A stretch of 64,000 bases of DNA from Candidatus Shapirobacteria bacterium (lineage in GTDB: Bacteria; Patescibacteriota; Microgenomatia; UBA12405). The notes under the pieces were generated by a model. The model made no database searches. It saw only the letters and a list, made by a program, of their open reading frames with translations, and had not been told where the DNA came from. Of the stretch, positions 1 through 64,000 are shown one piece after another; the stretch's first letter is position 1; each line of letters opens with the position of its first letter. The stretch is taken from NCBI GenBank assembly GCA_028704635.1, contig JAQWFB010000005.1, forward strand, positions 26,223 through 90,222, written 5' to 3'. Made by a program: the position numbers and the translations under genes.

Positions 1-1
1 G

Positions 2-109
2 CTTAAATTTAAAACTATTAAAAATGTTCCTAATGGAATTAAAGAAATAATTAAACTCATTAAGAGCGGTATTTTATCTAATCCTGACGATGAAAAATAT
101 AAAAATTAA
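2..109 (+). CDS. 3' end of an upstream gene running off the window (35 codons, unknown product)
   Basis: Only frame open from the window edge to TAA at 107-109 in stop-rich AT-rich DNA; overlaps the start of the next gene by 20 nt. Confidence 0.3.
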   Translation, partial: LKFKTIKNVPNGIKEIIKLIKSGILSNPDDEKYKN

Positions 110-1268
110 TGAAAAAGATTTTTCTCAACAAATATTAAATCAATTAAAATTAATCTGTCCTGAAAAAAAATTCTACGCTCTACACGAACCTAATTTTGTT
201 GGTAAAGAATGGGAATATGTAAAAGAATGTATCGACACCAAATGGGTTTCATCAGCAGGCAAATTTGTTGATGAATTTGAAAAAAAAATCGCTCAATTTA
301 CAGGAGTAAAATATGCAATAGCCACCTCAAGCGGTACTGCTGCCCTTCATGTTGCCTTGCTTTTGGCTGGAATCAAACCAAATGATGAAGTATTAACTCC
401 CACATTAACATTTGTTGCTACTACCAATGCCATAAAATATTGCAATGCGATACCTCATTTTGTCGATAGTGATTATCAAACTTTAGGTGTAAATCCTAAA
501 AAGTTAGAGAGGTATCTAAAAGAAATTACTATTATTAAAAATAATGAGTGTATTAATAAAAAAACTAATAGAAGAATAAAAGCACTTATTGTAATGCACA
601 CTTTTGGTCATGCAGTCAATTTAACTGAAATAGTCAAAATTGCCAAAAAATATAAAATAGACCTTATAGAAGATGCTGCTGAAGCCTTAGGCACATACTA
701 CAAAAATAAACATGTGGGAAATTGGGGGAAATTATCTATTTTGAGTTTTAATGGAAACAAACTACTGACCACAGGTGGAGGTGGAATGATATTAACCAAT
801 AATAAAACATTAGCCAAAAAAGCTAAATTTATCACCACCACCGCCAAAAAATCACATCCATATTTATTTAATCATAGCGAAATTGGTTTCAATTATCGCT
901 TACCTAATATCAATGCCGCCTTAGGAGTCGCCCAAATGGAATATATAACCCAAACTTTAGAAAAAAAAAGACAATTAGCCCAAAAATATATTGAGATTTT
1001 TCAAGATTTAAAAGGATTAAAAACATTTAACGAACCAAAATATTGTAAAAGTAATTATTGGTTAAATGTATTATTGCTCGATGAACCTAATATAAAATTA
1101 CGAAATCAAATTCTGGAAAAAACTAACTCTAATAACATAATGACTAGACCAGTATGGACTTTAATGCATAAATTACCAATATTTAAGGATTGTCCCAAAA
1201 TGAATTTAAATATTGCTGAAAATATAAGCAAAAGATTAATTAATATGCCAAGTAGTACTTTTTTATGA
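90..1268 (+). CDS. DegT/DnrJ/EryC1/StrS-family PLP-dependent sugar aminotransferase (PglE/WecE-like)
   Basis: Family motifs visible in the translation (..GTAALHVALL.., ..FNYRLPNINAALGVAQMEY..); length and architecture typical. Confidence 0.85.
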   Translation: MKNIKINEKDFSQQILNQLKLICPEKKFYALHEPNFVGKEWEYVKECIDTKWVSSAGKFVDEFEKKIAQFTGVKYAIATSSGTAALHVALLLAGIKPNDEVLTPTLTFVATTNAIKYCNAIPHFVDSDYQTLGVNPKKLERYLKEITIIKNNECINKKTNRRIKALIVMHTFGHAVNLTEIVKIAKKYKIDLIEDAAEALGTYYKNKHVGNWGKLSILSFNGNKLLTTGGGGMILTNNKTLAKKAKFITTTAKKSHPYLFNHSEIGFNYRLPNINAALGVAQMEYITQTLEKKRQLAQKYIEIFQDLKGLKTFNEPKYCKSNYWLNVLLLDEPNIKLRNQILEKTNSNNIMTRPVWTLMHKLPIFKDCPKMNLNIAENISKRLINMPSSTFL

Positions 1269-1903
1269 AATCTAAAATAATAATTATTGGCGGTGGTGGT
1301 CACGCTAAGGTTCTCATAAGTATAATTAAAAAATTAAAATCTTTCGAGACACTCGGTTATACCGACATAGAAAATAAAGGTGAAATATTGGGGGTAAAGT
1401 ACCTTGGAACAGATTCCGTTTTGGAAAAAATTATTATTAAATACCCAAAATGTTCCGCTGTTATAGGAGTTGGTAGAACAAATATAGAAGATAAAAGACA
1501 ATCTATCAAACAAAAATTAATAGATTTAAACTTTTCTTTACCAGTAATTATTTCTCCCACCTCTACAATTAATGAAGACGTAACTATTGGCAAAGGAACA
1601 GTCATATTTGATCGATCTATTGTCAATAGTGGAGCTAGAATAGGTGAAACAGTTATATTAAACACCAACAGTGTTCTCGAACACGATTGTTTTTTGGAGA
1701 ATAATGTTTTTATTGGCCCCAACTCAACCATTTGCGGCGGAGTTTTTATTGACCAAAATTCTTTCATAGGTGCCGGATCAACCATAATTCCAAATATAAA
1801 AATATCCAAAAACTGTTTAATTGGTGCCGGTTCAGTAATTATTAATAATTTAAAAAAACCAGGAACTTATGTTGGTATACCTGGGAAATTAATCAAATTA
1901 TGA
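1265..1903 (+). CDS. PglD/NeuD-family sugar N-acetyltransferase (left-handed beta-helix, hexapeptide repeats)
   Basis: N-terminal IIGGGGHAKV Rossmann-like PglD_N region followed by hexapeptide repeats; 4-nt overlap with the upstream aminotransferase. Confidence 0.8.
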   Translation: MKSKIIIIGGGGHAKVLISIIKKLKSFETLGYTDIENKGEILGVKYLGTDSVLEKIIIKYPKCSAVIGVGRTNIEDKRQSIKQKLIDLNFSLPVIISPTSTINEDVTIGKGTVIFDRSIVNSGARIGETVILNTNSVLEHDCFLENNVFIGPNSTICGGVFIDQNSFIGAGSTIIPNIKISKNCLIGAGSVIINNLKKPGTYVGIPGKLIKL

Positions 1904-2592
1904 AAGCGGTAATACTAGCTGGAGGTTTAGGTACCAGACTTAAACCATTTACAGAAATAATTCCAAAACCATTACTTCCTTTAGGAGAAAAGTCTGTAAT
2001 GGAAATACAAATATCATCCCTTAAACAACATGGATTCAATGATATATATGTAGCAACTAATTATATGTCTGAATATATTGAAGCATTTTTAGGTAATGGT
2101 TCAAAATATGGCGTTAATCTAATATTTAGTAAAGAAACCAAACCACTAGGCACCTGTGGCCCATTAAGTCTTTTAAAAAATGAGTTAAATGAACCATTTG
2201 TATTAATGAATGGAGATATCTTAACTAAATTAAATTTATCTGATTTTTATCAACACTCTATAAAAAATGACTCATTTTTAACAATTGGTACTAAAATAAT
2301 ATCCACACCTTTTAGATTTGGTAATGTTAAAACTGATTCTAATGGATTTGTGATTGATATAGAAGAAAAACCAGAATTAAGTTTTGAAATACTGGCCGGA
2401 ATATATCTTATGAAACCACAAATATTTGAAAATATACCTAATAATGAATACTTTGGTATTGATAATTTAATTAAAAATTTACTTACTAAAAAAGAAAAAA
2501 TATCTAAATACCAAATTAAGGAATATTGGTTAGATATTGGACAAATTGAGGATTATAGTAAGGCAAAGGAAGAAGTAATCAATAACTTTTAA
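1900..2592 (+). CDS. Sugar-phosphate nucleotidyltransferase (short G1P thymidylyl/cytidylyl-transferase-like)
   Basis: N-terminal MKAVILAGGLGTRLKPFT..PKPLLPLG signature of the NTP_transferase family. Confidence 0.75.
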   Translation: MKAVILAGGLGTRLKPFTEIIPKPLLPLGEKSVMEIQISSLKQHGFNDIYVATNYMSEYIEAFLGNGSKYGVNLIFSKETKPLGTCGPLSLLKNELNEPFVLMNGDILTKLNLSDFYQHSIKNDSFLTIGTKIISTPFRFGNVKTDSNGFVIDIEEKPELSFEILAGIYLMKPQIFENIPNNEYFGIDNLIKNLLTKKEKISKYQIKEYWLDIGQIEDYSKAKEEVINNF

Positions 2593-2597
2593 ATTAA

Positions 2598-3725
2598 ATG
2601 GATATTTTAATTTTTGGTAGAAAAGACAGCATTTTTGTCAAGGAGTTAATTAGTGTCATCCATGAGAAATATAATATAAATTTTGAAATAATTGACATAT
2701 TTCATCTTGAACACATTAGTTGTTCTAATAATTTAATTAAAAAAATTATTTCCCTTCCTGCCTTTTTAGATAAACCACTAATCAGATTATTTTTTAGTAT
2801 CCCAATAACCTTCCAATATTTATTAAAAATAAAAAAAAGATATGATATTTGCCATATTGTTTACAAAAAATTCCAATATTGTTTTTTAATAAATTTAATT
2901 TGTCAAAAAGGAAAAAAAACAATAGTAACCATTTTTGGAAGTGACTTTTACAAAAATCATTTAAAATATTTCGATAGAAATTTTTACAATAAAGTTGATT
3001 ATATTACTTTTGCTAATGAACAAACCAAAACTGACTTCAATCATTATTACCATTTTAAATTTAATAACAAAATTAATATTTGTCCCTTTGGGTTACTTGT
3101 CTTAAATAAAATAGATGAAATTAATAAAAAACAAAACTCTCGACAAATCAAAAAAAAACTAGGCTACAATCCAGAAACAATTATTATTATTTGTGGTGGA
3201 AATAGATCTATAAATGAACAACACGAAAAAATAATTAACGAATTGTCTCTATTAAAAAACTTATCCGATATAAAACCAATTGTTTTTATATTCCCTATGA
3301 CATATGGTGGATCATTAAAAAGAGTATTTTTTATTCAAGAATTAATATCTAAAAAAATTCCAAAACTCAACACTAAAATAATTAAAAATTATCAAAACAT
3401 AGACGATGTTGCTCAATTAAGATTAATTACTGATATTCAAATTAATATTAGAAAAACGGATCAACTTTCTGGTGTTATGTTAGAAAATATGTATGTTGGT
3501 GGAGTAATAATCAATGGTAGTTGGTTACCATATAATAATCTTAGTAAAAAAAATATTTATTATGAAAAAATTTCTCAAACAAAACATCTTCATAAAAAGA
3601 TCGAAACTGTTATAAATAATATAGAAAATTACAAAAACAAAACCACCAATAACCATACTACAATCAAAAAACTTTACCATTGGAACACTACATCAAAACT
3701 TTGGTACACTCTATACAACAAATAA
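2598..3725 (+). CDS. Hypothetical protein, possibly a divergent GT-B glycosyltransferase
   Basis: Long ORF in the operon; C-terminal region weakly resembles the GT4 donor-binding region; no firm motif. Confidence 0.3.
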   Translation: MDILIFGRKDSIFVKELISVIHEKYNINFEIIDIFHLEHISCSNNLIKKIISLPAFLDKPLIRLFFSIPITFQYLLKIKKRYDICHIVYKKFQYCFLINLICQKGKKTIVTIFGSDFYKNHLKYFDRNFYNKVDYITFANEQTKTDFNHYYHFKFNNKINICPFGLLVLNKIDEINKKQNSRQIKKKLGYNPETIIIICGGNRSINEQHEKIINELSLLKNLSDIKPIVFIFPMTYGGSLKRVFFIQELISKKIPKLNTKIIKNYQNIDDVAQLRLITDIQINIRKTDQLSGVMLENMYVGGVIINGSWLPYNNLSKKNIYYEKISQTKHLHKKIETVINNIENYKNKTTNNHTTIKKLYHWNTTSKLWYTLYNK

Positions 3726-3726
3726 C

Positions 3727-5025
3727 ATGAATCGCCTAAAAAAAACCATTCAAAGTTTCAATAGTTTAAGAAAACAAAAATTTACTATTGATACAATTTG
3801 GAATTTGGCTAGCACCTTGATACTAGCAGTTAGTGGCATATTAATGAATATTGTTATTGGAAATCAGTTTAAATCTGAAGGTTTAGGTGTTTTCAATCAA
3901 GCATTATCTATATATGGTGTATTATCAATAATTGCAGTTTTTGGTGTCAATTCATCAGTCTTAAAATATAGCGCCCAACATAAAGACAACGATACAAAAT
4001 GCAATGACCTCCTTATATCCTCAATATTATTTACATTGATACTCTCAGTCTCACTAACATTACTATTTTTCTTTATTATTCCCTTTTTGCCATATTTTAA
4101 TAGAAACCCTAACCTTTTATTAGCTACTCGTTTAATAATTTTAGGCATACCATTTTTTTCGATAAACAAAATATTACTTAGTTTTCTAAATGGAATAAGA
4201 AAAATGAAAAGTTATGCCGTGTTTCAATCACTCAGATGGATACTAATTATCATTTTTATTGTGATTATTATTAATATTAAAAAATCAATTGTTTTGGTTT
4301 CGTTAAGTTTTCCATTAACCGAACTATTGCTTTTAATTTCGTTCTTCATCTATATAAAAAACTTTTTTAATTTTAATTTTTGTGTCAATAAATCATGGAT
4401 CAAAAAACATATGGAATTTGGCAGTAAATCTGTTTTTATCAACTCTATCAGTGAACTTAACGACAAAACTGATATTTTAATTATCGGTTTTTTTATGTCT
4501 AATTATTATGTTGGAATCTATAGTTTTGCCTCAAGTATCGCCAAAGGATTGTTAATGTTTTCATCGGTTATACAATTAAACTTTAACCCTATAATTTCTT
4601 ATTTGTGGGGAAAGAAAAAAATCATTAAATTAAATCACTACATAAAAAAAATAAAAAAAATAACTCTACTATTAACAATTCCTATTATTTCCGGAGCAGC
4701 CATATTCTACCCATTTTTTGTAAATATTTTTATGAAAGATAAATCATTTTTAGAAAGTTTTTCTGTTTTCTATATCCTTTTAATAGGGATAGGTATTTTG
4801 TCAATTTTCTATTGGGCATGTGGTTTATTAACTATGGCAGGATATCCAGAAAAACAATTACAAATTACAATTATAATCTTTATTTTCAATATAATCACCA
4901 ATTCTATATTAATCCCAATATTTGGAATTAATGGAGCCGCCATTGCTAATACTCTTTCTTACATTCTGATAATTTGTCTTATATTTTTTATATCAAAGAA
5001 AAAACTGAATATTAGAATTATTTAA
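3727..5025 (+). CDS. Wzx-like polysaccharide flippase (MOP superfamily)
   Basis: About 12 predicted hydrophobic segments; size and hydropathy typical of O-unit flippases; glycan-locus context. Confidence 0.7.
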   Translation: MNRLKKTIQSFNSLRKQKFTIDTIWNLASTLILAVSGILMNIVIGNQFKSEGLGVFNQALSIYGVLSIIAVFGVNSSVLKYSAQHKDNDTKCNDLLISSILFTLILSVSLTLLFFFIIPFLPYFNRNPNLLLATRLIILGIPFFSINKILLSFLNGIRKMKSYAVFQSLRWILIIIFIVIIINIKKSIVLVSLSFPLTELLLLISFFIYIKNFFNFNFCVNKSWIKKHMEFGSKSVFINSISELNDKTDILIIGFFMSNYYVGIYSFASSIAKGLLMFSSVIQLNFNPIISYLWGKKKIIKLNHYIKKIKKITLLLTIPIISGAAIFYPFFVNIFMKDKSFLESFSVFYILLIGIGILSIFYWACGLLTMAGYPEKQLQITIIIFIFNIITNSILIPIFGINGAAIANTLSYILIICLIFFISKKKLNIRII

Positions 5026-5026
5026 T

Positions 5027-7147
5027 ATGGGTTGGAAAAGAGATAAACCACTTTTAATTACATTAGTACTGCTTTTTATCTTTTTTACTGTTATTAATTT
5101 GTTTTTTAGAGATACAGTTGAAGATGAAACTGAGTATATTAAAGAAGCATTGGTTCTATCTGACTGCATAAGGCATGGACAATGGTTTGGGAATTATAGT
5201 GTCGGCCTACATGGATTTTTACTCAAAATCCCTGCCGCAATTATTTTCATGTTTAGTGGACCAAATATTTTTTTAATCAGATCAATCAATGTTATTTTTT
5301 CTCTAGCAAATTGTATTTTATTTTATAAAATCCTTGATAGTAAAAAAATTAATCTCAGTAAATACAAATTTATTGGTGTTATTTTGTTTATTTCTAGTTT
5401 TCAATTTTTGACCACAACACCAACTTTTATAAAAGAGTCATCTTTATTATTTTTTATCCTCTTATTTATTTATGAATTATTAAATAAAAAAAGATTTTGG
5501 TTATTAGGATTATTTCTTCTCTTAATTTTCGACGCCAAAGAATATGTTGCTTTCGTCATATCTCCAGCCATTGGACTTTGGTTAATAATCTCTAGACAAA
5601 AAAATTTTATTCTTCGCTCTATCCAGATTTTTTTTCCTACTATAATTTTTACGGTTTTAATGTTCACGACATCATTAGTACCTCTTAACCCATTTGTAGC
5701 CTCGATTATAAAATTAACCAACGATTCTCAATACCAAAACAGACATTTTTCAGTCGAATATTCCACTGCTAACCTCCAATTATATACAACTAACGAAAAA
5801 GTTTTAAGTCAAAACATGAAAATCTATCAAATTGTAATAAGTTATGTTCAAAAAATCTTATATCCAAAAGTATTTTCACTACTATCTTTACCATTGATAA
5901 TTGTCATTCCTTCCCTTGCAACATCCATTATTTTATTTAACAAATGGCGTAAAACAAAAAAATATGAATTAATGCTCTTACCTCTTATTTTTTGGATATA
6001 CCTAATAGTTTATGTCTTTTATACATCAATAGGCAGGTATCTCTATCCAATATTTCCCATTATTTATATATTTTTCTTATTTTTAATAAAAAATAACAAA
6101 ATTTTTTCCAAACCAATACTCCTGACAATTATTTCTACCTCCGGAATATTAACCATATTGGACGTCTTTTACGACCAAGGGTTCTTGTATATAAAAGCTC
6201 TTCTATATTTATGTTTTTTTATAGGACTAATCTTGATAAGTTTCGATAAATTTAAAAAATTATCATTTTTATATATCTACTGCTTTTGTCTTGTTTCCTT
6301 CGCTTCTACCTTTATATTTTTTATAACTCAAGACCAAATCGCCAACAGCCTTAATTGGGGAATAGACCGTGAATGCCAAGAAATAATCAAAGAATTACCC
6401 GAAAATGGAAAAATACTAATCAATGAATTTGGTTGGAAACAATTACCCAATATTTATATTAATGAAACTTATAATTTACCAGAATGGCAATGGCCACTCA
6501 AAGACTGGGTCCCAAAAAAAACACTATTAAAAACAATAGGGGATCAAAAAATATATAATAATTTATGGTCAACAGAAGAAGAATTAAAAAAAATAATTGA
6601 ATTTAATAATATTGAATATTTAGTTTTTATTGAATCATCTCTGACTGATAATAAATTCTATCGCCAAGGTACAGTAAATTTTGCACTGGGGTTAGAATGG
6701 ACCAAACTAGAAAAAGTTAAAACGTACAAAAACAAATATATATATATTCTCAAAATAATCAATCCAAAAGACAATAAGAATCAATTAAATTTTAAATTAA
6801 AGATAAATAAAAACACAGATCAAAAAAATCTAGGTACTCTCTTTTCTATAAAGAATAATTATGGAAAAGAAGTTATAAGTATCGGACTAATAGAACCAAA
6901 AAAGAATAATAATAAAATTATTATGAAAATAAAGAATAATATTGGGGTTTCTTGCCCTATAAATTGGAAAAATGAAAGTATTTTAAGATTTAAAATTGAT
7001 TCCAATTTAATAATAATTTACCAAGACGATAATTTTATATGCAAAACTATATTAAATAACATCGATTATGACCACATAAAAAATAAAGTCACCATTGGAA
7101 ATGGAATATATGGTAGACTCAATGGAAGTATTAATTTAATTAAATAG
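5027..7147 (+). CDS. GT-C-fold membrane glycosyltransferase-like protein (ArnT/PMT-like) with a C-terminal soluble domain of about 250 aa
   Basis: Polytopic N-terminal domain with an acidic first-loop motif (..RDTVEDETEYI..) as in GT39/GT83 enzymes. Confidence 0.45.
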   Translation: MGWKRDKPLLITLVLLFIFFTVINLFFRDTVEDETEYIKEALVLSDCIRHGQWFGNYSVGLHGFLLKIPAAIIFMFSGPNIFLIRSINVIFSLANCILFYKILDSKKINLSKYKFIGVILFISSFQFLTTTPTFIKESSLLFFILLFIYELLNKKRFWLLGLFLLLIFDAKEYVAFVISPAIGLWLIISRQKNFILRSIQIFFPTIIFTVLMFTTSLVPLNPFVASIIKLTNDSQYQNRHFSVEYSTANLQLYTTNEKVLSQNMKIYQIVISYVQKILYPKVFSLLSLPLIIVIPSLATSIILFNKWRKTKKYELMLLPLIFWIYLIVYVFYTSIGRYLYPIFPIIYIFFLFLIKNNKIFSKPILLTIISTSGILTILDVFYDQGFLYIKALLYLCFFIGLILISFDKFKKLSFLYIYCFCLVSFASTFIFFITQDQIANSLNWGIDRECQEIIKELPENGKILINEFGWKQLPNIYINETYNLPEWQWPLKDWVPKKTLLKTIGDQKIYNNLWSTEEELKKIIEFNNIEYLVFIESSLTDNKFYRQGTVNFALGLEWTKLEKVKTYKNKYIYILKIINPKDNKNQLNFKLKINKNTDQKNLGTLFSIKNNYGKEVISIGLIEPKKNNNKIIMKIKNNIGVSCPINWKNESILRFKIDSNLIIIYQDDNFICKTILNNIDYDHIKNKVTIGNGIYGRLNGSINLIK

Positions 7148-7151
7148 ATAT

Positions 7152-7958
7152 ATGGATTTCGACTATAACAAATACTATAAAAATAAAACAAAAGATTTTT
7201 ATAAATACGAAAAGAAAATCGCTTTTTGGAAAGCCAAACATCTATTAAGTTTAATAAATGACACAACAAATGATAAATCCATTATTGAAATTGGTACGGG
7301 TAATGGAGAAGTACTAAATAACTTTACAAATTTTAAAGTAAAAATAGGAACAGATATTTCTTCGGAAGCAATCAAAAGAAATGTTTATGTAAAAGAATCA
7401 AAAAACATTAAAATAATAGACAAACATATTAATCGTAATGATATAAACAATAGTTTCATTTCCTTTAAAAATGTAATTAAAATTCCTAAGGAAAAATTAT
7501 TTTTATTAATCTTTGATGCTCAAAAAAAAACTGTGTTTGATAATAAATCAGTAGATTACGTTCTAGCCTGTGATATATTAGAACATGTTAAAGACCCAAA
7601 TCAATTATTAAGAGAAATATCAAGGATAGGGAATAAATTCTTATTTAAAATACCTATTGAAAACTGTTTATTAACAAAATTAAGTCTAAAAATTAACAAT
7701 ATTAAATACGAAATTAACCATCCATCAGGACATATTCATTGCTGGAATTTAAAACAAATTCATCAACTATTAAAGAATAATAATATAAAAATAAAAAAAG
7801 AAAAATTTATTCCAATAAATAACGAAACGATAGAAGGAAACTCTATTTTCAAAAAAATTATAATAAATACCATTCTTACATTAGATAAAATAACCATGAG
7901 TCATAATATGTTTTCAAAATGGCTATTGGGTGGAAATGTATTTATTTTAGGAGAATAG
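7152..7958 (+). CDS. Class I SAM-dependent methyltransferase
   Basis: Motif I-like IIEIGTGNGEVL and post-I acidic motif ..VLACDILEHV.. Confidence 0.6.
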   Translation: MDFDYNKYYKNKTKDFYKYEKKIAFWKAKHLLSLINDTTNDKSIIEIGTGNGEVLNNFTNFKVKIGTDISSEAIKRNVYVKESKNIKIIDKHINRNDINNSFISFKNVIKIPKEKLFLLIFDAQKKTVFDNKSVDYVLACDILEHVKDPNQLLREISRIGNKFLFKIPIENCLLTKLSLKINNIKYEINHPSGHIHCWNLKQIHQLLKNNNIKIKKEKFIPINNETIEGNSIFKKIIINTILTLDKITMSHNMFSKWLLGGNVFILGE

Positions 7959-8041
7959 ATTAGAATGAATATTTCAATTCTTTATTATATTCCCATATTA
8001 AAACATACAGAAATAATATTCCTAATATAAATTATTAGTAA

Positions 8042-8149
8042 ACCACCAGTAATAACTCAATCATTGGCGCCAATGCAGCAGTAACCAAAAATGTTATTGC
8101 AAACACTATTGTTGGTGGTGTACCAGCTAAACTTATTAGAAATATTTAA
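8042..8149 (+). pseudogene. 3' remnant (last ~33 codons) of a hexapeptide-repeat acetyltransferase gene
   Basis: Translation ..IIGANAAVTKNVIANTIVGGVPAKLIRNI* is a canonical C-terminus of maltose/galactoside-type O-acetyltransferases and is paralogous to the end of the intact gene at 30294..30887; no upstream beta-helix region or start codon. Confidence 0.5.
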
Positions 8150-9639
8150 TTCTCCAATATTTCTACCTGTCCATTAAACTCTCCAAAAATTCCTTCTTCT
8201 AAAACTAAACTCAAACCATCATCAAACGAAAAACCAGGATTTAATACTTGACCAATTATCCTATCACCCTCTTTAATTACCACTTTATCTTTATCAAAAA
8301 TAAAGTCAATCAATGTTGATTCCTTTGTAATATTTAAAAATGTATTTAAACAGCCAGGTTTTTCAAGAGAATAAATGCGGCCATATTCATCAATCTGTTC
8401 ATTTGTCAAAAAATCTGGATTTTTTATATCATAACCCCAACCTCGAAGATTAGATGTTGTCGCAAATAATTTATTGGAATAAGCAACTAAAGAAGTAACT
8501 CTCTGACCCAAAAAAGCGCTTTCTTCACCTACTAGTTGACCAAGATAAGGGATAAAGGGATCTTCTTCAACAGGATGACTAAACAACCTTGTTGATAAAG
8601 ACCAACTTTTTGACTCATGATCATAAATCATAATTTCACCCCTGGGCCAATAACCAACATATAAATTACCACCATAAATAGCCATCGACTGAGCTTCTCT
8701 ATCAGCATAATCTTTTTCTAAAAAAGGTGATAATAACGAAGGTTTAAAAACTTTTCCATCAAACTCATACAATCTGCCAGTAGGCCATGCACCTATCAAT
8801 GTTTTTCCATCATAATAAATAGAACTATAAAATTGTTTTCCTCTAGGTTTGTCAAGTATTTTTTTTGACAATCCCTCATCACAATAATAATTCTCATTTT
8901 CATGTTCACTCGCCTGACACCAACCCTTTCCGTCAAAAATCAAAATCGATCCATAATTTGTAATAGCAATTACTTTACCATTGTTTTCAGCATAAATATA
9001 AGGCCACGTACCTTTATATATCTCAATGCGAAAACAATCACCTTTATTAAACCGATCTTTACAGGCAACAACAAAATTATTATCCAAACCAAAAATAAAA
9101 CCGTTGGCATAAAATTTATTATCATAATTCATATCATTATTAAGTTGAAATAAATTTTCATCAAGTGACGTGTTAATTTTTAACTTATCATCGTCAAGTT
9201 TATAAACATTTCCATTTGCCATATCCTTAAAAAGGATACAATTTTCTTTTACAAAAGAAAATCCTGTTTTAAATTTTTTTGAAGGCTTACCAATAGTCTT
9301 AAAATTACTTTCCATTTTTTTCGTCAAACCATCCTGTTGTTTAACAAAAAAACTCATTTCTCCAGGTTGATAACCAGAATAAGTATTCCAATAACGTATA
9401 AAACCTGCCGAAGCCACGATATTACCTTGCTTGGTTTTCAAAGAAAAAATAGTTCCAAAAGGAGGAGTATTTTTTTTATCATAAAATATTTTAAAGGATA
9501 ATTTCTGATTAGCAACAACATCTGATTCAAAAAAATTTGATATCTTTGTCGTTTTATTAGACCAATTATTTACCAATAAAAAAATAACACTAATTACCAT
9601 GAATATAAACACGGATATAAATAATTTTTTATATTTCAT
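8146..9639 (-). CDS. Hypothetical exported/membrane-anchored protein with repeated G-x-W-P-x-G aromatic motifs (possible beta-propeller)
   Basis: N-terminal signal anchor (MKYKKLFISVFIFMVISVIFLLV); internal repeats ..YVGYWPRGEIMIYD.., ..IGAWPTGRLYEFD.. Confidence 0.5.
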   Translation of the reverse strand: MKYKKLFISVFIFMVISVIFLLVNNWSNKTTKISNFFESDVVANQKLSFKIFYDKKNTPPFGTIFSLKTKQGNIVASAGFIRYWNTYSGYQPGEMSFFVKQQDGLTKKMESNFKTIGKPSKKFKTGFSFVKENCILFKDMANGNVYKLDDDKLKINTSLDENLFQLNNDMNYDNKFYANGFIFGLDNNFVVACKDRFNKGDCFRIEIYKGTWPYIYAENNGKVIAITNYGSILIFDGKGWCQASEHENENYYCDEGLSKKILDKPRGKQFYSSIYYDGKTLIGAWPTGRLYEFDGKVFKPSLLSPFLEKDYADREAQSMAIYGGNLYVGYWPRGEIMIYDHESKSWSLSTRLFSHPVEEDPFIPYLGQLVGEESAFLGQRVTSLVAYSNKLFATTSNLRGWGYDIKNPDFLTNEQIDEYGRIYSLEKPGCLNTFLNITKESTLIDFIFDKDKVVIKEGDRIIGQVLNPGFSFDDGLSLVLEEGIFGEFNGQVEILEN

Positions 9640-9682
9640 AAAATATGAAATAATTTTAAATAACTTTAATAAACATTTACTG

Positions 9683-10633
9683 TTAACATTTTAAATCCTT
9701 ATTGTATTCCATGTCAAACCACATAGCAAATAACACAAATTGTACACCCATTAAAGAACAGAGCATAAATGCCATAAAATTCATTTTAAACATCTCTCCT
9801 GTCAATATCCATAAATAAATAAATCTAATCAAAAGTACTGTACTGAAAAAAACATTTAAAAAACCAGCAAAATAAAATAAAACTAAAGGATGAAAGTCTC
9901 TAATAATATATTTTTCCTTCATTCTCCAAAAAAACATTTTTAGCATCATTTTAGGTATGGTTAAAAAAACTTTTCCAAGTTTAATTCCAGATTTTTCTCC
10001 AACCCCATAAGTAGGTTCGATTGGGACATCGCAAACTTTTGCATTATAAACATTTAATCTAACCAATAAATCATTTGGCTGCCCATACCTCTTATACATT
10101 TTATCCCAATCAATAAGTTTTAACATTTTACTATTAATTGCCGTATATCCGGTCTGAGAATCCATTATATGCCAATAACCAGAAGCGACCTTAGTACAAA
10201 AAGATAAAATAGAATTTCCTAAATATCTTACTCTGGGTATTTTTTCATAAGCTTCATCAGATAGTAACCTATTCGCCTTTGAATAATCAACTATATTGTC
10301 AACAACTGGATCTAATATTGCCGGTAAATCTTTTGGTAACATTTGTCCATCACCCGCCATAACCACCGCCACATCTATTTTATTATCACGACACCATTTA
10401 TAACCGCTAGCTATTGCTCCACCAACCCCTTCATTAACACTGTGTTTTATTAAAACCACTCGCGTACCCCTTTTTCTCAATAATTCGATCTGAACAACAG
10501 TATTGTCCTTACTTTTATCATCAATAATAATAATTTTGTCTATAAACTTTGGCATTGTTTCAACAACCTTACCAATTTGTTTTCCCTCGTTATAACAAGG
10601 CACAACTACCCCAATTATTTTATTTTTATACAT
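9683..10633 (-). CDS. GT2 polyprenyl-phosphate sugar synthase (GtrB/ArnC/DPM1-like) with C-terminal TM helices
   Basis: VVVPCYNEGKQIGKVVE...IIIDDKSKDNT GT-A fold with DxD; two C-terminal hydrophobic helices. Confidence 0.75.
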   Translation of the reverse strand: MYKNKIIGVVVPCYNEGKQIGKVVETMPKFIDKIIIIDDKSKDNTVVQIELLRKRGTRVVLIKHSVNEGVGGAIASGYKWCRDNKIDVAVVMAGDGQMLPKDLPAILDPVVDNIVDYSKANRLLSDEAYEKIPRVRYLGNSILSFCTKVASGYWHIMDSQTGYTAINSKMLKLIDWDKMYKRYGQPNDLLVRLNVYNAKVCDVPIEPTYGVGEKSGIKLGKVFLTIPKMMLKMFFWRMKEKYIIRDFHPLVLFYFAGFLNVFFSTVLLIRFIYLWILTGEMFKMNFMAFMLCSLMGVQFVLFAMWFDMEYNKDLKC

Positions 10634-11747
10634 ATTTTTTAATTAATTTTACAATGTCAATTATTTTTTTATCATCCAACTCTGCATAAATTGGCAAACT
10701 TAAAACCTCACCACACATTTTCTCTACCACCGGCAAAGATCCTTTTTTAATTTTTAAATATTCAAACGCCTTCAAAAAATGTAGGGGCAGGGGATAATAA
10801 ATCATTGATGAAACATTATTTTCTTCCAAATATTTTTTAAGTTCATCTCTTTTTCCATTTTTAATTTTCAAAGTATATTGATGATAAACATGCTTTGTTT
10901 TTTTGTCTAAATTATATTTTGGAACTTCTATGCTATTAATATCTCCCAATAATTTATTATAAATATCCGCAATATTTTGTCTGCTTTTATTCCACTTATT
11001 TAAATATTTTAATTTAACACTCAAAATTGCAGCTTGAATCCCATCTAGTCGACTACTTACCCCAATTTCATCATTAAAATATTTAATTTTTGAACCGTGA
11101 TTTCTTAACATTTTTATTTTCTCAGCTATTTTTTCATTATTAGTTACCACCATTCCACCATCACCGTAACCATTTAAATTTTTCGATGGAAAAAAACTAA
11201 AACAACCAACATCACCTAACCCACCAACCTTTTTACCGTCATATTCAGCCCCAATCGCTTGGCAGGCATCTTCTATAACAAATAATTTATATTTTTTAGC
11301 TATTTCAAGTATTTTATCCATGTTTGCTGGCAATCCAAATAAATGAACTGGAATTATAGCCTTAGTTTTATTAGTGATTTTTTCTTCAATTAGATTTTCA
11401 TCAATATTAAAAGTATTAGGGTCTATATCAACAAACACTGGTTTGGCGCCTAATCTAGTAATTACCTCAGCTGTGGCAAAAAAAGTAAATGGAGTAGTAA
11501 TTACCTCATCACCCTCTTTTATTCCCAAAGCCCACAAAGCTAAATACAATGCATCAGTACCAGAGTTTAAACCTAAAGCATATTTAGTATCACAATATTC
11601 GGCCATTTCTTTTTCAAATTTTTCAACATAAAAACCCCCAATAAAAGCACTGTCTTTAATTACCGACTCAATTGCTCCATTTATTTCTTTTTTAATTAAT
11701 TTATATTGAGTATATAAATCCACCATCTGTATTTTTTTTGTAATCAT
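10626..11747 (-). CDS. wbpE: DegT-family aminotransferase, WbpE/WlbC-like (UDP-2-acetamido-2-deoxy-3-oxo-glucuronate aminotransferase)
   Basis: DegT family motifs; in operon with WbpA/WbpB/WbpD-like genes. Confidence 0.75.
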   Translation of the reverse strand: MITKKIQMVDLYTQYKLIKKEINGAIESVIKDSAFIGGFYVEKFEKEMAEYCDTKYALGLNSGTDALYLALWALGIKEGDEVITTPFTFFATAEVITRLGAKPVFVDIDPNTFNIDENLIEEKITNKTKAIIPVHLFGLPANMDKILEIAKKYKLFVIEDACQAIGAEYDGKKVGGLGDVGCFSFFPSKNLNGYGDGGMVVTNNEKIAEKIKMLRNHGSKIKYFNDEIGVSSRLDGIQAAILSVKLKYLNKWNKSRQNIADIYNKLLGDINSIEVPKYNLDKKTKHVYHQYTLKIKNGKRDELKKYLEENNVSSMIYYPLPLHFLKAFEYLKIKKGSLPVVEKMCGEVLSLPIYAELDDKKIIDIVKLIKKYV

Positions 11748-12313
11748 TTTATCTCTCTAACAATTAAATCGTTCTTTTCATATTTTCTACCGCATTTTTT
11801 ACACTCGGTCATTTCAAATTCATTTGGCAATTTCTCTCCACATTCACAAATCCAACCTTTTAATTTGGCCGGGTTTCCATAAATGACGGAATAATCCAAA
11901 ACATCTTTTGTCACTACACTTCCAGCCCCAATAAGTGCCCATTTACCAACTTTTATTCCACAAACCACCGTACAATTTGCTCCAAAAGTTACTCCTTCTT
12001 CAACAATTGTTTTTACAAATTGCCTGTTTTTAGGATATTTAGCTCTAGGATTCAAATCATTAGTAAAAGTCATTGATGGACCACAAAATACATTATCAGT
12101 CATAATAACCCCCTCATAGATATTTACATTATTTTGTATTTTACAACCATTTCCAATTTCTCCCGCAATAAAACAATTTTGTCCAACAATACAGTCTTTT
12201 CCAATAATTGCATTACTCATCACATGGCTATTATGCCACACTTTACTTCCATCACCAATTTGAGCTCCCTCATCAATAAATGCACTTTTATGACAAAAAA
12301 AGTCTTGTTTCAT
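11744..12313 (-). CDS. wbpD: Hexapeptide-repeat N-acetyltransferase, WbpD/WlbB-like, with a C-terminal CxxC..CxxC zinc-ribbon extension
   Basis: Left-handed beta-helix hexapeptide repeats; C-terminal ..CECGEKL..ECKKCGRKY..; operon context. Confidence 0.7.
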   Translation of the reverse strand: MKQDFFCHKSAFIDEGAQIGDGSKVWHNSHVMSNAIIGKDCIVGQNCFIAGEIGNGCKIQNNVNIYEGVIMTDNVFCGPSMTFTNDLNPRAKYPKNRQFVKTIVEEGVTFGANCTVVCGIKVGKWALIGAGSVVTKDVLDYSVIYGNPAKLKGWICECGEKLPNEFEMTECKKCGRKYEKNDLIVREIK

Positions 12314-12315
12314 AT

Positions 12316-13596
12316 TTATCTACCAATTCCTTTATAAATAATTCCCATTTTTTTGATTTGATCCCTGTCTAAACAATTTTTTCCATCTACCACAATTTTA
12401 ACCTTAGAGTTGGATAAAATAACAGGTAGACTATTAATAAATTCTTGATGCCCAGTACCAATAATAATTGTTTGCATCCCGTCAATAGCGTCTTCAAGGC
12501 AATTATATTTTCCTTTAATATAAGGATCATATGTTTCTATTAGAATATCTAAAGATTCCAAAATTTCTTTTATCTTCATAGAAGGACTTTCTCTTATGTC
12601 GGCCACATTAGCTTTATAAGTCAAACCTAAAAGAACCACTTTTGTTTTTTTAAGTGGCATATTCAGTTTCTTCATTTCTTTAATTAATTTATCCACAGTA
12701 TATTGAGGCATACCATTATTTATTTCCCGAGCTACTTTTAAAAACCTATGATCAAATCCACTCAAGGCTGCTCTCTTTATTAAATAATAAGGATCAACTG
12801 CAATACAATGACCACCAACCCCACAACCAGGCCAATGCGCCATAAAAGCAAATGGTTTATTAGAAGAGGCCTCAATAGTTTCTTTTAAATCTATCCCCAT
12901 CGCATCAAAAGACATTGCTAATTCATTTACATAAGCAATATTAATATCTCTAAAAGTATTTTCTACAATTTTAGTAGCTTCAGCAACTTTTAAAGAACTC
13001 ACCTCATTTACTTTGGCATCAGTTATAAATGTTCTATAAAACTCAGCTATTTGTTTATTAAATTTTTTATTTATTGATCCTATATTTCGGTTAATATTGT
13101 AAACATTCCATCTTGGATCACCAGGATTTATTCTCTCCGGGCAATGAGCTAAATTTATATCTTTTCCAACTTTGTATTTTGTTAGGCTTTCAATAATAGG
13201 TAATAATCTCTCTTCGCAAGTACCTGGATTTACAGTTGATTCAAGTACAATGTGACAACCCTTTTTAATATATTTACACACCAATTTTATTGCCGATTCC
13301 ACTAAACTATAATCTGGTTCATAATTATCATCAATCGGAGTAGGTACACAAATAATAAAAACATTGGAATCCTTTAAAACAACTTCATCTAAAGACACAT
13401 TTAATTTATTATCTCTAAGGTATAAAGTTACTTCCTTATCGCCAATTGGATTTATTCCTTTCTTAATATCATTTATCTTTTTTTTGTTTAAATCAAATCC
13501 AACTGTTTCGTATAATTTTGTCTTGGCAATGGCCACTAAAGTAGGTAAACCAACATATCCTAACCCTACCACAGCAACTTTTTTAATTTTTTTCAT
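12316..13596 (-). CDS. wbpA: UDP-N-acetyl-D-glucosamine (or mannosamine) 6-dehydrogenase, WbpA/WecC-like
   Basis: N-terminal VAVVGLGYVGLP NAD fold and catalytic Cys region (..GCGVGGHC..) of the UDP-glucose/GDP-mannose dehydrogenase family. Confidence 0.75.
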   Translation of the reverse strand: MKKIKKVAVVGLGYVGLPTLVAIAKTKLYETVGFDLNKKKINDIKKGINPIGDKEVTLYLRDNKLNVSLDEVVLKDSNVFIICVPTPIDDNYEPDYSLVESAIKLVCKYIKKGCHIVLESTVNPGTCEERLLPIIESLTKYKVGKDINLAHCPERINPGDPRWNVYNINRNIGSINKKFNKQIAEFYRTFITDAKVNEVSSLKVAEATKIVENTFRDINIAYVNELAMSFDAMGIDLKETIEASSNKPFAFMAHWPGCGVGGHCIAVDPYYLIKRAALSGFDHRFLKVAREINNGMPQYTVDKLIKEMKKLNMPLKKTKVVLLGLTYKANVADIRESPSMKIKEILESLDILIETYDPYIKGKYNCLEDAIDGMQTIIIGTGHQEFINSLPVILSNSKVKIVVDGKNCLDRDQIKKMGIIYKGIGR

Positions 13597-14719
13597 TATT
13601 TTTTTTATTAACCATTTCTAATGTACTAAATTTATTAAGAGGTAAACTTATTGGTTTTCCTGTAAGAGATGATTTGTAAATTGATAATATTACTTCAAGT
13701 GCTTTTTTTCCTTCTACTCCACTTACTAAAGGCTCTCTACTTTTTCTAATTGCCTCAATCATATCTTTATATAATTCAATATGTCCAAAACCATAAATAT
13801 TAGGTGGTTCTTCCTCGCCGTCAATATTATCATTTTTATCATTATCTTTAAAATTCCACACCTCCACTTTATTTACCGATTTACCACCAATCTTAACTGT
13901 TCCTTTTTCTCCAAAAATACATAAAGTTTCTTCCAAATTTTGAGGGTATACATTTACAGTTCCCTCTATTATTCCAAAACTTCCATTTTTAAATTTAATT
14001 AATCCCACCCCTAAATCTTCACCTTTTATATATGGATGATTGAAATTTTTTGTATAAGCAAATACTTGATCTACTTCGCTATCCATCATCCAAACTAATA
14101 AATCAATATTATGGATACACTGGTTCATCAAAGCACCACCATCATGCTCCCAAGTGCCTCTCCAATTAGCTTGCTTATAATAACTTTCATCCCTGTTCCA
14201 CCTAATATTTGCCACCCCATGGAATAATTTTCCAAATCTATCTTTTTCCAAAGCCTTTCTTAATTTTTGAATCGATTTATTAAATCTGTTCTGGTGCGAC
14301 ACACACAATTTAACTCCTTTTAGTTTGGCCGCCTCAATCATCCTATCGGCGTCTTCTATTGATAACGCCATTGGTTTTTCAACTATTACATTTATTCCTT
14401 TATTAAGACAATCAATTGCAATTGATGCATGAGATCCACTTTCTGTTGCAACTACAACCAAATCTAAATTTTCTTTTTCAATCATTTCCTGATGTGTTTT
14501 ATATATTTTTACTTTTCCAAACAAATCTTCCATTTCACTTTTTTCTAACAATGTTTTAGCATTTTCTACATTTATATCAGCCACACAAACAAATTCTAAT
14601 TCATTTTTATTTTCTATTAAGGCATTTATATGATTCAAAGAAATTCTTCCGCAACCCACCAATCCATACCTCAATTTTCTTTTATTTGCTGATTTCTCCA
14701 TAATGAACCATTCTAACAA
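13583..14719 (-). CDS. wbpB: Gfo/Idh/MocA-family oxidoreductase, WbpB/WlbA-like (UDP-GlcNAcA 3-dehydrogenase)
   Basis: N-terminal LRYGLVGCGRIS.. Rossmann fold of the GFO_IDH_MocA family; first gene of the minus-strand wbp-like operon. Confidence 0.7.
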   Translation of the reverse strand: MLEWFIMEKSANKRKLRYGLVGCGRISLNHINALIENKNELEFVCVADINVENAKTLLEKSEMEDLFGKVKIYKTHQEMIEKENLDLVVVATESGSHASIAIDCLNKGINVIVEKPMALSIEDADRMIEAAKLKGVKLCVSHQNRFNKSIQKLRKALEKDRFGKLFHGVANIRWNRDESYYKQANWRGTWEHDGGALMNQCIHNIDLLVWMMDSEVDQVFAYTKNFNHPYIKGEDLGVGLIKFKNGSFGIIEGTVNVYPQNLEETLCIFGEKGTVKIGGKSVNKVEVWNFKDNDKNDNIDGEEEPPNIYGFGHIELYKDMIEAIRKSREPLVSGVEGKKALEVILSIYKSSLTGKPISLPLNKFSTLEMVNKKNNEKN

Positions 14720-14845
14720 AATTCTATAAAATTTACTAATAAAAAAAGATTTTAAAATAGATTTAATTTTTTTATTTTTATGCTACAATATCCTATAAAA
14801 GTAAAAGCACTTTTAAAAACAAAAGGAAGATGGGGGTTTTAAAAA

Positions 14846-15076
14846 ATGGCCAGCAATGAAAAAAAACTGTTGGGAGAAGAAAAACTCGGCAAAGGTGGTA
14901 GGATTTCTCAAGCACTAAAACCCAAGAAAAAGAAAAGATTTCTTACTCTTGAGGAAATTCACCGAGAAACAAACCTACCTCTAGAAACAGTTGAAAACTA
15001 TGTTTTAAAAGAGCATCCCAATAATTTCATTAAAAAAGTTGTTGGTAATGAAACAAAGTACACTTTAAAAGACTAG
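14846..15076 (+). CDS. Small Lys-rich protein (76 aa) with a possible helix-turn-helix
   Basis: G-rich SD-like element 9 nt upstream; ..LTLEEIHRETNLPLETVENYV.. resembles an HTH; divergent from the wbp-like operon. Confidence 0.4.
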   Translation: MASNEKKLLGEEKLGKGGRISQALKPKKKKRFLTLEEIHRETNLPLETVENYVLKEHPNNFIKKVVGNETKYTLKD

Positions 15077-15104
15077 CCAATAAATAAAAATATCCCTTTT
15101 AATC

Positions 15105-15159
15105 GCCGTCAGGTTTATGTAAACTCATTTGTTTATATATTCCTGCCGGCCTTTTTTTT
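15105..15159 (+). terminator. Candidate intrinsic terminator (GC stem gccgtcagg/cctgccggc with an AT inner stem, then T8)
   Basis: Seen directly; lies 30 nt downstream of the 76-aa ORF. Confidence 0.35.
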
Positions 15160-15212
15160 GTTAAATAAGTCTAAATTTGAACTGAAAGGCCAAATTTTGT
15201 CTATTTATCAAA

Positions 15213-15228
15213 CTCCGATTTATCGGAG
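15213..15228. promoter_or_regulatory. 16-bp palindrome CTCCGAT-TT-ATCGGAG upstream of 15266 gene; candidate operator
   Basis: Perfect 7-bp inverted arms; TATAAT at 15252-15257 only ~8 nt before the ATG, suggesting a leaderless or short-leader mRNA. Confidence 0.3.
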
Positions 15229-15265
15229 TATACTAGCTTTCAATATTTTTATACTATAATCACCT

Positions 15266-16669
15266 ATGAAACATTTGAGATTTTTAATTCCTCTAGCATT
15301 AATTTCACTTTTTATTTTTCTGCGTTTTTACAACATTAAAGACTCTTTATTTTTTTTCAATGACGTTGGAAGAGATTTGTTGGTTTTACAAAATTGGCAA
15401 TTATCAGGCAAACCTCCACTTTTAGGACCACAAACAAGTGTTATCCCTTTTAATCAATCGAGTATTTATTTTTACTATCTTTATATTTTTTATATAATCA
15501 CCAACGGTAGCGTTTTTTCCGCCTTATTTGCTAATGCTTTTTTATATATTGCCATGTATATTTTTGGGTTGATTGTTTTTAAAAAAGACAAAAAAATTAC
15601 CACTATTTTAAATATTTCTTTTTTTCTTATTAGTATTCATCCACAATATATCGCTCAAAGTCGTTTTGTTTGGAATCCATCATTAGTAACTCCATTTATA
15701 ATGTCCTCTTTCTTTTCTTTTTATTTATTAACACAAAAATATTCCAAAATTAGGCTTTGGATTTTCTCTCTTTCAATTGCCGCTGCCATCTCCCTCTCTT
15801 ATTCAGTCATACCTTTATTTATCGCAATATTTATTTATTGGTTAATTTTTTATCAAAAATATTTTTTTAAAATATTTTTTTCTATATTTACCTCTTTTTT
15901 ATTTCTAAACATAACCACTGTTTTTTTTGAACTAAGACACAATTTTTTATTAACCAAAAGTCTTTTATTCAAATCTGCTTCACCCCAATCAGGTATTAGT
16001 ATTAATGAAAAATTTAATGATATTGCCAAATTTGTAATTGATTTGCCAAGTCAAAATATTAACCAATATGTTCTTTTAATTTTTGTATTTTTATCAATTA
16101 TCTTAATAACTAGACAATTTAAAAACAAAAATATTACTTTATTTACTAGTTTTATTTTTCTTCTTACTTTTTTGACCTATTTTATCCTTCCAGTGTCTGC
16201 CCAAGCTCATTATGTGTTTCCCATTATTTGTCTTTTATTTATACTTATTACCAGTCAACCAATAATTAGATCAATAATAATAGTTTTTCTTTTATCCCTA
16301 CTTTATTTAACTCCAGCAAATTTAAATTCGTATTTTCAAAAAGCCCCACGTACATATTCTCAAATGGAACAATGTTTCAAAGAATACTGTCAAAAAAACC
16401 CCGAACCAATAAATGTTTCTGTAAGTTCTTCTTATCATCCTTACCACAACGGTCCAGAACATCGCTATTTATTAAAAAAATCAGGTTGTAATGTTCAAGT
16501 TTTAGAAGACGGTCAAAAAGCAAAAACCATGGCATTGGTATTAGACAACAATACTTTTGATCCAGAAAAATCAAATTTTTATGAATTAAGTCTCTTCGGC
16601 CCTTATCAAACCAGAGACACTTTTAATTGTCTCCCTAATTTCCAAATTTTAAATTTAATTAACAAATAA
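15266..16669 (+). CDS. Polytopic membrane protein, GT-C-like (ArnT-like) with a C-terminal soluble domain
   Basis: About 11 hydrophobic segments followed by a Cys-containing soluble tail; glycan-locus context. Confidence 0.4.
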   Translation: MKHLRFLIPLALISLFIFLRFYNIKDSLFFFNDVGRDLLVLQNWQLSGKPPLLGPQTSVIPFNQSSIYFYYLYIFYIITNGSVFSALFANAFLYIAMYIFGLIVFKKDKKITTILNISFFLISIHPQYIAQSRFVWNPSLVTPFIMSSFFSFYLLTQKYSKIRLWIFSLSIAAAISLSYSVIPLFIAIFIYWLIFYQKYFFKIFFSIFTSFLFLNITTVFFELRHNFLLTKSLLFKSASPQSGISINEKFNDIAKFVIDLPSQNINQYVLLIFVFLSIILITRQFKNKNITLFTSFIFLLTFLTYFILPVSAQAHYVFPIICLLFILITSQPIIRSIIIVFLLSLLYLTPANLNSYFQKAPRTYSQMEQCFKEYCQKNPEPINVSVSSSYHPYHNGPEHRYLLKKSGCNVQVLEDGQKAKTMALVLDNNTFDPEKSNFYELSLFGPYQTRDTFNCLPNFQILNLINK

Positions 16670-16739
16670 TCATATCAATTTACTTGAATAATCATATCAT
16701 TATGATGTGATTTTCGGCTTAATATGATATTATCTATTA

Positions 16740-17789
16740 ATGAATAACTTGAATGGCCGACAGTTAAGAATTCTGGAAATTTTAAAGCCAAAACAACCTA
16801 TCGGCCCTAAGGAAATATTAGAAAAATTGAATCAAAAAGTTTCTATTGTCACTATTTCCCGAGACCTTTCCGAATTAGTTGATTTAAAATATCTTTATAG
16901 AAATGGCAATGGACCAGCAACTCAATATTTTCTTTTAGAAAAAGCTTTATTTTTTAGACCAATTGATTATAAAAAATATTTCGAAATCGAAACAGATAAA
17001 AGAGATATTGTTGAAAATTTTAATATGGAAATTTTTACTCAACTTTCTAAACTCTCAATTTTTACCCCAAAAGAACAAACTCAACTGGAAACACTTGATT
17101 TAAAATTTAGAAAAAATTATTCTCAATTATCACCAACTATAATTAAAAAAGAAATTGAAAGAGTAACTATTGAACTCAGTTGGAAATCTAGCGTTATTGA
17201 AGGAAATACCTATTCTCTTTTAGAAACTGAACGCCTAATTAAAGAAGGTACTGAAACAAAAGGTAAAAAGAAAGAAGAAGCTATTATGCTTTTAAATCAC
17301 AAAAAAGCTTTAGATTTTGTTTTTGAAAATAAAAAACTATTCAAAATGATTAACCGTTCTAAAATTGAACAATTACATAAAATAATTACCCAAGATTTAG
17401 GTATAACTAATAATCTTAGAAAAACTCTGGTAGGAATTACTGGCACCAAATTTAAACCATTAGATAATCAGTTTCAAATTATAGAAGCAATCGACAAATT
17501 CTGTGATTTAATTAATAATACTCAAAATATTTTTACTAAGTCTTTATTTTCAATTATTCTTCTAAGCTATATTCAACCATTTGAAGATGGCAACAAGCGT
17601 ACCAGTCGAATTTTAGGCAATGCTATCCTTATTGCCGACAATAGTTTTCCTTTACCTTTAAGAAGTGTTGATGAAAATCTTTATAAAGAAGCCACTTTGC
17701 TTTTTTATGAACAAAACAATTTAAATTTATTTAAACAAATGTTTTTAGATCAATGCAATTTTTCAGTTGAAAATTATTTTAGAATTTAA
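16740..17789 (+). CDS. Fic/DOC-family protein with an N-terminal winged HTH and a degenerate Fic motif (QPFEDGNKRTSR)
   Basis: Fic core ..SYIQPFEDGNKRTSRILGNAIL.. versus consensus HPFx[DE]GNGRxxR; N-terminal ..LRILEIL..ISRDLSEL.. wHTH. Confidence 0.7.
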   Translation: MNNLNGRQLRILEILKPKQPIGPKEILEKLNQKVSIVTISRDLSELVDLKYLYRNGNGPATQYFLLEKALFFRPIDYKKYFEIETDKRDIVENFNMEIFTQLSKLSIFTPKEQTQLETLDLKFRKNYSQLSPTIIKKEIERVTIELSWKSSVIEGNTYSLLETERLIKEGTETKGKKKEEAIMLLNHKKALDFVFENKKLFKMINRSKIEQLHKIITQDLGITNNLRKTLVGITGTKFKPLDNQFQIIEAIDKFCDLINNTQNIFTKSLFSIILLSYIQPFEDGNKRTSRILGNAILIADNSFPLPLRSVDENLYKEATLLFYEQNNLNLFKQMFLDQCNFSVENYFRI

Positions 17790-17798
17790 TATATCTAT

Positions 17799-19094
17799 AT
17801 GAAAAAAATAGCAGTTATTGGAGTTGGTTATGTTGGATTGGTTACCAGTACTTGTTTTGCTGAACTTGGTAATCAAGTAATTGGTATTGATATTGATCAA
17901 AAAAAAATAGACAACTTAAATAAAGGTATTATCCCAATTTATGAAGAAGGTCTCACTGATTTAGTCAAAAAAAACCGTAAATCAGGTAATTTATTCTTTA
18001 CCACTGATATTACTAAAGCTGTTAAAACTTCTGACATTATTTTCATTGCGGTTGGCACTCCACCAATGGCGGACGGCAGCGTCAATTTGGATTATGTCAA
18101 AAGCGTTGCCGAATCTATTGGCAAAGCCATAAACGGCTATAAAGTAATTATTAATAAATCCACTGTTCCAATTGGCACCGGCAACATCGTAAAAATAATA
18201 ATTTCCAAAAAATATAAAGGTGACTTTGATGTTGTTTCCAATCCAGAATTTTTAAAAGAGGGGACAGCTGTTTCTGATTTTATGAATCCCGACAGAATTG
18301 TGGTTGGAACTGATTCCGTAAAAGCTCAAAAAATTGTCAACGATCTCTATGCTTCCCAAAATTCAACTATTATTAATACCGACATCAAAACCGCTGAATT
18401 AATTAAATATGCTTCCAATGCCTTCTTAGCCACTGAAATTTCCTTCATAAATTCCATCGCTAATATTTGTGAAAAAATTGGTGCTGATGTCACTAAAGTG
18501 TCCGAAGGAATGAAACTCGATCAGCGAATTGGCAAAAAAGCTTTTCTAAACGCCGGTATTGGCTATGGTGGCAGCTGTTTTCCTAAAGATGTTAAGGGGT
18601 TAATTCAAATTGCTCACGAAAATAATGTCCGTTTTAGTATTCTCGATGCTGTCGAAGATACTAATTCCGCTCAAAAACAATCTCTTATTCCAAAAATTCA
18701 ATCTCTTCTTGGTGATGATTTACACGACAAAAACATCACTGTTTGGGGACTAGCTTTCAAACCGAACACCGATGATGTTCGTGAAGCTCCATCTCTAGTT
18801 ATTATTAAACAGCTTCTCGATCGCAACGCCAAAATTACTGTTGTTGATCCCATTGCCACCGAACAAGCCAAACTAATTTTAGGCGACACTGTAATTTATG
18901 AAGAAAATTTAATTAAATCAGTTTCCGGTGCTGATTGTTTAATTATTGCCACAGAATGGGCGGAATTTAAAAATGTTGATTTAAAACAAATTAAAAAAGC
19001 AATGAAAAAAGCCAATATTGTTGATGGTCGTAATATTTTTAATAAAAAAGAAATGAAAGTTTTTGGTTTTAAATATCTTTCTGTTGGTAGATAA
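17799..19094 (+). CDS. ugd: UDP-glucose 6-dehydrogenase
   Basis: MKKIAVIGVGYVGL NAD fold and the ..GYGGSCFPKD.. catalytic Cys motif. Confidence 0.85.
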   Translation: MKKIAVIGVGYVGLVTSTCFAELGNQVIGIDIDQKKIDNLNKGIIPIYEEGLTDLVKKNRKSGNLFFTTDITKAVKTSDIIFIAVGTPPMADGSVNLDYVKSVAESIGKAINGYKVIINKSTVPIGTGNIVKIIISKKYKGDFDVVSNPEFLKEGTAVSDFMNPDRIVVGTDSVKAQKIVNDLYASQNSTIINTDIKTAELIKYASNAFLATEISFINSIANICEKIGADVTKVSEGMKLDQRIGKKAFLNAGIGYGGSCFPKDVKGLIQIAHENNVRFSILDAVEDTNSAQKQSLIPKIQSLLGDDLHDKNITVWGLAFKPNTDDVREAPSLVIIKQLLDRNAKITVVDPIATEQAKLILGDTVIYEENLIKSVSGADCLIIATEWAEFKNVDLKQIKKAMKKANIVDGRNIFNKKEMKVFGFKYLSVGR

Positions 19095-19112
19095 TTTTTA
19101 AATATCCTATAA

Positions 19113-19141
19113 TTGACATTTTCTTCCATTAGATTTAATAT
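19113..19141 (+). promoter_or_regulatory. Sigma70-like promoter TTGACA-17-TAATAT upstream of pgk
   Basis: TTGACA at 19113-19118, 17-nt spacer, TAATAT at 19136-19141; AAGGAAGG SD before the ATG at 19185. Confidence 0.4.
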
Positions 19142-19184
19142 CAGCCAAAGCTCATTAACAATCTAAATAATAAAAAAGGAAGGA

Positions 19185-20252
19185 ATGGTAAACGTGAAAG
19201 AGTTGAGATCGGTCAAAGAAATTCCATTAGCAAATGGAGAGGAGCCGGTTATTTTAAGGCTGGATATGGATGTTCCAAAATCAGACAACAAAAGACTTAA
19301 AAATTCCATTCCAACTCTAGAGTATCTACTCCAAAATGGTTACACCCCCATAGTATTAGGACATAAAAAAAGACCAAAAGGTATCGGTTACGAAGAAGAA
19401 TTCTCTCTTTATCCAGTCTATCTTAGATTTAAGGATATTTTGGAAAAAGAACTTTGTCGGGAAATTAAAAGTACTTTTATAGATGACATAACCGACGAAG
19501 AAAAAATTCAAAAAGCCATTAACGAAAATGAAATCGTTTTCGCCGAAAACATACGTTTCCATAAAAAAGAAAAAAAAGGCGACACTTCTCTTTATTCCGT
19601 CCTACAAAAATTTTGTCAATTCTTCGTTTACGATGCTATTGCTGTTGCTCACAGAGACGAAGCTTCGATTATTCTACACCGGGAAATGGAAACCTTTTAT
19701 GGTTTTAATTTCATGAAAGAATTCGAAGCCATGCAGTCATTAAAAAAACAAAAAGGTCAGTTGGTTATCTTAGGCGGTACAAAAAAAGATAAGTTGGATA
19801 ATTTAGCCAAAATTTCTCAAGAATCATGGAAAGTTTTTATTGGTGGAAAATTATCGATCTTTCGAGAAGAAGTTGAGGAAAAAATTATTCAAGAACTTGG
19901 AGAGATTCCGGATAATATTATTTGGGCAGAATTATCACCAGATGGTTACGATTTAAGTGGTAGTAGTATTACTATCCTTAAAAATTTAATTAAATTAAAA
20001 TTAAAAGTTCCCAAAATTATCATCTGGTGCGGTGCCTTAGGTTGGTTTGAAGAAGGTTATATACATGGAACTAATGAGATTACCAAAGCCATTATCGAAA
20101 GTGATTCTTATGTTGCCATTGGTGGAGGCGATACTGCTGCATCAATAATTGAACTAGGAGGTAAAGACAAAATTGACTTCCTTTGTTCCGCTGGTGGTGC
20201 ATTTTTATTTGCGTTAGCCTTTGGCCCAGAAAACTTACCAGCAGTAGCATAA
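19185..20252 (+). CDS. pgk: Phosphoglycerate kinase (short form, 355 aa)
   Basis: N-terminal ..VILRLDMDVP..IPTLEYLLQNGY..VLGHKKRPKG and C-terminal ..IGGGDTAAS..SAGGAFL.. PGK motifs. Confidence 0.8.
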   Translation: MVNVKELRSVKEIPLANGEEPVILRLDMDVPKSDNKRLKNSIPTLEYLLQNGYTPIVLGHKKRPKGIGYEEEFSLYPVYLRFKDILEKELCREIKSTFIDDITDEEKIQKAINENEIVFAENIRFHKKEKKGDTSLYSVLQKFCQFFVYDAIAVAHRDEASIILHREMETFYGFNFMKEFEAMQSLKKQKGQLVILGGTKKDKLDNLAKISQESWKVFIGGKLSIFREEVEEKIIQELGEIPDNIIWAELSPDGYDLSGSSITILKNLIKLKLKVPKIIIWCGALGWFEEGYIHGTNEITKAIIESDSYVAIGGGDTAASIIELGGKDKIDFLCSAGGAFLFALAFGPENLPAVA

Positions 20253-20283
20253 ATTATTTTAAATTTAGAGTATAATTTTTTTA

Positions 20284-20300
20284 TCAACTAATTTAGTTGA
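20284..20300. promoter_or_regulatory. 17-bp perfect dyad TCAACTA-ATT-TAGTTGA just after pgk; candidate protein-binding site
   Basis: Seen directly; overlaps a TTGACA hexamer at 20297-20302. Confidence 0.3.
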
Positions 20301-20555
20301 CAAGTTCCTTAAATTTAAAAGAAAGTGAGGTTGTTTAAAAATGTTAAAACTTCTGATAGAAGATAATCTTCACACAGATCATTTTAATGATGAAAGGAGA
20401 TGATCCAATATCTACACACATCAAATAATGATGGTGTTAATCAAGAAGGGAAGCGATAAAACAATTTTTAAAACAAACCTCTCTCATTTTTTACCAAAAA
20501 TCAAACTCAAGTTTTAAAAAGCAACTTGAAAGTTGAATATCGGTATTTTTTTATA

Positions 20556-20609
20556 GGGCCTGGCTCAGTTTTTTGCATTATGCAAATATTACTGATCTAG
20601 GCCTTTTTT
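20556..20609 (+). terminator. Structured element E1: stem GGGCCTGGCTCAG/CTGATCTAGGCC around the palindrome TTTGCAT-TA-ATGCAAA, then T6
   Basis: Seen directly; looks like an intrinsic terminator in + orientation ~300 nt beyond the pgk stop. Confidence 0.4.
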
Positions 20610-21053
20610 GTTACTTGTTTTTATTTTAATAATATTTTATTATATAAACATATTCAGCCAGTCTGAAATAGATTTTTTTAAAAGCAAAAAAATCTGCACA
20701 TGTACAATCAGTTCTTTATTTAATTTGAAAGGAGGTATCTATTTGGTGGTAATAATATCGTCAAGTCCTTTCTTTTCAAGCCACATCAACCAAAAAGAAA
20801 TTATTCCTGGTATCCGTGGACCCACTTCATAATTTAATTTTTAGTTGTTAGTATTTTGACAATGGGAGGTGTATTGTTTGAGAGTAGTAATGATTAATAT
20901 CCTTACCATTAAAGCAGCAGGCGGTCTTACCCTGAAATAATTGGAATGCGGCCGGTACCAATACCGAGGAAATTATTAAACAATTAAATTTCATTTACAT
21001 TCTTTTCTTTTCAAAAAAAACATACCAATAAAGAACAAAGTTGTTTCACTACC

Positions 21054-21107
21054 GAGCCTGGCTCAGTTTTTTTTTGCATTTTATGCAAACAAGACTGATT
21101 CAGGCTC
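21054..21107. terminator. Structured element E2, a paralogue of E1: GAGCCTGGCTCAG...TTTGCAT-TTT-ATGCAAA...CTGATTCAGGCTC; possible bidirectional terminator
   Basis: 3' arm overlaps the stop codon of the minus-strand flippase; followed by a T-rich tract on the + strand. Confidence 0.35.
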
Positions 21108-22350
21108 CTTTAATTTTTAAACCCAAAACCATTACTCCTAATATCACCAACTCACTAATTATCAAACTCCAACCAGCCTGAACAAATCCAAACTTTGGAA
21201 TCAAAAAATAATTTATTATCAAATCCACCAACGTCCCAATTAAAACCGACCAAAAAACAATTTTTTGTTTTTTCTCAATCACCAACAAGTTTCCAACAAA
21301 CACCCTAAAATAATTAATTACTCCCGACCAAACTAATAAGCTCATCACTCCAGCCGATATAATAAATGATGGTCCGTAAATTAATTTCATAATTAATTCC
21401 CTTTGCCAAGTTATTAACATTGCTAATGGAATTAATCCTAAAAGCGATAATCCAATCACCAATTTAATTAATTTTTTAACCGTTTCTTTTTTATTTTCAT
21501 GAATTAGAACCGTAATTCTTGGAAAAATAGCATAATTAATTACATTCACACTTTGAAAAGCAAAAAGAATTTTAAAAGCTGTCTGATACCACCCAACTTG
21601 ATCATTACCAAAATATCGGCCAATTAATAAAGTATCATTATTGGCATAAATTATCGTTGCCGCTGTCATTCCAAAAAGAGGCAATGCTTCCTTTATTAAT
21701 TCCTTCCAAAAATCAAAATCAAAAGCCATTTTAATTTTTATTTTTAATAAATTCATTTGCCAAATTCCCAAAATTATAGAGAATATTGTTGTTACCATAT
21801 AACCTAAAACCAAATGAACCGCAGTTCCATGAAAACTAATAATTAATAATGCTGTTATTAAAGTTCCAATATAAAAAACCATTCTATTAAAAAAAACCAT
21901 TTCCATTTTTTCCCAAGCCTGAAAAATTGAAATAAAAACTCCCTGAAAAACTTGAATTAAACTAAAAATTAAAGTTATCCACAACAACTGCATTGAAACC
22001 GGATTACGAATAAATAAAAAGGAAAAAACAAATAATATTCCAATCAAAATTGACAATATTAACTTTAATCCCATTAAATTACTCAAATATTTTTCTGTCA
22101 AATTTTTATGTTTTGCCACTTCACGAGTAGTAATCGTCGTCAATCCGAAATCAGACAAAATCATAAATATGGCAATATAGGCAAAAGACAAATTAAATGA
22201 CCCAAACTCATTAGCTCCCCAATATCTAACCAAACCAACCGTCACCACAAACATCAATATCTTAGAAAAAAACTCAACCGCCCCCAACCAAAAAGTATTC
22301 TTGATTAATAATTGTCTATTCGACAATTCCTCATTATTATTAAAAAGCAT
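21100..22350 (-). CDS. Wzx-like polysaccharide flippase (MOP superfamily)
   Basis: Polytopic membrane protein of typical length; context. Confidence 0.7.
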   Translation of the reverse strand: MLFNNNEELSNRQLLIKNTFWLGAVEFFSKILMFVVTVGLVRYWGANEFGSFNLSFAYIAIFMILSDFGLTTITTREVAKHKNLTEKYLSNLMGLKLILSILIGILFVFSFLFIRNPVSMQLLWITLIFSLIQVFQGVFISIFQAWEKMEMVFFNRMVFYIGTLITALLIISFHGTAVHLVLGYMVTTIFSIILGIWQMNLLKIKIKMAFDFDFWKELIKEALPLFGMTAATIIYANNDTLLIGRYFGNDQVGWYQTAFKILFAFQSVNVINYAIFPRITVLIHENKKETVKKLIKLVIGLSLLGLIPLAMLITWQRELIMKLIYGPSFIISAGVMSLLVWSGVINYFRVFVGNLLVIEKKQKIVFWSVLIGTLVDLIINYFLIPKFGFVQAGWSLIISELVILGVMVLGLKIKGA

Positions 22351-22358
22351 TTTTATTT

Positions 22359-23336
22359 TTAATCAGATTTATTCAATTGTTTGTGCCAATTCCAAGCGCT
22401 TGAAATTATAGTTTTTAAATCAAAATATTTCGGTTCCCATTTTAAAATTTCTCTGGCTTTTTTAGAATCAGCAATTAACTCCGGAGGATCACCAGCTCGA
22501 CGCTCAACTTCTGTTACTTTAAAATCAACTCCTGTTACTTTTTTAGCCACTTCAATAACTTGTTTAACAGAAAAACCACTTCCATTTCCTAAATTAAAAC
22601 AATCACTTTCACCACCATCCATTAATTTTTTTAAAGCCAAAATATGAGCTTGGGCTAAATCATTCACATGAACATAATCACGAATACATGTTCCATCAAC
22701 AGTTGGATAATCTGTTCCAAAAATTTTTATATCTTCTCTTTTTCCCAATGCTGCATCTAAAATTAATGGAATCAAATGAGATTCTGGGTTATGATTTTCA
22801 CCAATTTCACCATCAAGATCTGCTCCACAAGCATTAAAATATCTCAAAGCCACATATTTCAACCCATAAGCTAAATCATAATCAGCTAAAATTTTTTCTA
22901 CCATTAATTTAGCCTGCCCATAGGGATTAATTGGCATTTGCGGATGTTTCTCGTCAATTGGAACATATTGCGGATTACCAAAAGTTGCCGCCGTTGAAGA
23001 AAAAATTATTTTCTTAACATCATTTTCCAGCATCACTTGAAACAAATTTAATGTATTTTTCACATTATTTTGATAATACTTTTGTGGATCTTTTACCGAT
23101 TCTCCTACCTCAATAAAAGCTGCAAAATGTAAGACTGCTTCAATTGGATATTTTTTAAATATTCCTCTAATATCCTCAATATTTCCTAAATCACCTTGAA
23201 AAAAATCTCCCCATTTCACCGCTTCTTTATGCCCTTTAACCAAACTATCAAAGATAACCGTCTTATAACCCTGCTTATTTAATTCTTTATTAATATGGGA
23301 TCCAATATATCCCGCTCCGCCTACAATTAAAATCAT
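22359..23336 (-). CDS. galE: UDP-glucose 4-epimerase
   Basis: MILIVGGAGYIGSH.. NAD fold, YxxxK (..YGQAKL..), extended SDR length ~325 aa. Confidence 0.85.
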   Translation of the reverse strand: MILIVGGAGYIGSHINKELNKQGYKTVIFDSLVKGHKEAVKWGDFFQGDLGNIEDIRGIFKKYPIEAVLHFAAFIEVGESVKDPQKYYQNNVKNTLNLFQVMLENDVKKIIFSSTAATFGNPQYVPIDEKHPQMPINPYGQAKLMVEKILADYDLAYGLKYVALRYFNACGADLDGEIGENHNPESHLIPLILDAALGKREDIKIFGTDYPTVDGTCIRDYVHVNDLAQAHILALKKLMDGGESDCFNLGNGSGFSVKQVIEVAKKVTGVDFKVTEVERRAGDPPELIADSKKAREILKWEPKYFDLKTIISSAWNWHKQLNKSD

Positions 23337-23367
23337 AAATTTTTTAATTTTTAACTAATAAATTCTA

Positions 23368-24324
23368 TCATTTTTTTATCTTTCTCCTAGTTTCTTCATC
23401 AAAAAACAACAGAACACCACCAAACAAAGAATTAACCACTCCCAAAATTCCCAAAAAAGCTGACATTAATAAAATACTTTCATTTGAACTGCCAAATTGA
23501 GAAAAGAAAAATAAATATAATTGCTCTCTTGCACCAAACCCTCCAATTGAAATTGGTAAAATTAAAATCATTGAAATAATAGGGACAAAAACAAAAACTG
23601 CAAAAAGACTTAAATTGACACCAAATTGCCACGCCACAAACCAAATCTGTAAAATATAAGATAATTCACTTAAAACTGACACTAAAAGACATTTGATAAT
23701 TTGGATCCTATTTTTATCTCTAAATAATTCAAAGGCATCATCCAACTTATGTAATAAAGTAAAATTAGGTAATATTCTAGACGCATCAAAAAAATAAATA
23801 ATAGAATAAATAACAAAACAAACCAAACAACCAATAATTAATGAATAAAAAACTGTTTCCGGAATAACCAATCCACTACTTCTACCAATAATTGCCGATA
23901 TTAATCCCAAAATCATAAAAATCGAAAATCCTATAAATCTGTCCAATATTACTGATCCTAATATTTTTGTTTTTGTAATTTTTGGATATTCACTATCAAT
24001 TACAATCCATTTTGCCACTTCACCAACCACTGCCGTTGAAAAAAATAAAGAATAAAAAGTAGCTAAAAAATTAGCCCGAGTAAAAGTTAAAATCTTTTTA
24101 ATACTAATTTTAGGAAATAATAATAAGCTCCATCTAATAGAAATTAAAACCAATATTAAAAAACTAAAAATTATGTTTACTAAAACAAACCAAAATGGAA
24201 CATTTTTTATTTCTCGAAATAATTCAACCACATTTACTTTTTTAAAAGCAAAATAAATTAAAACTACCGAAAAAGTCAATCTAAACAATCTCGACTTAAA
24301 AATTTTTTTAAAGATTTCCAACAT
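23368..24324 (-). CDS. Polytopic membrane protein, UPF0104/LPG-synthase-TM-like flippase-like domain
   Basis: About 8 TM segments; N-terminal basic stretch then helix pattern typical of this family; low certainty. Confidence 0.45.
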   Translation of the reverse strand: MLEIFKKIFKSRLFRLTFSVVLIYFAFKKVNVVELFREIKNVPFWFVLVNIIFSFLILVLISIRWSLLLFPKISIKKILTFTRANFLATFYSLFFSTAVVGEVAKWIVIDSEYPKITKTKILGSVILDRFIGFSIFMILGLISAIIGRSSGLVIPETVFYSLIIGCLVCFVIYSIIYFFDASRILPNFTLLHKLDDAFELFRDKNRIQIIKCLLVSVLSELSYILQIWFVAWQFGVNLSLFAVFVFVPIISMILILPISIGGFGAREQLYLFFFSQFGSSNESILLMSAFLGILGVVNSLFGGVLLFFDEETRRKIKK

Positions 24325-24367
24325 AAACTAACTATTAGAATAACACGAAGTATAATTATACTAATTC

Positions 24368-25555
24368 ATGAAAATTTTATTAATAAGTCATATTTTCCCT
24401 CCCGCTGTCGATGGTGGTTCAAAAGTTATTTATAAACTTGGTCAATATTTCGAATCTCAAAATAATCAAACTCTTTATTTAAGTTCAAATTGCTCTAGCA
24501 CCGACGACTTCATCAAATCTAAATACAAAAAAATATCTACAATCCACAATCTAACATCTACGATTTATCTTCCCGTTTATCACCATCTTCGCCGTCCTCT
24601 AAAATTTCTAAATTTATTTTTAAATCAAAACCTATTAAAAATTTTTCAAAAAGGCCCAATTTTTAAAAGCATCCCATTTTTAAAAGCAATTTATCAAATT
24701 TTAAAATTCAAACCAGATTTAATCATCGCCGGCCCGCTTCCCACCACTATTGTTTTATATGCCAGTTTTTTAAAAAAAATAACCAATTCTAAACTTCTAA
24801 TCAATGCTTCTTTTCATCCCACTGATAATGATTTTCAACAAAAAACTCTAATTAACGCCTTAAAAAAGGCAGATTATTTATGGACTCTTACTCAATCAGA
24901 AACCGATTATTTTACAAAAAAATTTAATATTGATCCTCAAAAAATAATTCTCGCTGGCAACGGCGTCGATGAGAATTTTCTCACTACTCAAAAATCTACG
25001 ACCTACGACCTACGACCTAACATCTTGTTCATCGGTTCTCTCTCCACCCATAAACGCGTCGATCTTTTAATAAAATCATTCTCTACTATCTATAATCTAC
25101 AATCTAATCTCTCTCTAACTATCGCTGGTCAAAAAACTCTTTTCTATCCTCAAATCGAAAAACTAATCAATTCCCTTGACCCAAAAATAAAATCTAAAAT
25201 CAATTTTATTTTTAATTTTGATCAAAAAGATTTGGCTAAAATAATTGATAACTGCTCTGTTCTAGTTTTACCTTCCATCCAGGAAAGTTTTGGTTTAGTT
25301 GTCATCGAAGCCTGGGCTCGGCAAAAACCAGTAATTTGTGCCAATATTCCAGCCTTAAAAGAATTAGTTGAAAAATCAAATGGGGGATTATTATTCCAAG
25401 TTGATGATCAAAACGACCTAACTCAAAAAATTAAATTTATTTTGGATAATCCAAAAAAAGCAGAGCATTTGGGAAAAAGTGGTTACAATTATGTTAAAAA
25501 TAATTATACTTGGAATAAAGTAGGAAATAAAATATGCCAAAAAATATTATGCTAA
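24368..25555 (+). CDS. Glycosyltransferase family 4 (GT-B, GT1 clan)
   Basis: C-terminal ..ESFGLVVIEAWARQKPVICANIPALKELVE.. donor-binding E-x7-E region. Confidence 0.8.
   Translation: MKILLISHIFPPAVDGGSKVIYKLGQYFESQNNQTLYLSSNCSSTDDFIKSKYKKISTIHNLTSTIYLPVYHHLRRPLKFLNLFLNQNLLKIFQKGPIFKSIPFLKAIYQILKFKPDLIIAGPLPTTIVLYASFLKKITNSKLLINASFHPTDNDFQQKTLINALKKADYLWTLTQSETDYFTKKFNIDPQKIILAGNGVDENFLTTQKSTTYDLRPNILFIGSLSTHKRVDLLIKSFSTIYNLQSNLSLTIAGQKTLFYPQIEKLINSLDPKIKSKINFIFNFDQKDLAKIIDNCSVLVLPSIQESFGLVVIEAWARQKPVICANIPALKELVEKSNGGLLFQVDDQNDLTQKIKFILDNPKKAEHLGKSGYNYVKNNYTWNKVGNKICQKILC
24996..25019. repeat. Heptanucleotide tandem repeat (CTACGAC)x3.4 inside GT4 ORF
   Basis: Seen directly; GC-rich island in AT-rich coding DNA; encodes ..KSTTYDLRPN.. 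Confidence 0.8.
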
Positions 25556-25992
25556 TAATTACTCCTGTTTTAATAATAATTGCTGGAATTTTAATTTGGC
25601 GATTATTTTTTTATTTACCACCAGCCAATTCAGTCAAAATTAAAATCGGTAATACTAACTACAATATCGAATTAGCCACAACAATCGCTCAAAAAACAAA
25701 AGGGTTATCCGGACGAAATACTCTCTGTAAAAATTGCGGCATGCTTTTTACTTTTGGTTTCGAAACCAATTTGCCTTTTTGGATGAAAGATACTCTTATT
25801 CCCCTCGATATGATCTGGCTCGATAAAAACGGAAAAATCGTTGATATTCAAACCGCTACTGAAATTAATTCTACTAAAATTTACCAAAACCAATTACCAG
25901 CTCAATTTGTCATCGAATTAAATGTCAATGATTCACAAAAAATAAATCTAAAAATAGGTGATATTATTGATCTGTCAAAAATAAATGATTAA
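25534..25992 (+). CDS. DUF192-family protein with an N-terminal TM anchor
   Basis: ..LSGRNTLCKNCGMLF..LPFWMKDTLIPLDMIWLDKNGKIVDI.. matches the DUF192/COG1430 pattern. Confidence 0.5.
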   Translation: MPKNIMLIITPVLIIIAGILIWRLFFYLPPANSVKIKIGNTNYNIELATTIAQKTKGLSGRNTLCKNCGMLFTFGFETNLPFWMKDTLIPLDMIWLDKNGKIVDIQTATEINSTKIYQNQLPAQFVIELNVNDSQKINLKIGDIIDLSKIND

Positions 25993-26965
25993 TTTTTCTA
26001 TCATCATTCCGAACTATAATGGTGCTTCCTTCTTGAAGGACTGTCTTAATTCCCTAAAACAAGCCATAAATAATTGTCCTGGTTCTGAATTCGAAATAAT
26101 TCTAGTCGACAACAACTCAAAAGATAATAGTCTTGAAATTTTTGAAACCATAATTCCAAAAAATTTTAACTATCGAATATTATTAAACTCAAAAAATTAC
26201 GGATTCGCCGGTGCTGTTAACCAAGGAATTGAAAAAGCCAAACATAAATATGTCGTCTTACTAAATAATGACCTCACCATGGAACCAAAGTGGTTTCAGT
26301 TAATTTCTAAAACCATTAAAGAAAATAAAAATCCAAAAATCGTCACATTTTTTGGCACCGTCCTTACCAAAGATGGAACCAAATTTGAATCCCAAGGTCT
26401 AAAATTTTTCTATTCCGGCAAATGCCAAAATATTTCCAATGGAAAAAAATTTAATAAATCTACGACCTACGACCTACCGTCTACCCAACTAGCCTGGGGT
26501 GCGTCTGCTGCTTTTGTTGTCTACAATAAAAAAATGTTAAAACAAATTGGTCTTTTTGATGAAAATTTTTTCGCCTACGAAGAAGATGTTGATTTAGCTC
26601 TTCGTCTTCATAACTTAAATTATCAAACCCTTTATATTCCTCAAGCTATTTCTTATCACCTCGGTGGTGGCACTAGTAATAAAATGGGTATTTTTAGGTA
26701 TAAAATGGATGCCAAAAATTGGATTTATATTATCATCAAAAATTTTTCCAAAAAAGAAATAATTAAAAATTTTCCTCAAATCATCGAAGAACGTCTTAGA
26801 AATTTATCCGGACTAATAAAACAAATTATTCGTCTTTATAAAATAAAATCAATTTATTTTTTGCCTTTGATTTTATTTTCCACCTACGGAGAAGTTCTTG
26901 TAAATCTTCCAAAAATGTTTAAAAAACGAAAAATAATTCAAAAACTTGATAAACTAACTCAATGA
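25985..26965 (+). CDS. Glycosyltransferase family 2 (GT-A)
   Basis: N-terminal FSIIIPNYNGASFLKDCLNSL.. and DxD-type motifs. Confidence 0.8.
   Translation: MINFSIIIPNYNGASFLKDCLNSLKQAINNCPGSEFEIILVDNNSKDNSLEIFETIIPKNFNYRILLNSKNYGFAGAVNQGIEKAKHKYVVLLNNDLTMEPKWFQLISKTIKENKNPKIVTFFGTVLTKDGTKFESQGLKFFYSGKCQNISNGKKFNKSTTYDLPSTQLAWGASAAFVVYNKKMLKQIGLFDENFFAYEEDVDLALRLHNLNYQTLYIPQAISYHLGGGTSNKMGIFRYKMDAKNWIYIIIKNFSKKEIIKNFPQIIEERLRNLSGLIKQIIRLYKIKSIYFLPLILFSTYGEVLVNLPKMFKKRKIIQKLDKLTQ
26460..26487. repeat. Heptamer array CTACGAC-CTACGAC-CTACCGT-CTACCCA inside GT2 ORF, with the same AAAT 5' flank as at 24996
   Basis: 22 nt identical to the 24991-25016 copy (AAATCTACGACCTACGACCTAC). Confidence 0.75.
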
Positions 26966-28104
26966 TTATTGGCATTGACATCTCATCTGTTCCTTATAAA
27001 ACTGGCGTAAGTAATTACACTCTCAACCTCATCAGAAATTTAGTTAAACTCGACAAGATCAATACATATAAACTTTTTTATTCGTCTCTTCGGCTTCCAC
27101 TTCCAAATGAAATAATTGAAATAAAAAAAACTCACTCCAATATTAAAATCTATCAATTCAAACTACCACCAACTTTTCTACAAATTCTATGGAATCAACT
27201 TCATCTTTTTCCAATTGAGATTTTTATTGGTAAATGCGACATTTTTCACACATCAGACTGGACTCAACCACCAACCATAAAAACTAAAACAATTACTACT
27301 GTTCATGATCTTACTCCCTTCCTGCATCCTGAATGGCATCATTCCAAAGTCATTGCCGCTCATAAAAATAAAATGAACTTAGCCGCAAAAAAATGTTTTA
27401 AATTCATTTGCGTCTCCCAAAGCACTAAAAATGATTTATTAAAGATTTTCCCTAAAATTAATCCACAAAAAATAGATGTTGTTTACGAAGCCGCCGAAGA
27501 TAAATATGGAAAATTTTTAAAATTATCTAAAGAAATAAAACAGAAGAAAAAGGAAACCATTAAAAAGCAATACGATTTAGATAAATTTATTCTAGCTCAA
27601 GGTACACGCGAACCACGAAAAAATCTTAAAAGATTAATCGATGCTTTTGTCATTTTTAAAAAAAATAATCCTAAGTGTCGAGTTGATCTAGCCATTGCCG
27701 GTAAATATGGTTGGGGAGAAGATGTTGATGGTGCTAAAAATCCATCTGTTAAAATCCTTGGATTTATCCCAGAAAAAGATATGGTCGCTCTTCATGCCAG
27801 TGCTATTTGTTTAGCTTATCCATCCCTTTATGAAGGTTTTGGTTTACCGTTAGTCAAATCTCTTAAAGTTGGAACTCCAATCATTACTAGTAATGTTTCC
27901 TCCATGCCAGAAGTCGGTGGTAATGCTGCCCTTTACGTCAATCCAAATTCTATACCAGATTTAACCAAAGCCATTACTAAAATAATTAAATCATCCGCTC
28001 TTAGAAAAAAGCTAATTGAAAATGGTCTAATCCAAGCCAAAAAATTTGATTGGTCAAAAACTGCCGAACAAACTTTATCCATTTACAAATCCATATCTAA
28101 TTAA
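26962..28104 (+). CDS. Glycosyltransferase family 4
   Basis: C-terminal ..EGFGLPLVKSLKVGTPIITSNVSSMPEV.. motif. Confidence 0.8.
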   Translation: MIIGIDISSVPYKTGVSNYTLNLIRNLVKLDKINTYKLFYSSLRLPLPNEIIEIKKTHSNIKIYQFKLPPTFLQILWNQLHLFPIEIFIGKCDIFHTSDWTQPPTIKTKTITTVHDLTPFLHPEWHHSKVIAAHKNKMNLAAKKCFKFICVSQSTKNDLLKIFPKINPQKIDVVYEAAEDKYGKFLKLSKEIKQKKKETIKKQYDLDKFILAQGTREPRKNLKRLIDAFVIFKKNNPKCRVDLAIAGKYGWGEDVDGAKNPSVKILGFIPEKDMVALHASAICLAYPSLYEGFGLPLVKSLKVGTPIITSNVSSMPEVGGNAALYVNPNSIPDLTKAITKIIKSSALRKKLIENGLIQAKKFDWSKTAEQTLSIYKSISN

Positions 28105-28129
28105 CAATTTATTATTGTTATAATCAAAT

Positions 28130-29146
28130 ATGAAGTTTACCCGAACCAAAAAATTGGTATTTTTCAACAATAAAGGTGGTGTCGGAAAAACTACTTTAGC
28201 CTACAATACTGCTGTTAAGCTATCAGAGTTTGGTTATAAAACCGTTTTAATCGATTTGGACCCACAATGTAATTTATCTAAGTTATCACTGGGTAAGTCT
28301 TTTGAAGAAAATTTATTTTCTGTTAATCAAAAAACTATCTTCACTGTTTTAGAAGGAATTATAAAAGGTGGCGCAGATATTGATAAAACTGTTGATTTTG
28401 AATCAATAAGTAAAAATTTATTTATATTACCAGGTAGTTTACTACTATCAGAATATGAAAATTCATTAATATCAGCTTATGGAGATGCTGCCCAAGGAGT
28501 CGAAAGGGGATTCTTTATAACCAGTGCCATTGATAGATTTTTAAGTGAAAAAGGCCTAGAAAACGAAGTTGATATTTATATCATAGACACTTCACCAAAT
28601 TTAAATTTATTAAATAGAATAATATTTTTAGGATCCGACTATTTTATAACACCACTAATGCCAGATGCTTTTTCTGTCCAAGGAATTGAAAATTTAGGAA
28701 CCACTTTTGAAAAATGGAAAGATAATTGGAAAAAAACTGCTAAGGTATTGGCCAGAGATAAACAAATTTCACATGACAAAGTTTTAGATGGAGAAGGATT
28801 ATTTATTGGTTATATTATCAACTCGTATAATCAATATTCTAAAAAACCAATTAAGAGTAATGAAGAATGGATCAAAAAAGTTCCTTCTTTTATTAAAAAA
28901 TATTTATCAGAAAAACATTGTCGAAATGGTTTAGTTGAAAAATCTTGGAAAAACAAACTAGCTTTAATCAAAGATTTTGGACAACTACCTCCTTTAGCCC
29001 AAATCAAAAATAAAGCAATTTTTAATCTAGATCCAATAAAGGATAATTTTGATAATGTAAAAGGAACAAAAGAAAATCTTGAACAGGCTAAAAAAGAATT
29101 CCAACAATTAACAGAAAATATATTGGAAATATTAAATAAATATTAA
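28130..29146 (+). CDS. ParA/MinD-family P-loop ATPase (deviant Walker A KGGVGKTT) with a ~100-aa C-terminal extension
   Basis: ..FFNNKGGVGKTTLAYNTAVKL..VLIDLDPQCNLS.. is a canonical ParA/Soj N-terminus; no parB follows. Confidence 0.7.
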   Translation: MKFTRTKKLVFFNNKGGVGKTTLAYNTAVKLSEFGYKTVLIDLDPQCNLSKLSLGKSFEENLFSVNQKTIFTVLEGIIKGGADIDKTVDFESISKNLFILPGSLLLSEYENSLISAYGDAAQGVERGFFITSAIDRFLSEKGLENEVDIYIIDTSPNLNLLNRIIFLGSDYFITPLMPDAFSVQGIENLGTTFEKWKDNWKKTAKVLARDKQISHDKVLDGEGLFIGYIINSYNQYSKKPIKSNEEWIKKVPSFIKKYLSEKHCRNGLVEKSWKNKLALIKDFGQLPPLAQIKNKAIFNLDPIKDNFDNVKGTKENLEQAKKEFQQLTENILEILNKY

Positions 29147-29147
29147 T

Positions 29148-30263
29148 ATGTTAATTGGTATTGATGGTAATGAAGCCAATATTAAAAATCGTGTCGGTGT
29201 TGGCCAATATGCTTTTAATTTATTGAAAAATATTTATTTAATTGATCAAAAAAATCAATATATTGTTTATTTAAAAAACAAACCATTAGAAGATCTTCCT
29301 AAAAGTAGGGCAAATTGGCATTATAAAGTTTTTGGGCCTCAAAAGCTTTGGACTAAAATTGCTCTCCCAATTCACCTTTTCACTCAAAAAGAAAAATTAG
29401 ACGTTTTTTATTCCCCCAGTCATTATTCGCCCCAATTTTCTCCTTGTCCCACCATTCCAACTATTCACGATCTTGGATATCTTCAATTTCAAAACCAATT
29501 TACCAAAAAAGATCTTTACCAATTAATTAATTGGACTAAACAATCGATTAAAAAAGCAGCTCACATAGTTACTGTTTCTGATTTTTCTAAAACTGAAATT
29601 GAAAAAACTTATCAAATTGATCCACAAAAAATAACCATTGCCTACAACGGTGTTAATGAACCGCTAAAAATTAATGACAAAAAACAAAAAGAAATTTTAA
29701 AATCCTACAACCTACGATCTAAGTCTTACTATTTATACTTGGGTACATTAAAACCAAATAAAAATATCCCTTTTTTAATTCGTGCATTTTCAAAATTTTT
29801 AAAAACAACTGACCAGGAAACTAAACTAGTAATTGCCGGTAAAAAGGGTTGGCTTTTTGATGAAATTTTTTCTACCGTCCAGAAAGAAAGTGTCGAAGAT
29901 AATATTGTTTTTACTGATTTCGTTGATAATTATCAAAAAACTATTCTTTATCAACATGCCAAAGCCCTAATTATGCCCAGTATTTACGAAGGTTTTGGTA
30001 TACCCGTAATCGAAGCCATGAAATTAAATACACCTGTAATTTCCAGTAATATTGATCCTTTAAAAGAAGTTATTCAAAATAACGGTTTTTATTTTGAACC
30101 AACCAATCAAGAAGAATTAGTTCATCAACTTATTAATTTTGAAAGAATTAATCCCAAAGAAATCAAAAAAATAACAGATCAAGCCAAAATCCGCGCCGAT
30201 TTTTTTACCTGGACCAACACTGCCAAATCCGTCATCTCCGTTTTTGAAAAATTTAAAAAATAA
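29148..30263 (+). CDS. Glycosyltransferase family 4
   Basis: C-terminal ..EGFGIPVIEAMKLNTPVISSNIDPLKEV.. motif. Confidence 0.8.
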   Translation: MLIGIDGNEANIKNRVGVGQYAFNLLKNIYLIDQKNQYIVYLKNKPLEDLPKSRANWHYKVFGPQKLWTKIALPIHLFTQKEKLDVFYSPSHYSPQFSPCPTIPTIHDLGYLQFQNQFTKKDLYQLINWTKQSIKKAAHIVTVSDFSKTEIEKTYQIDPQKITIAYNGVNEPLKINDKKQKEILKSYNLRSKSYYLYLGTLKPNKNIPFLIRAFSKFLKTTDQETKLVIAGKKGWLFDEIFSTVQKESVEDNIVFTDFVDNYQKTILYQHAKALIMPSIYEGFGIPVIEAMKLNTPVISSNIDPLKEVIQNNGFYFEPTNQEELVHQLINFERINPKEIKKITDQAKIRADFFTWTNTAKSVISVFEKFKK

Positions 30264-30293
30264 TTTTTACCTTTGATTTGCTAAACTAAACAT

Positions 30294-30887
30294 ATGAAAG
30301 ACCGTACCGGTAAGAATCTAGATTCTCAAGAAATTTTTCAAAAAATTATTAATCGTATTAAAACCATTTGTCTTGAATTTTGGCTCATGGTTCTTCGATT
30401 TGTCGGTTTTATCCCCATCCATACCATCAGAAAAATTTTCTACATCGCCTCTGGAATAAATATGCCATTAAATTCCACTATTCATATCGGTGCTAATTTT
30501 TTTAATCCTTCAAATATTAAAATCGGTCACGATACTATAATTGGTGACCATTGTTTTCTTGATGGTCGTGCTAAATTAACCATCGGCAATCACGTTGGCA
30601 TTGCCAGTCAAGTTTTGATTTATAATGATGAACATAATATTCATTCCAATAATTACGAAAATTCTTTTGGTCCAGTCGAAATTGAAGATTATGTTTTCAT
30701 CGGTCCTCGCGCCATAATTTTACCCGATATTAAAATTGGCAAAGGCGCTGTTATTGCCGCTGGAGCCGTCGTTACCAAAGATATTCCTGATTTTGAAATT
30801 TGGGCCGGTGTTCCAGCCAAAAAAATAGGTGACAGAAAAAATCAAAAACCAAATTATAAACTTGGTCGTCCTATGTTATTCCAATAA
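30294..30887 (+). CDS. Hexapeptide-repeat O-acetyltransferase (WcaF/Mac/LacA-like)
   Basis: Hexapeptide beta-helix repeats, C-terminal ..VVTKDIPDFEIWAGVPAKKIG.. Confidence 0.75.
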   Translation: MKDRTGKNLDSQEIFQKIINRIKTICLEFWLMVLRFVGFIPIHTIRKIFYIASGINMPLNSTIHIGANFFNPSNIKIGHDTIIGDHCFLDGRAKLTIGNHVGIASQVLIYNDEHNIHSNNYENSFGPVEIEDYVFIGPRAIILPDIKIGKGAVIAAGAVVTKDIPDFEIWAGVPAKKIGDRKNQKPNYKLGRPMLFQ

Positions 30888-30888
30888 T

Positions 30889-31434
30889 ATGATTAAAAAA
30901 ATATTGGTTGTATTATTTTGTATTTTTAATATTTTTGCCATTGTTTATTTAATTAGTCCAACTCCAACTCTTCCCGATTTGGTAAACAGTGTTAAGTCTG
31001 ATGAACCTGGTGACACTGTTCAATTAAAAAATGTCTCAGCCTACTACACCAACATGACTCGAACTGAAGTTATGAATTTTTATAAAGCTTATTACAGCGG
31101 ACCGTTTAGAATTATTCTTAATCACCCACCCGAAAAATCAAAAGAAATAATCAAAGATACTATTCAAAGTTATTATTTCGAAGAATTTATTTTACCTTTC
31201 AAAGAATCCATTTTTATCAATGGGTTTGAATGGGAAAATGATGTTTTTACTAAACCCGAAAAAAGAGTCAAAAATAAATTAATTTTCAAGGACAAAGAAT
31301 ACAAAGCCAAAATTACCATAAAAACCATCCCAACTTCCACCCCAAAACGCATCACCGCCTTTTTATTTACTGAAGCCGCTGTAATTTTAACTCTCCTTAC
31401 TTATAAATCTTTTTTAAAAAAGAAACATGATTAA
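30889..31434 (+). CDS. Hypothetical membrane-anchored protein (start revised to the ATG at 30889, MIKKILVV..)
   Basis: ORF-track start at 30829 overlaps the upstream gene; the ATG right after the upstream stop gives an N-terminal TM segment. Confidence 0.45.
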   Translation: MIKKILVVLFCIFNIFAIVYLISPTPTLPDLVNSVKSDEPGDTVQLKNVSAYYTNMTRTEVMNFYKAYYSGPFRIILNHPPEKSKEIIKDTIQSYYFEEFILPFKESIFINGFEWENDVFTKPEKRVKNKLIFKDKEYKAKITIKTIPTSTPKRITAFLFTEAAVILTLLTYKSFLKKKHD

Positions 31435-32353
31435 TCCTGTTCTTTCGATAATTATTATTTCCTACAACACCAGCGAAATAACCATTAATTGTCTTAAGTC
31501 AATTTTCCAAGACAAAGGTCTTAAAGAAATTCCCTTTGAAATTATTATTGTCGACAACAACTCTAAGGATGATTCGGTTGCTCAGATAAAAAAATTCAAA
31601 GAAATAAAATTAATCGCCAATAAATTTAATGGGGGATTTGGTAAAGCAAACAATCAAGGCTTAAAAATTGCCAAAGGTAATTATATTTTATTTCTAAATT
31701 CCGACACTATTATTCTCCATTCCGCCATCAGCCAAACCTTAAATTGGCTTTGCTCCCATCCTGAGGCTTCGGTTTGCACTGCTCAGTTATTAAACAAAGA
31801 TAAAACCATTCAAGCCTCTGGTGGTTTTTTCCCAAATTTAATAAATATTAAAACCTGGTGTTTAAATTTAGACGATCTCCCTTTTGTTAACAAAATTATT
31901 AAACCTCTTCATCCTCACACACCCAATTTTTACACTCACGACAAATTTTATTTAAAAGATCACCAACAAGATTGGGTTACCGGCGCTTTTATGATGGTTC
32001 GATCATCTCATTTAAAACCAACCCATGGTTTTGACGAAAATTATTTTATGTACGGCGAAGAAGTTGAACTTTCTTATCGTATCAAAAAAAATAATCCTCA
32101 ATCTCAAACTTGGTACTTAATTGGCCCTCAAATTATTCATCTCGGTGGTGCTTCAGCCCAAAACAAAATCGATCCCATTATTAATGAATATCGCGGCATT
32201 CTCGCTTTTTTTAAAAAACACAAAAGCCAATGGCAGTACCAAATAGTCAAATATTTAATTAAATTTAATGCCGTCAGTCGTGGTGTTATATACTCTATTA
32301 GAGGTAATAAAAATACTGCCTCACTTTATTTTCAAACATGTTCAAAAATCTAA
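31427..32353 (+). CDS. Glycosyltransferase family 2
   Basis: N-terminal LSIIIISYNTSEITINCLKSI.. and ..IIIVDNNSKDDS.. Confidence 0.8.
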   Translation: MINPVLSIIIISYNTSEITINCLKSIFQDKGLKEIPFEIIIVDNNSKDDSVAQIKKFKEIKLIANKFNGGFGKANNQGLKIAKGNYILFLNSDTIILHSAISQTLNWLCSHPEASVCTAQLLNKDKTIQASGGFFPNLINIKTWCLNLDDLPFVNKIIKPLHPHTPNFYTHDKFYLKDHQQDWVTGAFMMVRSSHLKPTHGFDENYFMYGEEVELSYRIKKNNPQSQTWYLIGPQIIHLGGASAQNKIDPIINEYRGILAFFKKHKSQWQYQIVKYLIKFNAVSRGVIYSIRGNKNTASLYFQTCSKI

Positions 32354-33741
32354 ATATTTTTCGACCAATAATCGCCATTCTTATCTTGTTTATTCCTCTG
32401 TATCCTAAATTTCCTTTAACTAGTGTCGATGGCACCTATGTTGCCATCCGTCTCGACGATGTAGTTATAGCCCTTACTATTTTAATTTGGGCAATTTACC
32501 AACTCACTCACAAACTTCCTGTTTTTAAAATAAAAATAACCAAATTATTTTTAGCCTATTTTACGGCTATTATTGCCAGTTTCATTACCGCTTTTCTTGT
32601 TTATCAAACCGACTCAACAACACTTTTGCTTCTTCATCTAGCCCGCCGCTTTGAATATATTTCTTTATTTTTTATAGCTATCGATAGTATTAAATCGAAA
32701 CAAGATTTAAATTTTAGCTACATTTTTCTTTTAATCACTACTTTTTTTGTCAGCATTTATGGTTACGGTCAAAAATATTTTCAATTCCCAGTAATTTCCA
32801 CTATGAATTCTGAATTTTCCAAAGGTCAATTACTTCAAATGAGTACATGGACACGTATCAATTCTACTTTTGCCGGTCATTATGATCTAGCCGCTTTTTT
32901 AAGTGTCGTTTTAATAATTATCGCTGCAGTTTTTATTCTCAATAAAAATAAATGGATTAAATTATTCAGCTTGGTTGTTTGGGTTGCCTCATATCCAATT
33001 CTTACATTCACTGCATCCAGAGTTTCCATTTTTGCCTTTCTTGCAGGAATTTGTTTCACTCTTTTTGCTCTAAGAAAATATTTTTGGATTATTCCTTTTG
33101 TTATTTTAGTTGCTTTCAGTATTTTTAATTCAGAAGATCTAAATCAAAGATTATTAGCCACTATTCCTGCTTTAAAAAATCAAATAAATAAAACCACTAC
33201 TGCCACAATAACTCCCACTGCTACTCCAACTTCAATTCCAGTCATCGCCGTTACCACTCCGATACCAACTTCTACAAAATTATTACCAACTCCAACTGTC
33301 GTTCGTCATCCTACCACTGAAACTTACCCTACTGTTGATGTTGATGCTGGCGTCGCTCGATCCGGTGAAATTCGTTTTAATGTTGAATGGCCACGAGCCA
33401 TCAGGGCATTTAATAAAAATATGATTACTGGCACTGGTCTTGGCTCCATCACTCTTGCCACCGATAATGATTATCTCCGATTATTAGGCGAAAGTGGACT
33501 TTTAGGATTTATTTCCTTTATGATCATTCCTTTGTATTTCATAATAAAGACTGTTCCTAAAATATTTAAAAAGAAATCTACGATCTACGACCAAATATCC
33601 ATCATCTTTCTTGGCTGTCTTTTAACTACCCTAGCCAATGCTGTTTTTATCGATGTTTTTGAAGCTTCAAAAACTGCTTATCTTTTTTGGATTATGATGG
33701 GTTTTTATTATCAATTGCTAAATTTCAAAGATGAAAAATAA
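32338..33741 (+). CDS. O-antigen ligase/polymerase-like (Wzy_C-type) polytopic membrane protein with a Thr/Pro-rich insertion
   Basis: About 10 TM segments; large periplasmic-loop region; TP-rich low-complexity stretch ..TTTATITPTATPTSIPVIAVTTPIPTST.. Confidence 0.5.
   Translation: MFKNLNIFRPIIAILILFIPLYPKFPLTSVDGTYVAIRLDDVVIALTILIWAIYQLTHKLPVFKIKITKLFLAYFTAIIASFITAFLVYQTDSTTLLLLHLARRFEYISLFFIAIDSIKSKQDLNFSYIFLLITTFFVSIYGYGQKYFQFPVISTMNSEFSKGQLLQMSTWTRINSTFAGHYDLAAFLSVVLIIIAAVFILNKNKWIKLFSLVVWVASYPILTFTASRVSIFAFLAGICFTLFALRKYFWIIPFVILVAFSIFNSEDLNQRLLATIPALKNQINKTTTATITPTATPTSIPVIAVTTPIPTSTKLLPTPTVVRHPTTETYPTVDVDAGVARSGEIRFNVEWPRAIRAFNKNMITGTGLGSITLATDNDYLRLLGESGLLGFISFMIIPLYFIIKTVPKIFKKKSTIYDQISIIFLGCLLTTLANAVFIDVFEASKTAYLFWIMMGFYYQLLNFKDEK
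33578..33591. repeat. CTACGAT-CTACGAC heptamer pair with AAAT flank inside ligase-like ORF
   Basis: Shares AAATCTACGA..CTACGACC with the copies at 24991 and 26456. Confidence 0.65.
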
Positions 33742-34942
33742 AAGAAATATTTTAATGATCACCCCTTATATTCCACGTCTTTCCCAATCAGGTGGTCAAA
33801 ACAGTTCCTTTTATTCCATAAAATATCTTTCTCCCGACAATAATATTACCCTAATTTGTCTTAGCCCAGACGAAGAGGGACTAGAAGATATTAAACAATT
33901 TTGTTCTAAAGTCATTGTTGTTAAGCGTGGTAAAACTTGGGATCCAAAAAAAGTTCTCATGACTGGATTTAGTCCATATCCTTTTTTAGTCATGAAACAC
34001 ATTAATAAAAAATTTCGTGAAGCTATTCAAAATGAATTAGATAATAATTCTTTTGATCTTATCCATTGTGACTGTTTTTATCCAATGCCTAATATTCCTA
34101 AAACCAAAATTCCAATTGTTTTGGTTGATCTTACAGTTGAATATGAAGTCTATAAACATTATGTCGAAACCATAACCGGCTGGAAAAAATTATTAAAACC
34201 TCTTCTTTGGGTTGATGTTTATAAATTAAAATACTGGGAAACTTATTACTGGAAAAACACTCACACTGTCGTTGCTTTTGCCGAAGAAGATCAACAATTA
34301 ATTTCAAAAATTACTGGACGCAATGACATTAAACTTTTTCAAAATGGTGTTGATAATAAATTCTTTGAATCAAAACCAAAAACTGAAAAAAGTAAATTTC
34401 CCTCTATTCTTTTTGGTGTCTCAAATATGAAATGGATGCAAAACCGCGAATCTGTCGAAATGATTATAAAAGATTCATGGCCAGCAATTAAAAAGGCAAT
34501 ACCAGAATGTAAATTCTATATCATTGGTCGTCACGCCCCAGATTACTACTCTCACTATCGAAGTAAAGACATTATTATCGAAGAAGCTGATTTTGATGGC
34601 CAACCACATGATCCTATGTTTTATTATCAATATTGTTGGACTCTGGTCGCACCCATGGGTAGTGGTGGTGGCACTCGCAATAAGTTTCTTGAAGCCATGG
34701 CTTGTCGTCTTCCTATTGTTACTACTCCAGAAGGTATGGGCGGAATTAAAATTGAAAATTTTAAACAATCCATTATTTGCAACTACGACCAAATCGCTAA
34801 AAATACTATTGAGTTATTAAATGATAATAAAAGAAGAACTCTAATGGGCGAGGAAGCCAATAAACTCATTCGCAGTAAATATTCCTATCAAAGCAGTGTC
34901 AATGGTCTTAATCAAATTTATAAAGAAATTACTAAAAAATAA
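33731..34942 (+). CDS. Glycosyltransferase family 4
   Basis: C-terminal ..EAMACRLPIVTTPEGMGGI.. motif. Confidence 0.8.
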   Translation: MKNKRNILMITPYIPRLSQSGGQNSSFYSIKYLSPDNNITLICLSPDEEGLEDIKQFCSKVIVVKRGKTWDPKKVLMTGFSPYPFLVMKHINKKFREAIQNELDNNSFDLIHCDCFYPMPNIPKTKIPIVLVDLTVEYEVYKHYVETITGWKKLLKPLLWVDVYKLKYWETYYWKNTHTVVAFAEEDQQLISKITGRNDIKLFQNGVDNKFFESKPKTEKSKFPSILFGVSNMKWMQNRESVEMIIKDSWPAIKKAIPECKFYIIGRHAPDYYSHYRSKDIIIEEADFDGQPHDPMFYYQYCWTLVAPMGSGGGTRNKFLEAMACRLPIVTTPEGMGGIKIENFKQSIICNYDQIAKNTIELLNDNKRRTLMGEEANKLIRSKYSYQSSVNGLNQIYKEITKK

Positions 34943-35854
34943 ATGGATTTATCAGTCATCATTTTAAATTATAATTCTGCCGATTATTTAAAAAAATGTC
35001 TCGAAAGTATTTCAAAATCAGATATTGGCAATTACAAATATGAAGTAATTATCGTCGATAATAATTCTTCCGACGACAGTATAAAATTAGCCAAAACCGT
35101 TAAATCCTCAAATTTCAAATTTCTCGAACTTAATAATAATAGAGGATTCGCCCATGGTAATAATCAGGGATTAAAAGAGATCGATTCTAAAACTAGATTT
35201 GTTCTCTTTTTAAATCCAGACACTATTGTTCAAAAAGACACCTTCAAAAAAATGATCGAGTTTTTTGATCAAAACAAAAATATTGATGCTGCCACCTGTC
35301 AAATTAACCTTGCTCTCACTGGCAAAATGCAACCAGAATGTCATCGCGGTTTTCCAACTCCTTGGAATTCTCTATGTTACTTCACTGGTTTATCAAAATT
35401 ATTTCCCCATTCAAAAACATTCTCTGGGTACTTTATGGGGAATTTAGATAAAACTATTCCACATAAAATCGATGCTTGTGTTGGTGCTTTTTTAATGGTC
35501 AAAAAAGAAGTCGGCGACAAAATTAAATGGTGGAATGAAAAATATTTTTTCTATGGTGAAGATCTTGATTTTTGTTATCAATTAAAACAAAATAATTTTA
35601 ATTTATATTTTAATCCAAATTGTAAAATAACCCATTTTCAGGGAGTTTCTTCTGGTTTAATTAACAAAAGCAAACATCTTTCTAAAGCCTCACGACAAAC
35701 TAAAATAATGACAGCTAAAGCTAGTACTCAAGCCATGAGAATTTTTTATCAAGAGAATTTATTTTCCCATTATTCAGCTTTAACCAAATTTTTAGTCATG
35801 TCTGGTATTAAGTTACTAGAACTCAAAAGAGTTTTCAAAGCCAAATATTTATGA
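34943..35854 (+). CDS. Glycosyltransferase family 2
   Basis: N-terminal LSVIILNYNSADYLKKCLESI.. and ..IIVDNNSSDDS.. Confidence 0.8.
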   Translation: MDLSVIILNYNSADYLKKCLESISKSDIGNYKYEVIIVDNNSSDDSIKLAKTVKSSNFKFLELNNNRGFAHGNNQGLKEIDSKTRFVLFLNPDTIVQKDTFKKMIEFFDQNKNIDAATCQINLALTGKMQPECHRGFPTPWNSLCYFTGLSKLFPHSKTFSGYFMGNLDKTIPHKIDACVGAFLMVKKEVGDKIKWWNEKYFFYGEDLDFCYQLKQNNFNLYFNPNCKITHFQGVSSGLINKSKHLSKASRQTKIMTAKASTQAMRIFYQENLFSHYSALTKFLVMSGIKLLELKRVFKAKYL

Positions 35855-36963
35855 AAAAACATATTGTTGTCGATGCCCGTCTCTACGGATCAAAACACAC
35901 TGGTATTGGCCGTTACACTAAAAATCTTCTCAAAGCTTTAACAGAACTATCTGATTTTAAAAAATACAAATTCACTTTAATTATTTATAAAAATCTAGAA
36001 GATAAAATTAAAAAAGATTTAGACGACAATTTTAATTATGTCACCACCAATATTAACCATTATTCCCTAAAAGAACAACTTTTTTTACCATTTTTAATTT
36101 ACAAATTAAAACCAGATCTAGTTCATTTCACTCATTTCAATAAACCAATTCTTTATTTTAAAAAATCAGTTGTCACTATCCATGATTTAATCAAACACTT
36201 TTCTAAAGGCAAAGACACCACCACTAAAAACCAATTTTTATATCAAATAAAATATTTTTTTTATTTGATACTAACTCGAATCATTATTATTAAAAACCAA
36301 ATAATTGTTCCTAGTAATTATTGGCGTGATTTTTTAATTAAAAAATACTATTTAAAAAATTCTAGTGTTATTACTACTCATGAAGCCGTCGATCCAACTT
36401 TTTTAATCAACACTAAAAACGAAACCGTTGTCAAAAACCCCCAAAATTATTTGGTTTATACCGGTAATCTTTATCCTCATAAAAATATCATTATTGTTTT
36501 AAAAGCTCTTCAAAAATTACCCGAAATCAAATTAAAAATTATTTGTGCTCGTGATTTTTTTAGCGAAAAATTATCAAAACAAATTAATCATCTTCATTTA
36601 AAAAAACAAGTTGAATTCCTTGGTTATCTTGACGATCAAAAATTTAAAGACGTTTATAAAAATGCTTTAGCCCTGGTTCATCCATCTTTAATGGAAGGTT
36701 TCAGTCTTACTGGCCTTGAAGCCATGGCTCTAAATTGCCCTGTTATTTCCTCAAATTCCAGTTGTCTTCCCGAAATTTATGGTGATTCCGTTCTTTACTT
36801 CGACCCAAATAATTCCGATGAATTAGTCCAAAAAATTAATCAATTAAAAAATAATTTAGAATTACGACAGAAATTAATCAATCTCGGACATCAACAAATC
36901 AAAAAATATTCTTGGAATAAAACCGCCAAAGAAACAATGGCCGTTTATGAAAAATTATTATGA
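35851..36963 (+). CDS. Glycosyltransferase family 4
   Basis: C-terminal ..EGFSLTGLEAMALNCPVISSNSSCLPEI.. Confidence 0.8.
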   Translation: MKKHIVVDARLYGSKHTGIGRYTKNLLKALTELSDFKKYKFTLIIYKNLEDKIKKDLDDNFNYVTTNINHYSLKEQLFLPFLIYKLKPDLVHFTHFNKPILYFKKSVVTIHDLIKHFSKGKDTTTKNQFLYQIKYFFYLILTRIIIIKNQIIVPSNYWRDFLIKKYYLKNSSVITTHEAVDPTFLINTKNETVVKNPQNYLVYTGNLYPHKNIIIVLKALQKLPEIKLKIICARDFFSEKLSKQINHLHLKKQVEFLGYLDDQKFKDVYKNALALVHPSLMEGFSLTGLEAMALNCPVISSNSSCLPEIYGDSVLYFDPNNSDELVQKINQLKNNLELRQKLINLGHQQIKKYSWNKTAKETMAVYEKLL

Positions 36964-38045
36964 CCAAGCCAAAAATTGCCTTGTTTTACGATTGGCTAAA
37001 TCAATGGGGTGGAGCCGAAAAAGTTTTACTTGACTTAATAAAACTTTATCCTGAAGCTCCAATTTATACCCTTGTTCACGATCCAAAAAAAACTAACTGG
37101 CTTCCAAAAAACACCAAATTTATTACCTCATTCATAAACAAACTTCCATTTTCCAAAAACAATCCAATTTTTTACACTCCATTCTATTCAATTGCTCTCG
37201 AACAATTTGATTTTTCTGATTTTGATATTGTCATTTCGACTACATCTACTATCGGCCATTGTCTCCTAACACCACCAAAAACAGTTTTTGTTTGTTATTT
37301 TCACAATACTAATCGTCACATTTACCAAAAAAAATATACTTGGCCAATTTCTTTAATAATCTCCAATTATAAAAAAATTGATCAAATCTATTCAAAAAGA
37401 CCAGATTTTTTGTTCTGTAATTCCCAAACAGTCCAACAAAGAATTAAAAATACTTATAAAAGAGACGCAAAAATAATTTACCCCGGTGTCGACACTTCCT
37501 TTTTTATTCCTTCAAAAACAAATCCCACCGAAAAATATTTTTTAATTGTCTCTCGTCTGGTTTCTCATAAAAGAATCGACTTAGCCATTAAAGCCTGCCA
37601 TCAGTTAGATCAAAAATTATACATTGTCGGCACCGGCCGCGACAAAAATAAATTAATTAATCTAATAGAGTCCTTGAATGATTCAAATATAAAATTATTA
37701 GGAAAAGTCGATAATAATAAATTATTAAATCTTTACCAAAATTGTCAGGCTCTAATTTGTCCCCAATTAGAAGATTTTGGTCTAACTCCACTCGAAGCTC
37801 AAGCCTGTGGTAAACCAGTTATTGCCTACAATAAAGGAGGATTAACAGAAACAATTATCAATAATAAAACTGGAATTTTCTTTAAATATCAAACTGTAAA
37901 AAGTCTTATTCTTGCCATCAATAAATTTAATCCAAATAATTTTTCAAAAGATGTCTGTCAAAAAAATGCCCAGAATTTTTCAAATATTAAATTTATGTTA
38001 AACTTTAAAAAGGAAATTGACCTTTTATGGCAGAATCATCAATAA
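36960..38045 (+). CDS. Glycosyltransferase family 4
   Basis: C-terminal ..EDFGLTPLEAQACGKPVIAYNKGGLTE.. Confidence 0.75.
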   Translation: MTKPKIALFYDWLNQWGGAEKVLLDLIKLYPEAPIYTLVHDPKKTNWLPKNTKFITSFINKLPFSKNNPIFYTPFYSIALEQFDFSDFDIVISTTSTIGHCLLTPPKTVFVCYFHNTNRHIYQKKYTWPISLIISNYKKIDQIYSKRPDFLFCNSQTVQQRIKNTYKRDAKIIYPGVDTSFFIPSKTNPTEKYFLIVSRLVSHKRIDLAIKACHQLDQKLYIVGTGRDKNKLINLIESLNDSNIKLLGKVDNNKLLNLYQNCQALICPQLEDFGLTPLEAQACGKPVIAYNKGGLTETIINNKTGIFFKYQTVKSLILAINKFNPNNFSKDVCQKNAQNFSNIKFMLNFKKEIDLLWQNHQ

Positions 38046-39115
38046 AACATTATATTCTTATCCTCTGCGGCGGAACTGGACCTCGCCTTTGGCCCTTATC
38101 CCGAAAAAGCAAGCCTAAACAATTTCTCTCTTTTTTTGATAAAAAATCAATTTTAGAACAAACGATTAAAAGATCTCAACGTATTGCCGATAATAAAAAT
38201 ATTTACATCGTTTCTGGAAATGATTATATCGATCGAATTCTTAAAATTGCCAAGGATTTTAATTTAACCAAAAACATAATTATTGAACCAGAGAAGAAAA
38301 ATACCGCCCTGGCTATTCTTTATGCCACTATAAAGATTAAACAAATTGATCCAAACGCTATCATCAGCACTTTTCCTTCCGATCATTATATTAAAAATAC
38401 TGCTCGATTAAAACAAACTCTCAATAAAGCCAAAACCATTGCCAATCTTACTGATACTATTGTTACTATTGGCATTAAACCCACTAAACCAGAATCATCT
38501 TATGGTTACATTTGCCCTAATCAAAAAATAGACGACTATTACAATGTTTCTAAATTTATAGAAAAACCAGATCTCGAAAAAGCTAAAAATTTAATTGAAA
38601 AAAATTCATATTGGAATTCTGGTATCTATACTTTTTCTGTCTCTACATTACTTTCTGAATTTGAAAAATTACAACCAGAATATTTTGAAATCGCCATGAA
38701 TTTAGAAAAAAATTTAGACTATCCTAAAAAAATAGAGCAAATTTATAAACAATCCCCAAATTTATCCATCGACAAAGCTATCTCCGAAAAAACATCAAAA
38801 ATGATTATGATTCCAGCCACTTTTGATTGGAATGATATTGGTGAATGGCACACTATTTTTGAAAGTTTACTAAAGAAAAAAGATAATCACGCCATCATCG
38901 ATTCTAAAACTCAATTTTTAAGTATTAATTCTCAAAGCTGCTTAGTTTCCGGTCAAGATAAAAAATTAATCGGGTTAGTTGGTTTGAATAATTTAGCCGT
39001 AATTGATACCCCCGACGCTCTTTTAGTTTGTAATTTAGACTCTAGTTATAGCGTTCGAGATTTAGTAAGCTTGATTGTGAAAAGTAAAAAATATAAAAAA
39101 TACTTTTTAAATTAA
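38027..39115 (+). CDS. manC: Mannose-1-phosphate guanylyltransferase
   Basis: N-terminal ..ILCGGTGPRLWPLSRKSKPKQFL.. of the ManC/GMP family. Confidence 0.8.
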   Translation: MAESSIKHYILILCGGTGPRLWPLSRKSKPKQFLSFFDKKSILEQTIKRSQRIADNKNIYIVSGNDYIDRILKIAKDFNLTKNIIIEPEKKNTALAILYATIKIKQIDPNAIISTFPSDHYIKNTARLKQTLNKAKTIANLTDTIVTIGIKPTKPESSYGYICPNQKIDDYYNVSKFIEKPDLEKAKNLIEKNSYWNSGIYTFSVSTLLSEFEKLQPEYFEIAMNLEKNLDYPKKIEQIYKQSPNLSIDKAISEKTSKMIMIPATFDWNDIGEWHTIFESLLKKKDNHAIIDSKTQFLSINSQSCLVSGQDKKLIGLVGLNNLAVIDTPDALLVCNLDSSYSVRDLVSLIVKSKKYKKYFLN

Positions 39116-39117
39116 AA

Positions 39118-39756
39118 ATGAAAAAAACCTTATTTGCAATTTTTAAAAGAACAATTGATATTGTTGGCTCACTTATTCTGCTCATTTTATTTTCTCTTAT
39201 CATGTTAATTACTATGGTTTTAATCAAAATCAGCTCCCCAGGCCCAATTTTTTTTAAACAAAAAAGAGTTGGTAAAAACAGTCATCAATTTTGGATGTAT
39301 AAATTCCGTTCTATGTATACTGGCGATAATGATAAAAGACTAAGAGAAAATTATCCAGATCTTTGGAAAAAATATAAAGAAAGTGGTTGGAAACTAGAAA
39401 TGTCCGAAGATCCTCGTATCACCCCTATTGGTAAAAAAATTAGATCCCTTACTATCGACGAATTTCCTCAATTAATTAATGTGTTAAAAGGGGATATGAG
39501 TTTAGTTGGACCCAGAGCTTATCGAGAAGAAGAACTTCAAGAACAAGAAAAAAAATATCCTAAAACTAAAAAATATATTGATATTATCAGATCCGCTAAA
39601 CCAGGCATTACTGGTGTTTGGCAAACCAGTGGTCGAAATGATATTTCTTTTGAGCAACGAGCTAAAATGGATGCCGCATATATCAAAAAACAATCTTTTC
39701 TTGACGAAATACTTATAATTTTAAAAACGCCAACATCTATGTTGTCTCGTTGGTAA
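39118..39756 (+). CDS. Small monotopic phosphoglycosyltransferase (PglC/WbaP-C-terminal-like 'bacterial sugar transferase')
   Basis: ..KRTIDIVGSLILLI...SPGPIFFKQKRVGKN...FWMYKFRSM.. and ..DEFPQLINVLKGDMSLVGPR.. family motifs. Confidence 0.8.
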   Translation: MKKTLFAIFKRTIDIVGSLILLILFSLIMLITMVLIKISSPGPIFFKQKRVGKNSHQFWMYKFRSMYTGDNDKRLRENYPDLWKKYKESGWKLEMSEDPRITPIGKKIRSLTIDEFPQLINVLKGDMSLVGPRAYREEELQEQEKKYPKTKKYIDIIRSAKPGITGVWQTSGRNDISFEQRAKMDAAYIKKQSFLDEILIILKTPTSMLSRW

Positions 39757-41762
39757 TTTTAAGTTACACTTTTAATATGGAACAAGTAACATTAAATACG
39801 CCTCCAGTTATTTCTAGCCCACCAATTATCTCCCCGAATAAACCTACAGGTTCTGCTATTAAAACTGAATCCAACTCCAAAGAAAAAGTCAAAAAGAAAG
39901 TTTTACCGGTTCTTTATGTTCTATTAATTATTTTCTCTGTATTATTTGTTCTCCTTTTCTTTTTTATCTTTGTACCTGGTAAAAAAATATACGCCCAAAT
40001 CGGAAAAATTAGAGAGTCTGTTCCCACAATTAAACAAGCCATCAGCGATAAAGATTTGGATAAAATCAAAGAAACCTTGACCACAATTAAAACTCAAGAA
40101 GCTTCCATCGAAGCCAGTTATAAACAATTATCATGGATCAAAATTTTACCTGTTATAAATAATTATTATAAAGATGGCCAACAAGCTTTAATCATTGCTA
40201 AAGAGGGAATTGAAACTGGCGAAATTTTAGTTCAAGCCATTGAACCATATAAAGACTTTTTGGGCGCTAAAGGTAGTGCCACAAACAGTGAACAAACCAC
40301 CGAAGATCGTATTACCTTTTTAACTCAATCAGTTGAAGGATTAATCCCATATTTAGACCAAATTGAAACTAAAATAACTACTATTCAAAACGCCGCCGAT
40401 AAAATCGATCCTTCTCGCTATCCAGAAGAATTTAAAGGTTACAATATAAAATCCAATATCACTAAGCTTCAAGAAACAATTAATGAAAGTCACACATTAA
40501 TTAAAGATGGCAAACCAATTCTTTCCAAAATCTCTTGGCTTCTAGGTAAAGACAGCCCTAGAAAATATCTATTAGTTTTTCAAAATGACGGTGAACTCAG
40601 ACCAAGTGGTGGTTTTTGGACTGCCTTCAGTACCTTAACTGTCAAAGATGGAAAAGTAACTCCAGGCACTGCCAGTAATATTTACGATCTTGACGATAAA
40701 CTAAACAGTAAAATTGCAGCCCCAAGATTGATTAAGTCATACCACATAAATGTCCCTTATTTAACTCTTCGTGACAGTAATCTTTCACCAGACTTTCCAA
40801 CTGATGCTCAAATATTCTTAGAACAATACACAAAAGCTATGGGTGGTAAAGATAAGTTTGACGCTGTTATTGCTATTGATACTAATTTACTAGTTGATAT
40901 GGTTAAAATTTTAGGAAAATTAGATACCAGAGTTGGAACTTTTACCACCGAACCTGATAAAAGATGTGATGGCTGCCCTTCCATAATTTACGAACTAGAA
41001 TGGATTTCCGGACGACCAAGAAATTATATTGAAAAAAATCGAAAAGATTTCTTAAACCCTCTAATGTCGTCATTACTAGCGAATTTAATGGGGTCAGAAA
41101 AATCAAAAATGGGATCAATCATTGAAGCTGGTCTAAAAAATATTAATGAAAAACACGTTTTATTTTATTTTCCAGATGAAGAAATGCAAAAAATTGGAAA
41201 CCTAGCCAATATTACTGGAAAAATAATTGATGTTGACAAAAGTGTTGATTATATTCATTTAAACGATGCCAATTTTGCCAGTGCTAAAAGCAATATTTTT
41301 ATTACTCAAAAAATTAAACACGACATTACCATTAAAGATGGTGTAGCTGAACACAAAATTTCGGTAACTTATGATAATCCAACCGCCGCATCAAACTGTA
41401 ATTTGGAAAAGGGTGATTTATGTTTAAACGCCGCTCAATATCGTGACTTATTTAGATTTTATGTTCCAATCGGTTCTAAACTCATTAAAATGACTGGTTC
41501 AGAAGTTGAAGTAGAGCCTTATGAAGAACTAAATAAATTAGTTTTTGAAGGCTTTTATGGTAATAAATATGCTTTAAATGCCAAATCAAATCTTAAAACT
41601 TCAGTGCAATATACCTCAGGAGCTACTATCGGATCAACTTACACCTTAGTACTTCAAAAACAACCAGGGACAAAACCGGTTGAATATGAATTAACTATAA
41701 ACGGTGAAGAACAACCAATTTTCCAATGGGCAGCCGATAAAACCATCAAATTTTCTTTATAA
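39750..41762 (+). CDS. Large N-terminally anchored exported protein, DUF4012-like
   Basis: Single TM after a short N-terminus; ..VFQNDGELRPSGGFW.. resembles the DUF4012 signature (from memory, unverified). Confidence 0.45.
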   Translation: MVILSYTFNMEQVTLNTPPVISSPPIISPNKPTGSAIKTESNSKEKVKKKVLPVLYVLLIIFSVLFVLLFFFIFVPGKKIYAQIGKIRESVPTIKQAISDKDLDKIKETLTTIKTQEASIEASYKQLSWIKILPVINNYYKDGQQALIIAKEGIETGEILVQAIEPYKDFLGAKGSATNSEQTTEDRITFLTQSVEGLIPYLDQIETKITTIQNAADKIDPSRYPEEFKGYNIKSNITKLQETINESHTLIKDGKPILSKISWLLGKDSPRKYLLVFQNDGELRPSGGFWTAFSTLTVKDGKVTPGTASNIYDLDDKLNSKIAAPRLIKSYHINVPYLTLRDSNLSPDFPTDAQIFLEQYTKAMGGKDKFDAVIAIDTNLLVDMVKILGKLDTRVGTFTTEPDKRCDGCPSIIYELEWISGRPRNYIEKNRKDFLNPLMSSLLANLMGSEKSKMGSIIEAGLKNINEKHVLFYFPDEEMQKIGNLANITGKIIDVDKSVDYIHLNDANFASAKSNIFITQKIKHDITIKDGVAEHKISVTYDNPTAASNCNLEKGDLCLNAAQYRDLFRFYVPIGSKLIKMTGSEVEVEPYEELNKLVFEGFYGNKYALNAKSNLKTSVQYTSGATIGSTYTLVLQKQPGTKPVEYELTINGEEQPIFQWAADKTIKFSL

Positions 41763-42322
41763 TGGATAAATACCAAAACACAATTGGTATTGTTATTAAT
41801 AAAAAAACTGTCAAAGAAACTGATTTATTGATAACTCTTTTAACCCCAAGGAAAGGAAAAATAATTGCTTTAGCTAAAGGCGCCAAAAATATCAAAAGTA
41901 GTAGACTAAGTTCACTCCAGCTTGGTAACACTATCAAAGTCCAACTTTATCAAAAAAATGATTTTTTATGGTTATCAGAAGCCCAAACCATTACCCCGTT
42001 TTTACAAACCAGTAAAAGTCTCACCCAAATAAATCTATTATTTTATTTTTTAGAAATTTTAAATCGTCTCATCGCTGAAAATCAACAAATTGAAAATATT
42101 TATCAAATATCCCAAGAAATTATCGACGCCATCAATCAAAATCAATTAAATCGATATATTAAAAACGAAATTCTTTTTTTAGAAACCCTCGGCTTTGGTG
42201 TTCCTAATGAAATAAATTTATATTTTCAAAAAAAAGACTATAAAACTACTCAACAATTAATCAAAGGATTTTTTGAATCCATCATCGAAAAACCTTTAGA
42301 ATCAAATAAACTTTTCAAATAA
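41762..42322 (+). CDS. recO: DNA repair protein RecO (short form)
   Basis: N-terminal OB-fold region ..GIVINKKTVKETDLLITLLTPRKGKIIALAKGAKNIKSSRLSSLQLGN.. aligns with the RecO N-terminus. Confidence 0.6.
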   Translation: MDKYQNTIGIVINKKTVKETDLLITLLTPRKGKIIALAKGAKNIKSSRLSSLQLGNTIKVQLYQKNDFLWLSEAQTITPFLQTSKSLTQINLLFYFLEILNRLIAENQQIENIYQISQEIIDAINQNQLNRYIKNEILFLETLGFGVPNEINLYFQKKDYKTTQQLIKGFFESIIEKPLESNKLFK

Positions 42323-42340
42323 TCTCAGGTATAATATTCC

Positions 42341-43663
42341 ATGGCAGAAAAAAATCAAACCGAACTCGTTAGTAAAATCGTCAGTCTTTGTAAAAGGCGC
42401 GGAATTATTTTTCAAAACTCAGAAATCTACGGCGGTGTCCAAGGTTTCTATGATTATGGCCCTGTCGGTTCTTTGATGAAATTAAATTGGAAAAATCTTT
42501 GGTGGACTGATAATGTCGTCAAACGACGAGATGTCGTTGGTATCGACGGTTCTATTATTACCCATCCTACTGTTTGGCAAGCTTCTGGCCATGTCAAGAA
42601 TTTTGCCGATGTTATGGTTGAATGTAAATCTTGTCACAAAAGATTCCGCCCCGATCTTCTCGATGATACATCTAAATGTCCCGAATGTGGCGGTCAATTT
42701 ACTGAAGGTCGAAAATACAACATTTTATTTGAAACTGAAATTGGTGTCATCGAAGGTGAAAAACAACACGCCTATTTAAGAGGGGAAGCCTGCCAGACCA
42801 TTTATCTCGATTTTAAAAATATTGTCGATTCTTGTCGTGTCAAAATCCCCTTTGGTATTGCTCAAATTGGAAAAGCTTTCCGAAATGAAATCACTCCAAA
42901 AAATTTCCTCTATCGCACCCGAGAATTTGAACAATGGGACATTCAATATTTTGTTCATCCTACCGAAATGGACAAATGGTTTGAATATTGGAAAGAAAAT
43001 CGCATGACTTGGTATAAAAAAATATTTAATAATTCCGAAAATTTAAGATTTAGAGAACATGCTAAAGACGAATTAGCTTTTTATGCAAAAAAAGCTTTTG
43101 ATATTGAATATAATGCTCCTTGGGGTTGGGCAGAAATGGAAGGAATTCATTGGCGTTCTGATTATGATTTGACCCAACATTCCAAATTCAGTGGCCAAGA
43201 TCTTTCCTATCTCGATCCGATCACTCACGAAAAATATTTACCTCATATCACCGAAACTTCTGGTGGTGTCGACCGTAGTTTCTTTTTTATACTCCTCGAT
43301 GCTTACCGCGAAGAAAAAAACGAATCAGGAGAAATTCGTACTGTTTTAAAAATAAATCCCAAAATTTCTGCCTATAAAATGGCTATTCTTCCACTTGCCG
43401 CCAATAAGCCAGAATTGATCAAAAAAGCTGAAGATATTTTTGAAAAATTAAATGAAAAATATTCAGTTGATTGGGATGACAGTAGTAATATCGGTAAAAA
43501 ATATCGTCGCCAAGACGAAATCGGTACTCCTTGGTGTTTAGTTATTGATTATCAAACTCTCGAAGATAACACAGTCAGTATCCGTGATCGAGATACTATG
43601 AAACAAATCCGAATTAAGGCCGATGAGGTTGACAATTGGCTGGAAAAACAGTTAAATAAATAA
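42341..43663 (+). CDS. glyQS: Glycine--tRNA ligase, alpha2 (GlyQS) type
   Basis: ..IYGGVQGFYDYGPVGSLMK.. and class II aaRS motifs; zinc-knuckle insertion CxxC..CxxC. Confidence 0.85.
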   Translation: MAEKNQTELVSKIVSLCKRRGIIFQNSEIYGGVQGFYDYGPVGSLMKLNWKNLWWTDNVVKRRDVVGIDGSIITHPTVWQASGHVKNFADVMVECKSCHKRFRPDLLDDTSKCPECGGQFTEGRKYNILFETEIGVIEGEKQHAYLRGEACQTIYLDFKNIVDSCRVKIPFGIAQIGKAFRNEITPKNFLYRTREFEQWDIQYFVHPTEMDKWFEYWKENRMTWYKKIFNNSENLRFREHAKDELAFYAKKAFDIEYNAPWGWAEMEGIHWRSDYDLTQHSKFSGQDLSYLDPITHEKYLPHITETSGGVDRSFFFILLDAYREEKNESGEIRTVLKINPKISAYKMAILPLAANKPELIKKAEDIFEKLNEKYSVDWDDSSNIGKKYRRQDEIGTPWCLVIDYQTLEDNTVSIRDRDTMKQIRIKADEVDNWLEKQLNK

Positions 43664-43664
43664 T

Positions 43665-44378
43665 ATGAAGAAATCAATAATAATTTTTATTTCTATTGGT
43701 GTTGTTATTTTAGTCTCATTAATTTTATTTTTTACTTTAAATAAAAAAAATACTCCTGAAACCAAAACTACCACTAAAACCACTAAAGCTTCTAAAAAAA
43801 TTGAATTGTCGGCTGACGAAAAACCCTATATTAATCTTATTCCCACTGTCGATGGTCATACCTTATCCCTTAAAATCACTCAAATTCCATCTAAATTTAC
43901 CAGTATCGATTACGAATTAATTTACACTGCTAAAGATGAAAATATAGAAATTGAAAAAGGAGTCAGCGGTACTATAAAAAATTCTGAATATTCTTCAGCT
44001 AAAGATCTTTTATTAGGTACTGCTAGTTGTACCAACGGTTGTAAATATAAATATGATGAAGGTGTCACTGGTGGAATTCTTACTTTAACTTTAGCCACCG
44101 ACAATAAAGAATATGTCGCTTACGAAACTCCATTTGTTTTAACTAATTCCGCCGACATTAACAAAGAAAAGAAAATAAGTTTGACTGAGGAAAATTTTAT
44201 TATCAATGGCACTGTCACTTCCAAAAGTGATTTCTTCATCGCCTTTAAAAATTTCCAATCCCTTTATTCTGTTTTCTCCAGCGGCAATGGTAAAGGCAAA
44301 ATTACTTCAATCGAGCCAACCACTGTTACTAAAACCGATTTAACCTCAATAACTGGTGATTACACCATTACTCAATAA
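43665..44378 (+). CDS. Hypothetical exported protein (N-terminal TM/signal anchor)
   Basis: Hydrophobic N-terminus, then a TKTT-rich linker. Confidence 0.45.
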   Translation: MKKSIIIFISIGVVILVSLILFFTLNKKNTPETKTTTKTTKASKKIELSADEKPYINLIPTVDGHTLSLKITQIPSKFTSIDYELIYTAKDENIEIEKGVSGTIKNSEYSSAKDLLLGTASCTNGCKYKYDEGVTGGILTLTLATDNKEYVAYETPFVLTNSADINKEKKISLTEENFIINGTVTSKSDFFIAFKNFQSLYSVFSSGNGKGKITSIEPTTVTKTDLTSITGDYTITQ

Positions 44379-45262
44379 TGGAATTTCACACTCCTGTACT
44401 GTTAACTGAAACCATCGATCTTCTTGATGTCCAAAAAAATAAAATTTATATTGACGGCACTCTTGGTCATGGTGGGCATACTCTAGAAATTCTTAAAAGA
44501 GGCGGCATTGTATATGGTGTCGATCAAGACCCAAAAAATTTAGAAATCGCCACCAATCGAATCAAAAAAGCAGGATTTGAAAAACAATTTTTTCCAATTC
44601 ACAATAATTTTAATCAATTAGAAAATATTGTTAATAAAAATATTAAACAAAAGATTGACGGTCTAATCATTGATCTTGGTCTTAGTCAAAATCAGCAAAC
44701 CGATCAAGACAGGGGGTTTTCATTCAATGATGAAAATTCTCTCGATATGAGATTAGATCCAGAAAACCAAGAATTGACCGCCGAAGAAATTATTAATACC
44801 TATGATTACGATCAACTTTTCGAAATATTTAGTAAATATGCCCAAGAGGTCTATAGTAAACCGATCACTTTAAAAATTATCAGGGAACGCCAAAAAAAAC
44901 CAATTAAAACAGCCACAAGATTGGCAAATATTGTTAGAGATTTTTATAAAGAACGCCACATTAAATCAAAAATTGATCCCAGTACTAAAATATTTTTAAG
45001 TCTCAGAATTGTGGTTAACGACGAATTTAACAATTTAAAAAATTTCCTTGTTCAAAGTTTAAGAACTGTTGATAAAAACAGTAATGTTTGTATCATTTCT
45101 TTTCATTCCGGTGAAGATCGAATTGTTAAGCAATTCATCAAAGAATACTCTGATCAAAAAGTTATTATCGAAAACAAAAAACCTACTAAAACCTCTTTTC
45201 AAGAAACAAAGAAAAACCCTTTATCTCGCTCAGCTACTCTAAGATCGTATAAAATAGTATAA
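44378..45262 (+). CDS. rsmH: 16S rRNA (cytosine1402-N4)-methyltransferase RsmH/MraW
   Basis: MEFHTPVLLTE...DGTLGHGGH.. signature; first gene of the dcw cluster. Confidence 0.85.
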   Translation: MEFHTPVLLTETIDLLDVQKNKIYIDGTLGHGGHTLEILKRGGIVYGVDQDPKNLEIATNRIKKAGFEKQFFPIHNNFNQLENIVNKNIKQKIDGLIIDLGLSQNQQTDQDRGFSFNDENSLDMRLDPENQELTAEEIINTYDYDQLFEIFSKYAQEVYSKPITLKIIRERQKKPIKTATRLANIVRDFYKERHIKSKIDPSTKIFLSLRIVVNDEFNNLKNFLVQSLRTVDKNSNVCIISFHSGEDRIVKQFIKEYSDQKVIIENKKPTKTSFQETKKNPLSRSATLRSYKIV

Positions 45263-45263
45263 G

Positions 45264-45521
45264 ATGTTAAACAAACCGTTTTTTTTACTCATCTTTTTTT
45301 TGATAATTATTCAGGTCATTTTTTCGTTTTATTATTCCAGTGAAATTATTAATCAGAATAATTTAATTAATCAAAATCAAATCAATCTTCAATCTATTAA
45401 GATTAAAAATCAAGAATTAGAGGAAGAACTGGCCACTTTATCATCTTTATCTAGAATCGAAGCCACTGCCAGTCAAAAAAATTACAAAAATCTAAAAGAA
45501 ACTATAAATCTTCAAAATTAA
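45264..45521 (+). CDS. ftsL: FtsL/DivIC-like small bitopic division protein
   Basis: 85 aa, N-terminal TM plus coiled coil (..NQELEEELATLSS..); position between rsmH and ftsI. Confidence 0.4.
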   Translation: MLNKPFFLLIFFLIIIQVIFSFYYSSEIINQNNLINQNQINLQSIKIKNQELEEELATLSSLSRIEATASQKNYKNLKETINLQN

Positions 45522-45522
45522 A

Positions 45523-47175
45523 GTGCAAAATTCAAGATCTAAAATATTATCTATCGCTCTCACTTTTTGTTTTATTATTGTTTCTTTTCGTTTTTTTTAT
45601 TGGCAGGTTTTAAAAGCCCCGGAATTAAAAGAAAAAGCTAAAAATCAAACTTACAAACTTGAAAAATTATTACCAGAACGTGGAAAAATATATTCTTCTG
45701 ATAATTTTCCTTTGGTTTTAAATCAAACTACTTACCAACTTTCCCTTTATAAACCAAATTTTAAAGAAGATTTGGATAAAATTTTAGACCAAATTGAACA
45801 AACTTATCCAAATTTTAAAACTGAAAATAGCGAATCTCTGGAAAAATTTAAAAATAATCCAAACCAAAAATGGATAACTTTCAACTCTGCCTTAAACGAA
45901 AAACAAAAAAATACGTTATATATACCCGGAATTGAATTTCAAAAAATAGAAAAAAGATTTTATCCAGAAAATTCCATGGCTAAAGATATTCTTGGAGCTA
46001 TTGGTAAAGATCTTAGCGGAAACCAAATTGGATATGGCGGTCTCGAAGCTTTTTATCAAAAACAATTACAAGGAAAAACTGGTTTCGTTTGGGGACCCCA
46101 AGATGCCACCGGAAAAACTATTTTAAATAAAAAAAGTTGGAGTTCAGACGCTGTTAATGGCAGAAATATTTTTACCAATATTAATCGCAGTGCTCAATTT
46201 TACGTTGAAAAACTTCTTCAAAAAGGTATTAATGAATTTTCTGCTGATTCTGGCTCAATTACCATTATAGAACCAAAAACCGGAGCTGTTTTAGCTATGG
46301 CGTCTCTCACTGCCACCAATTCTGCTACTATCAGTTCAATCAGAAATCCTGCCATTTCTAATCTTTTTGAACCAGGATCAATTTTTAAACCATTAATAGT
46401 TTCTATGGCTCTCGACACTAAAGCCATCGACACCAATTACATCTGTACAAAATGTAATCAACCCCATACTATCGGTAAATATAATATTAGTAATTGGGAT
46501 AGCGAATTTCATGCTGATTCTAGTCTCCGAGATATTATTAAAAATTCCGACAACATCGGCATGAGTTATATTATTGCCAAACTTGGTCTTAATAATTTTT
46601 TAAATTATTATCAAAAACTCGGTCTAACCCAAAAAACCGGCATTGATCTTCAAGGGGAAGCTAAACCGACAGTTAAAACTGAGTGGCCAGAAATCGATTT
46701 AGCCACTGCTTCTTTCGGGCAAGGAATTGTTGTTACTCAAATCGGCATGCTCCAAGCTTTTAACACTATCGCTAATGACGGTATTTTAGTCAAACCTAAA
46801 GTCGTCAGTTATTTTACTGAAAACGATAAAATTATTAAAAATAAGAATCAAAAAGAAATCCAAGTTTTTAATCAACAAACCATAAAAGATATTAAATCGA
46901 TTTTAAAATATTCAGTTGAAAATGGTGTTGTCGCCAAAATGAAGCCTGAAAATCTTGAGGTTTGTGCTAAAAGCGGCACAGCTCAAGTAGCTATCAGTGG
47001 CAGTTATGAAAATAATTCTTCCACTATTGCTTCATATATTGGTTTTTCTCCTTGTTATAATCCCAAATTTACTATGATTGTCACTATTAATAACCCAAAA
47101 ACCTCACCATGGGGATCAAGCACTGCTGCTCCAATTTGGTATGAATTAGCATCAAAATTAAACGATTTGTTATAA
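45523..47175 (+). CDS. ftsI: Peptidoglycan D,D-transpeptidase FtsI (class B PBP)
   Basis: N-terminal TM, ..GSIFKP.. (SxxK), ..SDN.., ..KSGTAQ.. motifs. Confidence 0.8.
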   Translation: MQNSRSKILSIALTFCFIIVSFRFFYWQVLKAPELKEKAKNQTYKLEKLLPERGKIYSSDNFPLVLNQTTYQLSLYKPNFKEDLDKILDQIEQTYPNFKTENSESLEKFKNNPNQKWITFNSALNEKQKNTLYIPGIEFQKIEKRFYPENSMAKDILGAIGKDLSGNQIGYGGLEAFYQKQLQGKTGFVWGPQDATGKTILNKKSWSSDAVNGRNIFTNINRSAQFYVEKLLQKGINEFSADSGSITIIEPKTGAVLAMASLTATNSATISSIRNPAISNLFEPGSIFKPLIVSMALDTKAIDTNYICTKCNQPHTIGKYNISNWDSEFHADSSLRDIIKNSDNIGMSYIIAKLGLNNFLNYYQKLGLTQKTGIDLQGEAKPTVKTEWPEIDLATASFGQGIVVTQIGMLQAFNTIANDGILVKPKVVSYFTENDKIIKNKNQKEIQVFNQQTIKDIKSILKYSVENGVVAKMKPENLEVCAKSGTAQVAISGSYENNSSTIASYIGFSPCYNPKFTMIVTINNPKTSPWGSSTAAPIWYELASKLNDLL

Positions 47176-47188
47176 TTGAATACTTTCA

Positions 47189-48490
47189 ATGGTTCAAAAA
47201 TTTAAAAACGTCTTTCTACATTTACCAAAAAGTTTTTTTTACAATTTAAAGTACAGTTTTCCAAGTAAAAAATTAACTCTAATTGGTATCACTGGAACAG
47301 ACGGTAAAACTACTACTTGCACCCTAATTAATGAAATATTAAAACAATCTGGTCTAAAGACTGGGTTAATTACCACTATTGGTGCAAAAATTGGCGATAA
47401 AGAAATAGATACTGGCTTTCATACCACCACTCCAGACCCATCTATTCTTCAAAAAATTTTTAATGATATGGTGAAGGCTAGAATAACCCATGTTGTTTGT
47501 GAAGTTACCTCGCATGCCCTTGATCAATATCGTTTTTGGGGTTGCAACTTTGAAGTTTCTGGTATTACCAACACCTCACATGAGCATCTCGATTATCACA
47601 AAGATATAGAATCTTATATTGGAACTAAAGCCAAGCTTTTTTCAGTTTCCAAAAGTGCTGTTTTAAATAAAGATGATCAATCTTTCGACCTTATAAAAAA
47701 ACAAATTAAAATCCCTTTTAAAACATTTAGTATTAAAAAAACTTCAGACTATCAAGCCCAAAAAATTAAATTAGATTCAAACTCATTAAGCTTCCATATT
47801 AATGGTCAAAAATTTACTACCGACAGTAATTACGAATATCAAGTCTACAATATCCTTTTAGCCACCGCAATTTGCTACAAATTAGGAATAAGTTCAGAAA
47901 TAATTCAACGAGTAATAAAACATTTTCCAGAAACAAAAGGTCGTCGAGAAGAAATTCAAAATGAACTCAAATTTAAAACCATTATCGATTTTGCCCACAC
48001 TCCATTTGCTCTCGAGTCATCACTTTCTTCACTTAAGAAAACTAACCAAGGAAAAACTATAGTCATTTTTGGGGCCACTGGTGGACGAGATCAAAGTAAG
48101 CGCCCAATAATGGGTGAAATTGTTTCTAAATTAGCCAACATTGCCTTAATCACTTCCGACGATACTAGAAATGAAAAAATAGAAAATATTAATAAACAAA
48201 TAATAAGTGGTATTGATCCAAAAAAATCAGAATTGGTTGATTATCAAGAAGTTAAAAATAAAAAACAAATTCAAAAAGTACTCGAATTATCCAATAAAAA
48301 GTTTATATATTTTAATATTCCCAATCGCCAAGATGCTTTTAATTTGGCCATAAAATTAGCCCAGCCTAACGATGTTGTTATCGCCTGCGGTAAGGGCCAT
48401 GAAACCACTATTCTCCATGGACACACCGAATATCCCTGGTCAGAAGCAGAAGCTTTTAGAACCGCTTTCAGACTTCGAAAAACAAAATAA
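47189..48490 (+). CDS. murE: UDP-N-acetylmuramoyl-L-alanyl-D-glutamate--diamino acid ligase MurE
   Basis: ..GITGTDGKTTT.. P-loop, ..TTPDPS.., ..TSHALDQYR.., C-terminal ..GKGHE.. Confidence 0.7.
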   Translation: MVQKFKNVFLHLPKSFFYNLKYSFPSKKLTLIGITGTDGKTTTCTLINEILKQSGLKTGLITTIGAKIGDKEIDTGFHTTTPDPSILQKIFNDMVKARITHVVCEVTSHALDQYRFWGCNFEVSGITNTSHEHLDYHKDIESYIGTKAKLFSVSKSAVLNKDDQSFDLIKKQIKIPFKTFSIKKTSDYQAQKIKLDSNSLSFHINGQKFTTDSNYEYQVYNILLATAICYKLGISSEIIQRVIKHFPETKGRREEIQNELKFKTIIDFAHTPFALESSLSSLKKTNQGKTIVIFGATGGRDQSKRPIMGEIVSKLANIALITSDDTRNEKIENINKQIISGIDPKKSELVDYQEVKNKKQIQKVLELSNKKFIYFNIPNRQDAFNLAIKLAQPNDVVIACGKGHETTILHGHTEYPWSEAEAFRTAFRLRKTK

Positions 48491-48491
48491 T

Positions 48492-49100
48492 ATGACCCAA
48501 TTCAATTTAAAAAATACTAACAGTATTGACCAAAATTACAAAAACGGTCTTCTTCCTCAAAGAAACAATAAAAATTTATTTTATTATCAAACCAGTAGCC
48601 GTTCAAACTTAAAAAATTTTAATTTAAGCTCCGAAAATCGCCGAATTTTAAGAAAAACAGAAGACTTCATTTTTGAAAAAATACCTTTAAAAAATTTCAA
48701 CTACGATTCCAAAGTTCAAAAAGAAATTGTCACCTGGGTAAAAACACTTGGTTGGGATTTTCCGGTCAGTTCAATTAAAAATGTTTTTAAAAATCATATT
48801 TTTAACTATCTATATATATGGAAAGATGAGCAAAAAAATATTATTGCTTATTCTCTTTGTTATTTTTCAAAAGACATTAGTCATATCGCCTATGTTTTTT
48901 ATAATCCAGAATTGGCTCATGGGAATCTACCTATTCGTTTAGTCTTACAAGTCATCATCGACAGCCAAGAATTAGGTTTAAAATATTGTTACCTTGGTCG
49001 CTTTTCACAAGACACCGGTTTTTACAAACGCAACATGCCAGGTTTCGAATATTTCAATAACCAAAATTGGATTCCATATACTAATTTACCTAAATTTTAA
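48492..49100 (+). CDS. Bpt/ATE-family aminoacyl-tRNA--protein transferase-like protein (GNAT fold); start revised to the ATG at 48492
   Basis: ..LSSENRRILRK.. and C-terminal ..GLKYCYLGRFSQDTGFYKRNMPGFEYFNNQNW.. align with the Bpt/ATE_N-ATE_C pattern; the ORF-track start at 48372 overlaps the murE 3' end. Confidence 0.45.
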   Translation: MTQFNLKNTNSIDQNYKNGLLPQRNNKNLFYYQTSSRSNLKNFNLSSENRRILRKTEDFIFEKIPLKNFNYDSKVQKEIVTWVKTLGWDFPVSSIKNVFKNHIFNYLYIWKDEQKNIIAYSLCYFSKDISHIAYVFYNPELAHGNLPIRLVLQVIIDSQELGLKYCYLGRFSQDTGFYKRNMPGFEYFNNQNWIPYTNLPKF

Positions 49101-49102
49101 TT

Positions 49103-50476
49103 ATGCATATTCATATTTTAGGAATTGCCGGAACTATGACCGCTTCATTAGCCGCCGCCCTTAAAAAAGAAGGACACTTGGTTACCGGTTCAGATCAAGA
49201 AAAAATATACCCACCCGTCAGCACTATTCTTAAAAAAGCCGACATTAAAATCAATTCCTCAAAAATTGATTCCACTATAGATTTGGCCATAATTGGTTCG
49301 TCATTTTCTAATTTTCAAAAAACTAAAGAAGAATTTGATCAAATCAAAAAATTAAATATTAAATATATTTCTGCTAGTGAATTCATTGGTCAAAATTTAG
49401 GCAAAGAAGACTCTATCTTAATTGCCGGAACCTACGGTAAAACTACCATTTCTTCTCTTGTATCCTGGATTTTTGATCAGGCCAATTTGAACCCCAATTA
49501 TATGTTTGGTGGAAAAGCTTTAAACCATTTTCCCTCAATCAATATTTCATCATCAAATTGGTCAATTATTGAAGCTGACGAATCAATCCATGGTCTCGAT
49601 ACCCAAGCTAAATTTTTATATTATCCAGTCAAATTTTTATTACTAACTAGTGCTGATTGGGAACATAAAGATTCCTACCCAACTGAAATTGAAAATTTTA
49701 ACGCCTTCAAAAAATTAATTTTAAATGTTCCAACTGACGGAATTTTATTTATAAATTCCCAAGGATATCAAACAAAAAAATTAAGTCTTTACTCAAAATC
49801 AAAAATAATTACCTATAATTCACCAACATCCGACTATTTTATTAAAAATATAACAATCAGAAAAAATTATTCCATTTTAGATATAAAAACTCCCCGAAAT
49901 ATTATTCAAGCCAAAACCAAATTAATTGGCCAGTTTAATTTTGAAAATATTTTAGCCGCTATTACCATTACTGACAGTCTAAACATTCCCCAAACTAAAA
50001 TTAAACAATCCATTTTTAAATTTAAAGGAATTACTCGTCGAATTGAAAAAATTTATAACCATAAAAATATTATTATATTTGATGATTTTGCCCAATCTTC
50101 CAATAGAATTAAATCAACTATTGCGGCTATAAAATTTCATTATCCAAAAAATAATATTAAAGTTTTATATCAACCTCATGCTTCCTTTATTCAACATAAG
50201 GAAAGTCTAAAAGAATTTAAAAACGTTTTTGATTCAGTTTCCGAAGTCGTTTTATCTAAATTAAGTTTTAATAATAAAGCCGAAAAAAATAATCGTGTTA
50301 CCGCTAAAGATTTCAAAGAGGTGATTGGTGATAAATTAATATATCTTCCTGTCGATGAAGATATATGTTCTTTTTATAAAAAAAATCTCAAAAGTGGCGA
50401 CATTCTAATTAATATGAGTTCTGGCGGTTTTAGTGGAAATAAAATTGTAAAATCTATTATTAATTCTTTAAAATAA
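49103..50476 (+). CDS. murC: MurC/Mpl-family Mur ligase (UDP-N-acetylmuramate--L-alanine ligase or Mpl)
   Basis: ..HIHILGIAGTMTASLA..GSDQEKIYPPVST.. closely resembles the MurC/Mpl N-terminus; ..AGTYGKTT.. P-loop. Confidence 0.6.
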   Translation: MHIHILGIAGTMTASLAAALKKEGHLVTGSDQEKIYPPVSTILKKADIKINSSKIDSTIDLAIIGSSFSNFQKTKEEFDQIKKLNIKYISASEFIGQNLGKEDSILIAGTYGKTTISSLVSWIFDQANLNPNYMFGGKALNHFPSINISSSNWSIIEADESIHGLDTQAKFLYYPVKFLLLTSADWEHKDSYPTEIENFNAFKKLILNVPTDGILFINSQGYQTKKLSLYSKSKIITYNSPTSDYFIKNITIRKNYSILDIKTPRNIIQAKTKLIGQFNFENILAAITITDSLNIPQTKIKQSIFKFKGITRRIEKIYNHKNIIIFDDFAQSSNRIKSTIAAIKFHYPKNNIKVLYQPHASFIQHKESLKEFKNVFDSVSEVVLSKLSFNNKAEKNNRVTAKDFKEVIGDKLIYLPVDEDICSFYKKNLKSGDILINMSSGGFSGNKIVKSIINSLK

Positions 50477-50479
50477 TTT

Positions 50480-51808
50480 ATGTCCAGATATATCATTAAC
50501 GGCGGTAAACCACTCAAAGGTGAAGTTTCTATTAGAGGTGCTAAAAACGCCAGTTTCAAACAAATAATTGCCTCCATGTTAACTGATAAAACAGTTCAAT
50601 TAAATAATGTCCCTCAAATTTCCGATGTTAAAATTACCACTAGTATCGCCAAAAGTCTTGGATGCCAAATAACTCAAACAGGGGAGCATAGTCTTGAACT
50701 AACCACTTCTAAAATAATTAATTCCACCGTTCCCAGCGGTACTGGCGAAAAATCTAGAACCTCATTTATGTTTGTCGCTCCATTACTTACTAGAACTGGA
50801 ACTGCCATTGTCCCAACCCCAGGCGGTGACAAATTAGGAGATCGACCATTAGATCGTCTTTTTGATTGTTTCTCTCAAATGAATATTAAAGTTTCCGAAA
50901 CCGAAAATAATATTACTTTTAATACCGACAAAATTGTTGGTACCCATTATACTTTTACAAAACCTTCTCACACGGTCACTGAAGTAATTATTATGACTGC
51001 TGTTCTCGCCAATGGCGAAACAATCATCGATAATGCCGCTCTTGAGCCAGAAATTGATGATTTAATTTTAATGTTAAATCAAATGGGAGCCAAAATTCAA
51101 AGAGATTCCAAAAATAACAAAAGAATAATCATTCAAGGCGTATCCAAATTAAATGGAACTGAACATGATGTAATTTGCGATCGAAACGAAATTGTCACTT
51201 TTGCTTGTGCTGCCTTAGCCACCAAGGGTTCAGTTTCTATTTTTAGAGTCAAACCCAACGTTGTTCAAACATTTTTGGAAATTATTGAAAAAATGGGGGC
51301 TAAAATTAAAACCGGCAACGATGAAATTTATGTCGAATGGGTTAAACCCCTTACCAATATTGATATCGAAACCGAACCAGAACCTGGATTTATGACCGAT
51401 TGGCAAGCTATTTTCTCTGTTCTTTTAACTCAGACTGTCGGCTGTAGTTCTATTATTGAAAGAGTTTATCCTAGTAGATTTCAACACATCGAAAATCTTA
51501 AAAAGATGGGGGTTAAAGTTAATTTCTTCAATCCAGAAATAAACAATTCTAGAGAATATTATCAATTTAATAAAGAAAGTGATCGCCCAGAATATTTTCA
51601 TGGTGTTAAAATTTATGGCCCAACCAAATTAAAACCGGCCAATTTTGTTATTAAAGATCTTCGGGCTGGAGCTTCAGCCACCATTGCAGCCCTAACTGCA
51701 TCAGGAAAATCAACTATCGACGGAGTTGAATATATTGAGCGTGGATACGAAAAATTAGCTGAGCGTCTTTGGTCTTTAGGTGCTAACATAGAATATATAA
51801 AAACCTAA
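50480..51808 (+). CDS. murA: UDP-N-acetylglucosamine 1-carboxyvinyltransferase
   Basis: ..INGGKPLKGEVSIRGAKNAS.. EPT-family N-terminus; length 442 aa. Confidence 0.85.
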   Translation: MSRYIINGGKPLKGEVSIRGAKNASFKQIIASMLTDKTVQLNNVPQISDVKITTSIAKSLGCQITQTGEHSLELTTSKIINSTVPSGTGEKSRTSFMFVAPLLTRTGTAIVPTPGGDKLGDRPLDRLFDCFSQMNIKVSETENNITFNTDKIVGTHYTFTKPSHTVTEVIIMTAVLANGETIIDNAALEPEIDDLILMLNQMGAKIQRDSKNNKRIIIQGVSKLNGTEHDVICDRNEIVTFACAALATKGSVSIFRVKPNVVQTFLEIIEKMGAKIKTGNDEIYVEWVKPLTNIDIETEPEPGFMTDWQAIFSVLLTQTVGCSSIIERVYPSRFQHIENLKKMGVKVNFFNPEINNSREYYQFNKESDRPEYFHGVKIYGPTKLKPANFVIKDLRAGASATIAALTASGKSTIDGVEYIERGYEKLAERLWSLGANIEYIKT

Positions 51809-51812
51809 TTTT

Positions 51813-52847
51813 ATGATTCATCTATATCTAGGCCTACTACTTTTTTCTTTTTTAATCACCAGTATTTTGGTCGTCCCTTTTATTAATCTTCTTTATAAAT
51901 TTAAATTTCAACGACAAACTCAAAAAACGACTGATTTTCAAAACAAAAGAACCACTATCTTTGATAAGTTTCATAATTTAAAATCAGGTACTCCTGTTGG
52001 AGGCGGTTTACTAATTATTACCACTGTTTCCATTCTTTTTATTTTACTTTTCCCAGTTCTTAAATTTTCTCGAATCTTTATTTCCTCTAATTACACCATC
52101 ACCCATGAAATTGCTATTCTATTTTTCACCTTCATTAGTTTTGGTTTACTCGGCCTTTATGACGATGTACATAAATTCTTTGGATTCAAAAAGACTGGGT
52201 TTTTTGGCTTAAGAATGATTCATAAATTAATTTTACAAATAATAATTTCATTAATTATTTCCTTCATGATTTATTTTCAATTAAAAATTGATTTTATTTA
52301 TCTACCGTTTTTTGGCGCTATTAACCTAGGATTTTTCTTTATCCCAATTTCTGTCCTTTTTATTACTGGTTTTGCTAATTTTTTTAATATTACTGATGGC
52401 TTAGATGGTTTATCTTGTGGTCTTTTAATGTTTGCCCTCTTTGCCTTTTGGATTTTAGCCAGCACTTCAATGGATACGGTTCTTTCTTCATTTTTAGCTC
52501 TCTGGATCGGTTCTCTAATAGCGTTTCTTTATTTCAATGTCTATCCAGCTAGAATCTGGCTCGGTGATGTTGGCTCACTTTCTTTCGGCGCCACTTTTGC
52601 TGTTATTGCCCTACTTTTGGGAAAAGTAGTTCCTTTACTTATTGTCGGATCTCCTTTTATCGTCGAAGGTTTATCCAGTGCCATTCAATTATTTAGCAAA
52701 AAATATTTTAAAAGGAAAGTTTTTCCTGCCGCCCCAATTCATTTAACCCTTCAAAATTTAGGCTGGGAAGAACCAAAAATCGTTTTTAGGGCTTGGTTAG
52801 CCGGAATTATATTAGCAGTTTTTGGACTATGGCTAGGACTAAATTAG
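51813..52847 (+). CDS. mraY: Phospho-N-acetylmuramoyl-pentapeptide-transferase
   Basis: ..NITDGLDGL.., ..WLGDVGSL.., ..AAPIHLTLQNLGWEEPKIV.. MraY motifs. Confidence 0.85.
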   Translation: MIHLYLGLLLFSFLITSILVVPFINLLYKFKFQRQTQKTTDFQNKRTTIFDKFHNLKSGTPVGGGLLIITTVSILFILLFPVLKFSRIFISSNYTITHEIAILFFTFISFGLLGLYDDVHKFFGFKKTGFFGLRMIHKLILQIIISLIISFMIYFQLKIDFIYLPFFGAINLGFFFIPISVLFITGFANFFNITDGLDGLSCGLLMFALFAFWILASTSMDTVLSSFLALWIGSLIAFLYFNVYPARIWLGDVGSLSFGATFAVIALLLGKVVPLLIVGSPFIVEGLSSAIQLFSKKYFKRKVFPAAPIHLTLQNLGWEEPKIVFRAWLAGIILAVFGLWLGLN

Positions 52848-53368
52848 AACTACAACAAGAAATTGAGAAATATATCGGCCTACCTTACAGTAAGAATATC
52901 CTTAAAGACGGTAAAATAATCAAAGAGCAATTTCTTGGAGGTAAAGGTAATTGTCGACAAATTGCCACTGAAACCATCAGACTCGCTCAAAAACAAAAAA
53001 TAGATTTAACTCAGTTAAACAATCAAGAATTTTATAATTTTCAAAAAAAGAACCATATTGGCATCGATTGTTCCGGCCTTGCTTGCCAATTATTAAATTT
53101 TTATTTTAATTCTGAATTAAATCCTCGCAAAACTTCTGCCAATATGCTCACTTCTGCTCCAATCTCACAAGAAATAAAACCAAGTGAGATTAAAACAGGT
53201 GATTTAGTCCGACAAAAAAACGGCCACCATATTTTATTTATCATCGAAAAACAGGGTAATGTTATTAATTATGTCGACAGCTCCATCTCTGGCAGGGGAG
53301 TAAAATACGGACAAACCAATCTTACCGACAAATCCTTTATCAACCAGGGTTTTTTCAGACTAAATTAA
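52829..53368 (+). CDS. NlpC/P60 (C40) family peptidase without a signal peptide; start revised to 52829 (MARTKLEL..)
   Basis: ..IGIDCSGLACQLL.. catalytic Cys motif and ..GDLV...GHHILFI.. His motif; 19-nt overlap with the mraY 3' end. Confidence 0.5.
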   Translation: MARTKLELQQEIEKYIGLPYSKNILKDGKIIKEQFLGGKGNCRQIATETIRLAQKQKIDLTQLNNQEFYNFQKKNHIGIDCSGLACQLLNFYFNSELNPRKTSANMLTSAPISQEIKPSEIKTGDLVRQKNGHHILFIIEKQGNVINYVDSSISGRGVKYGQTNLTDKSFINQGFFRLN

Positions 53369-53369
53369 T

Positions 53370-53528
53370 TTATTTTTCCTCAATCAATTCCCTATACTTT
53401 AATGGATTTAAAGATAAAATTTCCACTTCAGTCCCACATTCAGGACATTCAATAATATCTCCCACCATCGTGGCTTCTGTTAATTCAATTTCTGTTTCAC
53501 AATCTGGACAAATAACTTTTTCGTTCAT
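53370..53528 (-). CDS. LysW-like zinc-ribbon protein (52 aa), absent from the ORF track because it is under 60 aa
   Basis: MNEKVICPDCETEIELTEATMVGDIIECPECGTEVEILSLNPLKYRELIEEK: CPxC..E[IL]ELxE...GD[IV][IV]ECPxCG.E[VL]E[IV]LSLNPL matches the amino-group carrier protein LysW zinc-ribbon core; lacks the canonical ..EDWGE C-terminal tail; no clear SD. Confidence 0.55.
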   Translation of the reverse strand: MNEKVICPDCETEIELTEATMVGDIIECPECGTEVEILSLNPLKYRELIEEK

Positions 53529-53568
53529 ATTTTATTAAAATTAATAACTAGTATAATTAAACTATTAT

Positions 53569-54390
53569 ATGGCAAATACACCTTTAATTAAATTAGAAAA
53601 TGTTTATTTAAAAAGAGAAGATTTAAACGAGACCGGATCAGCCAAAGATCGAGCCATGATTTTTCAAATTGAAAATTTAAAAAAACAGGATTTTAAAACT
53701 GCTGTCATCTCCAGTACTGGTAATGCCGCCATTTCCGCCGCCCATTTTTGCCACCTCAATCAAATCAACCTAACTATTTTTGTTTCCCCTAAAATCAATC
53801 AAGCTAAATTTGATTTACTTAAAAAAGATGGTGGTCAAATTTTTATTACCGATCAACCAATCAGTGAATCCATAAAATTTTCTAAAAAAAATCATGCTTA
53901 TCTTCTTCGTCAATCCACCGACCCAAGTGCCCTAATTGGCTACCAAGAAATTGGTAAAGAACTAATGAATAAACTACCCCAAATTACCAGTATTTTCGTT
54001 CCAGTCGGCAGCGGCACCACCCTTTTGGGAATTTCTCAAGCACTGCCATCATCAGTTAAAATTTATGCTGTTCAACCAGCCAGTAATTGTCCTTTATCTA
54101 AATTTTTTGATTCAGACTACCAACCAGAAATAGAAAATATTACCGACGCCCTTTCCGCCAAATATCTTCCTTTAAAATCTCAAATAATTTCCGCCATTAA
54201 AAATAGTGGTGGCACTGGCTTAATTGTTCAAAATAATGAAATTTTAGAAGCCCAAAAAATATTAGACTTAAACGAAATTAAAACCTCTCTAGAGGGCGCT
54301 TTAGCCTTTGCAGGTTATAAAAAAGCCATCAAAAATAACCTAAACATAGGCAATTATCCAGTAGTAATTTTAACCGGATGTCAAAGATAA
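53569..54390 (+). CDS. PLP-dependent enzyme, fold type II (tryptophan-synthase-beta/threonine-synthase-like), short form of 273 aa
   Basis: ..TGSAKDRAM.. catalytic Lys motif, ..VISSTGNAAISAA.., Gly-rich ..VPVGSGTT.. Confidence 0.65.
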   Translation: MANTPLIKLENVYLKREDLNETGSAKDRAMIFQIENLKKQDFKTAVISSTGNAAISAAHFCHLNQINLTIFVSPKINQAKFDLLKKDGGQIFITDQPISESIKFSKKNHAYLLRQSTDPSALIGYQEIGKELMNKLPQITSIFVPVGSGTTLLGISQALPSSVKIYAVQPASNCPLSKFFDSDYQPEIENITDALSAKYLPLKSQIISAIKNSGGTGLIVQNNEILEAQKILDLNEIKTSLEGALAFAGYKKAIKNNLNIGNYPVVILTGCQR

Positions 54391-55484
54391 ATTTAGAAAA
54401 TATTATTAATCAATCCCCTTATATTTTCTTTTTTCTGGTTGTCGATAAATTTTTAGACATCGAAATTCCTCAATTAAAAAATTTTGAAAAAATCTATCTT
54501 TCTGATTATTCATCGATCAAAGAAAAAAACAGTGGCAAACTACTATCAAACCCAAAAATTATTGACTATATTTTAAAAAAATCTCAAAAAACTAAACTTA
54601 TTCCCGCCATCATTCCCTTTAAGCCATCGGCCAAAATTGATTTAATTTGTCAAAAATATAATTGGATAAATATAAGTAATCCTGGACCAATCAATCGTTT
54701 TTTGGAAGACAAAATTAAATTTGCCAAACTTTGTCAAAAATACAAATTACCCACAATTCCTTTTACTATCGATACTTTCTCTCACCAAAATTTTTTGAAA
54801 TATCAAAAACTTTACAATAAAAAATTAGTTCTCCAGACCCATTTTGGTTGGGCTGGCAATAGTACATTTTCGGCCGAATCTTGGGATGAAATTAAAGATA
54901 AAATTTCTTCTAATGTTATTGTAAAATATAGCCCTTTTATTCAATCTTCCTACTCTTTACTAAATAATTGTTGTCTTACTAAATTTGGTCTAATTCAAAG
55001 TCCACCTGCTCTTCAATACACTGGAATTTTTCCCTACACTAAAAATCCCTTCACTACTGTCGGTCGCCAATGGCCATCTTTTGCTCCCCTAAAAATAATT
55101 AAAGAAATTAATAAAATAACCGAAAATTTTAGTAAAATTTTAAAAGAAATTAATTATAAAGGTTTTTTTGGTCTCGATTTTTTAATTTATAAAAATAAAG
55201 TTTTTTTACTAGAATGCAATCCTCGTCTTACTGCTTCCTTTAGTTTTTATACAAAAATGGAACAAAAACAAAATATCACTCCTCTTTTCTATTTCCATAT
55301 TGCCGAATTATCAAAAATTGATTATCAAATTAATCTAAAACAAGAACAATTAAGATTCAATAATAAAAAAATTATCGGTTCTGAACTAACCCCAAAAGAT
55401 AAAAATAATTACACTTGCCAAAAGTTAAACTTTGACTATCCCTTATCAAAAACCACCAACCCTATCTCTCTCAAAAAAAAATAA
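54378..55484 (+). CDS. ATP-grasp ligase with a Ddl-like C-terminal domain and a ~100-aa N-terminal extension
   Basis: ..NRFLEDKIKFAKLCQKYKLPTIPF.. and ..GFFGLDFLIYKNKVFLLECNPRLTASFSF.. parallel Ddl ..[28 protein letters not shown]..; lacks the Ddl N-terminal HGxxGEDG motif. Confidence 0.5.
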   Translation: MSKINLENIINQSPYIFFFLVVDKFLDIEIPQLKNFEKIYLSDYSSIKEKNSGKLLSNPKIIDYILKKSQKTKLIPAIIPFKPSAKIDLICQKYNWINISNPGPINRFLEDKIKFAKLCQKYKLPTIPFTIDTFSHQNFLKYQKLYNKKLVLQTHFGWAGNSTFSAESWDEIKDKISSNVIVKYSPFIQSSYSLLNNCCLTKFGLIQSPPALQYTGIFPYTKNPFTTVGRQWPSFAPLKIIKEINKITENFSKILKEINYKGFFGLDFLIYKNKVFLLECNPRLTASFSFYTKMEQKQNITPLFYFHIAELSKIDYQINLKQEQLRFNNKKIIGSELTPKDKNNYTCQKLNFDYPLSKTTNPISLKKK

Positions 55485-56651
55485 ATGAAAGAAAATAAGT
55501 CACCTCTTCTATTTCTGGTTTTCAGTTTAGTTTTTATCGGGCTGATTTTTATTTCTATTTCATCACTAGGCGAAGCCAGTTCTTCAATTGGAGATAAATT
55601 CTTTTATATTAAAAAACAAGGATTTTGGCTTGTTTTGGGAATAATTTCTTTTTATGTAACTTCAAAAATAAATATTAAAACTATTAAAAAATTCTCTTTC
55701 GCCCTTTATGCGATTTCTATTTTGGGTTTAATTTTAGTTTTAATTCCAAGTCTAGGCAATGAAGCTCTCGGCGCCAGACGTTGGTTAAATTTAGGTTTTA
55801 CTAGCATTCAACCTTCAGAAATTTTAAAATTAACTTCAATTATTTATTTTTCTTCTCTTTTTTCAAAAAAGGAAAATCTCAATATTAAAAACCTAATTTT
55901 TTACCTTGGGCTTCCCTTCATTCTAATAATTATAGAACCAAATTTAAGCACCGCTATTTTAATTTCAGCCATTGTTAGTTCCATTTATTATCTCTCCGGG
56001 GGAGACATCGTTCCTTTGTTTAGTATTTTTAGTATTATTTTAGTAATTAGTATTCCACTAATTTTTTTATCACCATATCGATCAGCTAGATTAAAAACTT
56101 TTTTAGAACCGCAACAAAATCAAGAAACTTCATCGTACCACAGCAATCAAATTATCTTAACTCTTTCTTCTGGAGGATTTTTTGGTAAGGGTTTTGCTAA
56201 CTCAGATCAAAAATATAAATTCCTCCCCAAAATTTCTACCGATTCAATTCTTGCCGTTATTGGCGAAGAGGTTGGTTTTATAGGAATTTTTGCAGTTTTA
56301 TTAGTTTATCTTTCTTTAATAAATTATCTTTTAAGATTTTCTCAAACAATAGACGATCCATTTCAAAGTTTAATAGTATCCGGAAGCGCTTGTTGGATCG
56401 CTTATCAAAGCCTGATTAATATTTCTGCCATTACTGCCCTCATTCCTCTAACTGGCGTTACCCTCCCATTTATTTCTTATGGCGGTTCCTCTCTTATTAC
56501 TCTTTTTATTGTTATTGGTCTAGTCAGAAATATCGAAAAAAATCAAAAAATATTGTTATACTCAAAGAGTGAACAAAGTAAAAAAGACGATAATAATCAC
56601 CGGAACACACTTAACTCCAGCACTAGAACTCATTCGTCAACTGAAAGCTGA
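55485..56651 (+). CDS. ftsW: SEDS-family peptidoglycan glycosyltransferase FtsW
   Basis: About 10 TM segments, ..PLTGVTLPFISYGGSS.. SEDS motif; dcw position. Confidence 0.8.
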   Translation: MKENKSPLLFLVFSLVFIGLIFISISSLGEASSSIGDKFFYIKKQGFWLVLGIISFYVTSKINIKTIKKFSFALYAISILGLILVLIPSLGNEALGARRWLNLGFTSIQPSEILKLTSIIYFSSLFSKKENLNIKNLIFYLGLPFILIIIEPNLSTAILISAIVSSIYYLSGGDIVPLFSIFSIILVISIPLIFLSPYRSARLKTFLEPQQNQETSSYHSNQIILTLSSGGFFGKGFANSDQKYKFLPKISTDSILAVIGEEVGFIGIFAVLLVYLSLINYLLRFSQTIDDPFQSLIVSGSACWIAYQSLINISAITALIPLTGVTLPFISYGGSSLITLFIVIGLVRNIEKNQKILLYSKSEQSKKDDNNHRNTLNSSTRTHSSTES

Positions 56652-57645
56652 TAAAAAGAACGATTGGCAAATAAATTACATTGGTCGAAAAAATAATTCT
56701 AGTGTCGATTACACTCCTTCGATTGAATCAAAAATTATCCCAAAAATAGGTATAAAATTTTATTCGATCAACTGCGGCAAACTGGATCGTCGTTGGCTTC
56801 CAAACACTATTAAAGGCCTTCCCCAAACCACCGCCTCTTTATTTGAATCATTAAAATTAATTAAAAAAATAAAACCAGATATTATTGTTTCTTTTGGTGG
56901 ATATGTTTCTGTTCCAGTAATTATTAGTGGTTTTCTTAAAAAAATACCATCTATTACTCATGAACAAACCCTAACCAATAGTTTAACTACCAAAATTAAT
57001 AGTTTTTTTGTTGATAAAATTGCCCTTTCTTTCAAAAATCAACATCAAAAAGAAAAACTTCCTAAAAATAAAATAGTTGTCACTGGAAATCTTTTAAGAC
57101 AAGAGATTTTTCATCCTCAAAAAAATAAAATAGGAAATGATATTGATATTTTTATAACCGCGGGAAATCAAGGCTCTCACACAATAAATCTTTTAATAAA
57201 AAAAATTCTTCCTAAATTAAAAGACTATTATATTATCCATCAAACAGGCAAAAATGATTTTAATAGTTTTAAACAATTAACCAATATTTACCAAAAATAT
57301 CAGGCTTTTAGTTATTTGGAATCAAGCGACATGGCCTATGTTTTAAATAAAACAAATTTAATTATTAGCCGTTCCGGTGCCAACACTAGCCAAGAAATTG
57401 TCGCATTAAACAAAAAATCAATTTTAATTCCCTTAAAAATCAGTCAACAAAATGAACAATTATTAAATGCTCTCTGGGTTAAAGAAAAAAATCCCCAAAA
57501 TACGGAAATAATAGAAGAAAAAGATATTACTGAAAAAAATATTTTAGAAAATATAAATAAATTAATTACTAATAAAACAAAAAAAGTCGTCATTAAAAAT
57601 ACTGATAATCTAAAACTTTTAAACCTAATTCATGAAATTCTTTAA
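56569..57645 (+). CDS. murG: UDP-GlcNAc--lipid I N-acetylglucosaminyltransferase MurG
   Basis: ..IIITGTHLTPALEL.., ..KPDIIVSFGGYVSVP.., ..HEQTLTNS.. MurG pattern. Confidence 0.8.
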   Translation: MNKVKKTIIITGTHLTPALELIRQLKADKKNDWQINYIGRKNNSSVDYTPSIESKIIPKIGIKFYSINCGKLDRRWLPNTIKGLPQTTASLFESLKLIKKIKPDIIVSFGGYVSVPVIISGFLKKIPSITHEQTLTNSLTTKINSFFVDKIALSFKNQHQKEKLPKNKIVVTGNLLRQEIFHPQKNKIGNDIDIFITAGNQGSHTINLLIKKILPKLKDYYIIHQTGKNDFNSFKQLTNIYQKYQAFSYLESSDMAYVLNKTNLIISRSGANTSQEIVALNKKSILIPLKISQQNEQLLNALWVKEKNPQNTEIIEEKDITEKNILENINKLITNKTKKVVIKNTDNLKLLNLIHEIL

Positions 57646-58015
57646 AATTTTTCTATTTGTCATTTTTTTTACTAGCCTTTCTTTTTCTATTTATTCATTT
57701 ACTAATTCTTCTCAAGAAAAAATCAATCCGATTTCAGATAAAAACAATTTTTATTTTCAATTAGAACATGGTTTAAAAACTGCTCAAATTAATATTACAA
57801 AAAACACTATTAAGGATTATCAAAATCAATTAGAATTCTATATAATTAATGAAAGTAACAATCCAACCAAAATTATTTTATCTACTCAAAAAAATCCCTA
57901 TTGGCAGATTGCTTCTTTACAAGAAATTTTAAAAACAGCTAAAATTAATAATAAGCAACTGCAATTAGTTAATCTAAGTATCAACCATCCATATGCAACA
58001 TTCAAAAATAATTAA
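57632..58015 (+). CDS. Small bitopic protein at the ftsQ position (FtsQ/DivIB-like, tentative)
   Basis: N-terminal TM, 127 aa, immediately upstream of ftsA; no strong motif. Confidence 0.3.
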   Translation: MKFFKIFLFVIFFTSLSFSIYSFTNSSQEKINPISDKNNFYFQLEHGLKTAQINITKNTIKDYQNQLEFYIINESNNPTKIILSTQKNPYWQIASLQEILKTAKINNKQLQLVNLSINHPYATFKNN

Positions 58016-59249
58016 TGTAATCGACATTGGCACTTCAAAAGTTACCACACTAGTTGGGCAGTATTTAGATGCTGATGATAAATTTAACATCATTGCCGTT
58101 TCCTCAATTCCATCTCTTGGTTTTCGAAAAGGCCAAATAATTAACTTAGAACAAGCTTCTCAAACCATCACTCAAAGCATCGAATCTGCCGAAAGAATGG
58201 CTGGTTTTCAAATAAACAGTGCCAATATTTCTATTTCTGCTCCTCATATTGAATCAATTAATTCTCATGGTGTTGTTGCCATCAGTAATCCAAATGGTGA
58301 AATAGATATTAACGATATCACTCGTGTAACCGAAGCCGCCAAAGCTATTTCTTTGCCAAGTGGTAAAGAAATAATTCATATTATCCAAAGAAAATTTACT
58401 GTCGACGGCCAAGAAGGTGTCATTGACCCAATTGGAATGAACGGCATCCGACTCGAAGTTGAAGCTCATTTAATTTTAGCCTCTAGCCCGGCTCTTAAAA
58501 ATCTAAAAAAATGTCTTGAAGATATTGGTATTAAAGTCGAATCTTTAACTTATGCTGGTCTCAGCACAGCTACTGCTGCTCTAACCGACACTGAAAAAGA
58601 ACTCGGCGTTGCTCTGGTTGATATTGGTGGTAGTATTACCAATATTACTATTTTTATCGAAGGTTCCCCAGTATTTTCATCAGTCATTCCCATTGGTGCC
58701 AACAATGTTACTAATGACCTTGCTATTGGTCTTCGATTTTCCATTGAAGACGCTGAAAAAATAAAATTAAAATTAGCCAAATTGTTCGAAAACAAAAAAT
58801 TTGAAGATGAAGTTGAATTGTCCCATTTTGACATCCATTCCGAAGACAAGAAAAAAATTTCTCTCCAGACTGCCATTAATGGCATAATTAAACCTCGACT
58901 TGAAGAAATTTTTTGTTTAATTTATTCACAAATTGAAACCAGTGGTTTTCATCAATCAATTCCTGCCGGAATTGTTTTAACTGGTGGCGGCGCCATGACT
59001 GTTAATGCTAAAGAAATTTGCAACCGAACTATTCCTCTTCCACTAAGAATTGCCAATCCACCAAAAGTAGGTGGTATAGTTGATGATATTATGAATCCAG
59101 CTTATACTAGCACTATTGGTCTTTTGCTTTACAATAAAAATGTCAAAAAAGGCAGTGGTTCAAATACTAAAGGTATTAAAGCCCCCAAAATTTCCATGAG
59201 TGGATTTTTTGATAAGATCAAAAAAATACTAGAACCACTTTTACCCTAA
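57993..59249 (+). CDS. ftsA: Cell division protein FtsA
   Basis: Actin-fold motifs ..[14 protein letters not shown].., ..[11 protein letters not shown].., ..VLTGGGA.. Confidence 0.85.
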
Positions 59250-59251
59250 AT

Positions 59252-60430
59252 ATGGGATTAATTAAAACTCTTACTGGACAATTTGCCAAAATAAAAGTCA
59301 TCGGAGTCGGTGGCGGTGGTAATAATGCCATTAATTCAATGATTACCGAAGATGCCATCAAAGGTGTCGACTTCATCGCCGTTAATACTGATTCTCAAGC
59401 CCTCTTAAATTCTCTTGCTTCAATCAAAATCCAAATTGGTGAAAAATTAACCAAAGGTCTTGGTGCTGGAGGTAATCCCCAAATGGGACAAAAAGCCGCC
59501 GAAGAATCAAAAGAAAGAATCAAAGAAGTTTTACAAGGCACCGATATGGTTTTTGTCACTGGTGGTATGGGTGGCGGCACATGCACTGGAGCCGCTCCAA
59601 TTATTGCCCAAATCGCCAAAAAAGAATTAGGAATTTTAACTATTGGTGTTGTTACTAAACCATTTTTGTTTGAAGGCACTCGTCGTATGACCAATGCCGA
59701 AGAAGGAATTTCTCAATTAAGAGAAAATGTTGACACTTTAATTGTTATTCCCAATCAAAAAGTCATGGAAGTTGTCAACAATAAGGCAACACTTTTAGAA
59801 GCCTTTAAAATTGCTGATTCTGTTTTAAGCAAAGGAACTAAAGCCATCGCTGATTTAATCACTGTTCCTGGATTAATTAATCTAGATTTTGCCGATATTA
59901 AGGCTGTTATGAGTAATGCCGGCTCTGCTCTTATGGGAACAGGTGAAGCCGAAGGAGAAAATAAAATCCAAAAAGCCGTTGAAGACGCCATTGATTCTCC
60001 ATTAGTTGAAGTTAATATTGAAGGTGCTAGAGGAGTTTTGATTAATGTTACTGGCGGACCCGATATCACCATGTCTGAAATTGAAGAAGCCGCTAGAAAT
60101 ATTACTGAACGAACCGCTCCAGACGCCAATATTATTTTTGGAGCTACCATCGACAAAGAACTCAAAGGCAAAGTTAAGATTTCTGTTATCGCGACTGGGT
60201 TTGACACTAGTCGGGCTAATCTTTATCAGCATATTAAAAAACCACAACCAACTCTAATAAATTTACCAAATCAACCCAAACCCCAAACACAGGAAAATAA
60301 AAATACATTAGAAGAATCAAATCTTAGTGATAATCGAATAAAAGAATTCTTAAATACTAAAGAAGTTCCCACTGGCATCGATATCATCGACGAATACGAT
60401 ATCCCTGCTTTCCTGAGAAAAAATAAATAA
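59252..60430 (+). CDS. ftsZ: Cell division GTPase FtsZ
   Basis: ..[17 protein letters not shown].. and ..[12 protein letters not shown].. tubulin signature. Confidence 0.9.
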
Positions 60431-60510
60431 AAAACGGCCAAAAACTAAAAACAAATATACCTTTCGGTATCAAATGTTTCAGCTTTCAGCCGTCATTTTT
60501 ATGGATGCTC
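60431..60510. repeat. Copy 1 of an ~80-bp conserved element (AAAAACGGCCAAAAACTAAAAACAAATA..ACCTTTCGGTAT..TTTCAGC.TTCAGCC..ATTTTTAT)
   Basis: About 88% identical to the copy at 60838-60918; contains the hairpin ATACC-TTTC-GGTAT; abuts the ftsZ stop and the stop of the small gene at 60510. Confidence 0.6.
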
Positions 60511-60683
60511 TAGAGGTTAAATGTCTTTTTGATCAGCCTCCAAGTAAAAACAAAAATAACAAACAAACATACAAGAAAAATAAATAAATGTTTGTCTGCC
60601 AAAATTTCCAAGGCTCCACCAATACCAAGTAATATACCTAAAACCAACACTATTAATACAAAATTACTCCAAAAACTTTTCAT
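60510..60683 (-). CDS. Small hydrophobic protein (57 aa from the ATG; the ORF track uses a GTG 3 codons upstream)
   Basis: GAAAGGAAAG SD 8 nt before the ATG; one or two TM helices. Confidence 0.4.
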   Translation of the reverse strand: MKSFWSNFVLIVLVLGILLGIGGALEILADKHLFIFLVCLFVIFVFTWRLIKKTFNL

Positions 60684-60837
60684 TAAATACACTTTCCTTT
60701 CACATCCAATTTTTTATGTACTTCTTTTACAGAAGAACTCAAAAGCTTAATTTCGAGTTATGTAAAAGATTGTATTAGTTTAATAACTTTCGTTATAAAA
60801 CTAACCTATAATATCACACAAGTATTAATTTGTCAAG

Positions 60838-60918
60838 AAAAACGGCCAAAAACTAAAAACAAATAACACCTTTCGGTATTAAAGTTTCAGCCTTCAGCCA
60901 TTATTTTTATAGATACTT
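60838..60918. repeat. Copy 2 of the ~80-bp conserved element
   Basis: Direct repeat of the 60431-60510 element; overlaps the 3' end of the small gene at 60907..61023. Confidence 0.6.
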
Positions 60919-61023
60919 GAAAATTGGATTATGGCCTATATGTAAAACATAAGCAGCAATTAATCCCGCTATCAAAGCCATTGCTAAAACACCAATTATC
61001 AAAACTTTTTTATCCTTTTCCAT
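60907..61023 (-). CDS. Small single-TM peptide (38 aa, MEKDKKVLIIGVLAMALIAGLIAAYVLHIGHNPIFKYL)
   Basis: Strong SD AAAGGAGTG 8 nt upstream of the ATG; not in the ORF track because it is under 60 aa. Confidence 0.45.
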   Translation of the reverse strand: MEKDKKVLIIGVLAMALIAGLIAAYVLHIGHNPIFKYL

Positions 61024-61186
61024 TCCCAAACACTCCTTTCTGTTTTCAAACACCAAAATTTCAAGTATCACTTTTTGTGTAACAATTTAGAAGCTTTTTT
61101 CCAAATTACAAAAACACGGTCTCATCGTATCACTTCTTATATTCTAAATCAACATATTAGCTTCAACTATAGTGTAAAATACTACT

Positions 61187-64000
61187 ATGTCTAAATTTAA
61201 AAATATTCCCAGCAATATCAGTTTTCCCGCCATGGAAGAAGAAATCATTTCTTTTTGGAAAGAAAACAAAATTTTTGAAAAATCAGTTGACCAAAGATCC
61301 AACGACAATGCCTACACTTTTTACGATGGCCCTCCATTTATAACCGGAATGCCCCATCATGGTCATTTATTGTCCAGTATTGCCAAAGATATTATTCCTC
61401 GATACCAAACCATGAAAAGTAAAAAAGTTAAACGAGTTTGGGGTTGGGATTGTCATGGCCTTCCTGCCGAAAATAAGGTTGAAGAAAGACTTGGTTTAAA
61501 ATCAAAAAAAGATATTGAACAAATTGGTATCCGTCGATATATTGATGAATGTTATTCTTATGTTCAAAATGTTTCTCAAGAATGGGAATGGTATATCGAC
61601 CATGTTGGTCGTTGGGTAGATTTTAAAAATGCCTATAAAACCATGGATTTAAACTACATGGAAACCGTTATGTGGGTTTTTTCCGAGCTATATAAAAAGG
61701 GATTAATTTATAAAGGTCGCCGAATTTCTTTGTATTGTCCTCGTTGTTCCACTCCGCTTTCAAATTTCGAAATCGCCATGGATAATTCCTATAAAGATGT
61801 CGAAGATCCAGCCATTTCTATTAAATTTAAGTTAAAAGATCGTGACGCTTATATTTTAGCTTGGACCACCACTCCTTGGACTCTTCCTGGGAATTTAGCC
61901 TTAGCTGTTAATAAAAACGAAACTTATGTTGAAGTTTTAGTCAATCAAGAAAATATAATTTTAGCCAAAGATAGGGTTGAATCTGTTTTAATTAATAAAG
62001 AATATAAAATAATTAAAGAATTTAAAGGTCAAGAATTAATTGGCCTTTCTTACCAACCCCTTTACAGCTTTTTTACTGAAACTCTTCCCGACTATAAAAT
62101 ATATCATGCCGATTTTGTTTCTATGACCGACGGTACTGGTATCGTTCATATTGCCCCTGGTTTTGGCGAAGATGATTCAGCCCTAGGTAAAGAAAATAAT
62201 TTATCTGTCATTGATCATGTTGATGACGAAGGAAAAATAATCGAACAAGTCACTCCTTTTGCTGGCCTTTTTGTTAAAAAAGCCGATCCATTAGTTATTG
62301 AAGATTTAAAAAATAGGAACCTGCTTTTCAAAGAAGAAAAAATCAAACACAGCTATCCTTTTTGTTATCGCTGTGGCACTCCATTAATTTATAAATCTCA
62401 AACTGCTTGGTATCTTAATGTTCAATCTATAAAAGATGGCATGAAAACCACCAATCAAAAAATAAATTGGATTCCAGAACATATTAAAAATGGTCGCTTT
62501 GGACAAGGAATTGAAACTGCTCCTGATTGGTGCCTTTCTCGATCTCGATATTGGGCCTCTCCAATTCCTGTTTGGGAATGTGATTGTGGAGAAAAATATG
62601 TTCCTAGTTCCATTGCTGATTTAGAAGCTAAATCTGGTCAAAAAGTAACCAATCTTCATAAACCAGAAATTGATGAAATTTTTATTAAATGTGATAAATG
62701 TGGAAAAGAAGTTCATCGGGTCACTGAAGTTTTAGATTGTTGGTTTGAATCTGGCGCCATGCCTTATGCTGAACGTCATTATCCATTTGATAATAAAGAT
62801 CAGTTAGAAAAAGAATTTCCCGCCGACTATATAGTTGAATATATTGGTCAAACTCGAGGTTGGTTTTACACCCTTCATGTTTTGTCTAATGCTTTATTTA
62901 AATCTGAATCGTTTAAAAATTGTGTTGTTACTGGCACTATTATGGGTACCGATGGTCGCAAAATGAGCAAACTGTTCAAAAACTATCCCGATCCAAAAAT
63001 GGTTCTTCAAAAATATGGCGGCGAAGCCATGCGTTTATATTTAATGGGCGGTGTCATTATGGTTGGTGAAAATATGAATATGAATGAAAAAGAAATAGAA
63101 GACAAAGTTAAATTTGTTCTTTTACCTCTTTGGAATTGTTTTAAATATCTCACCACTTATGCTCAAATGCACAATTGGACTCCAAACTTAAATTCAATTA
63201 ACAATTCTACTAATATTCTTGATCAATGGATTGTCACTAGAACTGATCAATTAACTCAAGAATTTGCCCAAGAATTGGATAAATATATTATTCCCAATGC
63301 TGTTAAATTAATAACTCCCTATATCGAAGATTTATCTCGTTGGTATATTCGTCAATCACGAGATCGATTTGTTAATGGCGATAAAGAAGCTCTTCAAACT
63401 CTATGGCAAGTTCTTATCCAATTTACCAAAACCGCAGCTCCATTAATTCCATTCATCACTGAATATTTTTACCAAAATTTGGTTTTACCCTTTGATTCCA
63501 AAGCCTCAGAATCTGTTCATCTAGAACTTTATCCAGAAACAAAACCAATTGACCAACAATTATTAGATAATATGGTTTATGTTCGAGAAATTTGCGAGCA
63601 GGGAAATATGATCAGAAAAACTAGTAATCTAAATACTAGACAACCTCTCTCAAAAGCCACTATTAACAATTCTCAAAAAATAGATTTAAGTTCCGACTTA
63701 ATTGAAATTATTAAAAATGAATTAAATATTAAAGATGTCGAAATTATTTTAGGAAAAAATAATCTAACAGTTACTCTCGACACTAACATTACTCCAGAAT
63801 TAAAAGCTGAAGGTGATGCTCGAGATTTAATTCGCCAAATTCAAAGTCTTCGTAAAGAAAATCAGTTAAATCTTAAAGATAAAATTAAAATTTTTGCACC
63901 AACTTGGCCAGCTGATTTTGAAAAAGAAATTTTAACAAAAACACTAGGCGTTAGTATTGAAAAATCAGAAAATGTCACGATCTCTTTGGCTACCAACACT
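61187..64000 (+). CDS. ileS: Isoleucine--tRNA ligase, type 2 (eukaryote-like), 5' partial running off the window (938 codons)
   Basis: ..FYDGPPFITGMPHHGH.. HIGH region typical of type-2 IleRS; KMSKL at ~62960; frame open to the window end. Confidence 0.85.
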   Translation, partial: MSKFKNIPSNISFPAMEEEIISFWKENKIFEKSVDQRSNDNAYTFYDGPPFITGMPHHGHLLSSIAKDIIPRYQTMKSKKVKRVWGWDCHGLPAENKVEERLGLKSKKDIEQIGIRRYIDECYSYVQNVSQEWEWYIDHVGRWVDFKNAYKTMDLNYMETVMWVFSELYKKGLIYKGRRISLYCPRCSTPLSNFEIAMDNSYKDVEDPAISIKFKLKDRDAYILAWTTTPWTLPGNLALAVNKNETYVEVLVNQENIILAKDRVESVLINKEYKIIKEFKGQELIGLSYQPLYSFFTETLPDYKIYHADFVSMTDGTGIVHIAPGFGEDDSALGKENNLSVIDHVDDEGKIIEQVTPFAGLFVKKADPLVIEDLKNRNLLFKEEKIKHSYPFCYRCGTPLIYKSQTAWYLNVQSIKDGMKTTNQKINWIPEHIKNGRFGQGIETAPDWCLSRSRYWASPIPVWECDCGEKYVPSSIADLEAKSGQKVTNLHKPEIDEIFIKCDKCGKEVHRVTEVLDCWFESGAMPYAERHYPFDNKDQLEKEFPADYIVEYIGQTRGWFYTLHVLSNALFKSESFKNCVVTGTIMGTDGRKMSKLFKNYPDPKMVLQKYGGEAMRLYLMGGVIMVGENMNMNEKEIEDKVKFVLLPLWNCFKYLTTYAQMHNWTPNLNSINNSTNILDQWIVTRTDQLTQEFAQELDKYIIPNAVKLITPYIEDLSRWYIRQSRDRFVNGDKEALQTLWQVLIQFTKTAAPLIPFITEYFYQNLVLPFDSKASESVHLELYPETKPIDQQLLDNMVYVREICEQGNMIRKTSNLNTRQPLSKATINNSQKIDLSSDLIEIIKNELNIKDVEIILGKNNLTVTLDTNITPELKAEGDARDLIRQIQSLRKENQLNLKDKIKIFAPTWPADFEKEILTKTLGVSIEKSENVTISLATNT

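Follow-up and report, generated by a model that had tools for sequence, protein, structure and literature searches.

In translational attenuators of the erm/cat type, a leader peptide ORF precedes a second, sequestered Shine–Dalgarno (SD) sequence, SD2. In fourU and ROSE RNA thermometers, the SD sequence is paired to a U-rich strand, and Rho-independent terminators combine a stable stem-loop with a G+C-rich base and a U-rich tract at the end of a transcription unit. An SD-like sequence of another kind is the STAB-SD of Bacillus thuringiensis cryIIIA, which, in the account of Agaisse and Lereclus (1996) relayed in PMC5737220, lies in the 5′ UTR and blocks 5′ decay of the downstream coding sequence (CDS). 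Long 3′ UTRs can also be regulatory, as in icaR of S. aureus (PMC3868564) and in the 5′/3′-UTR interaction of B. subtilis hbs (PMC5737220). Regulatory RNAs of the Candidate Phyla Radiation (CPR) appear largely uncharted, and our literature search found no study of structured RNAs in these bacteria.

The DNA analyzed here, referred to as the window, is a 64,000-nt stretch of a Candidatus Shapirobacteria genome, in which a pgk gene and a gene for a Wzx-type flippase converge on a spacer of 847 bp. This is the largest noncoding gap of the window, because two seemingly larger gaps in a crude ORF tiling were artefacts. Gaps have a median of 1 bp and coding sequence makes up ~90% of the window, which agrees with the initial annotation in its description of a long convergent noncoding spacer between pgk (+, end at 20252) and the flippase gene (−, end at 21100) within a tightly packed genome. 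The features that define the locus are as follows, with coordinates given in the window:

19113–19141, + strand: sigma-70-type promoter of pgk, TTGACA-17-TAATAT (10/12 matches in a consensus scan)
19185–20252, + strand: pgk CDS (Pfam PGK, 3.7e-53)
20283–20609, + strand: conserved folded RNA element, ~300 nt, ending in the putative terminator E1
20556–20609, + strand: hairpin E1, stem-loop at 20556–20603 followed by T6 at 20604–20609; −25.6 kcal/mol, z −5.4
20610–21053, no strand assigned: lineage-specific insertion of 444 bp, absent from L005, L006, L007, L008, L015, and L016
21054–21107, + strand: hairpin E2, −28.6 kcal/mol, z −8.4; its 3′ arm overlaps the flippase stop codon (21100–21102)
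21100–22350, − strand: CDS of the Wzx-type flippase (Pfam Polysacc_synt, 5.7e-33)

No long ORF was found in the spacer under code 11, nor with TGA read through. TGA ends 10 of the 56 long ORFs, and the genetic code is therefore standard; a gene hidden by an alternative code in which UGA is sense, as in some CPR lineages, was rejected on this count and because the read-through frame is not long. Across window positions 9185–24324 (the genes of L001, 9185–21854, plus three genes to 24324), Pfam assigned sugar-modifying and other biosynthetic enzymes, together with Fic, PGK, flippase, and LPG-synthase-type membrane protein products; two products had no match, and no integrase, transposase, or recombinase domain was among the calls.

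Related loci (given here by L numbers) came from public samples (GCA_028681165.1, SRR22315505, and JGI 3300037067, 3300014204, and 3300027419), and the comparison set comprises seven distinct sequences of one narrow clade. Seven related Shapirobacteria loci have the gene order UGD, pgk, element, a single hairpin, and the convergent flippase gene, with spacers of ~190–350 bp, and their comparison divides the spacer of the window into three parts, 20283–20609, 20610–21053, and E2. The pgk gene itself is a divergence island, with 54–60% amino acid identity to relatives; the flanking genes reach 90–95%, and the flanks of the island are uniformly 83–97% identical. Between the window and L015, identity rises from ~57% in pgk to 90–97% directly past its stop codon. 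The C-terminal 194 amino acids of the flippase are 90–92% identical in relatives (83–92% among the closest matches of a full-length search). The outgroup L017 has UGD and the flippase gene only 3 bp apart, with neither pgk nor element nor hairpin between them, and its pgk is found in an rpiB-pgk-gap operon; the pgk-gap intergenic region of more distant Shapirobacteria shows no relation to the element. A PGK-based search of genome contigs for related loci returned solely an unrelated Phycisphaeraceae locus, and a metagenome scan with the core pattern gave two hits, a true locus identical to L008 and a false positive. The element is real but narrowly distributed, and conservation of the spacer in relatives, whose absence would have counted against the initial annotation, was found for its pgk-proximal part (20283–20609).

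We give about even chances to a composite reading of the spacer, in which a conserved + strand trailer or small RNA, a lineage-specific insertion, and two hairpins derived from one terminator stand side by side and the conserved part acts as a ribosome-responsive switch. Within this reading, 20283–20609 is most likely a structured trailer at the 3′ end of the pgk mRNA, or else a small RNA derived from that trailer. The features inside this element are as follows:

20321–20330, + strand: SD1, GAAAGTGAGG, 8–10 nt before the ATG of the mini-ORF; purine block and spacing kept in 7/7 distinct sequences
20341–20403, + strand: mini-ORF1, MLKLLIEDNLHTDHFNDERR, 20 codons, with its TGA inside SD2
20362–20371, + strand: 5′ strand of helix H2, GATAATCTTC, a look-alike of the anti-SD (compare 16S GAUCACCUCC) that pairs with 20396–20405
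20377–20385, + strand: alternative anti-SD strand, exclusive to the long type, GATCATTTT; its partner is SD2 in the minimum free energy (MFE) structure of the window
20392–20406, + strand: SD2, GAAAGGAGaTGATCC, complementary to the 16S rRNA 3′ tail except for one mismatch; 3′ strand of H2; single copy in the window
20414–20437, + strand: hairpin H3, ACAC-A-CATCA / TGATG-GTGT, 97% of cells paired
20443–20453, + strand: purine box, AAGAAGGGAAG, pairing with CUUC(C) just past the ATG to form P1, which closes the H2/H3 junction
20460–20485, + strand: 3′ strand of a ~25-bp long-range helix with 20321–20346 that buries SD1 and the ATG; long type only

Constraint on the element is uneven. A core of 64 nt is 85–95% identical, compared with 54–73% at the 4-fold sites of UGD, and blocks of 85–97% identity alternate with internal variable segments of ~25%. 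Two variants can be distinguished, a long type (four sequences, including the window, L006, and L015) and a short type; the segment 20460–20485 is absent from L005, L007, L016, and L008. The core of L008 folds with −37.8 kcal/mol on the + strand (z −3.95) versus −25.4 kcal/mol on the − strand (z −0.42). The proposal of a + strand noncoding RNA in this spacer thus gains a conserved segment whose core folds on the + strand only. The mini-ORF at 20341–20403, the 16S-tail complement at 20392–20406, and the internal helices had not been described in the initial annotation.

The mini-ORF is open from ATG to TGA in all relatives, with 17, 20, or 21 codons and compensating indels, and the other two frames of the same region contain three to four stops in the long type; the rough chance of such an open frame is ~0.01, a statistic that is post hoc. 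The variants translate the conserved nucleotides in different frames, and for that reason its peptide is not conserved between them; no third-position substitution bias was seen in the alignment, as judged by reading rather than counting.

SD2 is located 140 nt downstream of the pgk stop codon and, in L007, L008, and L016, is an exact complement (GAAAGGAGNTGATCC) of 16–17 nt to the 16S tail, whose sequence is assumed for this lineage. Other exact matches to the 16S-tail complement are 8–10 nt long in the window and at most 9 nt in the other loci. No conserved ORF was found after SD2, including those with non-canonical AUC starts; only non-conserved ORFs of 9–19 amino acids and then the putative terminator follow, and the next gene is the convergent flippase gene.

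Over all helices, 95.4% of cells are paired, compared with 34–64% when the partners are slid. H2 is predicted both from the consensus and from single sequences; 94% of its cells are paired across eight sequences, one-sided changes keep the pairing, and up to three G·U pairs occur; because H2 is almost invariant, covariation neither supports nor refutes it. The covariation analysis that had been suggested for related spacers yielded two pairs in H3 that change on both sides (UA/CG and CG/UA), a basis of ~2 events in one helix among seven distinct sequences. The junction closed by P1 is common to the MFE folds of L008, L005, L015, L006, and the window (five independent sequences), P1 itself being paired in one register in the long type and in another in the short type. 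All 4 long-type sequences keep the TCATTTT of the alternative anti-SD strand, and the MFE folds of the window, L006, and L015 each contain the ~25-bp long-range helix. Inspection revealed no antiterminator alternative to E1.

No Rfam family accounts for this RNA. The Rfam scan proposed earlier (tmRNA, RNase P, SRP, 6S, riboswitches), which also covered T-boxes, thermometers, and small RNAs, came back empty, as Rfam 15 gave no match at the gathering threshold in the whole 64-kb window; at E ≤ 10 (1.2 kb, 351 nt, and the L008 copy), only chance matches of 8–18 bits were obtained against thresholds of 36–208, and ARAGORN detected no tRNA or tmRNA gene. The element resembles erm/cat attenuators in its SD-led ORF of 17–21 codons, in the pairing of a coding segment with a second, stronger SD, here the sequestration of SD2 in the predicted H2, and in that translating or stalled ribosomes would be expected to free SD2. 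It differs from them in that neither a regulated gene nor a conserved start codon follows SD2, in its position 3′ of a gene from which it runs into a terminator, and in its non-conserved leader peptide. Like the fourU and ROSE thermometers, it has A-U and G·U pairs that give a metastable SD helix, but there is no start codon or gene behind the SD, it carries no signature of these families, and no thermometer family was among the Rfam matches even at E ≤ 10.

To the extent that the STAB-SD is described in the account relayed in PMC5737220, SD2 shares with it an SD-like sequence (GAAAGGAGG...) that is complementary to the 16S 3′ end and does not initiate a protein, and it could likewise tether a 30S subunit and so protect the RNA. 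Measured against the same account, SD2 differs in lying downstream of a CDS, in being much longer (15–17 nt), and in being held in an internal helix; a location in the 5′ UTR was not found, and SD2 would be 5′-proximal only if the element were a separate or processed RNA. With icaR and hbs it shares a long conserved 3′ trailer with SD-related motifs that could act on the same mRNA, whereas its dominant conserved motif is SD-like rather than anti-SD-like. Pyrimidine tracts of the element match the pgk ribosome-binding site over 8 bp in L006 and 7 bp in L015; the window lacks this complementarity, with only 6 of 8 positions paired and two A·C mismatches. A separate 7-bp pairing between the 5′ UTR and the core shows R/Y co-variation in 8/8 sequences, but it is AU-rich and weak.

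The start of the transcript was considered with the following features upstream of the core:

20271–20276, + strand: −10-like TATAAT with no −35, located 6 nt upstream of the dyad; on weak evidence, the element might have its own promoter here
20283–20300, no strand assigned: dyad ATCAAC-N6-GTTGA, preceded by a T-run; arms invariant, loop variable

The initial annotation had read TATAAT, TTGACA, and the dyad as candidate promoter and operator. All three are present, but TATAAT (20271) lies upstream of TTGACA (20297), so that they form no −35/−10 pair on the + strand, and TTGACA reads TTGATA in relatives. The dyad was also rejected as a −35 element, as its spacing to any −10 is not conserved, and it is no terminator because no U-tail follows it on either strand. 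The dyad occurs once per locus in six relatives, in the window, and in two contigs that duplicate it; L008 is not among the matches listed. A NANNAT hexamer occurs at the same offset as TACAAT in L006 and L010, CATGAT in L005, L007, and L016, and TATAAT in L015; with its constant distance to the dyad, such a −10-like hexamer would be just as compatible with an independent small RNA. The promoter of pgk is kept in relatives as TTGAC[A/T]-17-TAA[T/C]AT, and in L008 only 5 nt separate the pgk stop codon from the element, with no room for a separate promoter in between. For these two reasons co-transcription of pgk and the element is at least as likely, and the transcript need not start beyond pgk, as had been supposed.

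E1 and E2 are real paralogous hairpins in the same orientation, as previously noted, and they share GCCTGGCTCAG and TTTGCAT-n-ATGCAAA, each of which occurs exactly twice in the 64 kb (expected 0.08 and 0.04). Their tails also agree with the earlier description: E1 ends in U6, E2 is followed by CTTTAATTTT, a weaker and interrupted U-tract (CUUUAAUUUU), and short-type orthologues have UUUUUUAUUU. The U-rich tail lies 3′ of the hairpins on the + strand only, the minus strand having no U-tract, and owing to G·U pairs, E1, E2, and most of the relatives' hairpins fold more stably on the + strand (−24 to −31 kcal/mol for the orthologues). Judged by sequence, both therefore qualify as candidate intrinsic terminators, with a stable stem-loop, a G+C-rich base, and a U-tract directly 3′, and they sit at the end of a transcription unit; a transcript of pgk and the element would probably terminate at E1. 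They differ from typical Rho-independent terminators in their unusual length (~20 bp with internal loops), in the overlap of the E2 3′ arm with the convergent flippase stop codon and the interruption of its U-tract, and in being duplicated around an insertion. A simple terminator scanner did not find E1 or E2 because its loop limit is 3–8 nt.

The E-type hairpin is confined to this locus. Within 167 kb (the 64-kb window plus 103 kb of relatives), there are two copies here, one per related locus, and none in the outgroup loci. The search for further copies that had been proposed thus found none besides these two in 64 kb, exact-pattern scans of viral contigs and of a genome contig collection that evidently lacks the source genome gave no match, and within these 167 kb a dispersed repeat of the REP or MITE kind was rejected. 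The 5′ half and 5′ flank of E1, and the 3′ half and 3′ flank of E2, are orthologous to the relatives' single hairpin (flanks matching L006 and L015), so E2 is a second copy of the lone terminator that relatives carry at the flippase stop codon. Because the relatives' hairpin is single and the upstream sequence of E1 is unrelated to that of E2, the two are not terminators of two paralogous transcripts; of the earlier claim that they end + strand transcripts, the terminator type and strand are retained and the pair of transcripts is abandoned. E1 and E2 appear from this orthology to descend from one terminator. The insertion would have entered at the terminator hairpin, leaving E1 with the 5′ half of the ancestral hairpin and E2 with its 3′ half, the part adjacent to the flippase stop codon.

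The start of the 444-bp insertion is present in the 97%-identical L004, and parsimony suggests a gain in this strain lineage rather than a loss elsewhere. The segment has no significant fold and no similarity beyond chance to the element or the window, and it gave no blastn match and no viral k-mer match (phages, plasmids, viral contigs). Phage, plasmid, or viral DNA and a pseudogene were rejected as its source, the blastn, viral k-mer, and Pfam searches all being empty. It contains both tiny ORFs of the initial annotation:

20743–20832, + strand: 29-amino-acid ORF behind GAAAGGAGGT (AAGGAGG-TTG), whose SD-like sequence is the window's longest exact match to the 16S-tail complement (10 nt)
20878–20940, + strand: 20-amino-acid ORF behind GGGAGG (GGGAGG-TTG)

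These ORFs exist with their SDs as had been stated, but they lie in a strain-specific insertion without conservation support. For a 74-amino-acid frame that encloses the first, an exhaustive phmmer search returned nothing beyond a low-complexity match (6-stretch) and Pfam gave nothing. A tandem duplication of a noncoding RNA with its terminator was rejected, as the regions upstream of E1 and E2 are unrelated and a covariance model of the core finds nothing in the insertion. A by-eye resemblance, GAAAGGAGGT..ATCTA..GGTGGT at 20727, was not significant.

Other explanations of the element draw on the same observations. It might be an independent trans-acting small RNA of ~320 nt with its own promoter (−10 TATAAT at 20271) and the dyad as its 5′-terminal hairpin, which would titrate 30S subunits or pyrimidine-rich regulators through an exposed or switchable 16S-tail complement and its purine boxes. 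The −10-like hexamer 5–6 nt before ATCAAC in all dyad-bearing loci, the 5′ stem-loop that the dyad would form, the terminator at the end of the element, and its single-copy, highly conserved state all fit this possibility. We nevertheless regard it as somewhat improbable, since the window has neither a −35 nor an extended −10, −10-like hexamers are common at 30% GC (a scan gave 16 promoter-like sites versus 17 expected), L008 lacks the dyad and has the element just behind pgk, and no terminator lies between pgk and the element. That the element is instead a relic without function, left from the leader or attenuator of a gene once located after pgk, with its apparent conservation due to close genomes or to flank-homogenising recombination, is unlikely in our judgment. 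SD1, leader ORF, and sequestered SD2 do look like a translational attenuator without a target gene, and the uniform identity of the pgk-island flanks is as expected of recombination anchors; the alternation of conserved blocks with ~25% segments, the 54–73% at nearby 4-fold sites, and the retention of core, helices, and open frame in both structurally different variants speak against a relic. Two tiny protein genes, ORF1 (20341–20403) and an overlapping NTGA-coupled ORF2, whose peptides would be the functional products, could explain the conserved SD1 and ATG and the always open ORF1, and N in GGAGNTGA is A, T, or G, each giving a start codon that overlaps the stop; the peptides are also similar within each variant. 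This is very unlikely, because the reading frame of the conserved motif AAGATWATCTTC is not the same in the two variants, ORF2 changes frame between them (9–19 amino acids, unrelated sequences), the alignment as read shows no third-position bias, and Pfam gave nothing for the ORFs tested.

For the hairpins, a competing explanation is that they are recombination sites or mobile-element ends (cassette-, attC-, REP-, or MITE-like), with the 498-bp unit as a mobile cassette. A foreign 444-bp segment does lie between two imperfect hairpins of the same orientation, a single hairpin of chimeric appearance remains at the empty site in relatives, and the L006 locus has also acquired a Bro-N gene. We consider this as unlikely as the relic, since there are no other copies in the 167 kb and no exact-pattern matches in genome or viral collections, the Pfam calls at 9185–24324 contain no integrase or transposase domain, and a plain terminator would be expected to have such a U-tail and to lie where a transcription unit ends. 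In a comparison with attC sites, the flanks are TATAGGGCC... and ...GGCCTTTTTTGTTACT, with no GTTRRRY/RYYYAAC cores (GTTACTT misfits GTTRRRY), and the E fold has symmetric 1x1 mismatches, not extrahelical bases. A functional minus strand, finally, would consist of flippase read-through RNA in which GGAUCA(C/U)CUCCUUUC after the hairpin mimics the 16S rRNA 3′ minor domain. The E hairpin lacks a minus-strand U-tail, so flippase transcripts could read through it, and the minus strand of L008 reads hairpin, 8 nt, and GGAUCACCUCCUUUC; yet this is extremely unlikely, as the minus-strand fold is no better than shuffles (the z-scores given above), H2 would carry three C·A mismatches, and SD1, the ATG, and the open ORF all belong to the + strand.

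The composite reading, with its pgk trailer and ribosome-responsive switch, would work as follows. The core would form a three-helix junction in which P1 joins the codons just past the mini-ORF ATG to the purine box, and H2 would lock SD2 onto the anti-SD look-alike, whose C-to-U changes would give G·U wobbles. The mini-ORF, with its own SD, would run through P1 and H2 and stop inside SD2. Ribosome traffic or a free 30S subunit may then open H2 and P1, because the real 16S tail should pair with SD2 better than the wobble mimic does. Such a switch would set the fate of the pgk transcript through its stability, 3′ processing, or read-through; it has no obvious output, because no gene follows SD2. 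The long variant would add a second competing anti-SD strand and the ~25-bp helix that buries SD1 and the ATG. A more specific version, quite unlikely at present, is that the element senses 30S availability, with a complement of the entire free 3′ tail of the 16S rRNA held in a weakened internal helix opposite a C-to-U degraded copy of the tail. Competition from free 30S subunits, or from ribosomes reaching the end of the mini-ORF, would displace the mimic and make the RNA refold.

Should the element be just a structured 3′ UTR with a terminator, it would be ordinary. The locus documents the duplication of a terminator around an insertion, and its pgk is a divergence island between conserved noncoding flanks. 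It offers a concrete, testable candidate that is better conserved than the upstream pgk and in which an SD-led mini-ORF occurs together with a 16S-tail complement of exceptional length, held in a wobble helix. If the 30S sensor were true, what becomes of a glycolytic mRNA, or the antisense read-through into a surface-polysaccharide operon, would depend on translational capacity in a CPR bacterium with a minimal genome. The switch, if true, would be an RNA device at a 3′ location that responds to ribosomes, in an organism that has very few regulators of the conventional kind.

The pgk gene and a Wzx-type flippase gene converge on a spacer of 847 bp, as the initial annotation had described, and its picture of a tightly packed region also held, the median gap in the window being 1 bp. 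After removal of two ORF-tiling artefacts, this spacer is the largest noncoding gap of the window. Because TGA ends 10 of the 56 long ORFs in the window, the standard genetic code applies, and TGA read-through created no gene in the spacer. The features concerned are the following:

19185–20252, + strand, pgk (Pfam PGK, 3.7e-53)
20283–20609, + strand, conserved RNA element with a 64-nt core
20341–20403, + strand, mini-ORF within the element
20392–20406, + strand, 16S-tail complement SD2
20556–20609, + strand, terminator-type hairpin E1
20610–21053, insertion between the hairpins
21054–21107, + strand, terminator-type hairpin E2
21100–22350, − strand, Wzx-type flippase gene (Polysacc_synt, 5.7e-33)

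E1 and E2, previously proposed as paralogous hairpins, are real: GCCTGGCTCAG and TTTGCAT-n-ATGCAAA each have two exact copies in 64 kb (0.08 and 0.04 expected, respectively), and both hairpins fold stably (E1, −25.6 kcal/mol, z −5.4; E2, −28.6 kcal/mol, z −8.4). By sequence, E-type hairpins qualify as intrinsic terminators; they are no genome-wide repeat in the 167 kb compared, where they are confined to the pgk/flippase locus. An Rfam scan of the whole 64-kb window yielded no family at gathering score, permissive scans of the spacer gave chance matches only, and no tRNA or tmRNA was found across positions 1–64000. The element lies outside every Rfam 15 family.

Window positions 9185–21854 are identical to a contig of GCA_028681165.1; by the sources named for its PGK and flippase homologues, the window belongs to Candidatus Shapirobacteria. 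Searching from close PGK and flippase homologues, we recovered the order UGD (the gene upstream of pgk), pgk, spacer and convergent flippase in seven other assemblies. The loci compared were L004 (a 97%-identical strain), L006 and L015, L005, L007 and L016, and L008, which is identical to L012. Spacers of these relatives span ~190–350 bp, each with a single E-type hairpin that directly abuts the flippase stop codon. In a more distant Shapirobacteria locus (L017), with a 77% identical flippase, UGD and flippase converge at a spacing of 3 bp (L017 5230–5234), and this junction is without pgk, element and hairpin, indicating that the three form a narrow-clade module. The same distant genome carries pgk in an rpiB-pgk-gap operon (L013 1158–3697); it follows that the narrow clade alone has a flippase-adjacent pgk, as a relocated or an extra copy.

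The spacer of the window is composite. It aligns with relatives upstream of E1, so that the conservation left for checking by the initial annotation is present there, and again beginning with the 3′ half of E2, whereas the 444 bp between the hairpins occur only in the window and in L004 (to its contig end). In E1 the 5′ half and its flank are ancestral; in E2 it is the 3′ half, its flank and the flippase stop. The simplest history would be that an insertion in the window's lineage split and duplicated one ancestral terminator, a direction preferred because the opposite one would need two or more losses instead of a single gain; Campbell-type recombination with DNA bearing a hairpin of this kind would produce such an arrangement. 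A mobile cassette is a less likely reading of the locus. The insertion showed no similarity to phage or plasmid records or viral contigs, nor to the element, the rest of the window or the compared loci. The core covariance model found nothing in the insertion, neither strand of it has a significant fold, and a search of 1.8 billion representatives gave no credible homologue for its longest frame. The SD-led ORFs of 29 and 20 aa proposed earlier fall inside this lineage-specific DNA and lack comparative support. Ahead of the 29-aa ORF, GAAAGGAGGT (20727–20736) is the longest exact 16S-tail-complement match in the 64-kb window, and its stem partner TCCTTTC, 32 nt downstream, is reminiscent of the sequestered SD in the conserved element; overall similarity between this region and the element is not significant.

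Between the window and L015, identity rises from ~57% in pgk to 90–97% directly after the stop codon. With 4-fold sites in the adjacent UGD gene (54–73% identical) as the neutral yardstick, the 64-nt core is 85–95% identical, with other segments inside the element down to about 25%; a relic appears less likely. The element occurs as a short type (L005, L007, L016 and L008) and a long type (window, L004, L006 and L015), the latter differing by a 14–17-nt insertion and a ~92-nt 3′ extension. Both types share, on the + strand:

SD1 (GAAAGTGAGG), the SD of the mini-ORF, 8–10 nt before ATG
the mini-ORF of 17, 20 or 21 codons, ending in TGA
AAGATWATCTTC
GAAAGGAGNTGATCC
hairpin ACAC-A-CAYYA/TRRTG-GTGT
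purine box AAGAARGGAAG
the terminator

A junction of three helices emerged both from RNAalifold and from single-sequence folds. In the predicted fold, P1 forms between CUUC(C), located right behind the ATG, and the purine box; the two strands of H2 are GAUWAUCUUC and GGAGNUGAUC; and H3 is the shared hairpin. H3 has both-sided changes at two pairs; 94% of cells in H2 are paired, and its one-sided changes (U-A to U·G; a CU/UC swap in L006) are pairing-compatible. Over all helices 95.4% of cells pair, compared with 34–64% when partners are slid by 1–3 columns. The modeled fold is + strand-specific (L008 core, −37.8 kcal/mol, z −3.95 on the + strand and −25.4 kcal/mol, z −0.42 on the − strand), H2 includes up to three G·U pairs, and U-tracts follow the hairpins on the + strand only; a minus-strand reading is less likely. 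In long-type MFE folds, a ~25-bp long-range helix (20321–20346 with 20460–20485) buries SD1 and ATG, and GAUCAUUUU provides another strand competing for SD2.

GAAAGGAGNTGATCC reverse-complements the 3′ terminus of canonical bacterial 16S rRNA, for which the textbook tail was used since the host rRNA lies outside the window. SD2 matches this complement exactly over 16–17 nt in L008, L007 and L016 and with one mismatch in the window, compared with 8–10 nt for other exact matches in the window and ≤9 nt in other loci. Its H2 partner resembles the 16S tail with three C-to-U changes, so the real tail would pair with SD2 more strongly than this internal mimic does. No conserved ORF follows SD2 (downstream frames are 9–19 aa and shift between variants). 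The mini-ORF is open in every sequence, its frame-shifting indels compensating each other, while 3–4 stops fall in each alternative frame of the long type; the rough chance of an open frame is ~0.01, judged post hoc. Since the reading frame of a conserved nucleotide motif differs between variants, the peptide is not conserved, and a peptide-coding reading is less likely; selection, if anything, would act on ribosome passage rather than on the peptide product.

The pgk gene, a glycolytic enzyme gene embedded in a surface-polysaccharide locus, is a divergence island, with 54–60% aa and 67–73% nt identity between the window and L005–L008, L015 and L016. The same relatives reach 83–97% nt identity in UGD, the UGD-pgk intergenic promoter region, the element downstream of pgk and the flippase. 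Between the window and relatives, dS is 1.1–2.4 for pgk and 0.4–0.8 for UGD, and dN/dS is 0.15–0.3 and ~0.05, respectively, which suggests old alleles recombining through conserved flanks or diversifying selection. L006 has an extra gene (1403–2404, flanks TTAAATAT/TTAATAT), placed after UGD and ahead of the pgk promoter region, that encodes a Bro-N domain, known mainly from phage-related proteins; the locus is thus an insertion hotspot. In L016 (4513–4560), pgk ends in AAAHSYLP*, ~10 codons earlier than in the near-identical L007, with the conserved ...NGPENLPAVS downstream in another frame, probably through a frameshift or assembly error.

Three features lead us to infer that the element is a structured 3′ trailer of the pgk mRNA, or a processing product of that mRNA, that E1 would end: pgk is preceded by a conserved sigma-70-type promoter of its own (TTGACA-17-TAATAT), the stretch from pgk to the element is free of terminators, and the L008 element starts 5 nt after the pgk stop codon. 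The main rival is an independent sRNA, to which the −10-like TATAAT at 20271 (TACAAT or CATGAT in relatives) would belong. Among known systems, the erm/cat-type translational attenuator comes closest in working, likewise with an SD-led leader ORF and a sequestered second SD, but its defining regulated gene behind SD2 is absent. A STAB-SD, as presented in PMC5737220 (citing Agaisse and Lereclus, 1996), is likewise a non-initiating 16S-tail complement, although our element lies 3′ of a CDS. The element also recalls the icaR-type regulatory 3′ UTR (PMC3868564); the window shows no complementary stretch to the pgk ribosome-binding site, but the long-type extension offers weak candidates in L006 (CCUCUCUC with GAGAGAGG) and L015 (CCCCUUA with UAAGGGG). 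Another weak candidate pairing joins CUC[A/G]UU[A/G]ACA of the pgk 5′ UTR (window 19148–19184) with core UGUUAA[U/C] (20435–20441), and likewise at the equivalent positions of L006 and L015; A-U, G-C or G·U pairs result at its R/Y positions in 8 of 8 sequences.

We propose that ribosomes translating the mini-ORF, or free 30S subunits on SD2, would open P1 and H2 and thereby alter stability, processing or read-through of the transcript; the more novel reading, in which the element serves to sense ribosomes, we regard as improbable. Transcription and translation of the element are, like this switch, inferences. The anatomy itself stands firm, in that a conserved RNA element, unrepresented in Rfam and restricted to a narrow clade, is real, as is the duplicated terminator flanking a strain-specific insertion beside it.

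Follow-up and report, generated by a model that had tools for sequence, protein, structure and literature searches.

Heptanucleotide repeat arrays within glycosyltransferase genes of a Candidatus Shapirobacteria genome

In a genome of Candidatus Shapirobacteria, a CPR/Patescibacteria lineage, two glycosyltransferase genes of unrelated fold share a stretch of 22 identical nucleotides within the window analyzed here, i.e., the whole 64-kb stretch of DNA. A preliminary description had taken this identity for a DNA-level rather than a protein-level motif, and had considered a mobile or recombining short element, slippage-prone repeats seeded by gene conversion, and a conserved target site as its possible origins. 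How unrelated genes come to carry the same sequence, and whether that sequence has a function in them, is the question addressed here.

A heptanucleotide microsatellite in unrelated genes

The + strand of the 64-kb window carries two exact copies of AAATCTACGACCTACGACCTAC (24992-25013 and 26456-26477), the only ones found, and the window contains no longer exact repeat of nontrivial composition. Dinucleotide-preserving shuffles of the window contained no match to it, even with 3 mismatches permitted, and none was expected. Chance was rejected on these grounds. Tandem Repeats Finder (TRF) resolved both copies into a CTACGAC unit with a period of 7 and 100% matches, the first (24996-25019) amounting to 3.4 copies and the second (26460-26477) to 2.6. 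In agreement with the preliminary description, the sequence is identical over 22 nt at both sites and then continues at the second site through the degenerate heptamers CTACCGT and CTACCCA to 26487; the units of this array are CTACGAC (26460-26466), CTACGAC (26467-26473), CTACCGT (26474-26480), and CTACCCA (26481-26487).

Both copies are translated in one register as K-S-T-T-Y-D-L. Given this peptide and the codon usage of the window, the codon string AAA TCT ACG ACC TAC GAC CTA has a probability of 1.6e-5: ACG is the rarest Thr codon (3.5% of Thr codons in the window), and TAC, GAC, and CTA are minority codons. The probability that two independent KSTTYDL peptides have all seven codons in common is 3e-3. 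Since these codons are rare for a genome of ∼30% G+C (window value), the 22-nt identity resides at the DNA level, as had been proposed, and protein-level convergence was rejected on codon usage. GCA_028689945.1 and GCA_028681165.1, two further assemblies of this organism, contain both repeats base for base. As the arrays are identical in all three assemblies, with open reading frames and domains intact, a one-off assembly artifact was rejected as well. The 22-mer represents one heptanucleotide microsatellite, (CTACGAC)n, which occurs in both genes and is a DNA-level repeat.

The first host gene (24368 to 25555, + strand; 395 amino acids) encodes a GT4 glycosyltransferase of the GT-B fold (Pfam PF00534, Glycos_transf_1, 3.4e-32) and contains three arrays, termed s0, s1, and s2. 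The second (25985 to 26965, + strand; 326 amino acids) encodes a GT2 glycosyltransferase of the GT-A fold (PF00535, Glycos_transf_2, 7e-30), so the hosts are indeed unrelated. In total, the + strand has six CTAC-core heptamer arrays from 24.5 to 33.6 kb, each of them in frame, including four that the preliminary description had not noted (24537-24564, 25083-25110, 29701-29722, and 33574-33595). Array s0 (24537-24564) reads CTACAAT CCACAAT CTAACAT CTACGAT and encodes STIHNLTSTI, with CTACRAY matches at 24537 and 24558. Array s1, the first copy of the 22-mer (24992-25019), consists of AAAT followed by 3.4 units of CTACGAC (KSTTYDLRP) in the interdomain coil of GT4, and s2 (25083-25110) is a degenerate CTACTAT CTATAAT CTACAAT CTAATCT array (STIYNLQSN; TRF period 7 at 25082-25106). 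The GT2 array, or second copy (26456-26487), comprises AAAT and the four units given above (KSTTYDLPSTQ). The remaining two are short heptamer-like stretches. One, AATC CTACAAC CTACGAT CTAA at 29701-29722, is read in a different frame (KSYNLRS) in a second GT4 gene (29148-30263), at the structural equivalent of the s1 position; the other, AAAT CTACGAT CTACGAC CAAA at 33574-33595 (KSTIYDQ), lies in a Wzy_C (O-antigen ligase-like) gene (32338-33741). The pattern CTA-N4-CTA-N4-CTA matched the window 7 times versus 0.27 expected, always on the + strand and within 24996-29721, and no CTAC-core array was found in the remaining ∼55 kb. CTACGAC contains no stop codon in any forward frame, its complement contains TAG, and three 7-nt units equal 21 nt, or 7 codons; an in-frame array is therefore possible in this orientation only.

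AlphaFold2 models built from ortholog alignments had a mean pLDDT of 89 for GT4 and 92 for GT2, and the lowest-confidence stretches of both models fell on the arrays. In GT4, residues 51 to 60 (s0), a loop of the N-terminal domain with the lowest confidence of the model, had a pLDDT of 61, and the coil formed by residues 205 to 217 (s1; pLDDT of 77 to 83) joins the N-terminal domain to the first C-terminal Rossmann strand (218 to 222). In GT2, the array (residues 161 to 170) was the lowest block, with a pLDDT of 76, and was modeled as a surface loop preceding the WGASAA strand. The models thus showed the four cassette-type arrays (s0, s1, s2, and the GT2 array) to occupy predicted linker or loop positions.

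Other repeat families at the same sites in relatives

Each gene has hundreds of close metagenome homologs, and we aligned 120 orthologs of each. Syntenic DNA (567 kb) was obtained from five genomes by exact-protein lookup and from ∼45 Shapirobacteria-like loci by metagenome scan; L numbers denote these loci. In the 120 orthologs each of GT4 and GT2, the flanks were near-invariant and the array segments hypervariable, and the s0 segment was hypervariable in 57 orthologs. The segments fell into a few discrete types that recurred in both unrelated genes. At the protein level, these were STTYDLRP/STIYNLRS-like, LTSEKLKSEIL-like, and PRPVKGGVRGRF/PSLSKEGAGGGL/TPCPVKGRVGEGF-like. At the DNA level, type A comprises CTAC-core heptamers (CTACGAC, CTACCAT, CTACGAT, CGACGAT, and CAACGAT), type B consists of ATCTGAN heptamers arranged as ATCTGAN-ATCTGAN-AAACTGAN-ATCTGAN, and type C consists of GC-rich hairpins (for example, CCCCCTCCTT-GTCA-AAGGAGGGGG) and of G-runs that follow them, with nesting in some cases. 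Reading of the B-type coding copies indicated that the single 8-nt step holds an internal TGA out of frame; perfect 7-nt B-type runs occur between called genes of L003 (6004-6035 and 7313-7335). The C-type hairpin of L133 had a folding energy of −28.8 kcal/mol (z score, −3.1).

At three of the four cassette sites, genome-specific repeat families were found between conserved flanks in the DNA of related loci, and the fourth site showed the same kind of variation at the protein level. This comparison showed the three sites compared at the DNA level to be old and to be filled with other short-repeat families in relatives. Families co-occurred across the sites of one genome: L003 carried B, B, and B, and both L007 and L133 carried C, C, and C. 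Period 7 was overrepresented in the 567 kb of related loci, where 38 such arrays were counted, compared with 15 arrays whose period was 6 and 11 whose period was 8. The GT2 cassette formed a local island of 39 to 51% identity between flanks of 75 to 92% and 85 to 87%, and at this site the A-type and most C-type cassettes were 33 nt long. Sites were nearly always filled, with differing content; a few orthologs had a far shorter segment with no recognizable cassette (L130, GT4 s1). No target duplications were recognized at the array sites in the ortholog comparison. That heptamer arrays are exchanged like cassettes for other short repeats or tiny hairpins at the same Shapirobacteria loops is the most interesting by-product of the analysis.

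The short stretches at 29701 and 33574 behaved differently from cassettes. Both sites had a fixed length in orthologs and ordinary linker codons, and they looked heptamer-like only in genomes with A-type arrays elsewhere; we therefore rejected them as cassettes and regard them as fixed-length linker codons that became “heptamerized” in some genomes. The 17-mer CTACAACCTACGATCTA at 29705-29721 of the window is identical to the s1 array of the relative L214.

Likeness between arrays of one genome and its explanation

As a measure of likeness between arrays, we determined, for cassettes at nonorthologous sites, the longest exact word that they had in common, comparing same-genome with different-genome pairs. 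The mean longest word was 7.67 nt in same-genome versus 5.78 nt in different-genome pairs (0/2000 label permutations reached the observed mean; P < 1/2000), and GT4-versus-GT2 pairs alone gave 7.47 versus 5.83 nt (permutation P = 0.0024), the P values being approximate because the genomes in this test are phylogenetically related. Words of at least 10 nt occurred in 8 of 43 same-genome versus 29 of 602 different-genome pairs, and in 5 of 30 versus 28 of 420 when GT4-GT2 pairs were considered alone. The largest same-genome words were 28, 22, and 21 nt long; by reading the sequences, the 28-mer was found to join two sites of the L004 GT4 gene. The common GT4-GT2 word was 21 nt in L003, 12 nt in L139, and 10 nt in L129, so that the 22-mer of the window does not stand alone and other genomes show this likeness independently. 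That unrelated genes share longer exact words within than across genomes points to exchange between arrays, and since whole families co-occur within one genome, independent point mutation cannot account for the likeness.

The GT2 array reads AAAT, three CTACCAT units, and CTACCAA in L129 and AAAT CTACGAT CTACGAT CTATCAT CTAATAA in L215. The array of the window resembles these in its equal length (33 nt) and prefix, but its units 1 and 2 now match s1 of the GT4 gene, and it is precisely through the window-specific changes in these two units that the GT2 array has come to be identical with s1, 1.46 kb upstream. As AAATCTAC is an ancestral prefix of both sites, only ∼14 nt need have converged. 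The within-genome likeness and these lineage-specific changes partly support the proposed recombining element, or repeats seeded by gene conversion, whereas conversion itself is read from patterns only. Breakpoints at the motif, which had been anticipated, did not emerge: when GT2 was profiled for identity to L133 and L140, the one clear mosaic junction fell near 26666, ∼200 nt downstream of the array. Arrays of one genome are probably kept alike by nonreciprocal exchange.

We favor, with a probability of about 0.58, the view that the arrays belong to a heptamer microsatellite family that sits in frame in loops, with units homogenized and copied between arrays, and that they have no dedicated function. 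The host position would be a loop tolerating any peptide, in which a stop-free 7-nt unit can sit in frame. Short-patch gene conversion or template switching, leaving length unchanged, might then keep units uniform within an array and copy them between arrays of the same genome, and such copying would explain why the GT2 array starts with ∼22 nt that are the same as in the GT4 array lying 1.46 kb upstream. Selection for an open reading frame and for loop length would filter the arrays, which might themselves have arisen from repeat dynamics as a neutral or selfish side effect; they show no sign of dedicated function. Several points weigh against this explanation. Twenty-two nucleotides are too short to prove a donor-recipient tract, in-array homogenization together with few unit variants could match ∼14 nt by chance in a minority of genomes, and in L006 two CTACGAC units are present at the GT2 site although GT4 s1 offers no CTACGAC donor. 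Moreover, six arrays fall within 9 kb of glycan genes and 0 in the other 55 kb, a clustering that a neutral model alone does not predict unless enzyme loops are unusually permissive or exchange is local.

The same observations have to be weighed against other explanations. It is rather unlikely that ancient arrays with the ancestral prefix, each self-homogenized onto the same unit variant, converged independently, with no transfer from one gene to the other. The prefix common to orthologs at both sites, the recurrence of just about four unit variants (GAC, GAT, CAT, and AAT), the L006 case, and the appearance of CTACGAC arrays in many phyla would fit such convergence, but the GT4-GT2 concordance is higher within than between genomes, and families A, B, and C each recur at several sites per genome. 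Within-genome concordance would also be expected if the arrays coevolved with a genome-specific trans factor, for instance, as a protein-binding platform formed by unstructured C/A-rich CUACGAC repeats or as a translational pause at a domain boundary caused by rare codons. The clustering on one strand of an operon-like glycan region, the rare codons of which the arrays are made, the location of s1 exactly at the interdomain linker, and the binding of heptamer repeats by cold-shock proteins (discussed in PMC4679880) are consistent with such a cis-acting element. We nevertheless consider it quite improbable, as the sequence is not conserved across orthologs, families of opposite properties (unstructured versus strongly folded) replace one another, no Rfam family matched, and no candidate factor was identified. 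Folding z scores of three window arrays were +0.17, +0.59, and +0.56, indicating no secondary structure; no Rfam match at the gathering threshold and no tRNA were found in the whole window, and RNA structure or a known RNA family was rejected. The lack of RNA structure in A-type arrays, together with their unconserved sequence, makes a fixed target site unlikely; the conserved site for a recombinase, restriction-modification system, or regulator suggested earlier is not supported, given the unrelated repeat families that orthologs carry at the same position.

Nor do the arrays look like a discrete mobile element, another of the initial suggestions, in that they lack inverted repeats and structure and show no clear presence/absence footprint. 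Two in-frame insertions of a miniature element of the Rickettsia palindromic element (RPE) or cyanobacterial SDR type at permissive sites could in principle explain the two copies: orthologous sites of relatives hold GC-rich hairpin elements that resemble dispersed mini-elements, recur across sites and genomes, are sometimes nested, and can be strong (as in L133), a few orthologs, such as L130 at GT4 s1, have a much shorter segment and no recognizable cassette, and RPEs illustrate that in-frame selfish DNA exists (PMC10969869). The CTACGAC arrays, in contrast, have no inverted repeats or structure (z scores of +0.2 to +0.6) and no recognizable ends or target duplications, fade into degenerate units at their 3′ side, and equal in length the differently composed arrays of relatives, so that we hold this origin to be very unlikely. 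A phage origin was not supported (5 viral-contig matches for the A repeat and 0 for the C-type core). Diversity-generating retroelement (DGR)-type mutagenesis was dropped, since the window contains no ∼100-nt template/variable repeat pair and allele differences are wholesale replacements, not A-specific substitutions. Least probable of all, and barely credible, is a contingency locus in which gain or loss of 7-nt units toggles the glycosyltransferase, yielding phase-variable surface glycans as in Haemophilus/Neisseria LOS genes. The repeats do lie in surface-glycan genes, where phase-variable simple sequence repeats (SSRs) are typically found (PMC2651432, PMC11868660), and their 7-nt unit is not a whole number of codons; however, the arrays have just 2.6 to 3.7 units, and their length is the same in three assemblies and equal in L001, L002, and L214. 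In the last, whose GT4 gene is 91.8% identical in nucleotides, s1 and s2 are as long as in the window, with imperfect s1 units (CTACAAC CTACGAT CTACGAC) versus three perfect CTACGAC units. A-type GT2 cassettes are uniformly 33 nt across 60 to 90% identical orthologs, and upstream and downstream flanks share one frame at 45/45 ortholog sites, among which no frame-shifted or OFF allele was seen. With length constant in close relatives and all of these sites in frame, a phase-variation switch is unlikely and was not supported, and the repeats are not slippage-prone in the sense of unstable length that the preliminary description had envisaged, length being constant in the relatives examined.

A more far-reaching possibility, which we regard as doubtful, is a lineage-wide system of Shapirobacteria (perhaps also of other CPR) in which short in-frame cassettes at fixed glycan-gene loops overwrite one another by active genome-wide copying. 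The cassettes of such a system would be the CTAC heptamers, the ATCTGAN arrays, and the ∼33- to 60-nt GC-rich hairpin/G-run elements. If it existed, the copying could be the work of a new type of intragenic mini-mobile DNA or of a mechanism of templated conversion, and the arrays might promote domain shuffling between glycosyltransferases because they have the same orientation and frame at the GT-B interdomain linker.

Heptamers are reported to be the commonest long microsatellites of bacteria, are unexplained in origin and role, and have been described as intergenic; here they lie within enzyme genes that look essential, in a reduced CPR genome. As the arrays are read in all three frames and are uniform across unrelated genes, they offer a tractable comparative system for exchange between dispersed microsatellites, for which hundreds of syntenic metagenomic loci are available. 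The tiny hairpins in the same loops of relatives suggest that short selfish DNA shapes CPR protein loops, much like RPEs. For annotation, STTYDLRP, LTSEKLKSE, and PRPVKGGVRGGF peptides should not be taken as protein motifs.

Distribution of the repeat and comparison with known systems

A one-genome-per-species scan for CTACGACCTACGACCTAC returned at least 120 loci. The matches listed included Gemmatimonadales, Nitrospirales, Thermoanaerobaculia, Planctomycetota, Gammaproteobacteria, cyanobacteria, and other Patescibacteria; among them, one Gemmatimonadales genome had dozens of arrays, often as inverted pairs, a Nitrospirales array reached 29.6 units, and arrays often adjoined sister heptamers such as CCTATGA and CCAACGA. 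Confinement to glycan genes, as had been surmised, thus holds within the window but not globally: the repeat occurs in many phyla, and of the 19 (CTACGAC)n arrays that other phyla had in low-GC loci among the matches listed, 16 lay outside long open reading frames. Our literature searches found no report of a CTACGAC repeat and nothing relevant on SSRs in Patescibacteria.

According to the accounts of Mrazek et al. (2007) given in PMC4679880 and PMC4692102, heptamers outnumber other long SSRs in the majority of bacterial genomes, are mainly intergenic, which agrees with the distribution in other phyla given above, and have been proposed to be linked to the polymerase footprint. Named examples are the STRR of Calothrix/Nostoc, TAACTGA of marine Beggiatoaceae, and GGGAATC/GGGGAYT of Xanthomonas/Nostoc; the published families are scattered over phyla, and their function is unexplained (PMC4679880, PMC4692102). 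The window arrays resemble STRR-like SSRs in their head-to-tail 7-nt units, in having 2 to 6 copies per array, and in the dispersal of many same-unit arrays over a genome. The window has six arrays built from the same unit or from sister units, relatives have several arrays of their own unit, and some of these units are close to published ones (AACTGTA/TAACTGA-like in L161 and ATCTGAN in L003). However, the published families are overwhelmingly intergenic and underrepresented in open reading frames, whereas all window arrays lie within genes, in frame and at loops, and the copy-number differences between related strains that would be expected of STRR-like SSRs were not seen in the relatives examined, the length of the window arrays appearing fixed. 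The SSR contingency loci of LOS/LPS glycosyltransferases in Haemophilus, Neisseria, and Campylobacter likewise combine a simple repeat within a glycosyltransferase gene with a unit not divisible by three, but those are long tracts with frequent ON/OFF length variants, whereas the window arrays are short and length invariant, with no OFF allele seen.

RPEs are in-frame repeats within genes that are taken as selfish DNA (PMC10969869). What the window arrays share with these and with intragenic MITEs is that repeated DNA sits in the reading frame of unrelated genes, housekeeping or metabolic ones, at fold-compatible positions. RPEs, however, are ∼100 to 150 bp long and palindromic and encode a conserved peptide, whereas the window arrays are tandem, nonpalindromic, and 20 to 33 nt long. 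The hairpin typical of RPEs, MITEs, and SDRs was absent from the window arrays and found only in the C-type cassettes of other genomes, which are nearer to RPEs in spirit but are just ∼33 to 60 nt long. REP/RAYT elements have a GTAG head and a GC-rich hairpin; the CTAC of the window arrays is the complement of GTAG, but the hairpin is missing. Elements of the GTAG-plus-hairpin kind are real in L149 and L007. As outlined by Touzain et al. (2010; PMC2884548), genes of E. coli, S. aureus, and S. pyogenes contain small variable segments, or microdiversity loci, with which the Shapirobacteria cassettes share short segments that lie between conserved flanks and are wholly different between related genomes. 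In that outline, these loci are within-species and lack a shared repertoire of repeat families, unlike the Shapirobacteria cassettes. The arrays of the window are best described as an intragenic, length-stable variant of a known bacterial heptamer-repeat class rather than as a new kind of system.

Strand bias and allelic mosaicism in the window

Words containing CTAC were strongly strand-asymmetric across the whole window, in which CTAC occurred 150 times and GTAG 47 times. The word CTACRAY matched at 29 positions on the plus strand and at none on the minus strand, and GC skew was negative throughout. Comparison of the GT2 gene with the relatives' loci L133 and L140 revealed two divergent alleles of its C-terminal helical part (window ∼26666-26900), with nucleotide identities of about 52 to 63% versus about 90% and a sharp junction near 26666. 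These alleles and their junction indicated mosaic recombination within the cluster.

Heptamer arrays and GC-rich hairpins in relatives

The relative represented by locus L003 carried at least seven arrays of the heptamer ATCTGAN within 7 kb, all on one strand (6004-6035, 7313-7335, 8484-8512, 9003-9031, 9096-9124, 10484-10510, and 12795-12820). Two of them, located between called genes, were perfect 7-nt runs. In the coding arrays, the frame is kept open by a step of 8 nt or by the replacement of TGA with CGA.

In other relatives, AT-rich genes contained short, in-frame GC-rich hairpin cassettes (L007, 8977-9000 and 10521-10550; L133, 6338-6375; L129, 1341-1377 and 9011-9028; L131, 429-470). 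Their modules are exemplified by CCCCCTCCTT-GTCA-AAGGAGGGGG followed by GTTGGGGGTGGATT, and by GTCCCGA-TTTA-TCGGGAC followed by GAGGGTTTAA. The cassettes recurred across sites and genomes, were nested in some cases, and included Shine-Dalgarno-like AAGGAGG and G4-like G-runs. Folding was predicted to be strong (for the L133 cassette, -28.8 kcal/mol, z -3.1). REP-like elements, in which a GTAG head precedes a perfect GC-rich hairpin (GTAG GGGCGACC cttgc GGTCGCCC), were present in L007 (13380-13399) and in three copies within a single 20-kb locus, L149 (6979-6999, 12015-12035, and 12643-12663).

Other features of the window and of one relative

Only in assemblies of this organism does the glycosyltransferase cluster include a ParA/AAA_31-type ATPase gene (window 28130-29146); in the relatives' syntenic loci, this position is either taken by a methyltransferase gene or empty. 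Between the PGK and flippase genes, a gene-poor stretch of 850 nt (window 20253-21099) contains, near 20556 and 21054, two copies of a terminator-like GAGCCTGGCTC hairpin with a T-run. A 49-nt direct repeat (60426-60474 and 60834-60882; 71% identical, spacing of 408 nt) with the exact 28-nt core AAAAACGGCCAAAAACTAAAAACAAATA lies downstream of the ORF at 59252-60430. In one relative, a small gene with 23S_rRNA_IVP and faint bAvd-like Pfam matches (L006, 6645-6950) adjoins the glycan cluster; a gene of this type was absent from the window.

(CTACGAC)n arrays in unrelated phyla

Among the matches listed, (CTACGAC)n arrays also occurred in unrelated phyla (L013, 17-223; L020, L041, and L017 from Gemmatimonadales JANRJE01; L050). 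Within these matches, a Nitrospirales chromosome carried an array of 29.6 units, and a single Gemmatimonadales genome harbored dozens of arrays, frequently as inverted pairs ∼100 nt apart. The arrays of other phyla were intermingled with the sister heptamers CCTATGA, CCAACGA, and CACCTTT.

Follow-up and report, generated by a model that had tools for sequence, protein, structure and literature searches.

In Escherichia coli K-12, the dcw cluster runs mraZ-rsmH-ftsL-ftsI-murE-murF-mraY-murD-ftsW-murG-murC-murB-ddl-ftsQ-ftsA-ftsZ. Thermus and archaea make lysine and arginine with the LysW/LysX amino-group carrier system. Mpl, the recycling-pathway ligase for UDP-MurNAc and L-Ala-γ-D-Glu-meso-DAP, joins preformed peptides to UDP-MurNAc; ATE1 and Bpt act by acylating an Asp or Glu at the N-terminus. 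The PF02655 members PylC and MfnD form Lys-ε or γ-Glu amide bonds. NlpC/P60 enzymes typically cut γ-D-Glu-diamino acid bonds, e.g., YkfC cleaves L-Ala-γ-D-Glu-Lys. In Xanthomonas, MurD2/MurL, which are genetically linked to murD, provide the position-2 D-Glu without MurI through an ATP-consuming one-way L-to-D step (PMC8788868).

We analyzed a 64-kb stretch of DNA (the window) from a Candidatus Shapirobacteria bacterium, calling its genes from an ORF listing combined with Pfam and NCBIfam searches. The dcw cluster in the window is the one typical of its lineage, a large Shapirobacteria-like clade of tiny, uncultured bacteria within Microgenomates (CPR). In common with E. coli, it carries rsmH-ftsL-ftsI-murE...mraY...ftsW-murG...ftsA-ftsZ, tightly packed on one strand. 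In contrast to E. coli, it lacks mraZ, murF, murD, murB, ddl, and a recognizable ftsQ, has a MurC-family gene after murE and murA inside the cluster, encodes a MurE without domain 1, and includes five extra genes. The features are as follows:

42341..43663, +, glycine--tRNA ligase, upstream context (NCBIfam NF003211 568 bits, cutoff 312)
43665..44378, +, 237-aa protein with a single hydrophobic (membrane) segment at residues 1–28
44378..45262, +, rsmH (MraW) 16S rRNA methyltransferase (Pfam Methyltransf_5 279 bits)
45264..45521, +, FtsL/DivIC-like bitopic division protein (weak DivIC match, E = 7e-4; N-terminal membrane segment; conserved position)
45523..47175, +, ftsI, class B PBP (Pfam Transpeptidase 204 bits, plus PBP_dimer)
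47189..48490, +, murE (TIGR01085 346 bits, cutoff 257)
48492..49100, +, ATE1/Bpt-like (ATE_C-like) aminoacyl-tRNA transferase, 202 aa (Pfam ATE_C; NCBIfam arginyltransferase models E = 6.5e-9)
49103..50476, +, MurC/Mpl-family ligase (murC 234 bits, cutoff 335; mpl 171 bits, cutoff 389)
50480..51808, +, murA (TIGR01072 420 bits, cutoff 393)
51813..52847, +, mraY (Pfam Glycos_transf_4 105 bits; TIGR00445 164 bits, under its cutoff of 192)
52793..53368, +, NlpC/P60-like cysteine peptidase (Pfam NLPC_P60 23.5 bits, cutoff 23; start possibly ATG at 52829)
53370..53528, -, LysW-like zinc-ribbon protein (PF21344 49.6 bits, cutoff 27)
53569..54390, +, PALP, threonine-synthase-like fold-type II PLP enzyme, 273 aa (Pfam PALP 158 bits)
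54378..55484, +, ATP-grasp ligase of a CPR-wide family, PF02655 type (ATP-grasp_3 32 bits)
55485..56651, +, ftsW (Pfam FTSW_RODA_SPOVE 300 bits)
56569..57645, +, murG (Pfam GT28 N- and C-terminal domains; GTG start)
57632..58015, +, 127-aa bitopic protein in the FtsQ position (membrane segment at residues 1–24; conserved in most related loci)
57993..59249, +, ftsA (Pfam FtsA and SHS2_FTSA)
59252..60430, +, ftsZ (Pfam Tubulin and FtsZ_C)

This gene order from rsmH to ftsZ agrees with an earlier reading made from the letters alone, as does the 83-nt overlap between ftsW and murG: GTG 56569 is the sole in-frame start that retains the MurG N-terminal G-loop (residues 9–16). The ATE-like gene starts at the ATG right after the murE stop, not at 48372. 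FtsI has intact transpeptidase motifs (SxxK at 286, SxN at 342, KSG at 483). Neither the 237-aa nor the 127-aa protein matched a family in Pfam or NCBIfam. The order glycine--tRNA ligase, 237-aa protein, rsmH recurs in relatives, and in the related locus L169 a homolog of the 237-aa protein lies upstream of MraZ; the corresponding mraZ position in the window is directly after the 237-aa gene. Searches with phmmer and E. coli queries detected no mraZ, murB, murD, murF, ddl, or murI in the 64-kb window, whereas the same queries do find these genes in relatives, and the earlier claim that the first five are missing from the cluster therefore stands. Five unusual genes are found in place of the D-Glu-adding enzyme, which hints at an undescribed way of making the first two stem-peptide residues. 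Our best explanation, offered tentatively and at somewhat less than an even chance, combines a carrier-protein route to D-Glu with a bypass of MurC and MurD by the ATE-like and Mpl-like proteins, with murB, ddl, and murF encoded elsewhere; the route itself is mostly inferred, around annotation, synteny, gene fusions, and tree placements that were directly observed.

The sequence-only reading had proposed a comparison of dcw synteny across relatives. The cluster order was essentially identical in all 58 related loci covering murE to ftsW, a recurrence showing that the arrangement is not due to chance, and none of these loci contained murB, murD, murF, ddl, murI, mraZ, or a canonical murC. The presence of murA, correctly recognized beforehand but taken as unusual, is the rule throughout this group of lineages; it occurs in 49 of the 58 window-type loci and is absent from nine. 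Lineages of roughly equal relatedness provide a comparative series of which the window type is the most eroded member. The first stage (L173) reads ...murF-mraY-murI-murD-ftsW, with glutamate racemase (murI) and murD occupying the slot that elsewhere holds the extra genes. The second (L169) reads mraZ-rsmH-ftsL-ftsI-murE-murC-murB-murA-murF-mraY-murD-ftsW. The third, type A (L170-L172 and L089-L117, with L089 and L093 among those examined), reads mraZ-rsmH-ftsL-ftsI-murE-ATE-murC*-murB-murA-(ddl)-murF-mraY-NlpC-lysW(-)-PALP-ATPgrasp-ftsW-murG, and the fourth, the window type, equals type A minus mraZ, murB, ddl, and murF. Canonical murB, ddl, and murF lie between the MurC-like gene and mraY in L089, L093, and L170-L172. 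As these sisters still carry mraZ, murB, ddl, and murF, the window type represents a further eroded form.

Other parts of the genome probably encode murB, ddl, and murF in the window type, given the retention of murA and of an FtsI whose transpeptidase is intact: MurB is needed for the product of MurA, and FtsI needs a D-Ala-D-Ala donor. In contrast, the absence of murD and canonical murC from the cluster points to a noncanonical route, though both genes may instead sit elsewhere in these genomes. The choice originally posed between relocation and noncanonical stem-peptide synthesis was thus right in spirit, but its two halves fit different genes.

As the sequence-only reading had noted, a PLP enzyme and an ATP-grasp ligase hold the usual murD slot. 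In L173 this slot contains murI and murD. Its description of extra non-dcw genes inserted into the cluster was misleading, given that the NlpC/P60-like, LysW-like, ThrC-like PLP, and ATP-grasp proteins constitute one conserved, fusion-linked cytoplasmic module tied to the murD position. This four-gene module is widespread in CPR bacteria, where it always adjoins murD or fills the murD slot. Fusions join NlpC/P60 to ATP-grasp-family proteins (P0180, P0196, P0231, P0265), NlpC/P60-like to MurC-like ligase (L155), and PALP to ATP-grasp (P0274, P0176). The GIDCSGL and G.H motifs of the NlpC/P60-like protein are invariant in 74 orthologs; no membrane segment was found in this protein, and the peptidase is predicted to be cytoplasmic. 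The C-terminal EEK of the LysW-like protein is kept in 58 of 62 relatives, spanning every cluster type. The PLP enzyme contains the motifs NPTGS.KDRG and SSSGNAA and best matches archaeal-type ThrC among NCBIfam models, at 95 bits for the shortened form in the window and 145–172 bits for longer forms, all under cutoff. It resembles threonine synthase and β/γ-replacement enzymes rather than the serine/aspartate racemase subgroup, and hence racemization is not its obvious role, and it may yield a different amino acid. The ATP-grasp family includes 428 close homologs and 2049 representatives at E ≤ 1e-3. Its earlier designation as Ddl-like was rejected: Ddl models score 16–17 bits against cutoffs of 246–310, the AF2 model (pLDDT 92) gives generic fold matches (biotin carboxylase/PurK), and a canonical Ddl is encoded beside it in sister clusters.

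It is highly improbable that the LysW-like, PLP, and ATP-grasp trio belongs to a small amino-acid or cofactor pathway frozen in a conserved operon and unrelated to peptidoglycan. Synteny within one clade is no proof of function, lysW-like and its neighbors are read from opposite strands, and some loci have unrelated genes interleaved (dCMP deaminase, MazG, and a small exporter). However, at least four different arrangements place the trio with murD or ftsW, even where it has been translocated away from the dcw cluster, and its neighbors in L147 include MurJ, a YfiH/PgeF-family protein (Pfam Cu-oxidase_4), MurD, and MurC. We also consider it unlikely that the ATP-grasp ligase is a MurD analog acting on UDP-MurNAc-L-Ala, with the PLP enzyme supplying the D-amino acid and the ATE-like protein unrelated to this step. 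The pair does occupy exactly the murD slot, can be fused, and would use the acyl-phosphate chemistry common to ATP-grasp and Mur ligases. Yet the same ATP-grasp family occurs beside bona fide MurD (TIGR01087 188–243 bits) in L132 and in about 21 loci where NlpC-murD-lysW-PALP-grasp stands alone (type B, where the murD block is itself outside the dcw cluster), as well as in L147, which indicates that its ancestral role was not that of MurD. Nor would such a replacement explain why there is a LysW-like partner, why NlpC/P60 is fused, why ATE was gained, or why MurC diverged.

The genes between murE and murA separate clusters with and without murD. The window MurE lacks the N-terminal UDP-binding domain 1: it begins at about residue 86–102 of E. 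coli MurE, and the TIGR01085 alignment begins at model position 77. The P-loop and K224 are retained, and DDTR replaces DNPR, invariantly in 53 orthologs of 400–442 aa; a short MurE also occurs in the murD-bearing locus L169. Pfam ATE_C was matched by all 17 diverse ATE-like members. The best Foldseek PDB matches of the ATE-like AF2 model (pLDDT 91.6) were ATE1 structures from human, yeast, and K. lactis (E = 1e-8, TMq 0.65–0.71), followed by MprF, aminoacyl-PG synthases, and FemX, i.e., only other aminoacyl-tRNA transferases. In L163, a single ORF, which could be a sequencing artifact, joins the ATE-like protein to the MurC-like ligase. The window ligase is 28% identical to E. coli Mpl (149 bits) and 22.6% to E. 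coli MurC (86 bits), and clusters with Mpl in NJ trees (distance trees with one Mpl reference); in these trees, MurC of murD-bearing relatives (L169, same gene position) clusters with E. coli MurC. The ATE-like and MurC-like pair occurred in 16 of 43 informative loci and murD with canonical murC in the other 27, with no locus containing both. The murD-less lineages may be one clade; the loss of murD, the gain of ATE, and the divergence of MurC could then trace to a single branch rather than be independent lines of support.

These patterns bear on a possible, though in our view less likely, alternative: that murB, murD, murF, ddl, and possibly murI all reside elsewhere, the MurC-like protein is a fast-evolving MurC that adds L-Ala, and the extra genes decorate the peptide. 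The ATE-like protein would then act, like FemX, on the side-chain amine of Lys/DAP, the PLP and ATP-grasp enzymes would produce a side-chain or α-carboxyl substituent and couple it (cf. the enterococcal D-aspartate ligase/racemase pair), and the NlpC/P60 protein would hydrolyze precursors. Genes do exit the cluster, as shown by the nine murA-less loci, the many type A clusters that lack ddl while retaining murF, and the type B murD blocks. Consistent with this alternative, FemX and MprF are among the ATE-like fold matches, the NCBIfam murC model outscores mpl on the window ligase, and other lineages carry the trio together with murD, so that the trio alone is no substitute for MurD. Nevertheless, type A clusters have all other precursor genes in order with murD the sole absentee, the murC position holds a canonical ligase in L169 but an Mpl-like one in every cluster with the ATE gene, the best structural match of the ATE-like protein is ATE1 rather than FemX, and it was never found with murD in the informative loci.

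We return to the carrier-protein route, in which the module would take the role of MurI. The ATP-grasp ligase would tether L-Glu to the Lys that ends the LysW-like carrier. The tethered Glu would then be inverted by the PLP enzyme and freed by the NlpC/P60 peptidase. In murD-less clusters, including that of the window, the ATE1-like protein may add L-Ala from Ala-tRNA to the free α-amine of tethered D-Glu, forming the bond normally made by MurD; the Mpl-like ligase would then attach L-Ala-D-Glu to UDP-MurNAc, bypassing MurC and MurD, and the MurE, MraY, and MurG steps would proceed as usual. Against this route, the ATP-grasp ligase falls outside the RimK/LysX type, and the carrier has a terminal Lys where LysW uses Glu. 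An Mpl-like ligase would also suit salvage by episymbionts that truly lack murB, ddl, murF, and murD, with the NlpC/P60 enzyme trimming imported host muropeptides and the ligase re-attaching them, as in Gram-negative recycling. The cytoplasmic NlpC/P60 protein, its fusion to a ligase in L155, and the stepwise erosion from type A through the window type to murA-less loci fit such rebuilding of precursors, which we regard as very unlikely: most loci keep murA, MurE retains an intact active site, the intact FtsI implies pentapeptide donors, and type A combines a full de novo gene set with the same ATE and Mpl-like genes.

The window module and the LysW/LysX system both contain a small LysW-fold zinc-ribbon protein with an acidic C-terminal tail and an ATP-grasp ligase, and the product of either could be released by a peptidase. 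In contrast, the tail ends in Lys (EEK) rather than Glu (EDWGE), the ligase is of PF02655 rather than RimK/LysX type, LysZ, LysY, LysJ, and LysK are absent, a ThrC-like PLP enzyme and an NlpC/P60 peptidase serve as partners, and the context is cell-wall synthesis. MurD2/MurL are a precedent for an ATP-consuming L-to-D step at this residue (PMC8788868), although their proteins are unrelated to those of the window. The ATE-like protein shares its fold with ATE1/Bpt and FemX/FemABX, with ATE1 the best match, and FemX shows that tRNA-dependent transferases can act on wall precursors. The window protein is, however, far shorter than ATE1/Bpt (family about 200–260 aa), lacks the ATE_N region, and lies between murE and a MurC-family ligase; its proposed acceptor, the D-Glu amine, would place the residue in the stem-peptide main chain rather than a branch. 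The ligase is closer to E. coli Mpl than to E. coli MurC and reaches neither family's NCBIfam cutoff; unlike Mpl, it is encoded in a dcw cluster as the sole MurC-family gene there, and its proposed substrate is a de novo dipeptide rather than a recycled tripeptide. The module also follows the same four-part logic as CysO-CysM-Mec-MoeZ of the Mycobacterium tuberculosis cysteine pathway, i.e., a small carrier, an ATP-dependent enzyme acting on the carrier C-terminus, a PLP enzyme of fold II, and a peptidase for release, although all four proteins are of other families.

The cluster under study (44378-60430) is a dcw cluster by its backbone, with rsmH-ftsL-ftsI-murE ... mraY ... ftsW-murG ... ftsA-ftsZ in canonical order on one strand, but it lacks the mraZ, murD, murF, murB, ddl and ftsQ features. 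We used ORF listing together with Pfam and NCBIfam searches to confirm that all genes named in the sequence-only reading are present at the coordinates assigned to them, in a window of ~30% G+C. The proposed 83-nt overlap of ftsW and murG is real, given that the GTG codon at 56569 is the sole in-frame start and the G-loop of MurG begins at residue 9. The label "Ddl-like" for the ATP-grasp protein was wrong, with Ddl models scoring 16-17 bits against cutoffs of 246-310. The remaining genes of the window encode surface-polysaccharide enzymes, PGK, RecO, GlyRS and IleRS. Features are listed below, with protein lengths compared with those of type A, i.e., a sister form of the cluster that keeps mraZ, murB, (ddl) and murF.

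Features of the window
1-41700: large surface-polysaccharide region, also containing PGK; six GT1, four GT2 and four GT4-domain matches (the latter likely overlapping the GT1 set); two DegT aminotransferases, two UDP-glucose dehydrogenases and hexapeptide acyltransferases; two Wzx-type flippases and a Bac_transf initiating transferase
41762-44378: recO, dimeric-type GlyRS and a 237-aa membrane-anchored protein without assigned function, ahead of rsmH
47189-48490: short murE
48492-49100: ATE-like protein, 202 aa (~261 in type A)
52793-53368: NlpC-like protein, 191 aa (~236 in type A)
53569-54390: PLP enzyme, 273 aa (~307 in type A), with the ThrC-type N-terminal segment lost
54378-55484: ATP-grasp protein, 368 aa (~450 in type A)
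56569-56620: beginning of MurG, with its GTG start within the ftsW tail and a first glycine-rich loop of ITGTHLTPA (usual form GGTGGH)
57632-58015: 127-aa protein at the usual ftsQ place, with a single N-terminal membrane segment and no family match

The missing genes reported by the sequence-only reading were indeed absent. No homologues of E. coli MraZ, MurB, MurC, MurD, MurF, Ddl, MurI or FtsQ were detected in the 64 kb, and phmmer searches with both window ligases as queries found no Mur ligases in this stretch beyond these two. As a positive control, the same E. coli queries pick up MraZ, MurB, Ddl, MurF, MurD and MurI in relatives, and hence the absence of these genes from loci of the window type (the cluster form seen in the window) does not reflect a lack of sensitivity.

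This form of the cluster is highly conserved. The ATP-grasp protein of the window has 428 close homologues, which where named are from Candidatus Shapirobacteria or Woesebacteria. A one-genome-per-species scan recovered at least 120 relatives; 80 loci were fetched and their ORFs labelled using the window proteins and E. coli queries. The order rsmH-ftsL-ftsI-murE(short)-ATE-murC*-(murA)-mraY-NlpC-lysW(-)-PALP-ATPgrasp-ftsW-murG-(127 aa)-ftsA-ftsZ-IleRS-rodA was constant, where murC* is the MurC-like ligase gene following the ATE-like gene and PALP the ThrC-like PLP enzyme. Among the 58 loci covering murE to ftsW, murA was present in 49, none contained an extra murB, murD, murF, ddl or canonical murC, and mraZ and ftsQ were likewise absent from these loci and from the window cluster. 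The 127-aa protein, which may be a minimal FtsQ/DivIB substitute, is kept in most related loci and measures 137-152 aa in type A. Many public MAG records with the cluster (L007-L009, L014-L016 and others, with accessions starting CAY/CAZ) are titled "uncultured Gammaproteobacteria bacterium"; these labels are evidently wrong for a CPR cluster.

We extended the comparison through a metagenome scan with distant ATP-grasp relatives, which yielded 80 further loci, and through MurF-homologue look-ups, which yielded five more. Five arrangements were observed.

Arrangements among the metagenome loci and look-ups
(i) L173: murF-mraY-murI-murD-ftsW-murG
(ii) L169: GlyRS-x-mraZ-rsmH-ftsL-ftsI-murE(short)-murC-murB-murA-murF-mraY-murD-ftsW
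(iii) L132: mraY...murD-lysW(-)-PALP-ATPgrasp-ftsW; L144, L152, L157, L159 and L160 continue ...ftsW-murG-murC(canonical, 452 bits)-murB
(iv) type B, ~21 loci: stand-alone NlpC-murD-lysW(-)-PALP-ATPgrasp, outside the dcw cluster
(v) type A, 16 loci including L170-L172: mraZ-rsmH-ftsL-ftsI-murE(short)-ATE-murC*-murB-murA-(ddl)-murF-mraY, then NlpC-lysW(-)-PALP-ATPgrasp-ftsW-murG-x-ftsA-ftsZ

Neither the ATE-like gene nor the module (the NlpC/P60-like, LysW-like, PLP and ATP-grasp genes) is present in L169. MraY scores of 437-452 bits in L169, L173 and type A indicate about equal similarity to the window, and MurD of type B scores 188-243 bits against TIGR01087 (cutoff 212). One type A locus encodes a MurF whose sequence is identical to that of an NCBI protein from a "Candidatus Shapirobacteria" MAG. 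The 120 matches listed for a profile of the sister-lineage MurF (all E <= 1e-181) are type A or L169-like and have no bearing on window-type genomes. In L147 (3-11420), the trio of lysW, PALP and ATP-grasp again has wall genes around it, though in a further order: MurJ, a Cu-oxidase_4 (YfiH/PgeF-family) protein, an unannotated 289-aa ORF and MurD are followed by a nucleotidyltransferase, a NUDIX protein, lysW(-), the PLP enzyme, the ATP-grasp protein and canonical MurC. In L132 (4302-5678), a SpeA/LysA-like PLP decarboxylase (209 bits to the arginine decarboxylase model, 157 bits to lysA) lies directly upstream of murD inside the dcw cluster, a hint that formation of a diamine, or of Lys from DAP, is linked to the wall peptide.

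This comparative series indicates that the window type is type A minus mraZ, murB, ddl and murF. In L169, the gene for the 237-aa homologue is flanked by GlyRS and mraZ, and hence the window lineage has undergone a precise deletion of mraZ between the 237-aa gene and rsmH. The ancestor shared with type A had murB, ddl and murF in its cluster, and the window lineage has since seen these genes depart from it. Judging from this cluster-level comparison, they probably reside elsewhere in the genome rather than having been lost: murA is retained and its product would be useless without MurB; FtsI keeps its SxxK, SxN and KSG motifs, implying donors ending in D-Ala-D-Ala; and relocation is common in the group, with many type A clusters retaining murF but not ddl, and nine window-type loci without murA.

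The fate of murD and murC differs, in that type A clusters contain every precursor gene in order but murD. Across lineages, the slot between mraY and ftsW is occupied in one of four ways (by murI and murD, by murD on its own, by murD together with the trio, or by just the module), making the module the positional counterpart of D-Glu supply. The ATE-like gene is confined to murD-less clusters among the loci compared. In the metagenome set, none of the 16 loci with ATE, short MurE or MurC-like genes has murD or canonical murC, and none of the other 27 loci, which have murD or canonical murC, has any of these three. Such correlations may reflect a single event, given that the murD-less lineages may be one clade, and murD could sit elsewhere in the genome.

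The ligase directly after murE also follows this division: that of L169, where murD is present, groups with E. coli and CPR MurC, and those of type A and the window group with E. coli Mpl. The window ligase falls below the cutoffs of both the murC model (234 bits vs 335) and the mpl model (171 vs 389). BLAST and a neighbour-joining tree, which contained a single Mpl reference, favour Mpl and place the ligase apart from E. coli and CPR MurC, whereas NCBIfam favours murC. Single ORFs fuse ATE to the MurC-like ligase in L163 and the MurC-like ligase to an NlpC-like domain in L155.

MurE is a member of its family (TIGR01085, 346 bits vs cutoff 257), with the ATP-binding core, the C-terminal domain, the GTDGKTT P-loop and K224, the lysine expected to be carbamylated, all conserved. 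However, it is without the whole N-terminal UDP-binding domain 1: its alignment begins at E. coli residues 86-102, orthologues of the window protein have 400-442 aa, and the ftsI-murE gap is only 13 nt. Relative to DNPR, the motif of meso-DAP-adding MurE enzymes, the invariant DDTR motif keeps Arg and replaces Asn with Asp and Pro with Thr. The short MurE (~400-464 aa) is common to the whole group of lineages, including L169 (5173-6435) and L170 (2859-4253). We considered whether MurE dropped its UDP-binding domain to act on free D-Glu, but in L169 a MurE shortened in the same way occurs alongside canonical MurC and MurD; the short MurE is therefore not part of the murD/murC switch.

Translation of the ATE-like gene begins at 48492, immediately behind the stop codon of murE, and its 202-aa length matches that of orthologues. 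Pfam ATE_C was matched by 17 of 17 diverse members; an ATE_N domain was not found in the protein, and full-length scores of 35-47 bits are below NCBIfam cutoffs of 170-267. The structural model (pLDDT 91.6) matches human and yeast ATE1 best (TMq 0.65-0.71), followed by other aminoacyl-tRNA transferases, such as MprF, aminoacyl-PG synthases and FemX. Sequence and profile searches against the PDB returned nothing or generic GNATs only, such that a fold search was needed for the ATE1 match. The idea that the upstream GlyRS feeds the ATE-like enzyme was rejected, since L169 has the same GlyRS linkage but no ATE gene.

The proteins of this gene set belong to the LysW ribbon, ATE_C, NlpC/P60, PALP and ATP-grasp folds and lie outside the characterised families LysW proper, Bpt, Ddl, ThrC, MurC and Mpl. 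The LysW-like protein matches PF21344 with 35-50 bits (cutoff 27) in all four cluster types and ends in EE(E)K in 58 of 62 cases. No LysZ/Y/J/K-type kinase, reductase, aminotransferase or M20 genes were found within ~10 kb. The PLP enzyme is ThrC-like only (95 bits in the window and 145-172 in the long forms of relatives vs cutoffs of 301-421), and we rejected a serine-racemase-type racemase given its motifs and best families are ThrC/CysK-like. The NlpC/P60-like protein scores 23.5 bits (Pfam cutoff 23) and has no membrane segment; its catalytic GIDCSGL and G.H motifs are invariant in 74 orthologues. The ATP-grasp protein lacks matches to Dala_Dala_lig_N/_C, with no Ddl among its top fold matches; profile searches against the PDB reached E ~0.006 to CPSase at best and Foldseek returned generic biotin carboxylase and PurK (TM ~0.6). 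It was rejected as a replacement of Ddl or MurD, as each coexists with it in relatives, including canonical Ddl in type A.

The ATP-grasp profile, run against 1.8 billion representative proteins, identified 2049 relatives at E <= 0.001. These include fusions with the PLP enzyme (P0274, 782 aa; P0176), with NlpC/P60 (P0180, P0196, P0231, P0265) and with a GNAT acetyltransferase (P0257, 622 aa). Another family member, P0266 (795 aa), has a C-terminal half without family assignment. Small unrelated genes, i.e., dCMP/cytidine deaminase, MazG and a small multidrug-export protein, are interleaved in the module of some lineages (L093 8315-8761; L170 13044-13481; L002 8656-8964; L132 9464-9949).

Several specificities are known for the families concerned. 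Ligases of PF02655, PylC and MfnD for example, produce amides at Lys-epsilon or gamma-Glu; the bonds cleaved by NlpC/P60 enzymes link gamma-D-Glu to a diamino acid; ATE and Bpt modify proteins by acylating an Asp or Glu at the N-terminus; and Mpl joins preformed peptides to UDP-MurNAc. The simplest scheme fitting these specificities has four steps. The ATP-grasp enzyme would attach Glu to the terminal Lys of the LysW-like carrier; the ThrC-like enzyme would convert the tethered Glu, such that D-Glu is made on the carrier; and the NlpC/P60 enzyme would free D-Glu for MurD. In murD-less lineages, the ATE-like enzyme would first add L-Ala from Ala-tRNA, independently of the ribosome, and the Mpl-like ligase would then couple L-Ala-D-Glu to UDP-MurNAc. 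A weak point is the PLP enzyme, which resembles replacement enzymes and not racemases. The sequence-only reading had suggested that stem-peptide synthesis may be partly noncanonical; that a noncanonical route produces positions 1 and 2, and that the residue at position 2 comes from the module, strikes us as possible, if somewhat short of an even chance. The full scheme, in which residues 1 and 2 of a large CPR clade are not added singly by MurC and MurD but through carrier-made D-Glu, tRNA-derived L-Ala and Mpl-like ligation, is unlikely to be correct in every part. As all five proteins (the module plus the ATE-like protein) are small and soluble, the hypothesis is directly testable in vitro.

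The cytoplasmic Mur pathway, a classic target of antibiotics, is considered close to universal; to our knowledge, few exceptions to it are known, such as MurD2/MurL and MurT/GatD modification. Across a whole radiation of uncultured bacteria, our comparison shows that the place of MurI and MurD is taken by a gene set that is conserved and supported by fusions; the window type by itself accounts for at least 120 genomes at species level, to which several sister lineages are added. The wall cluster has apparently recruited a tRNA transferase of the N-end-rule type and a carrier protein from lysine biosynthesis. If the full scheme holds, the stem-peptide main chain would for the first time be seen to depend on tRNA and on a carrier protein for its synthesis, extending amino-group-carrier-protein chemistry and tRNA-dependent peptide-bond formation to core cell-wall synthesis. 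It would also explain the source of D-Glu in organisms with minimal metabolism and the apparent lack of murD in pathway-presence surveys of CPR genomes. No description of this gene arrangement was found in the literature library searched, and the arrangement would near a categorically new one if the carrier- and tRNA-dependent route were confirmed.

The module also differs from the LysW system in the carrier tail and the ligase. LysW carries its attachment site on the C-terminal Glu of an EDWGE tail, whereas the carrier of the module almost invariably ends in Lys; likewise, the LysW system uses a RimK/LysX-type ATP-grasp enzyme, whereas the protein described here matches ATP-grasp_3 only. For an ATP-driven, one-way route to D-Glu at position 2, MurD2/MurL provides a precedent (PMC8788868).
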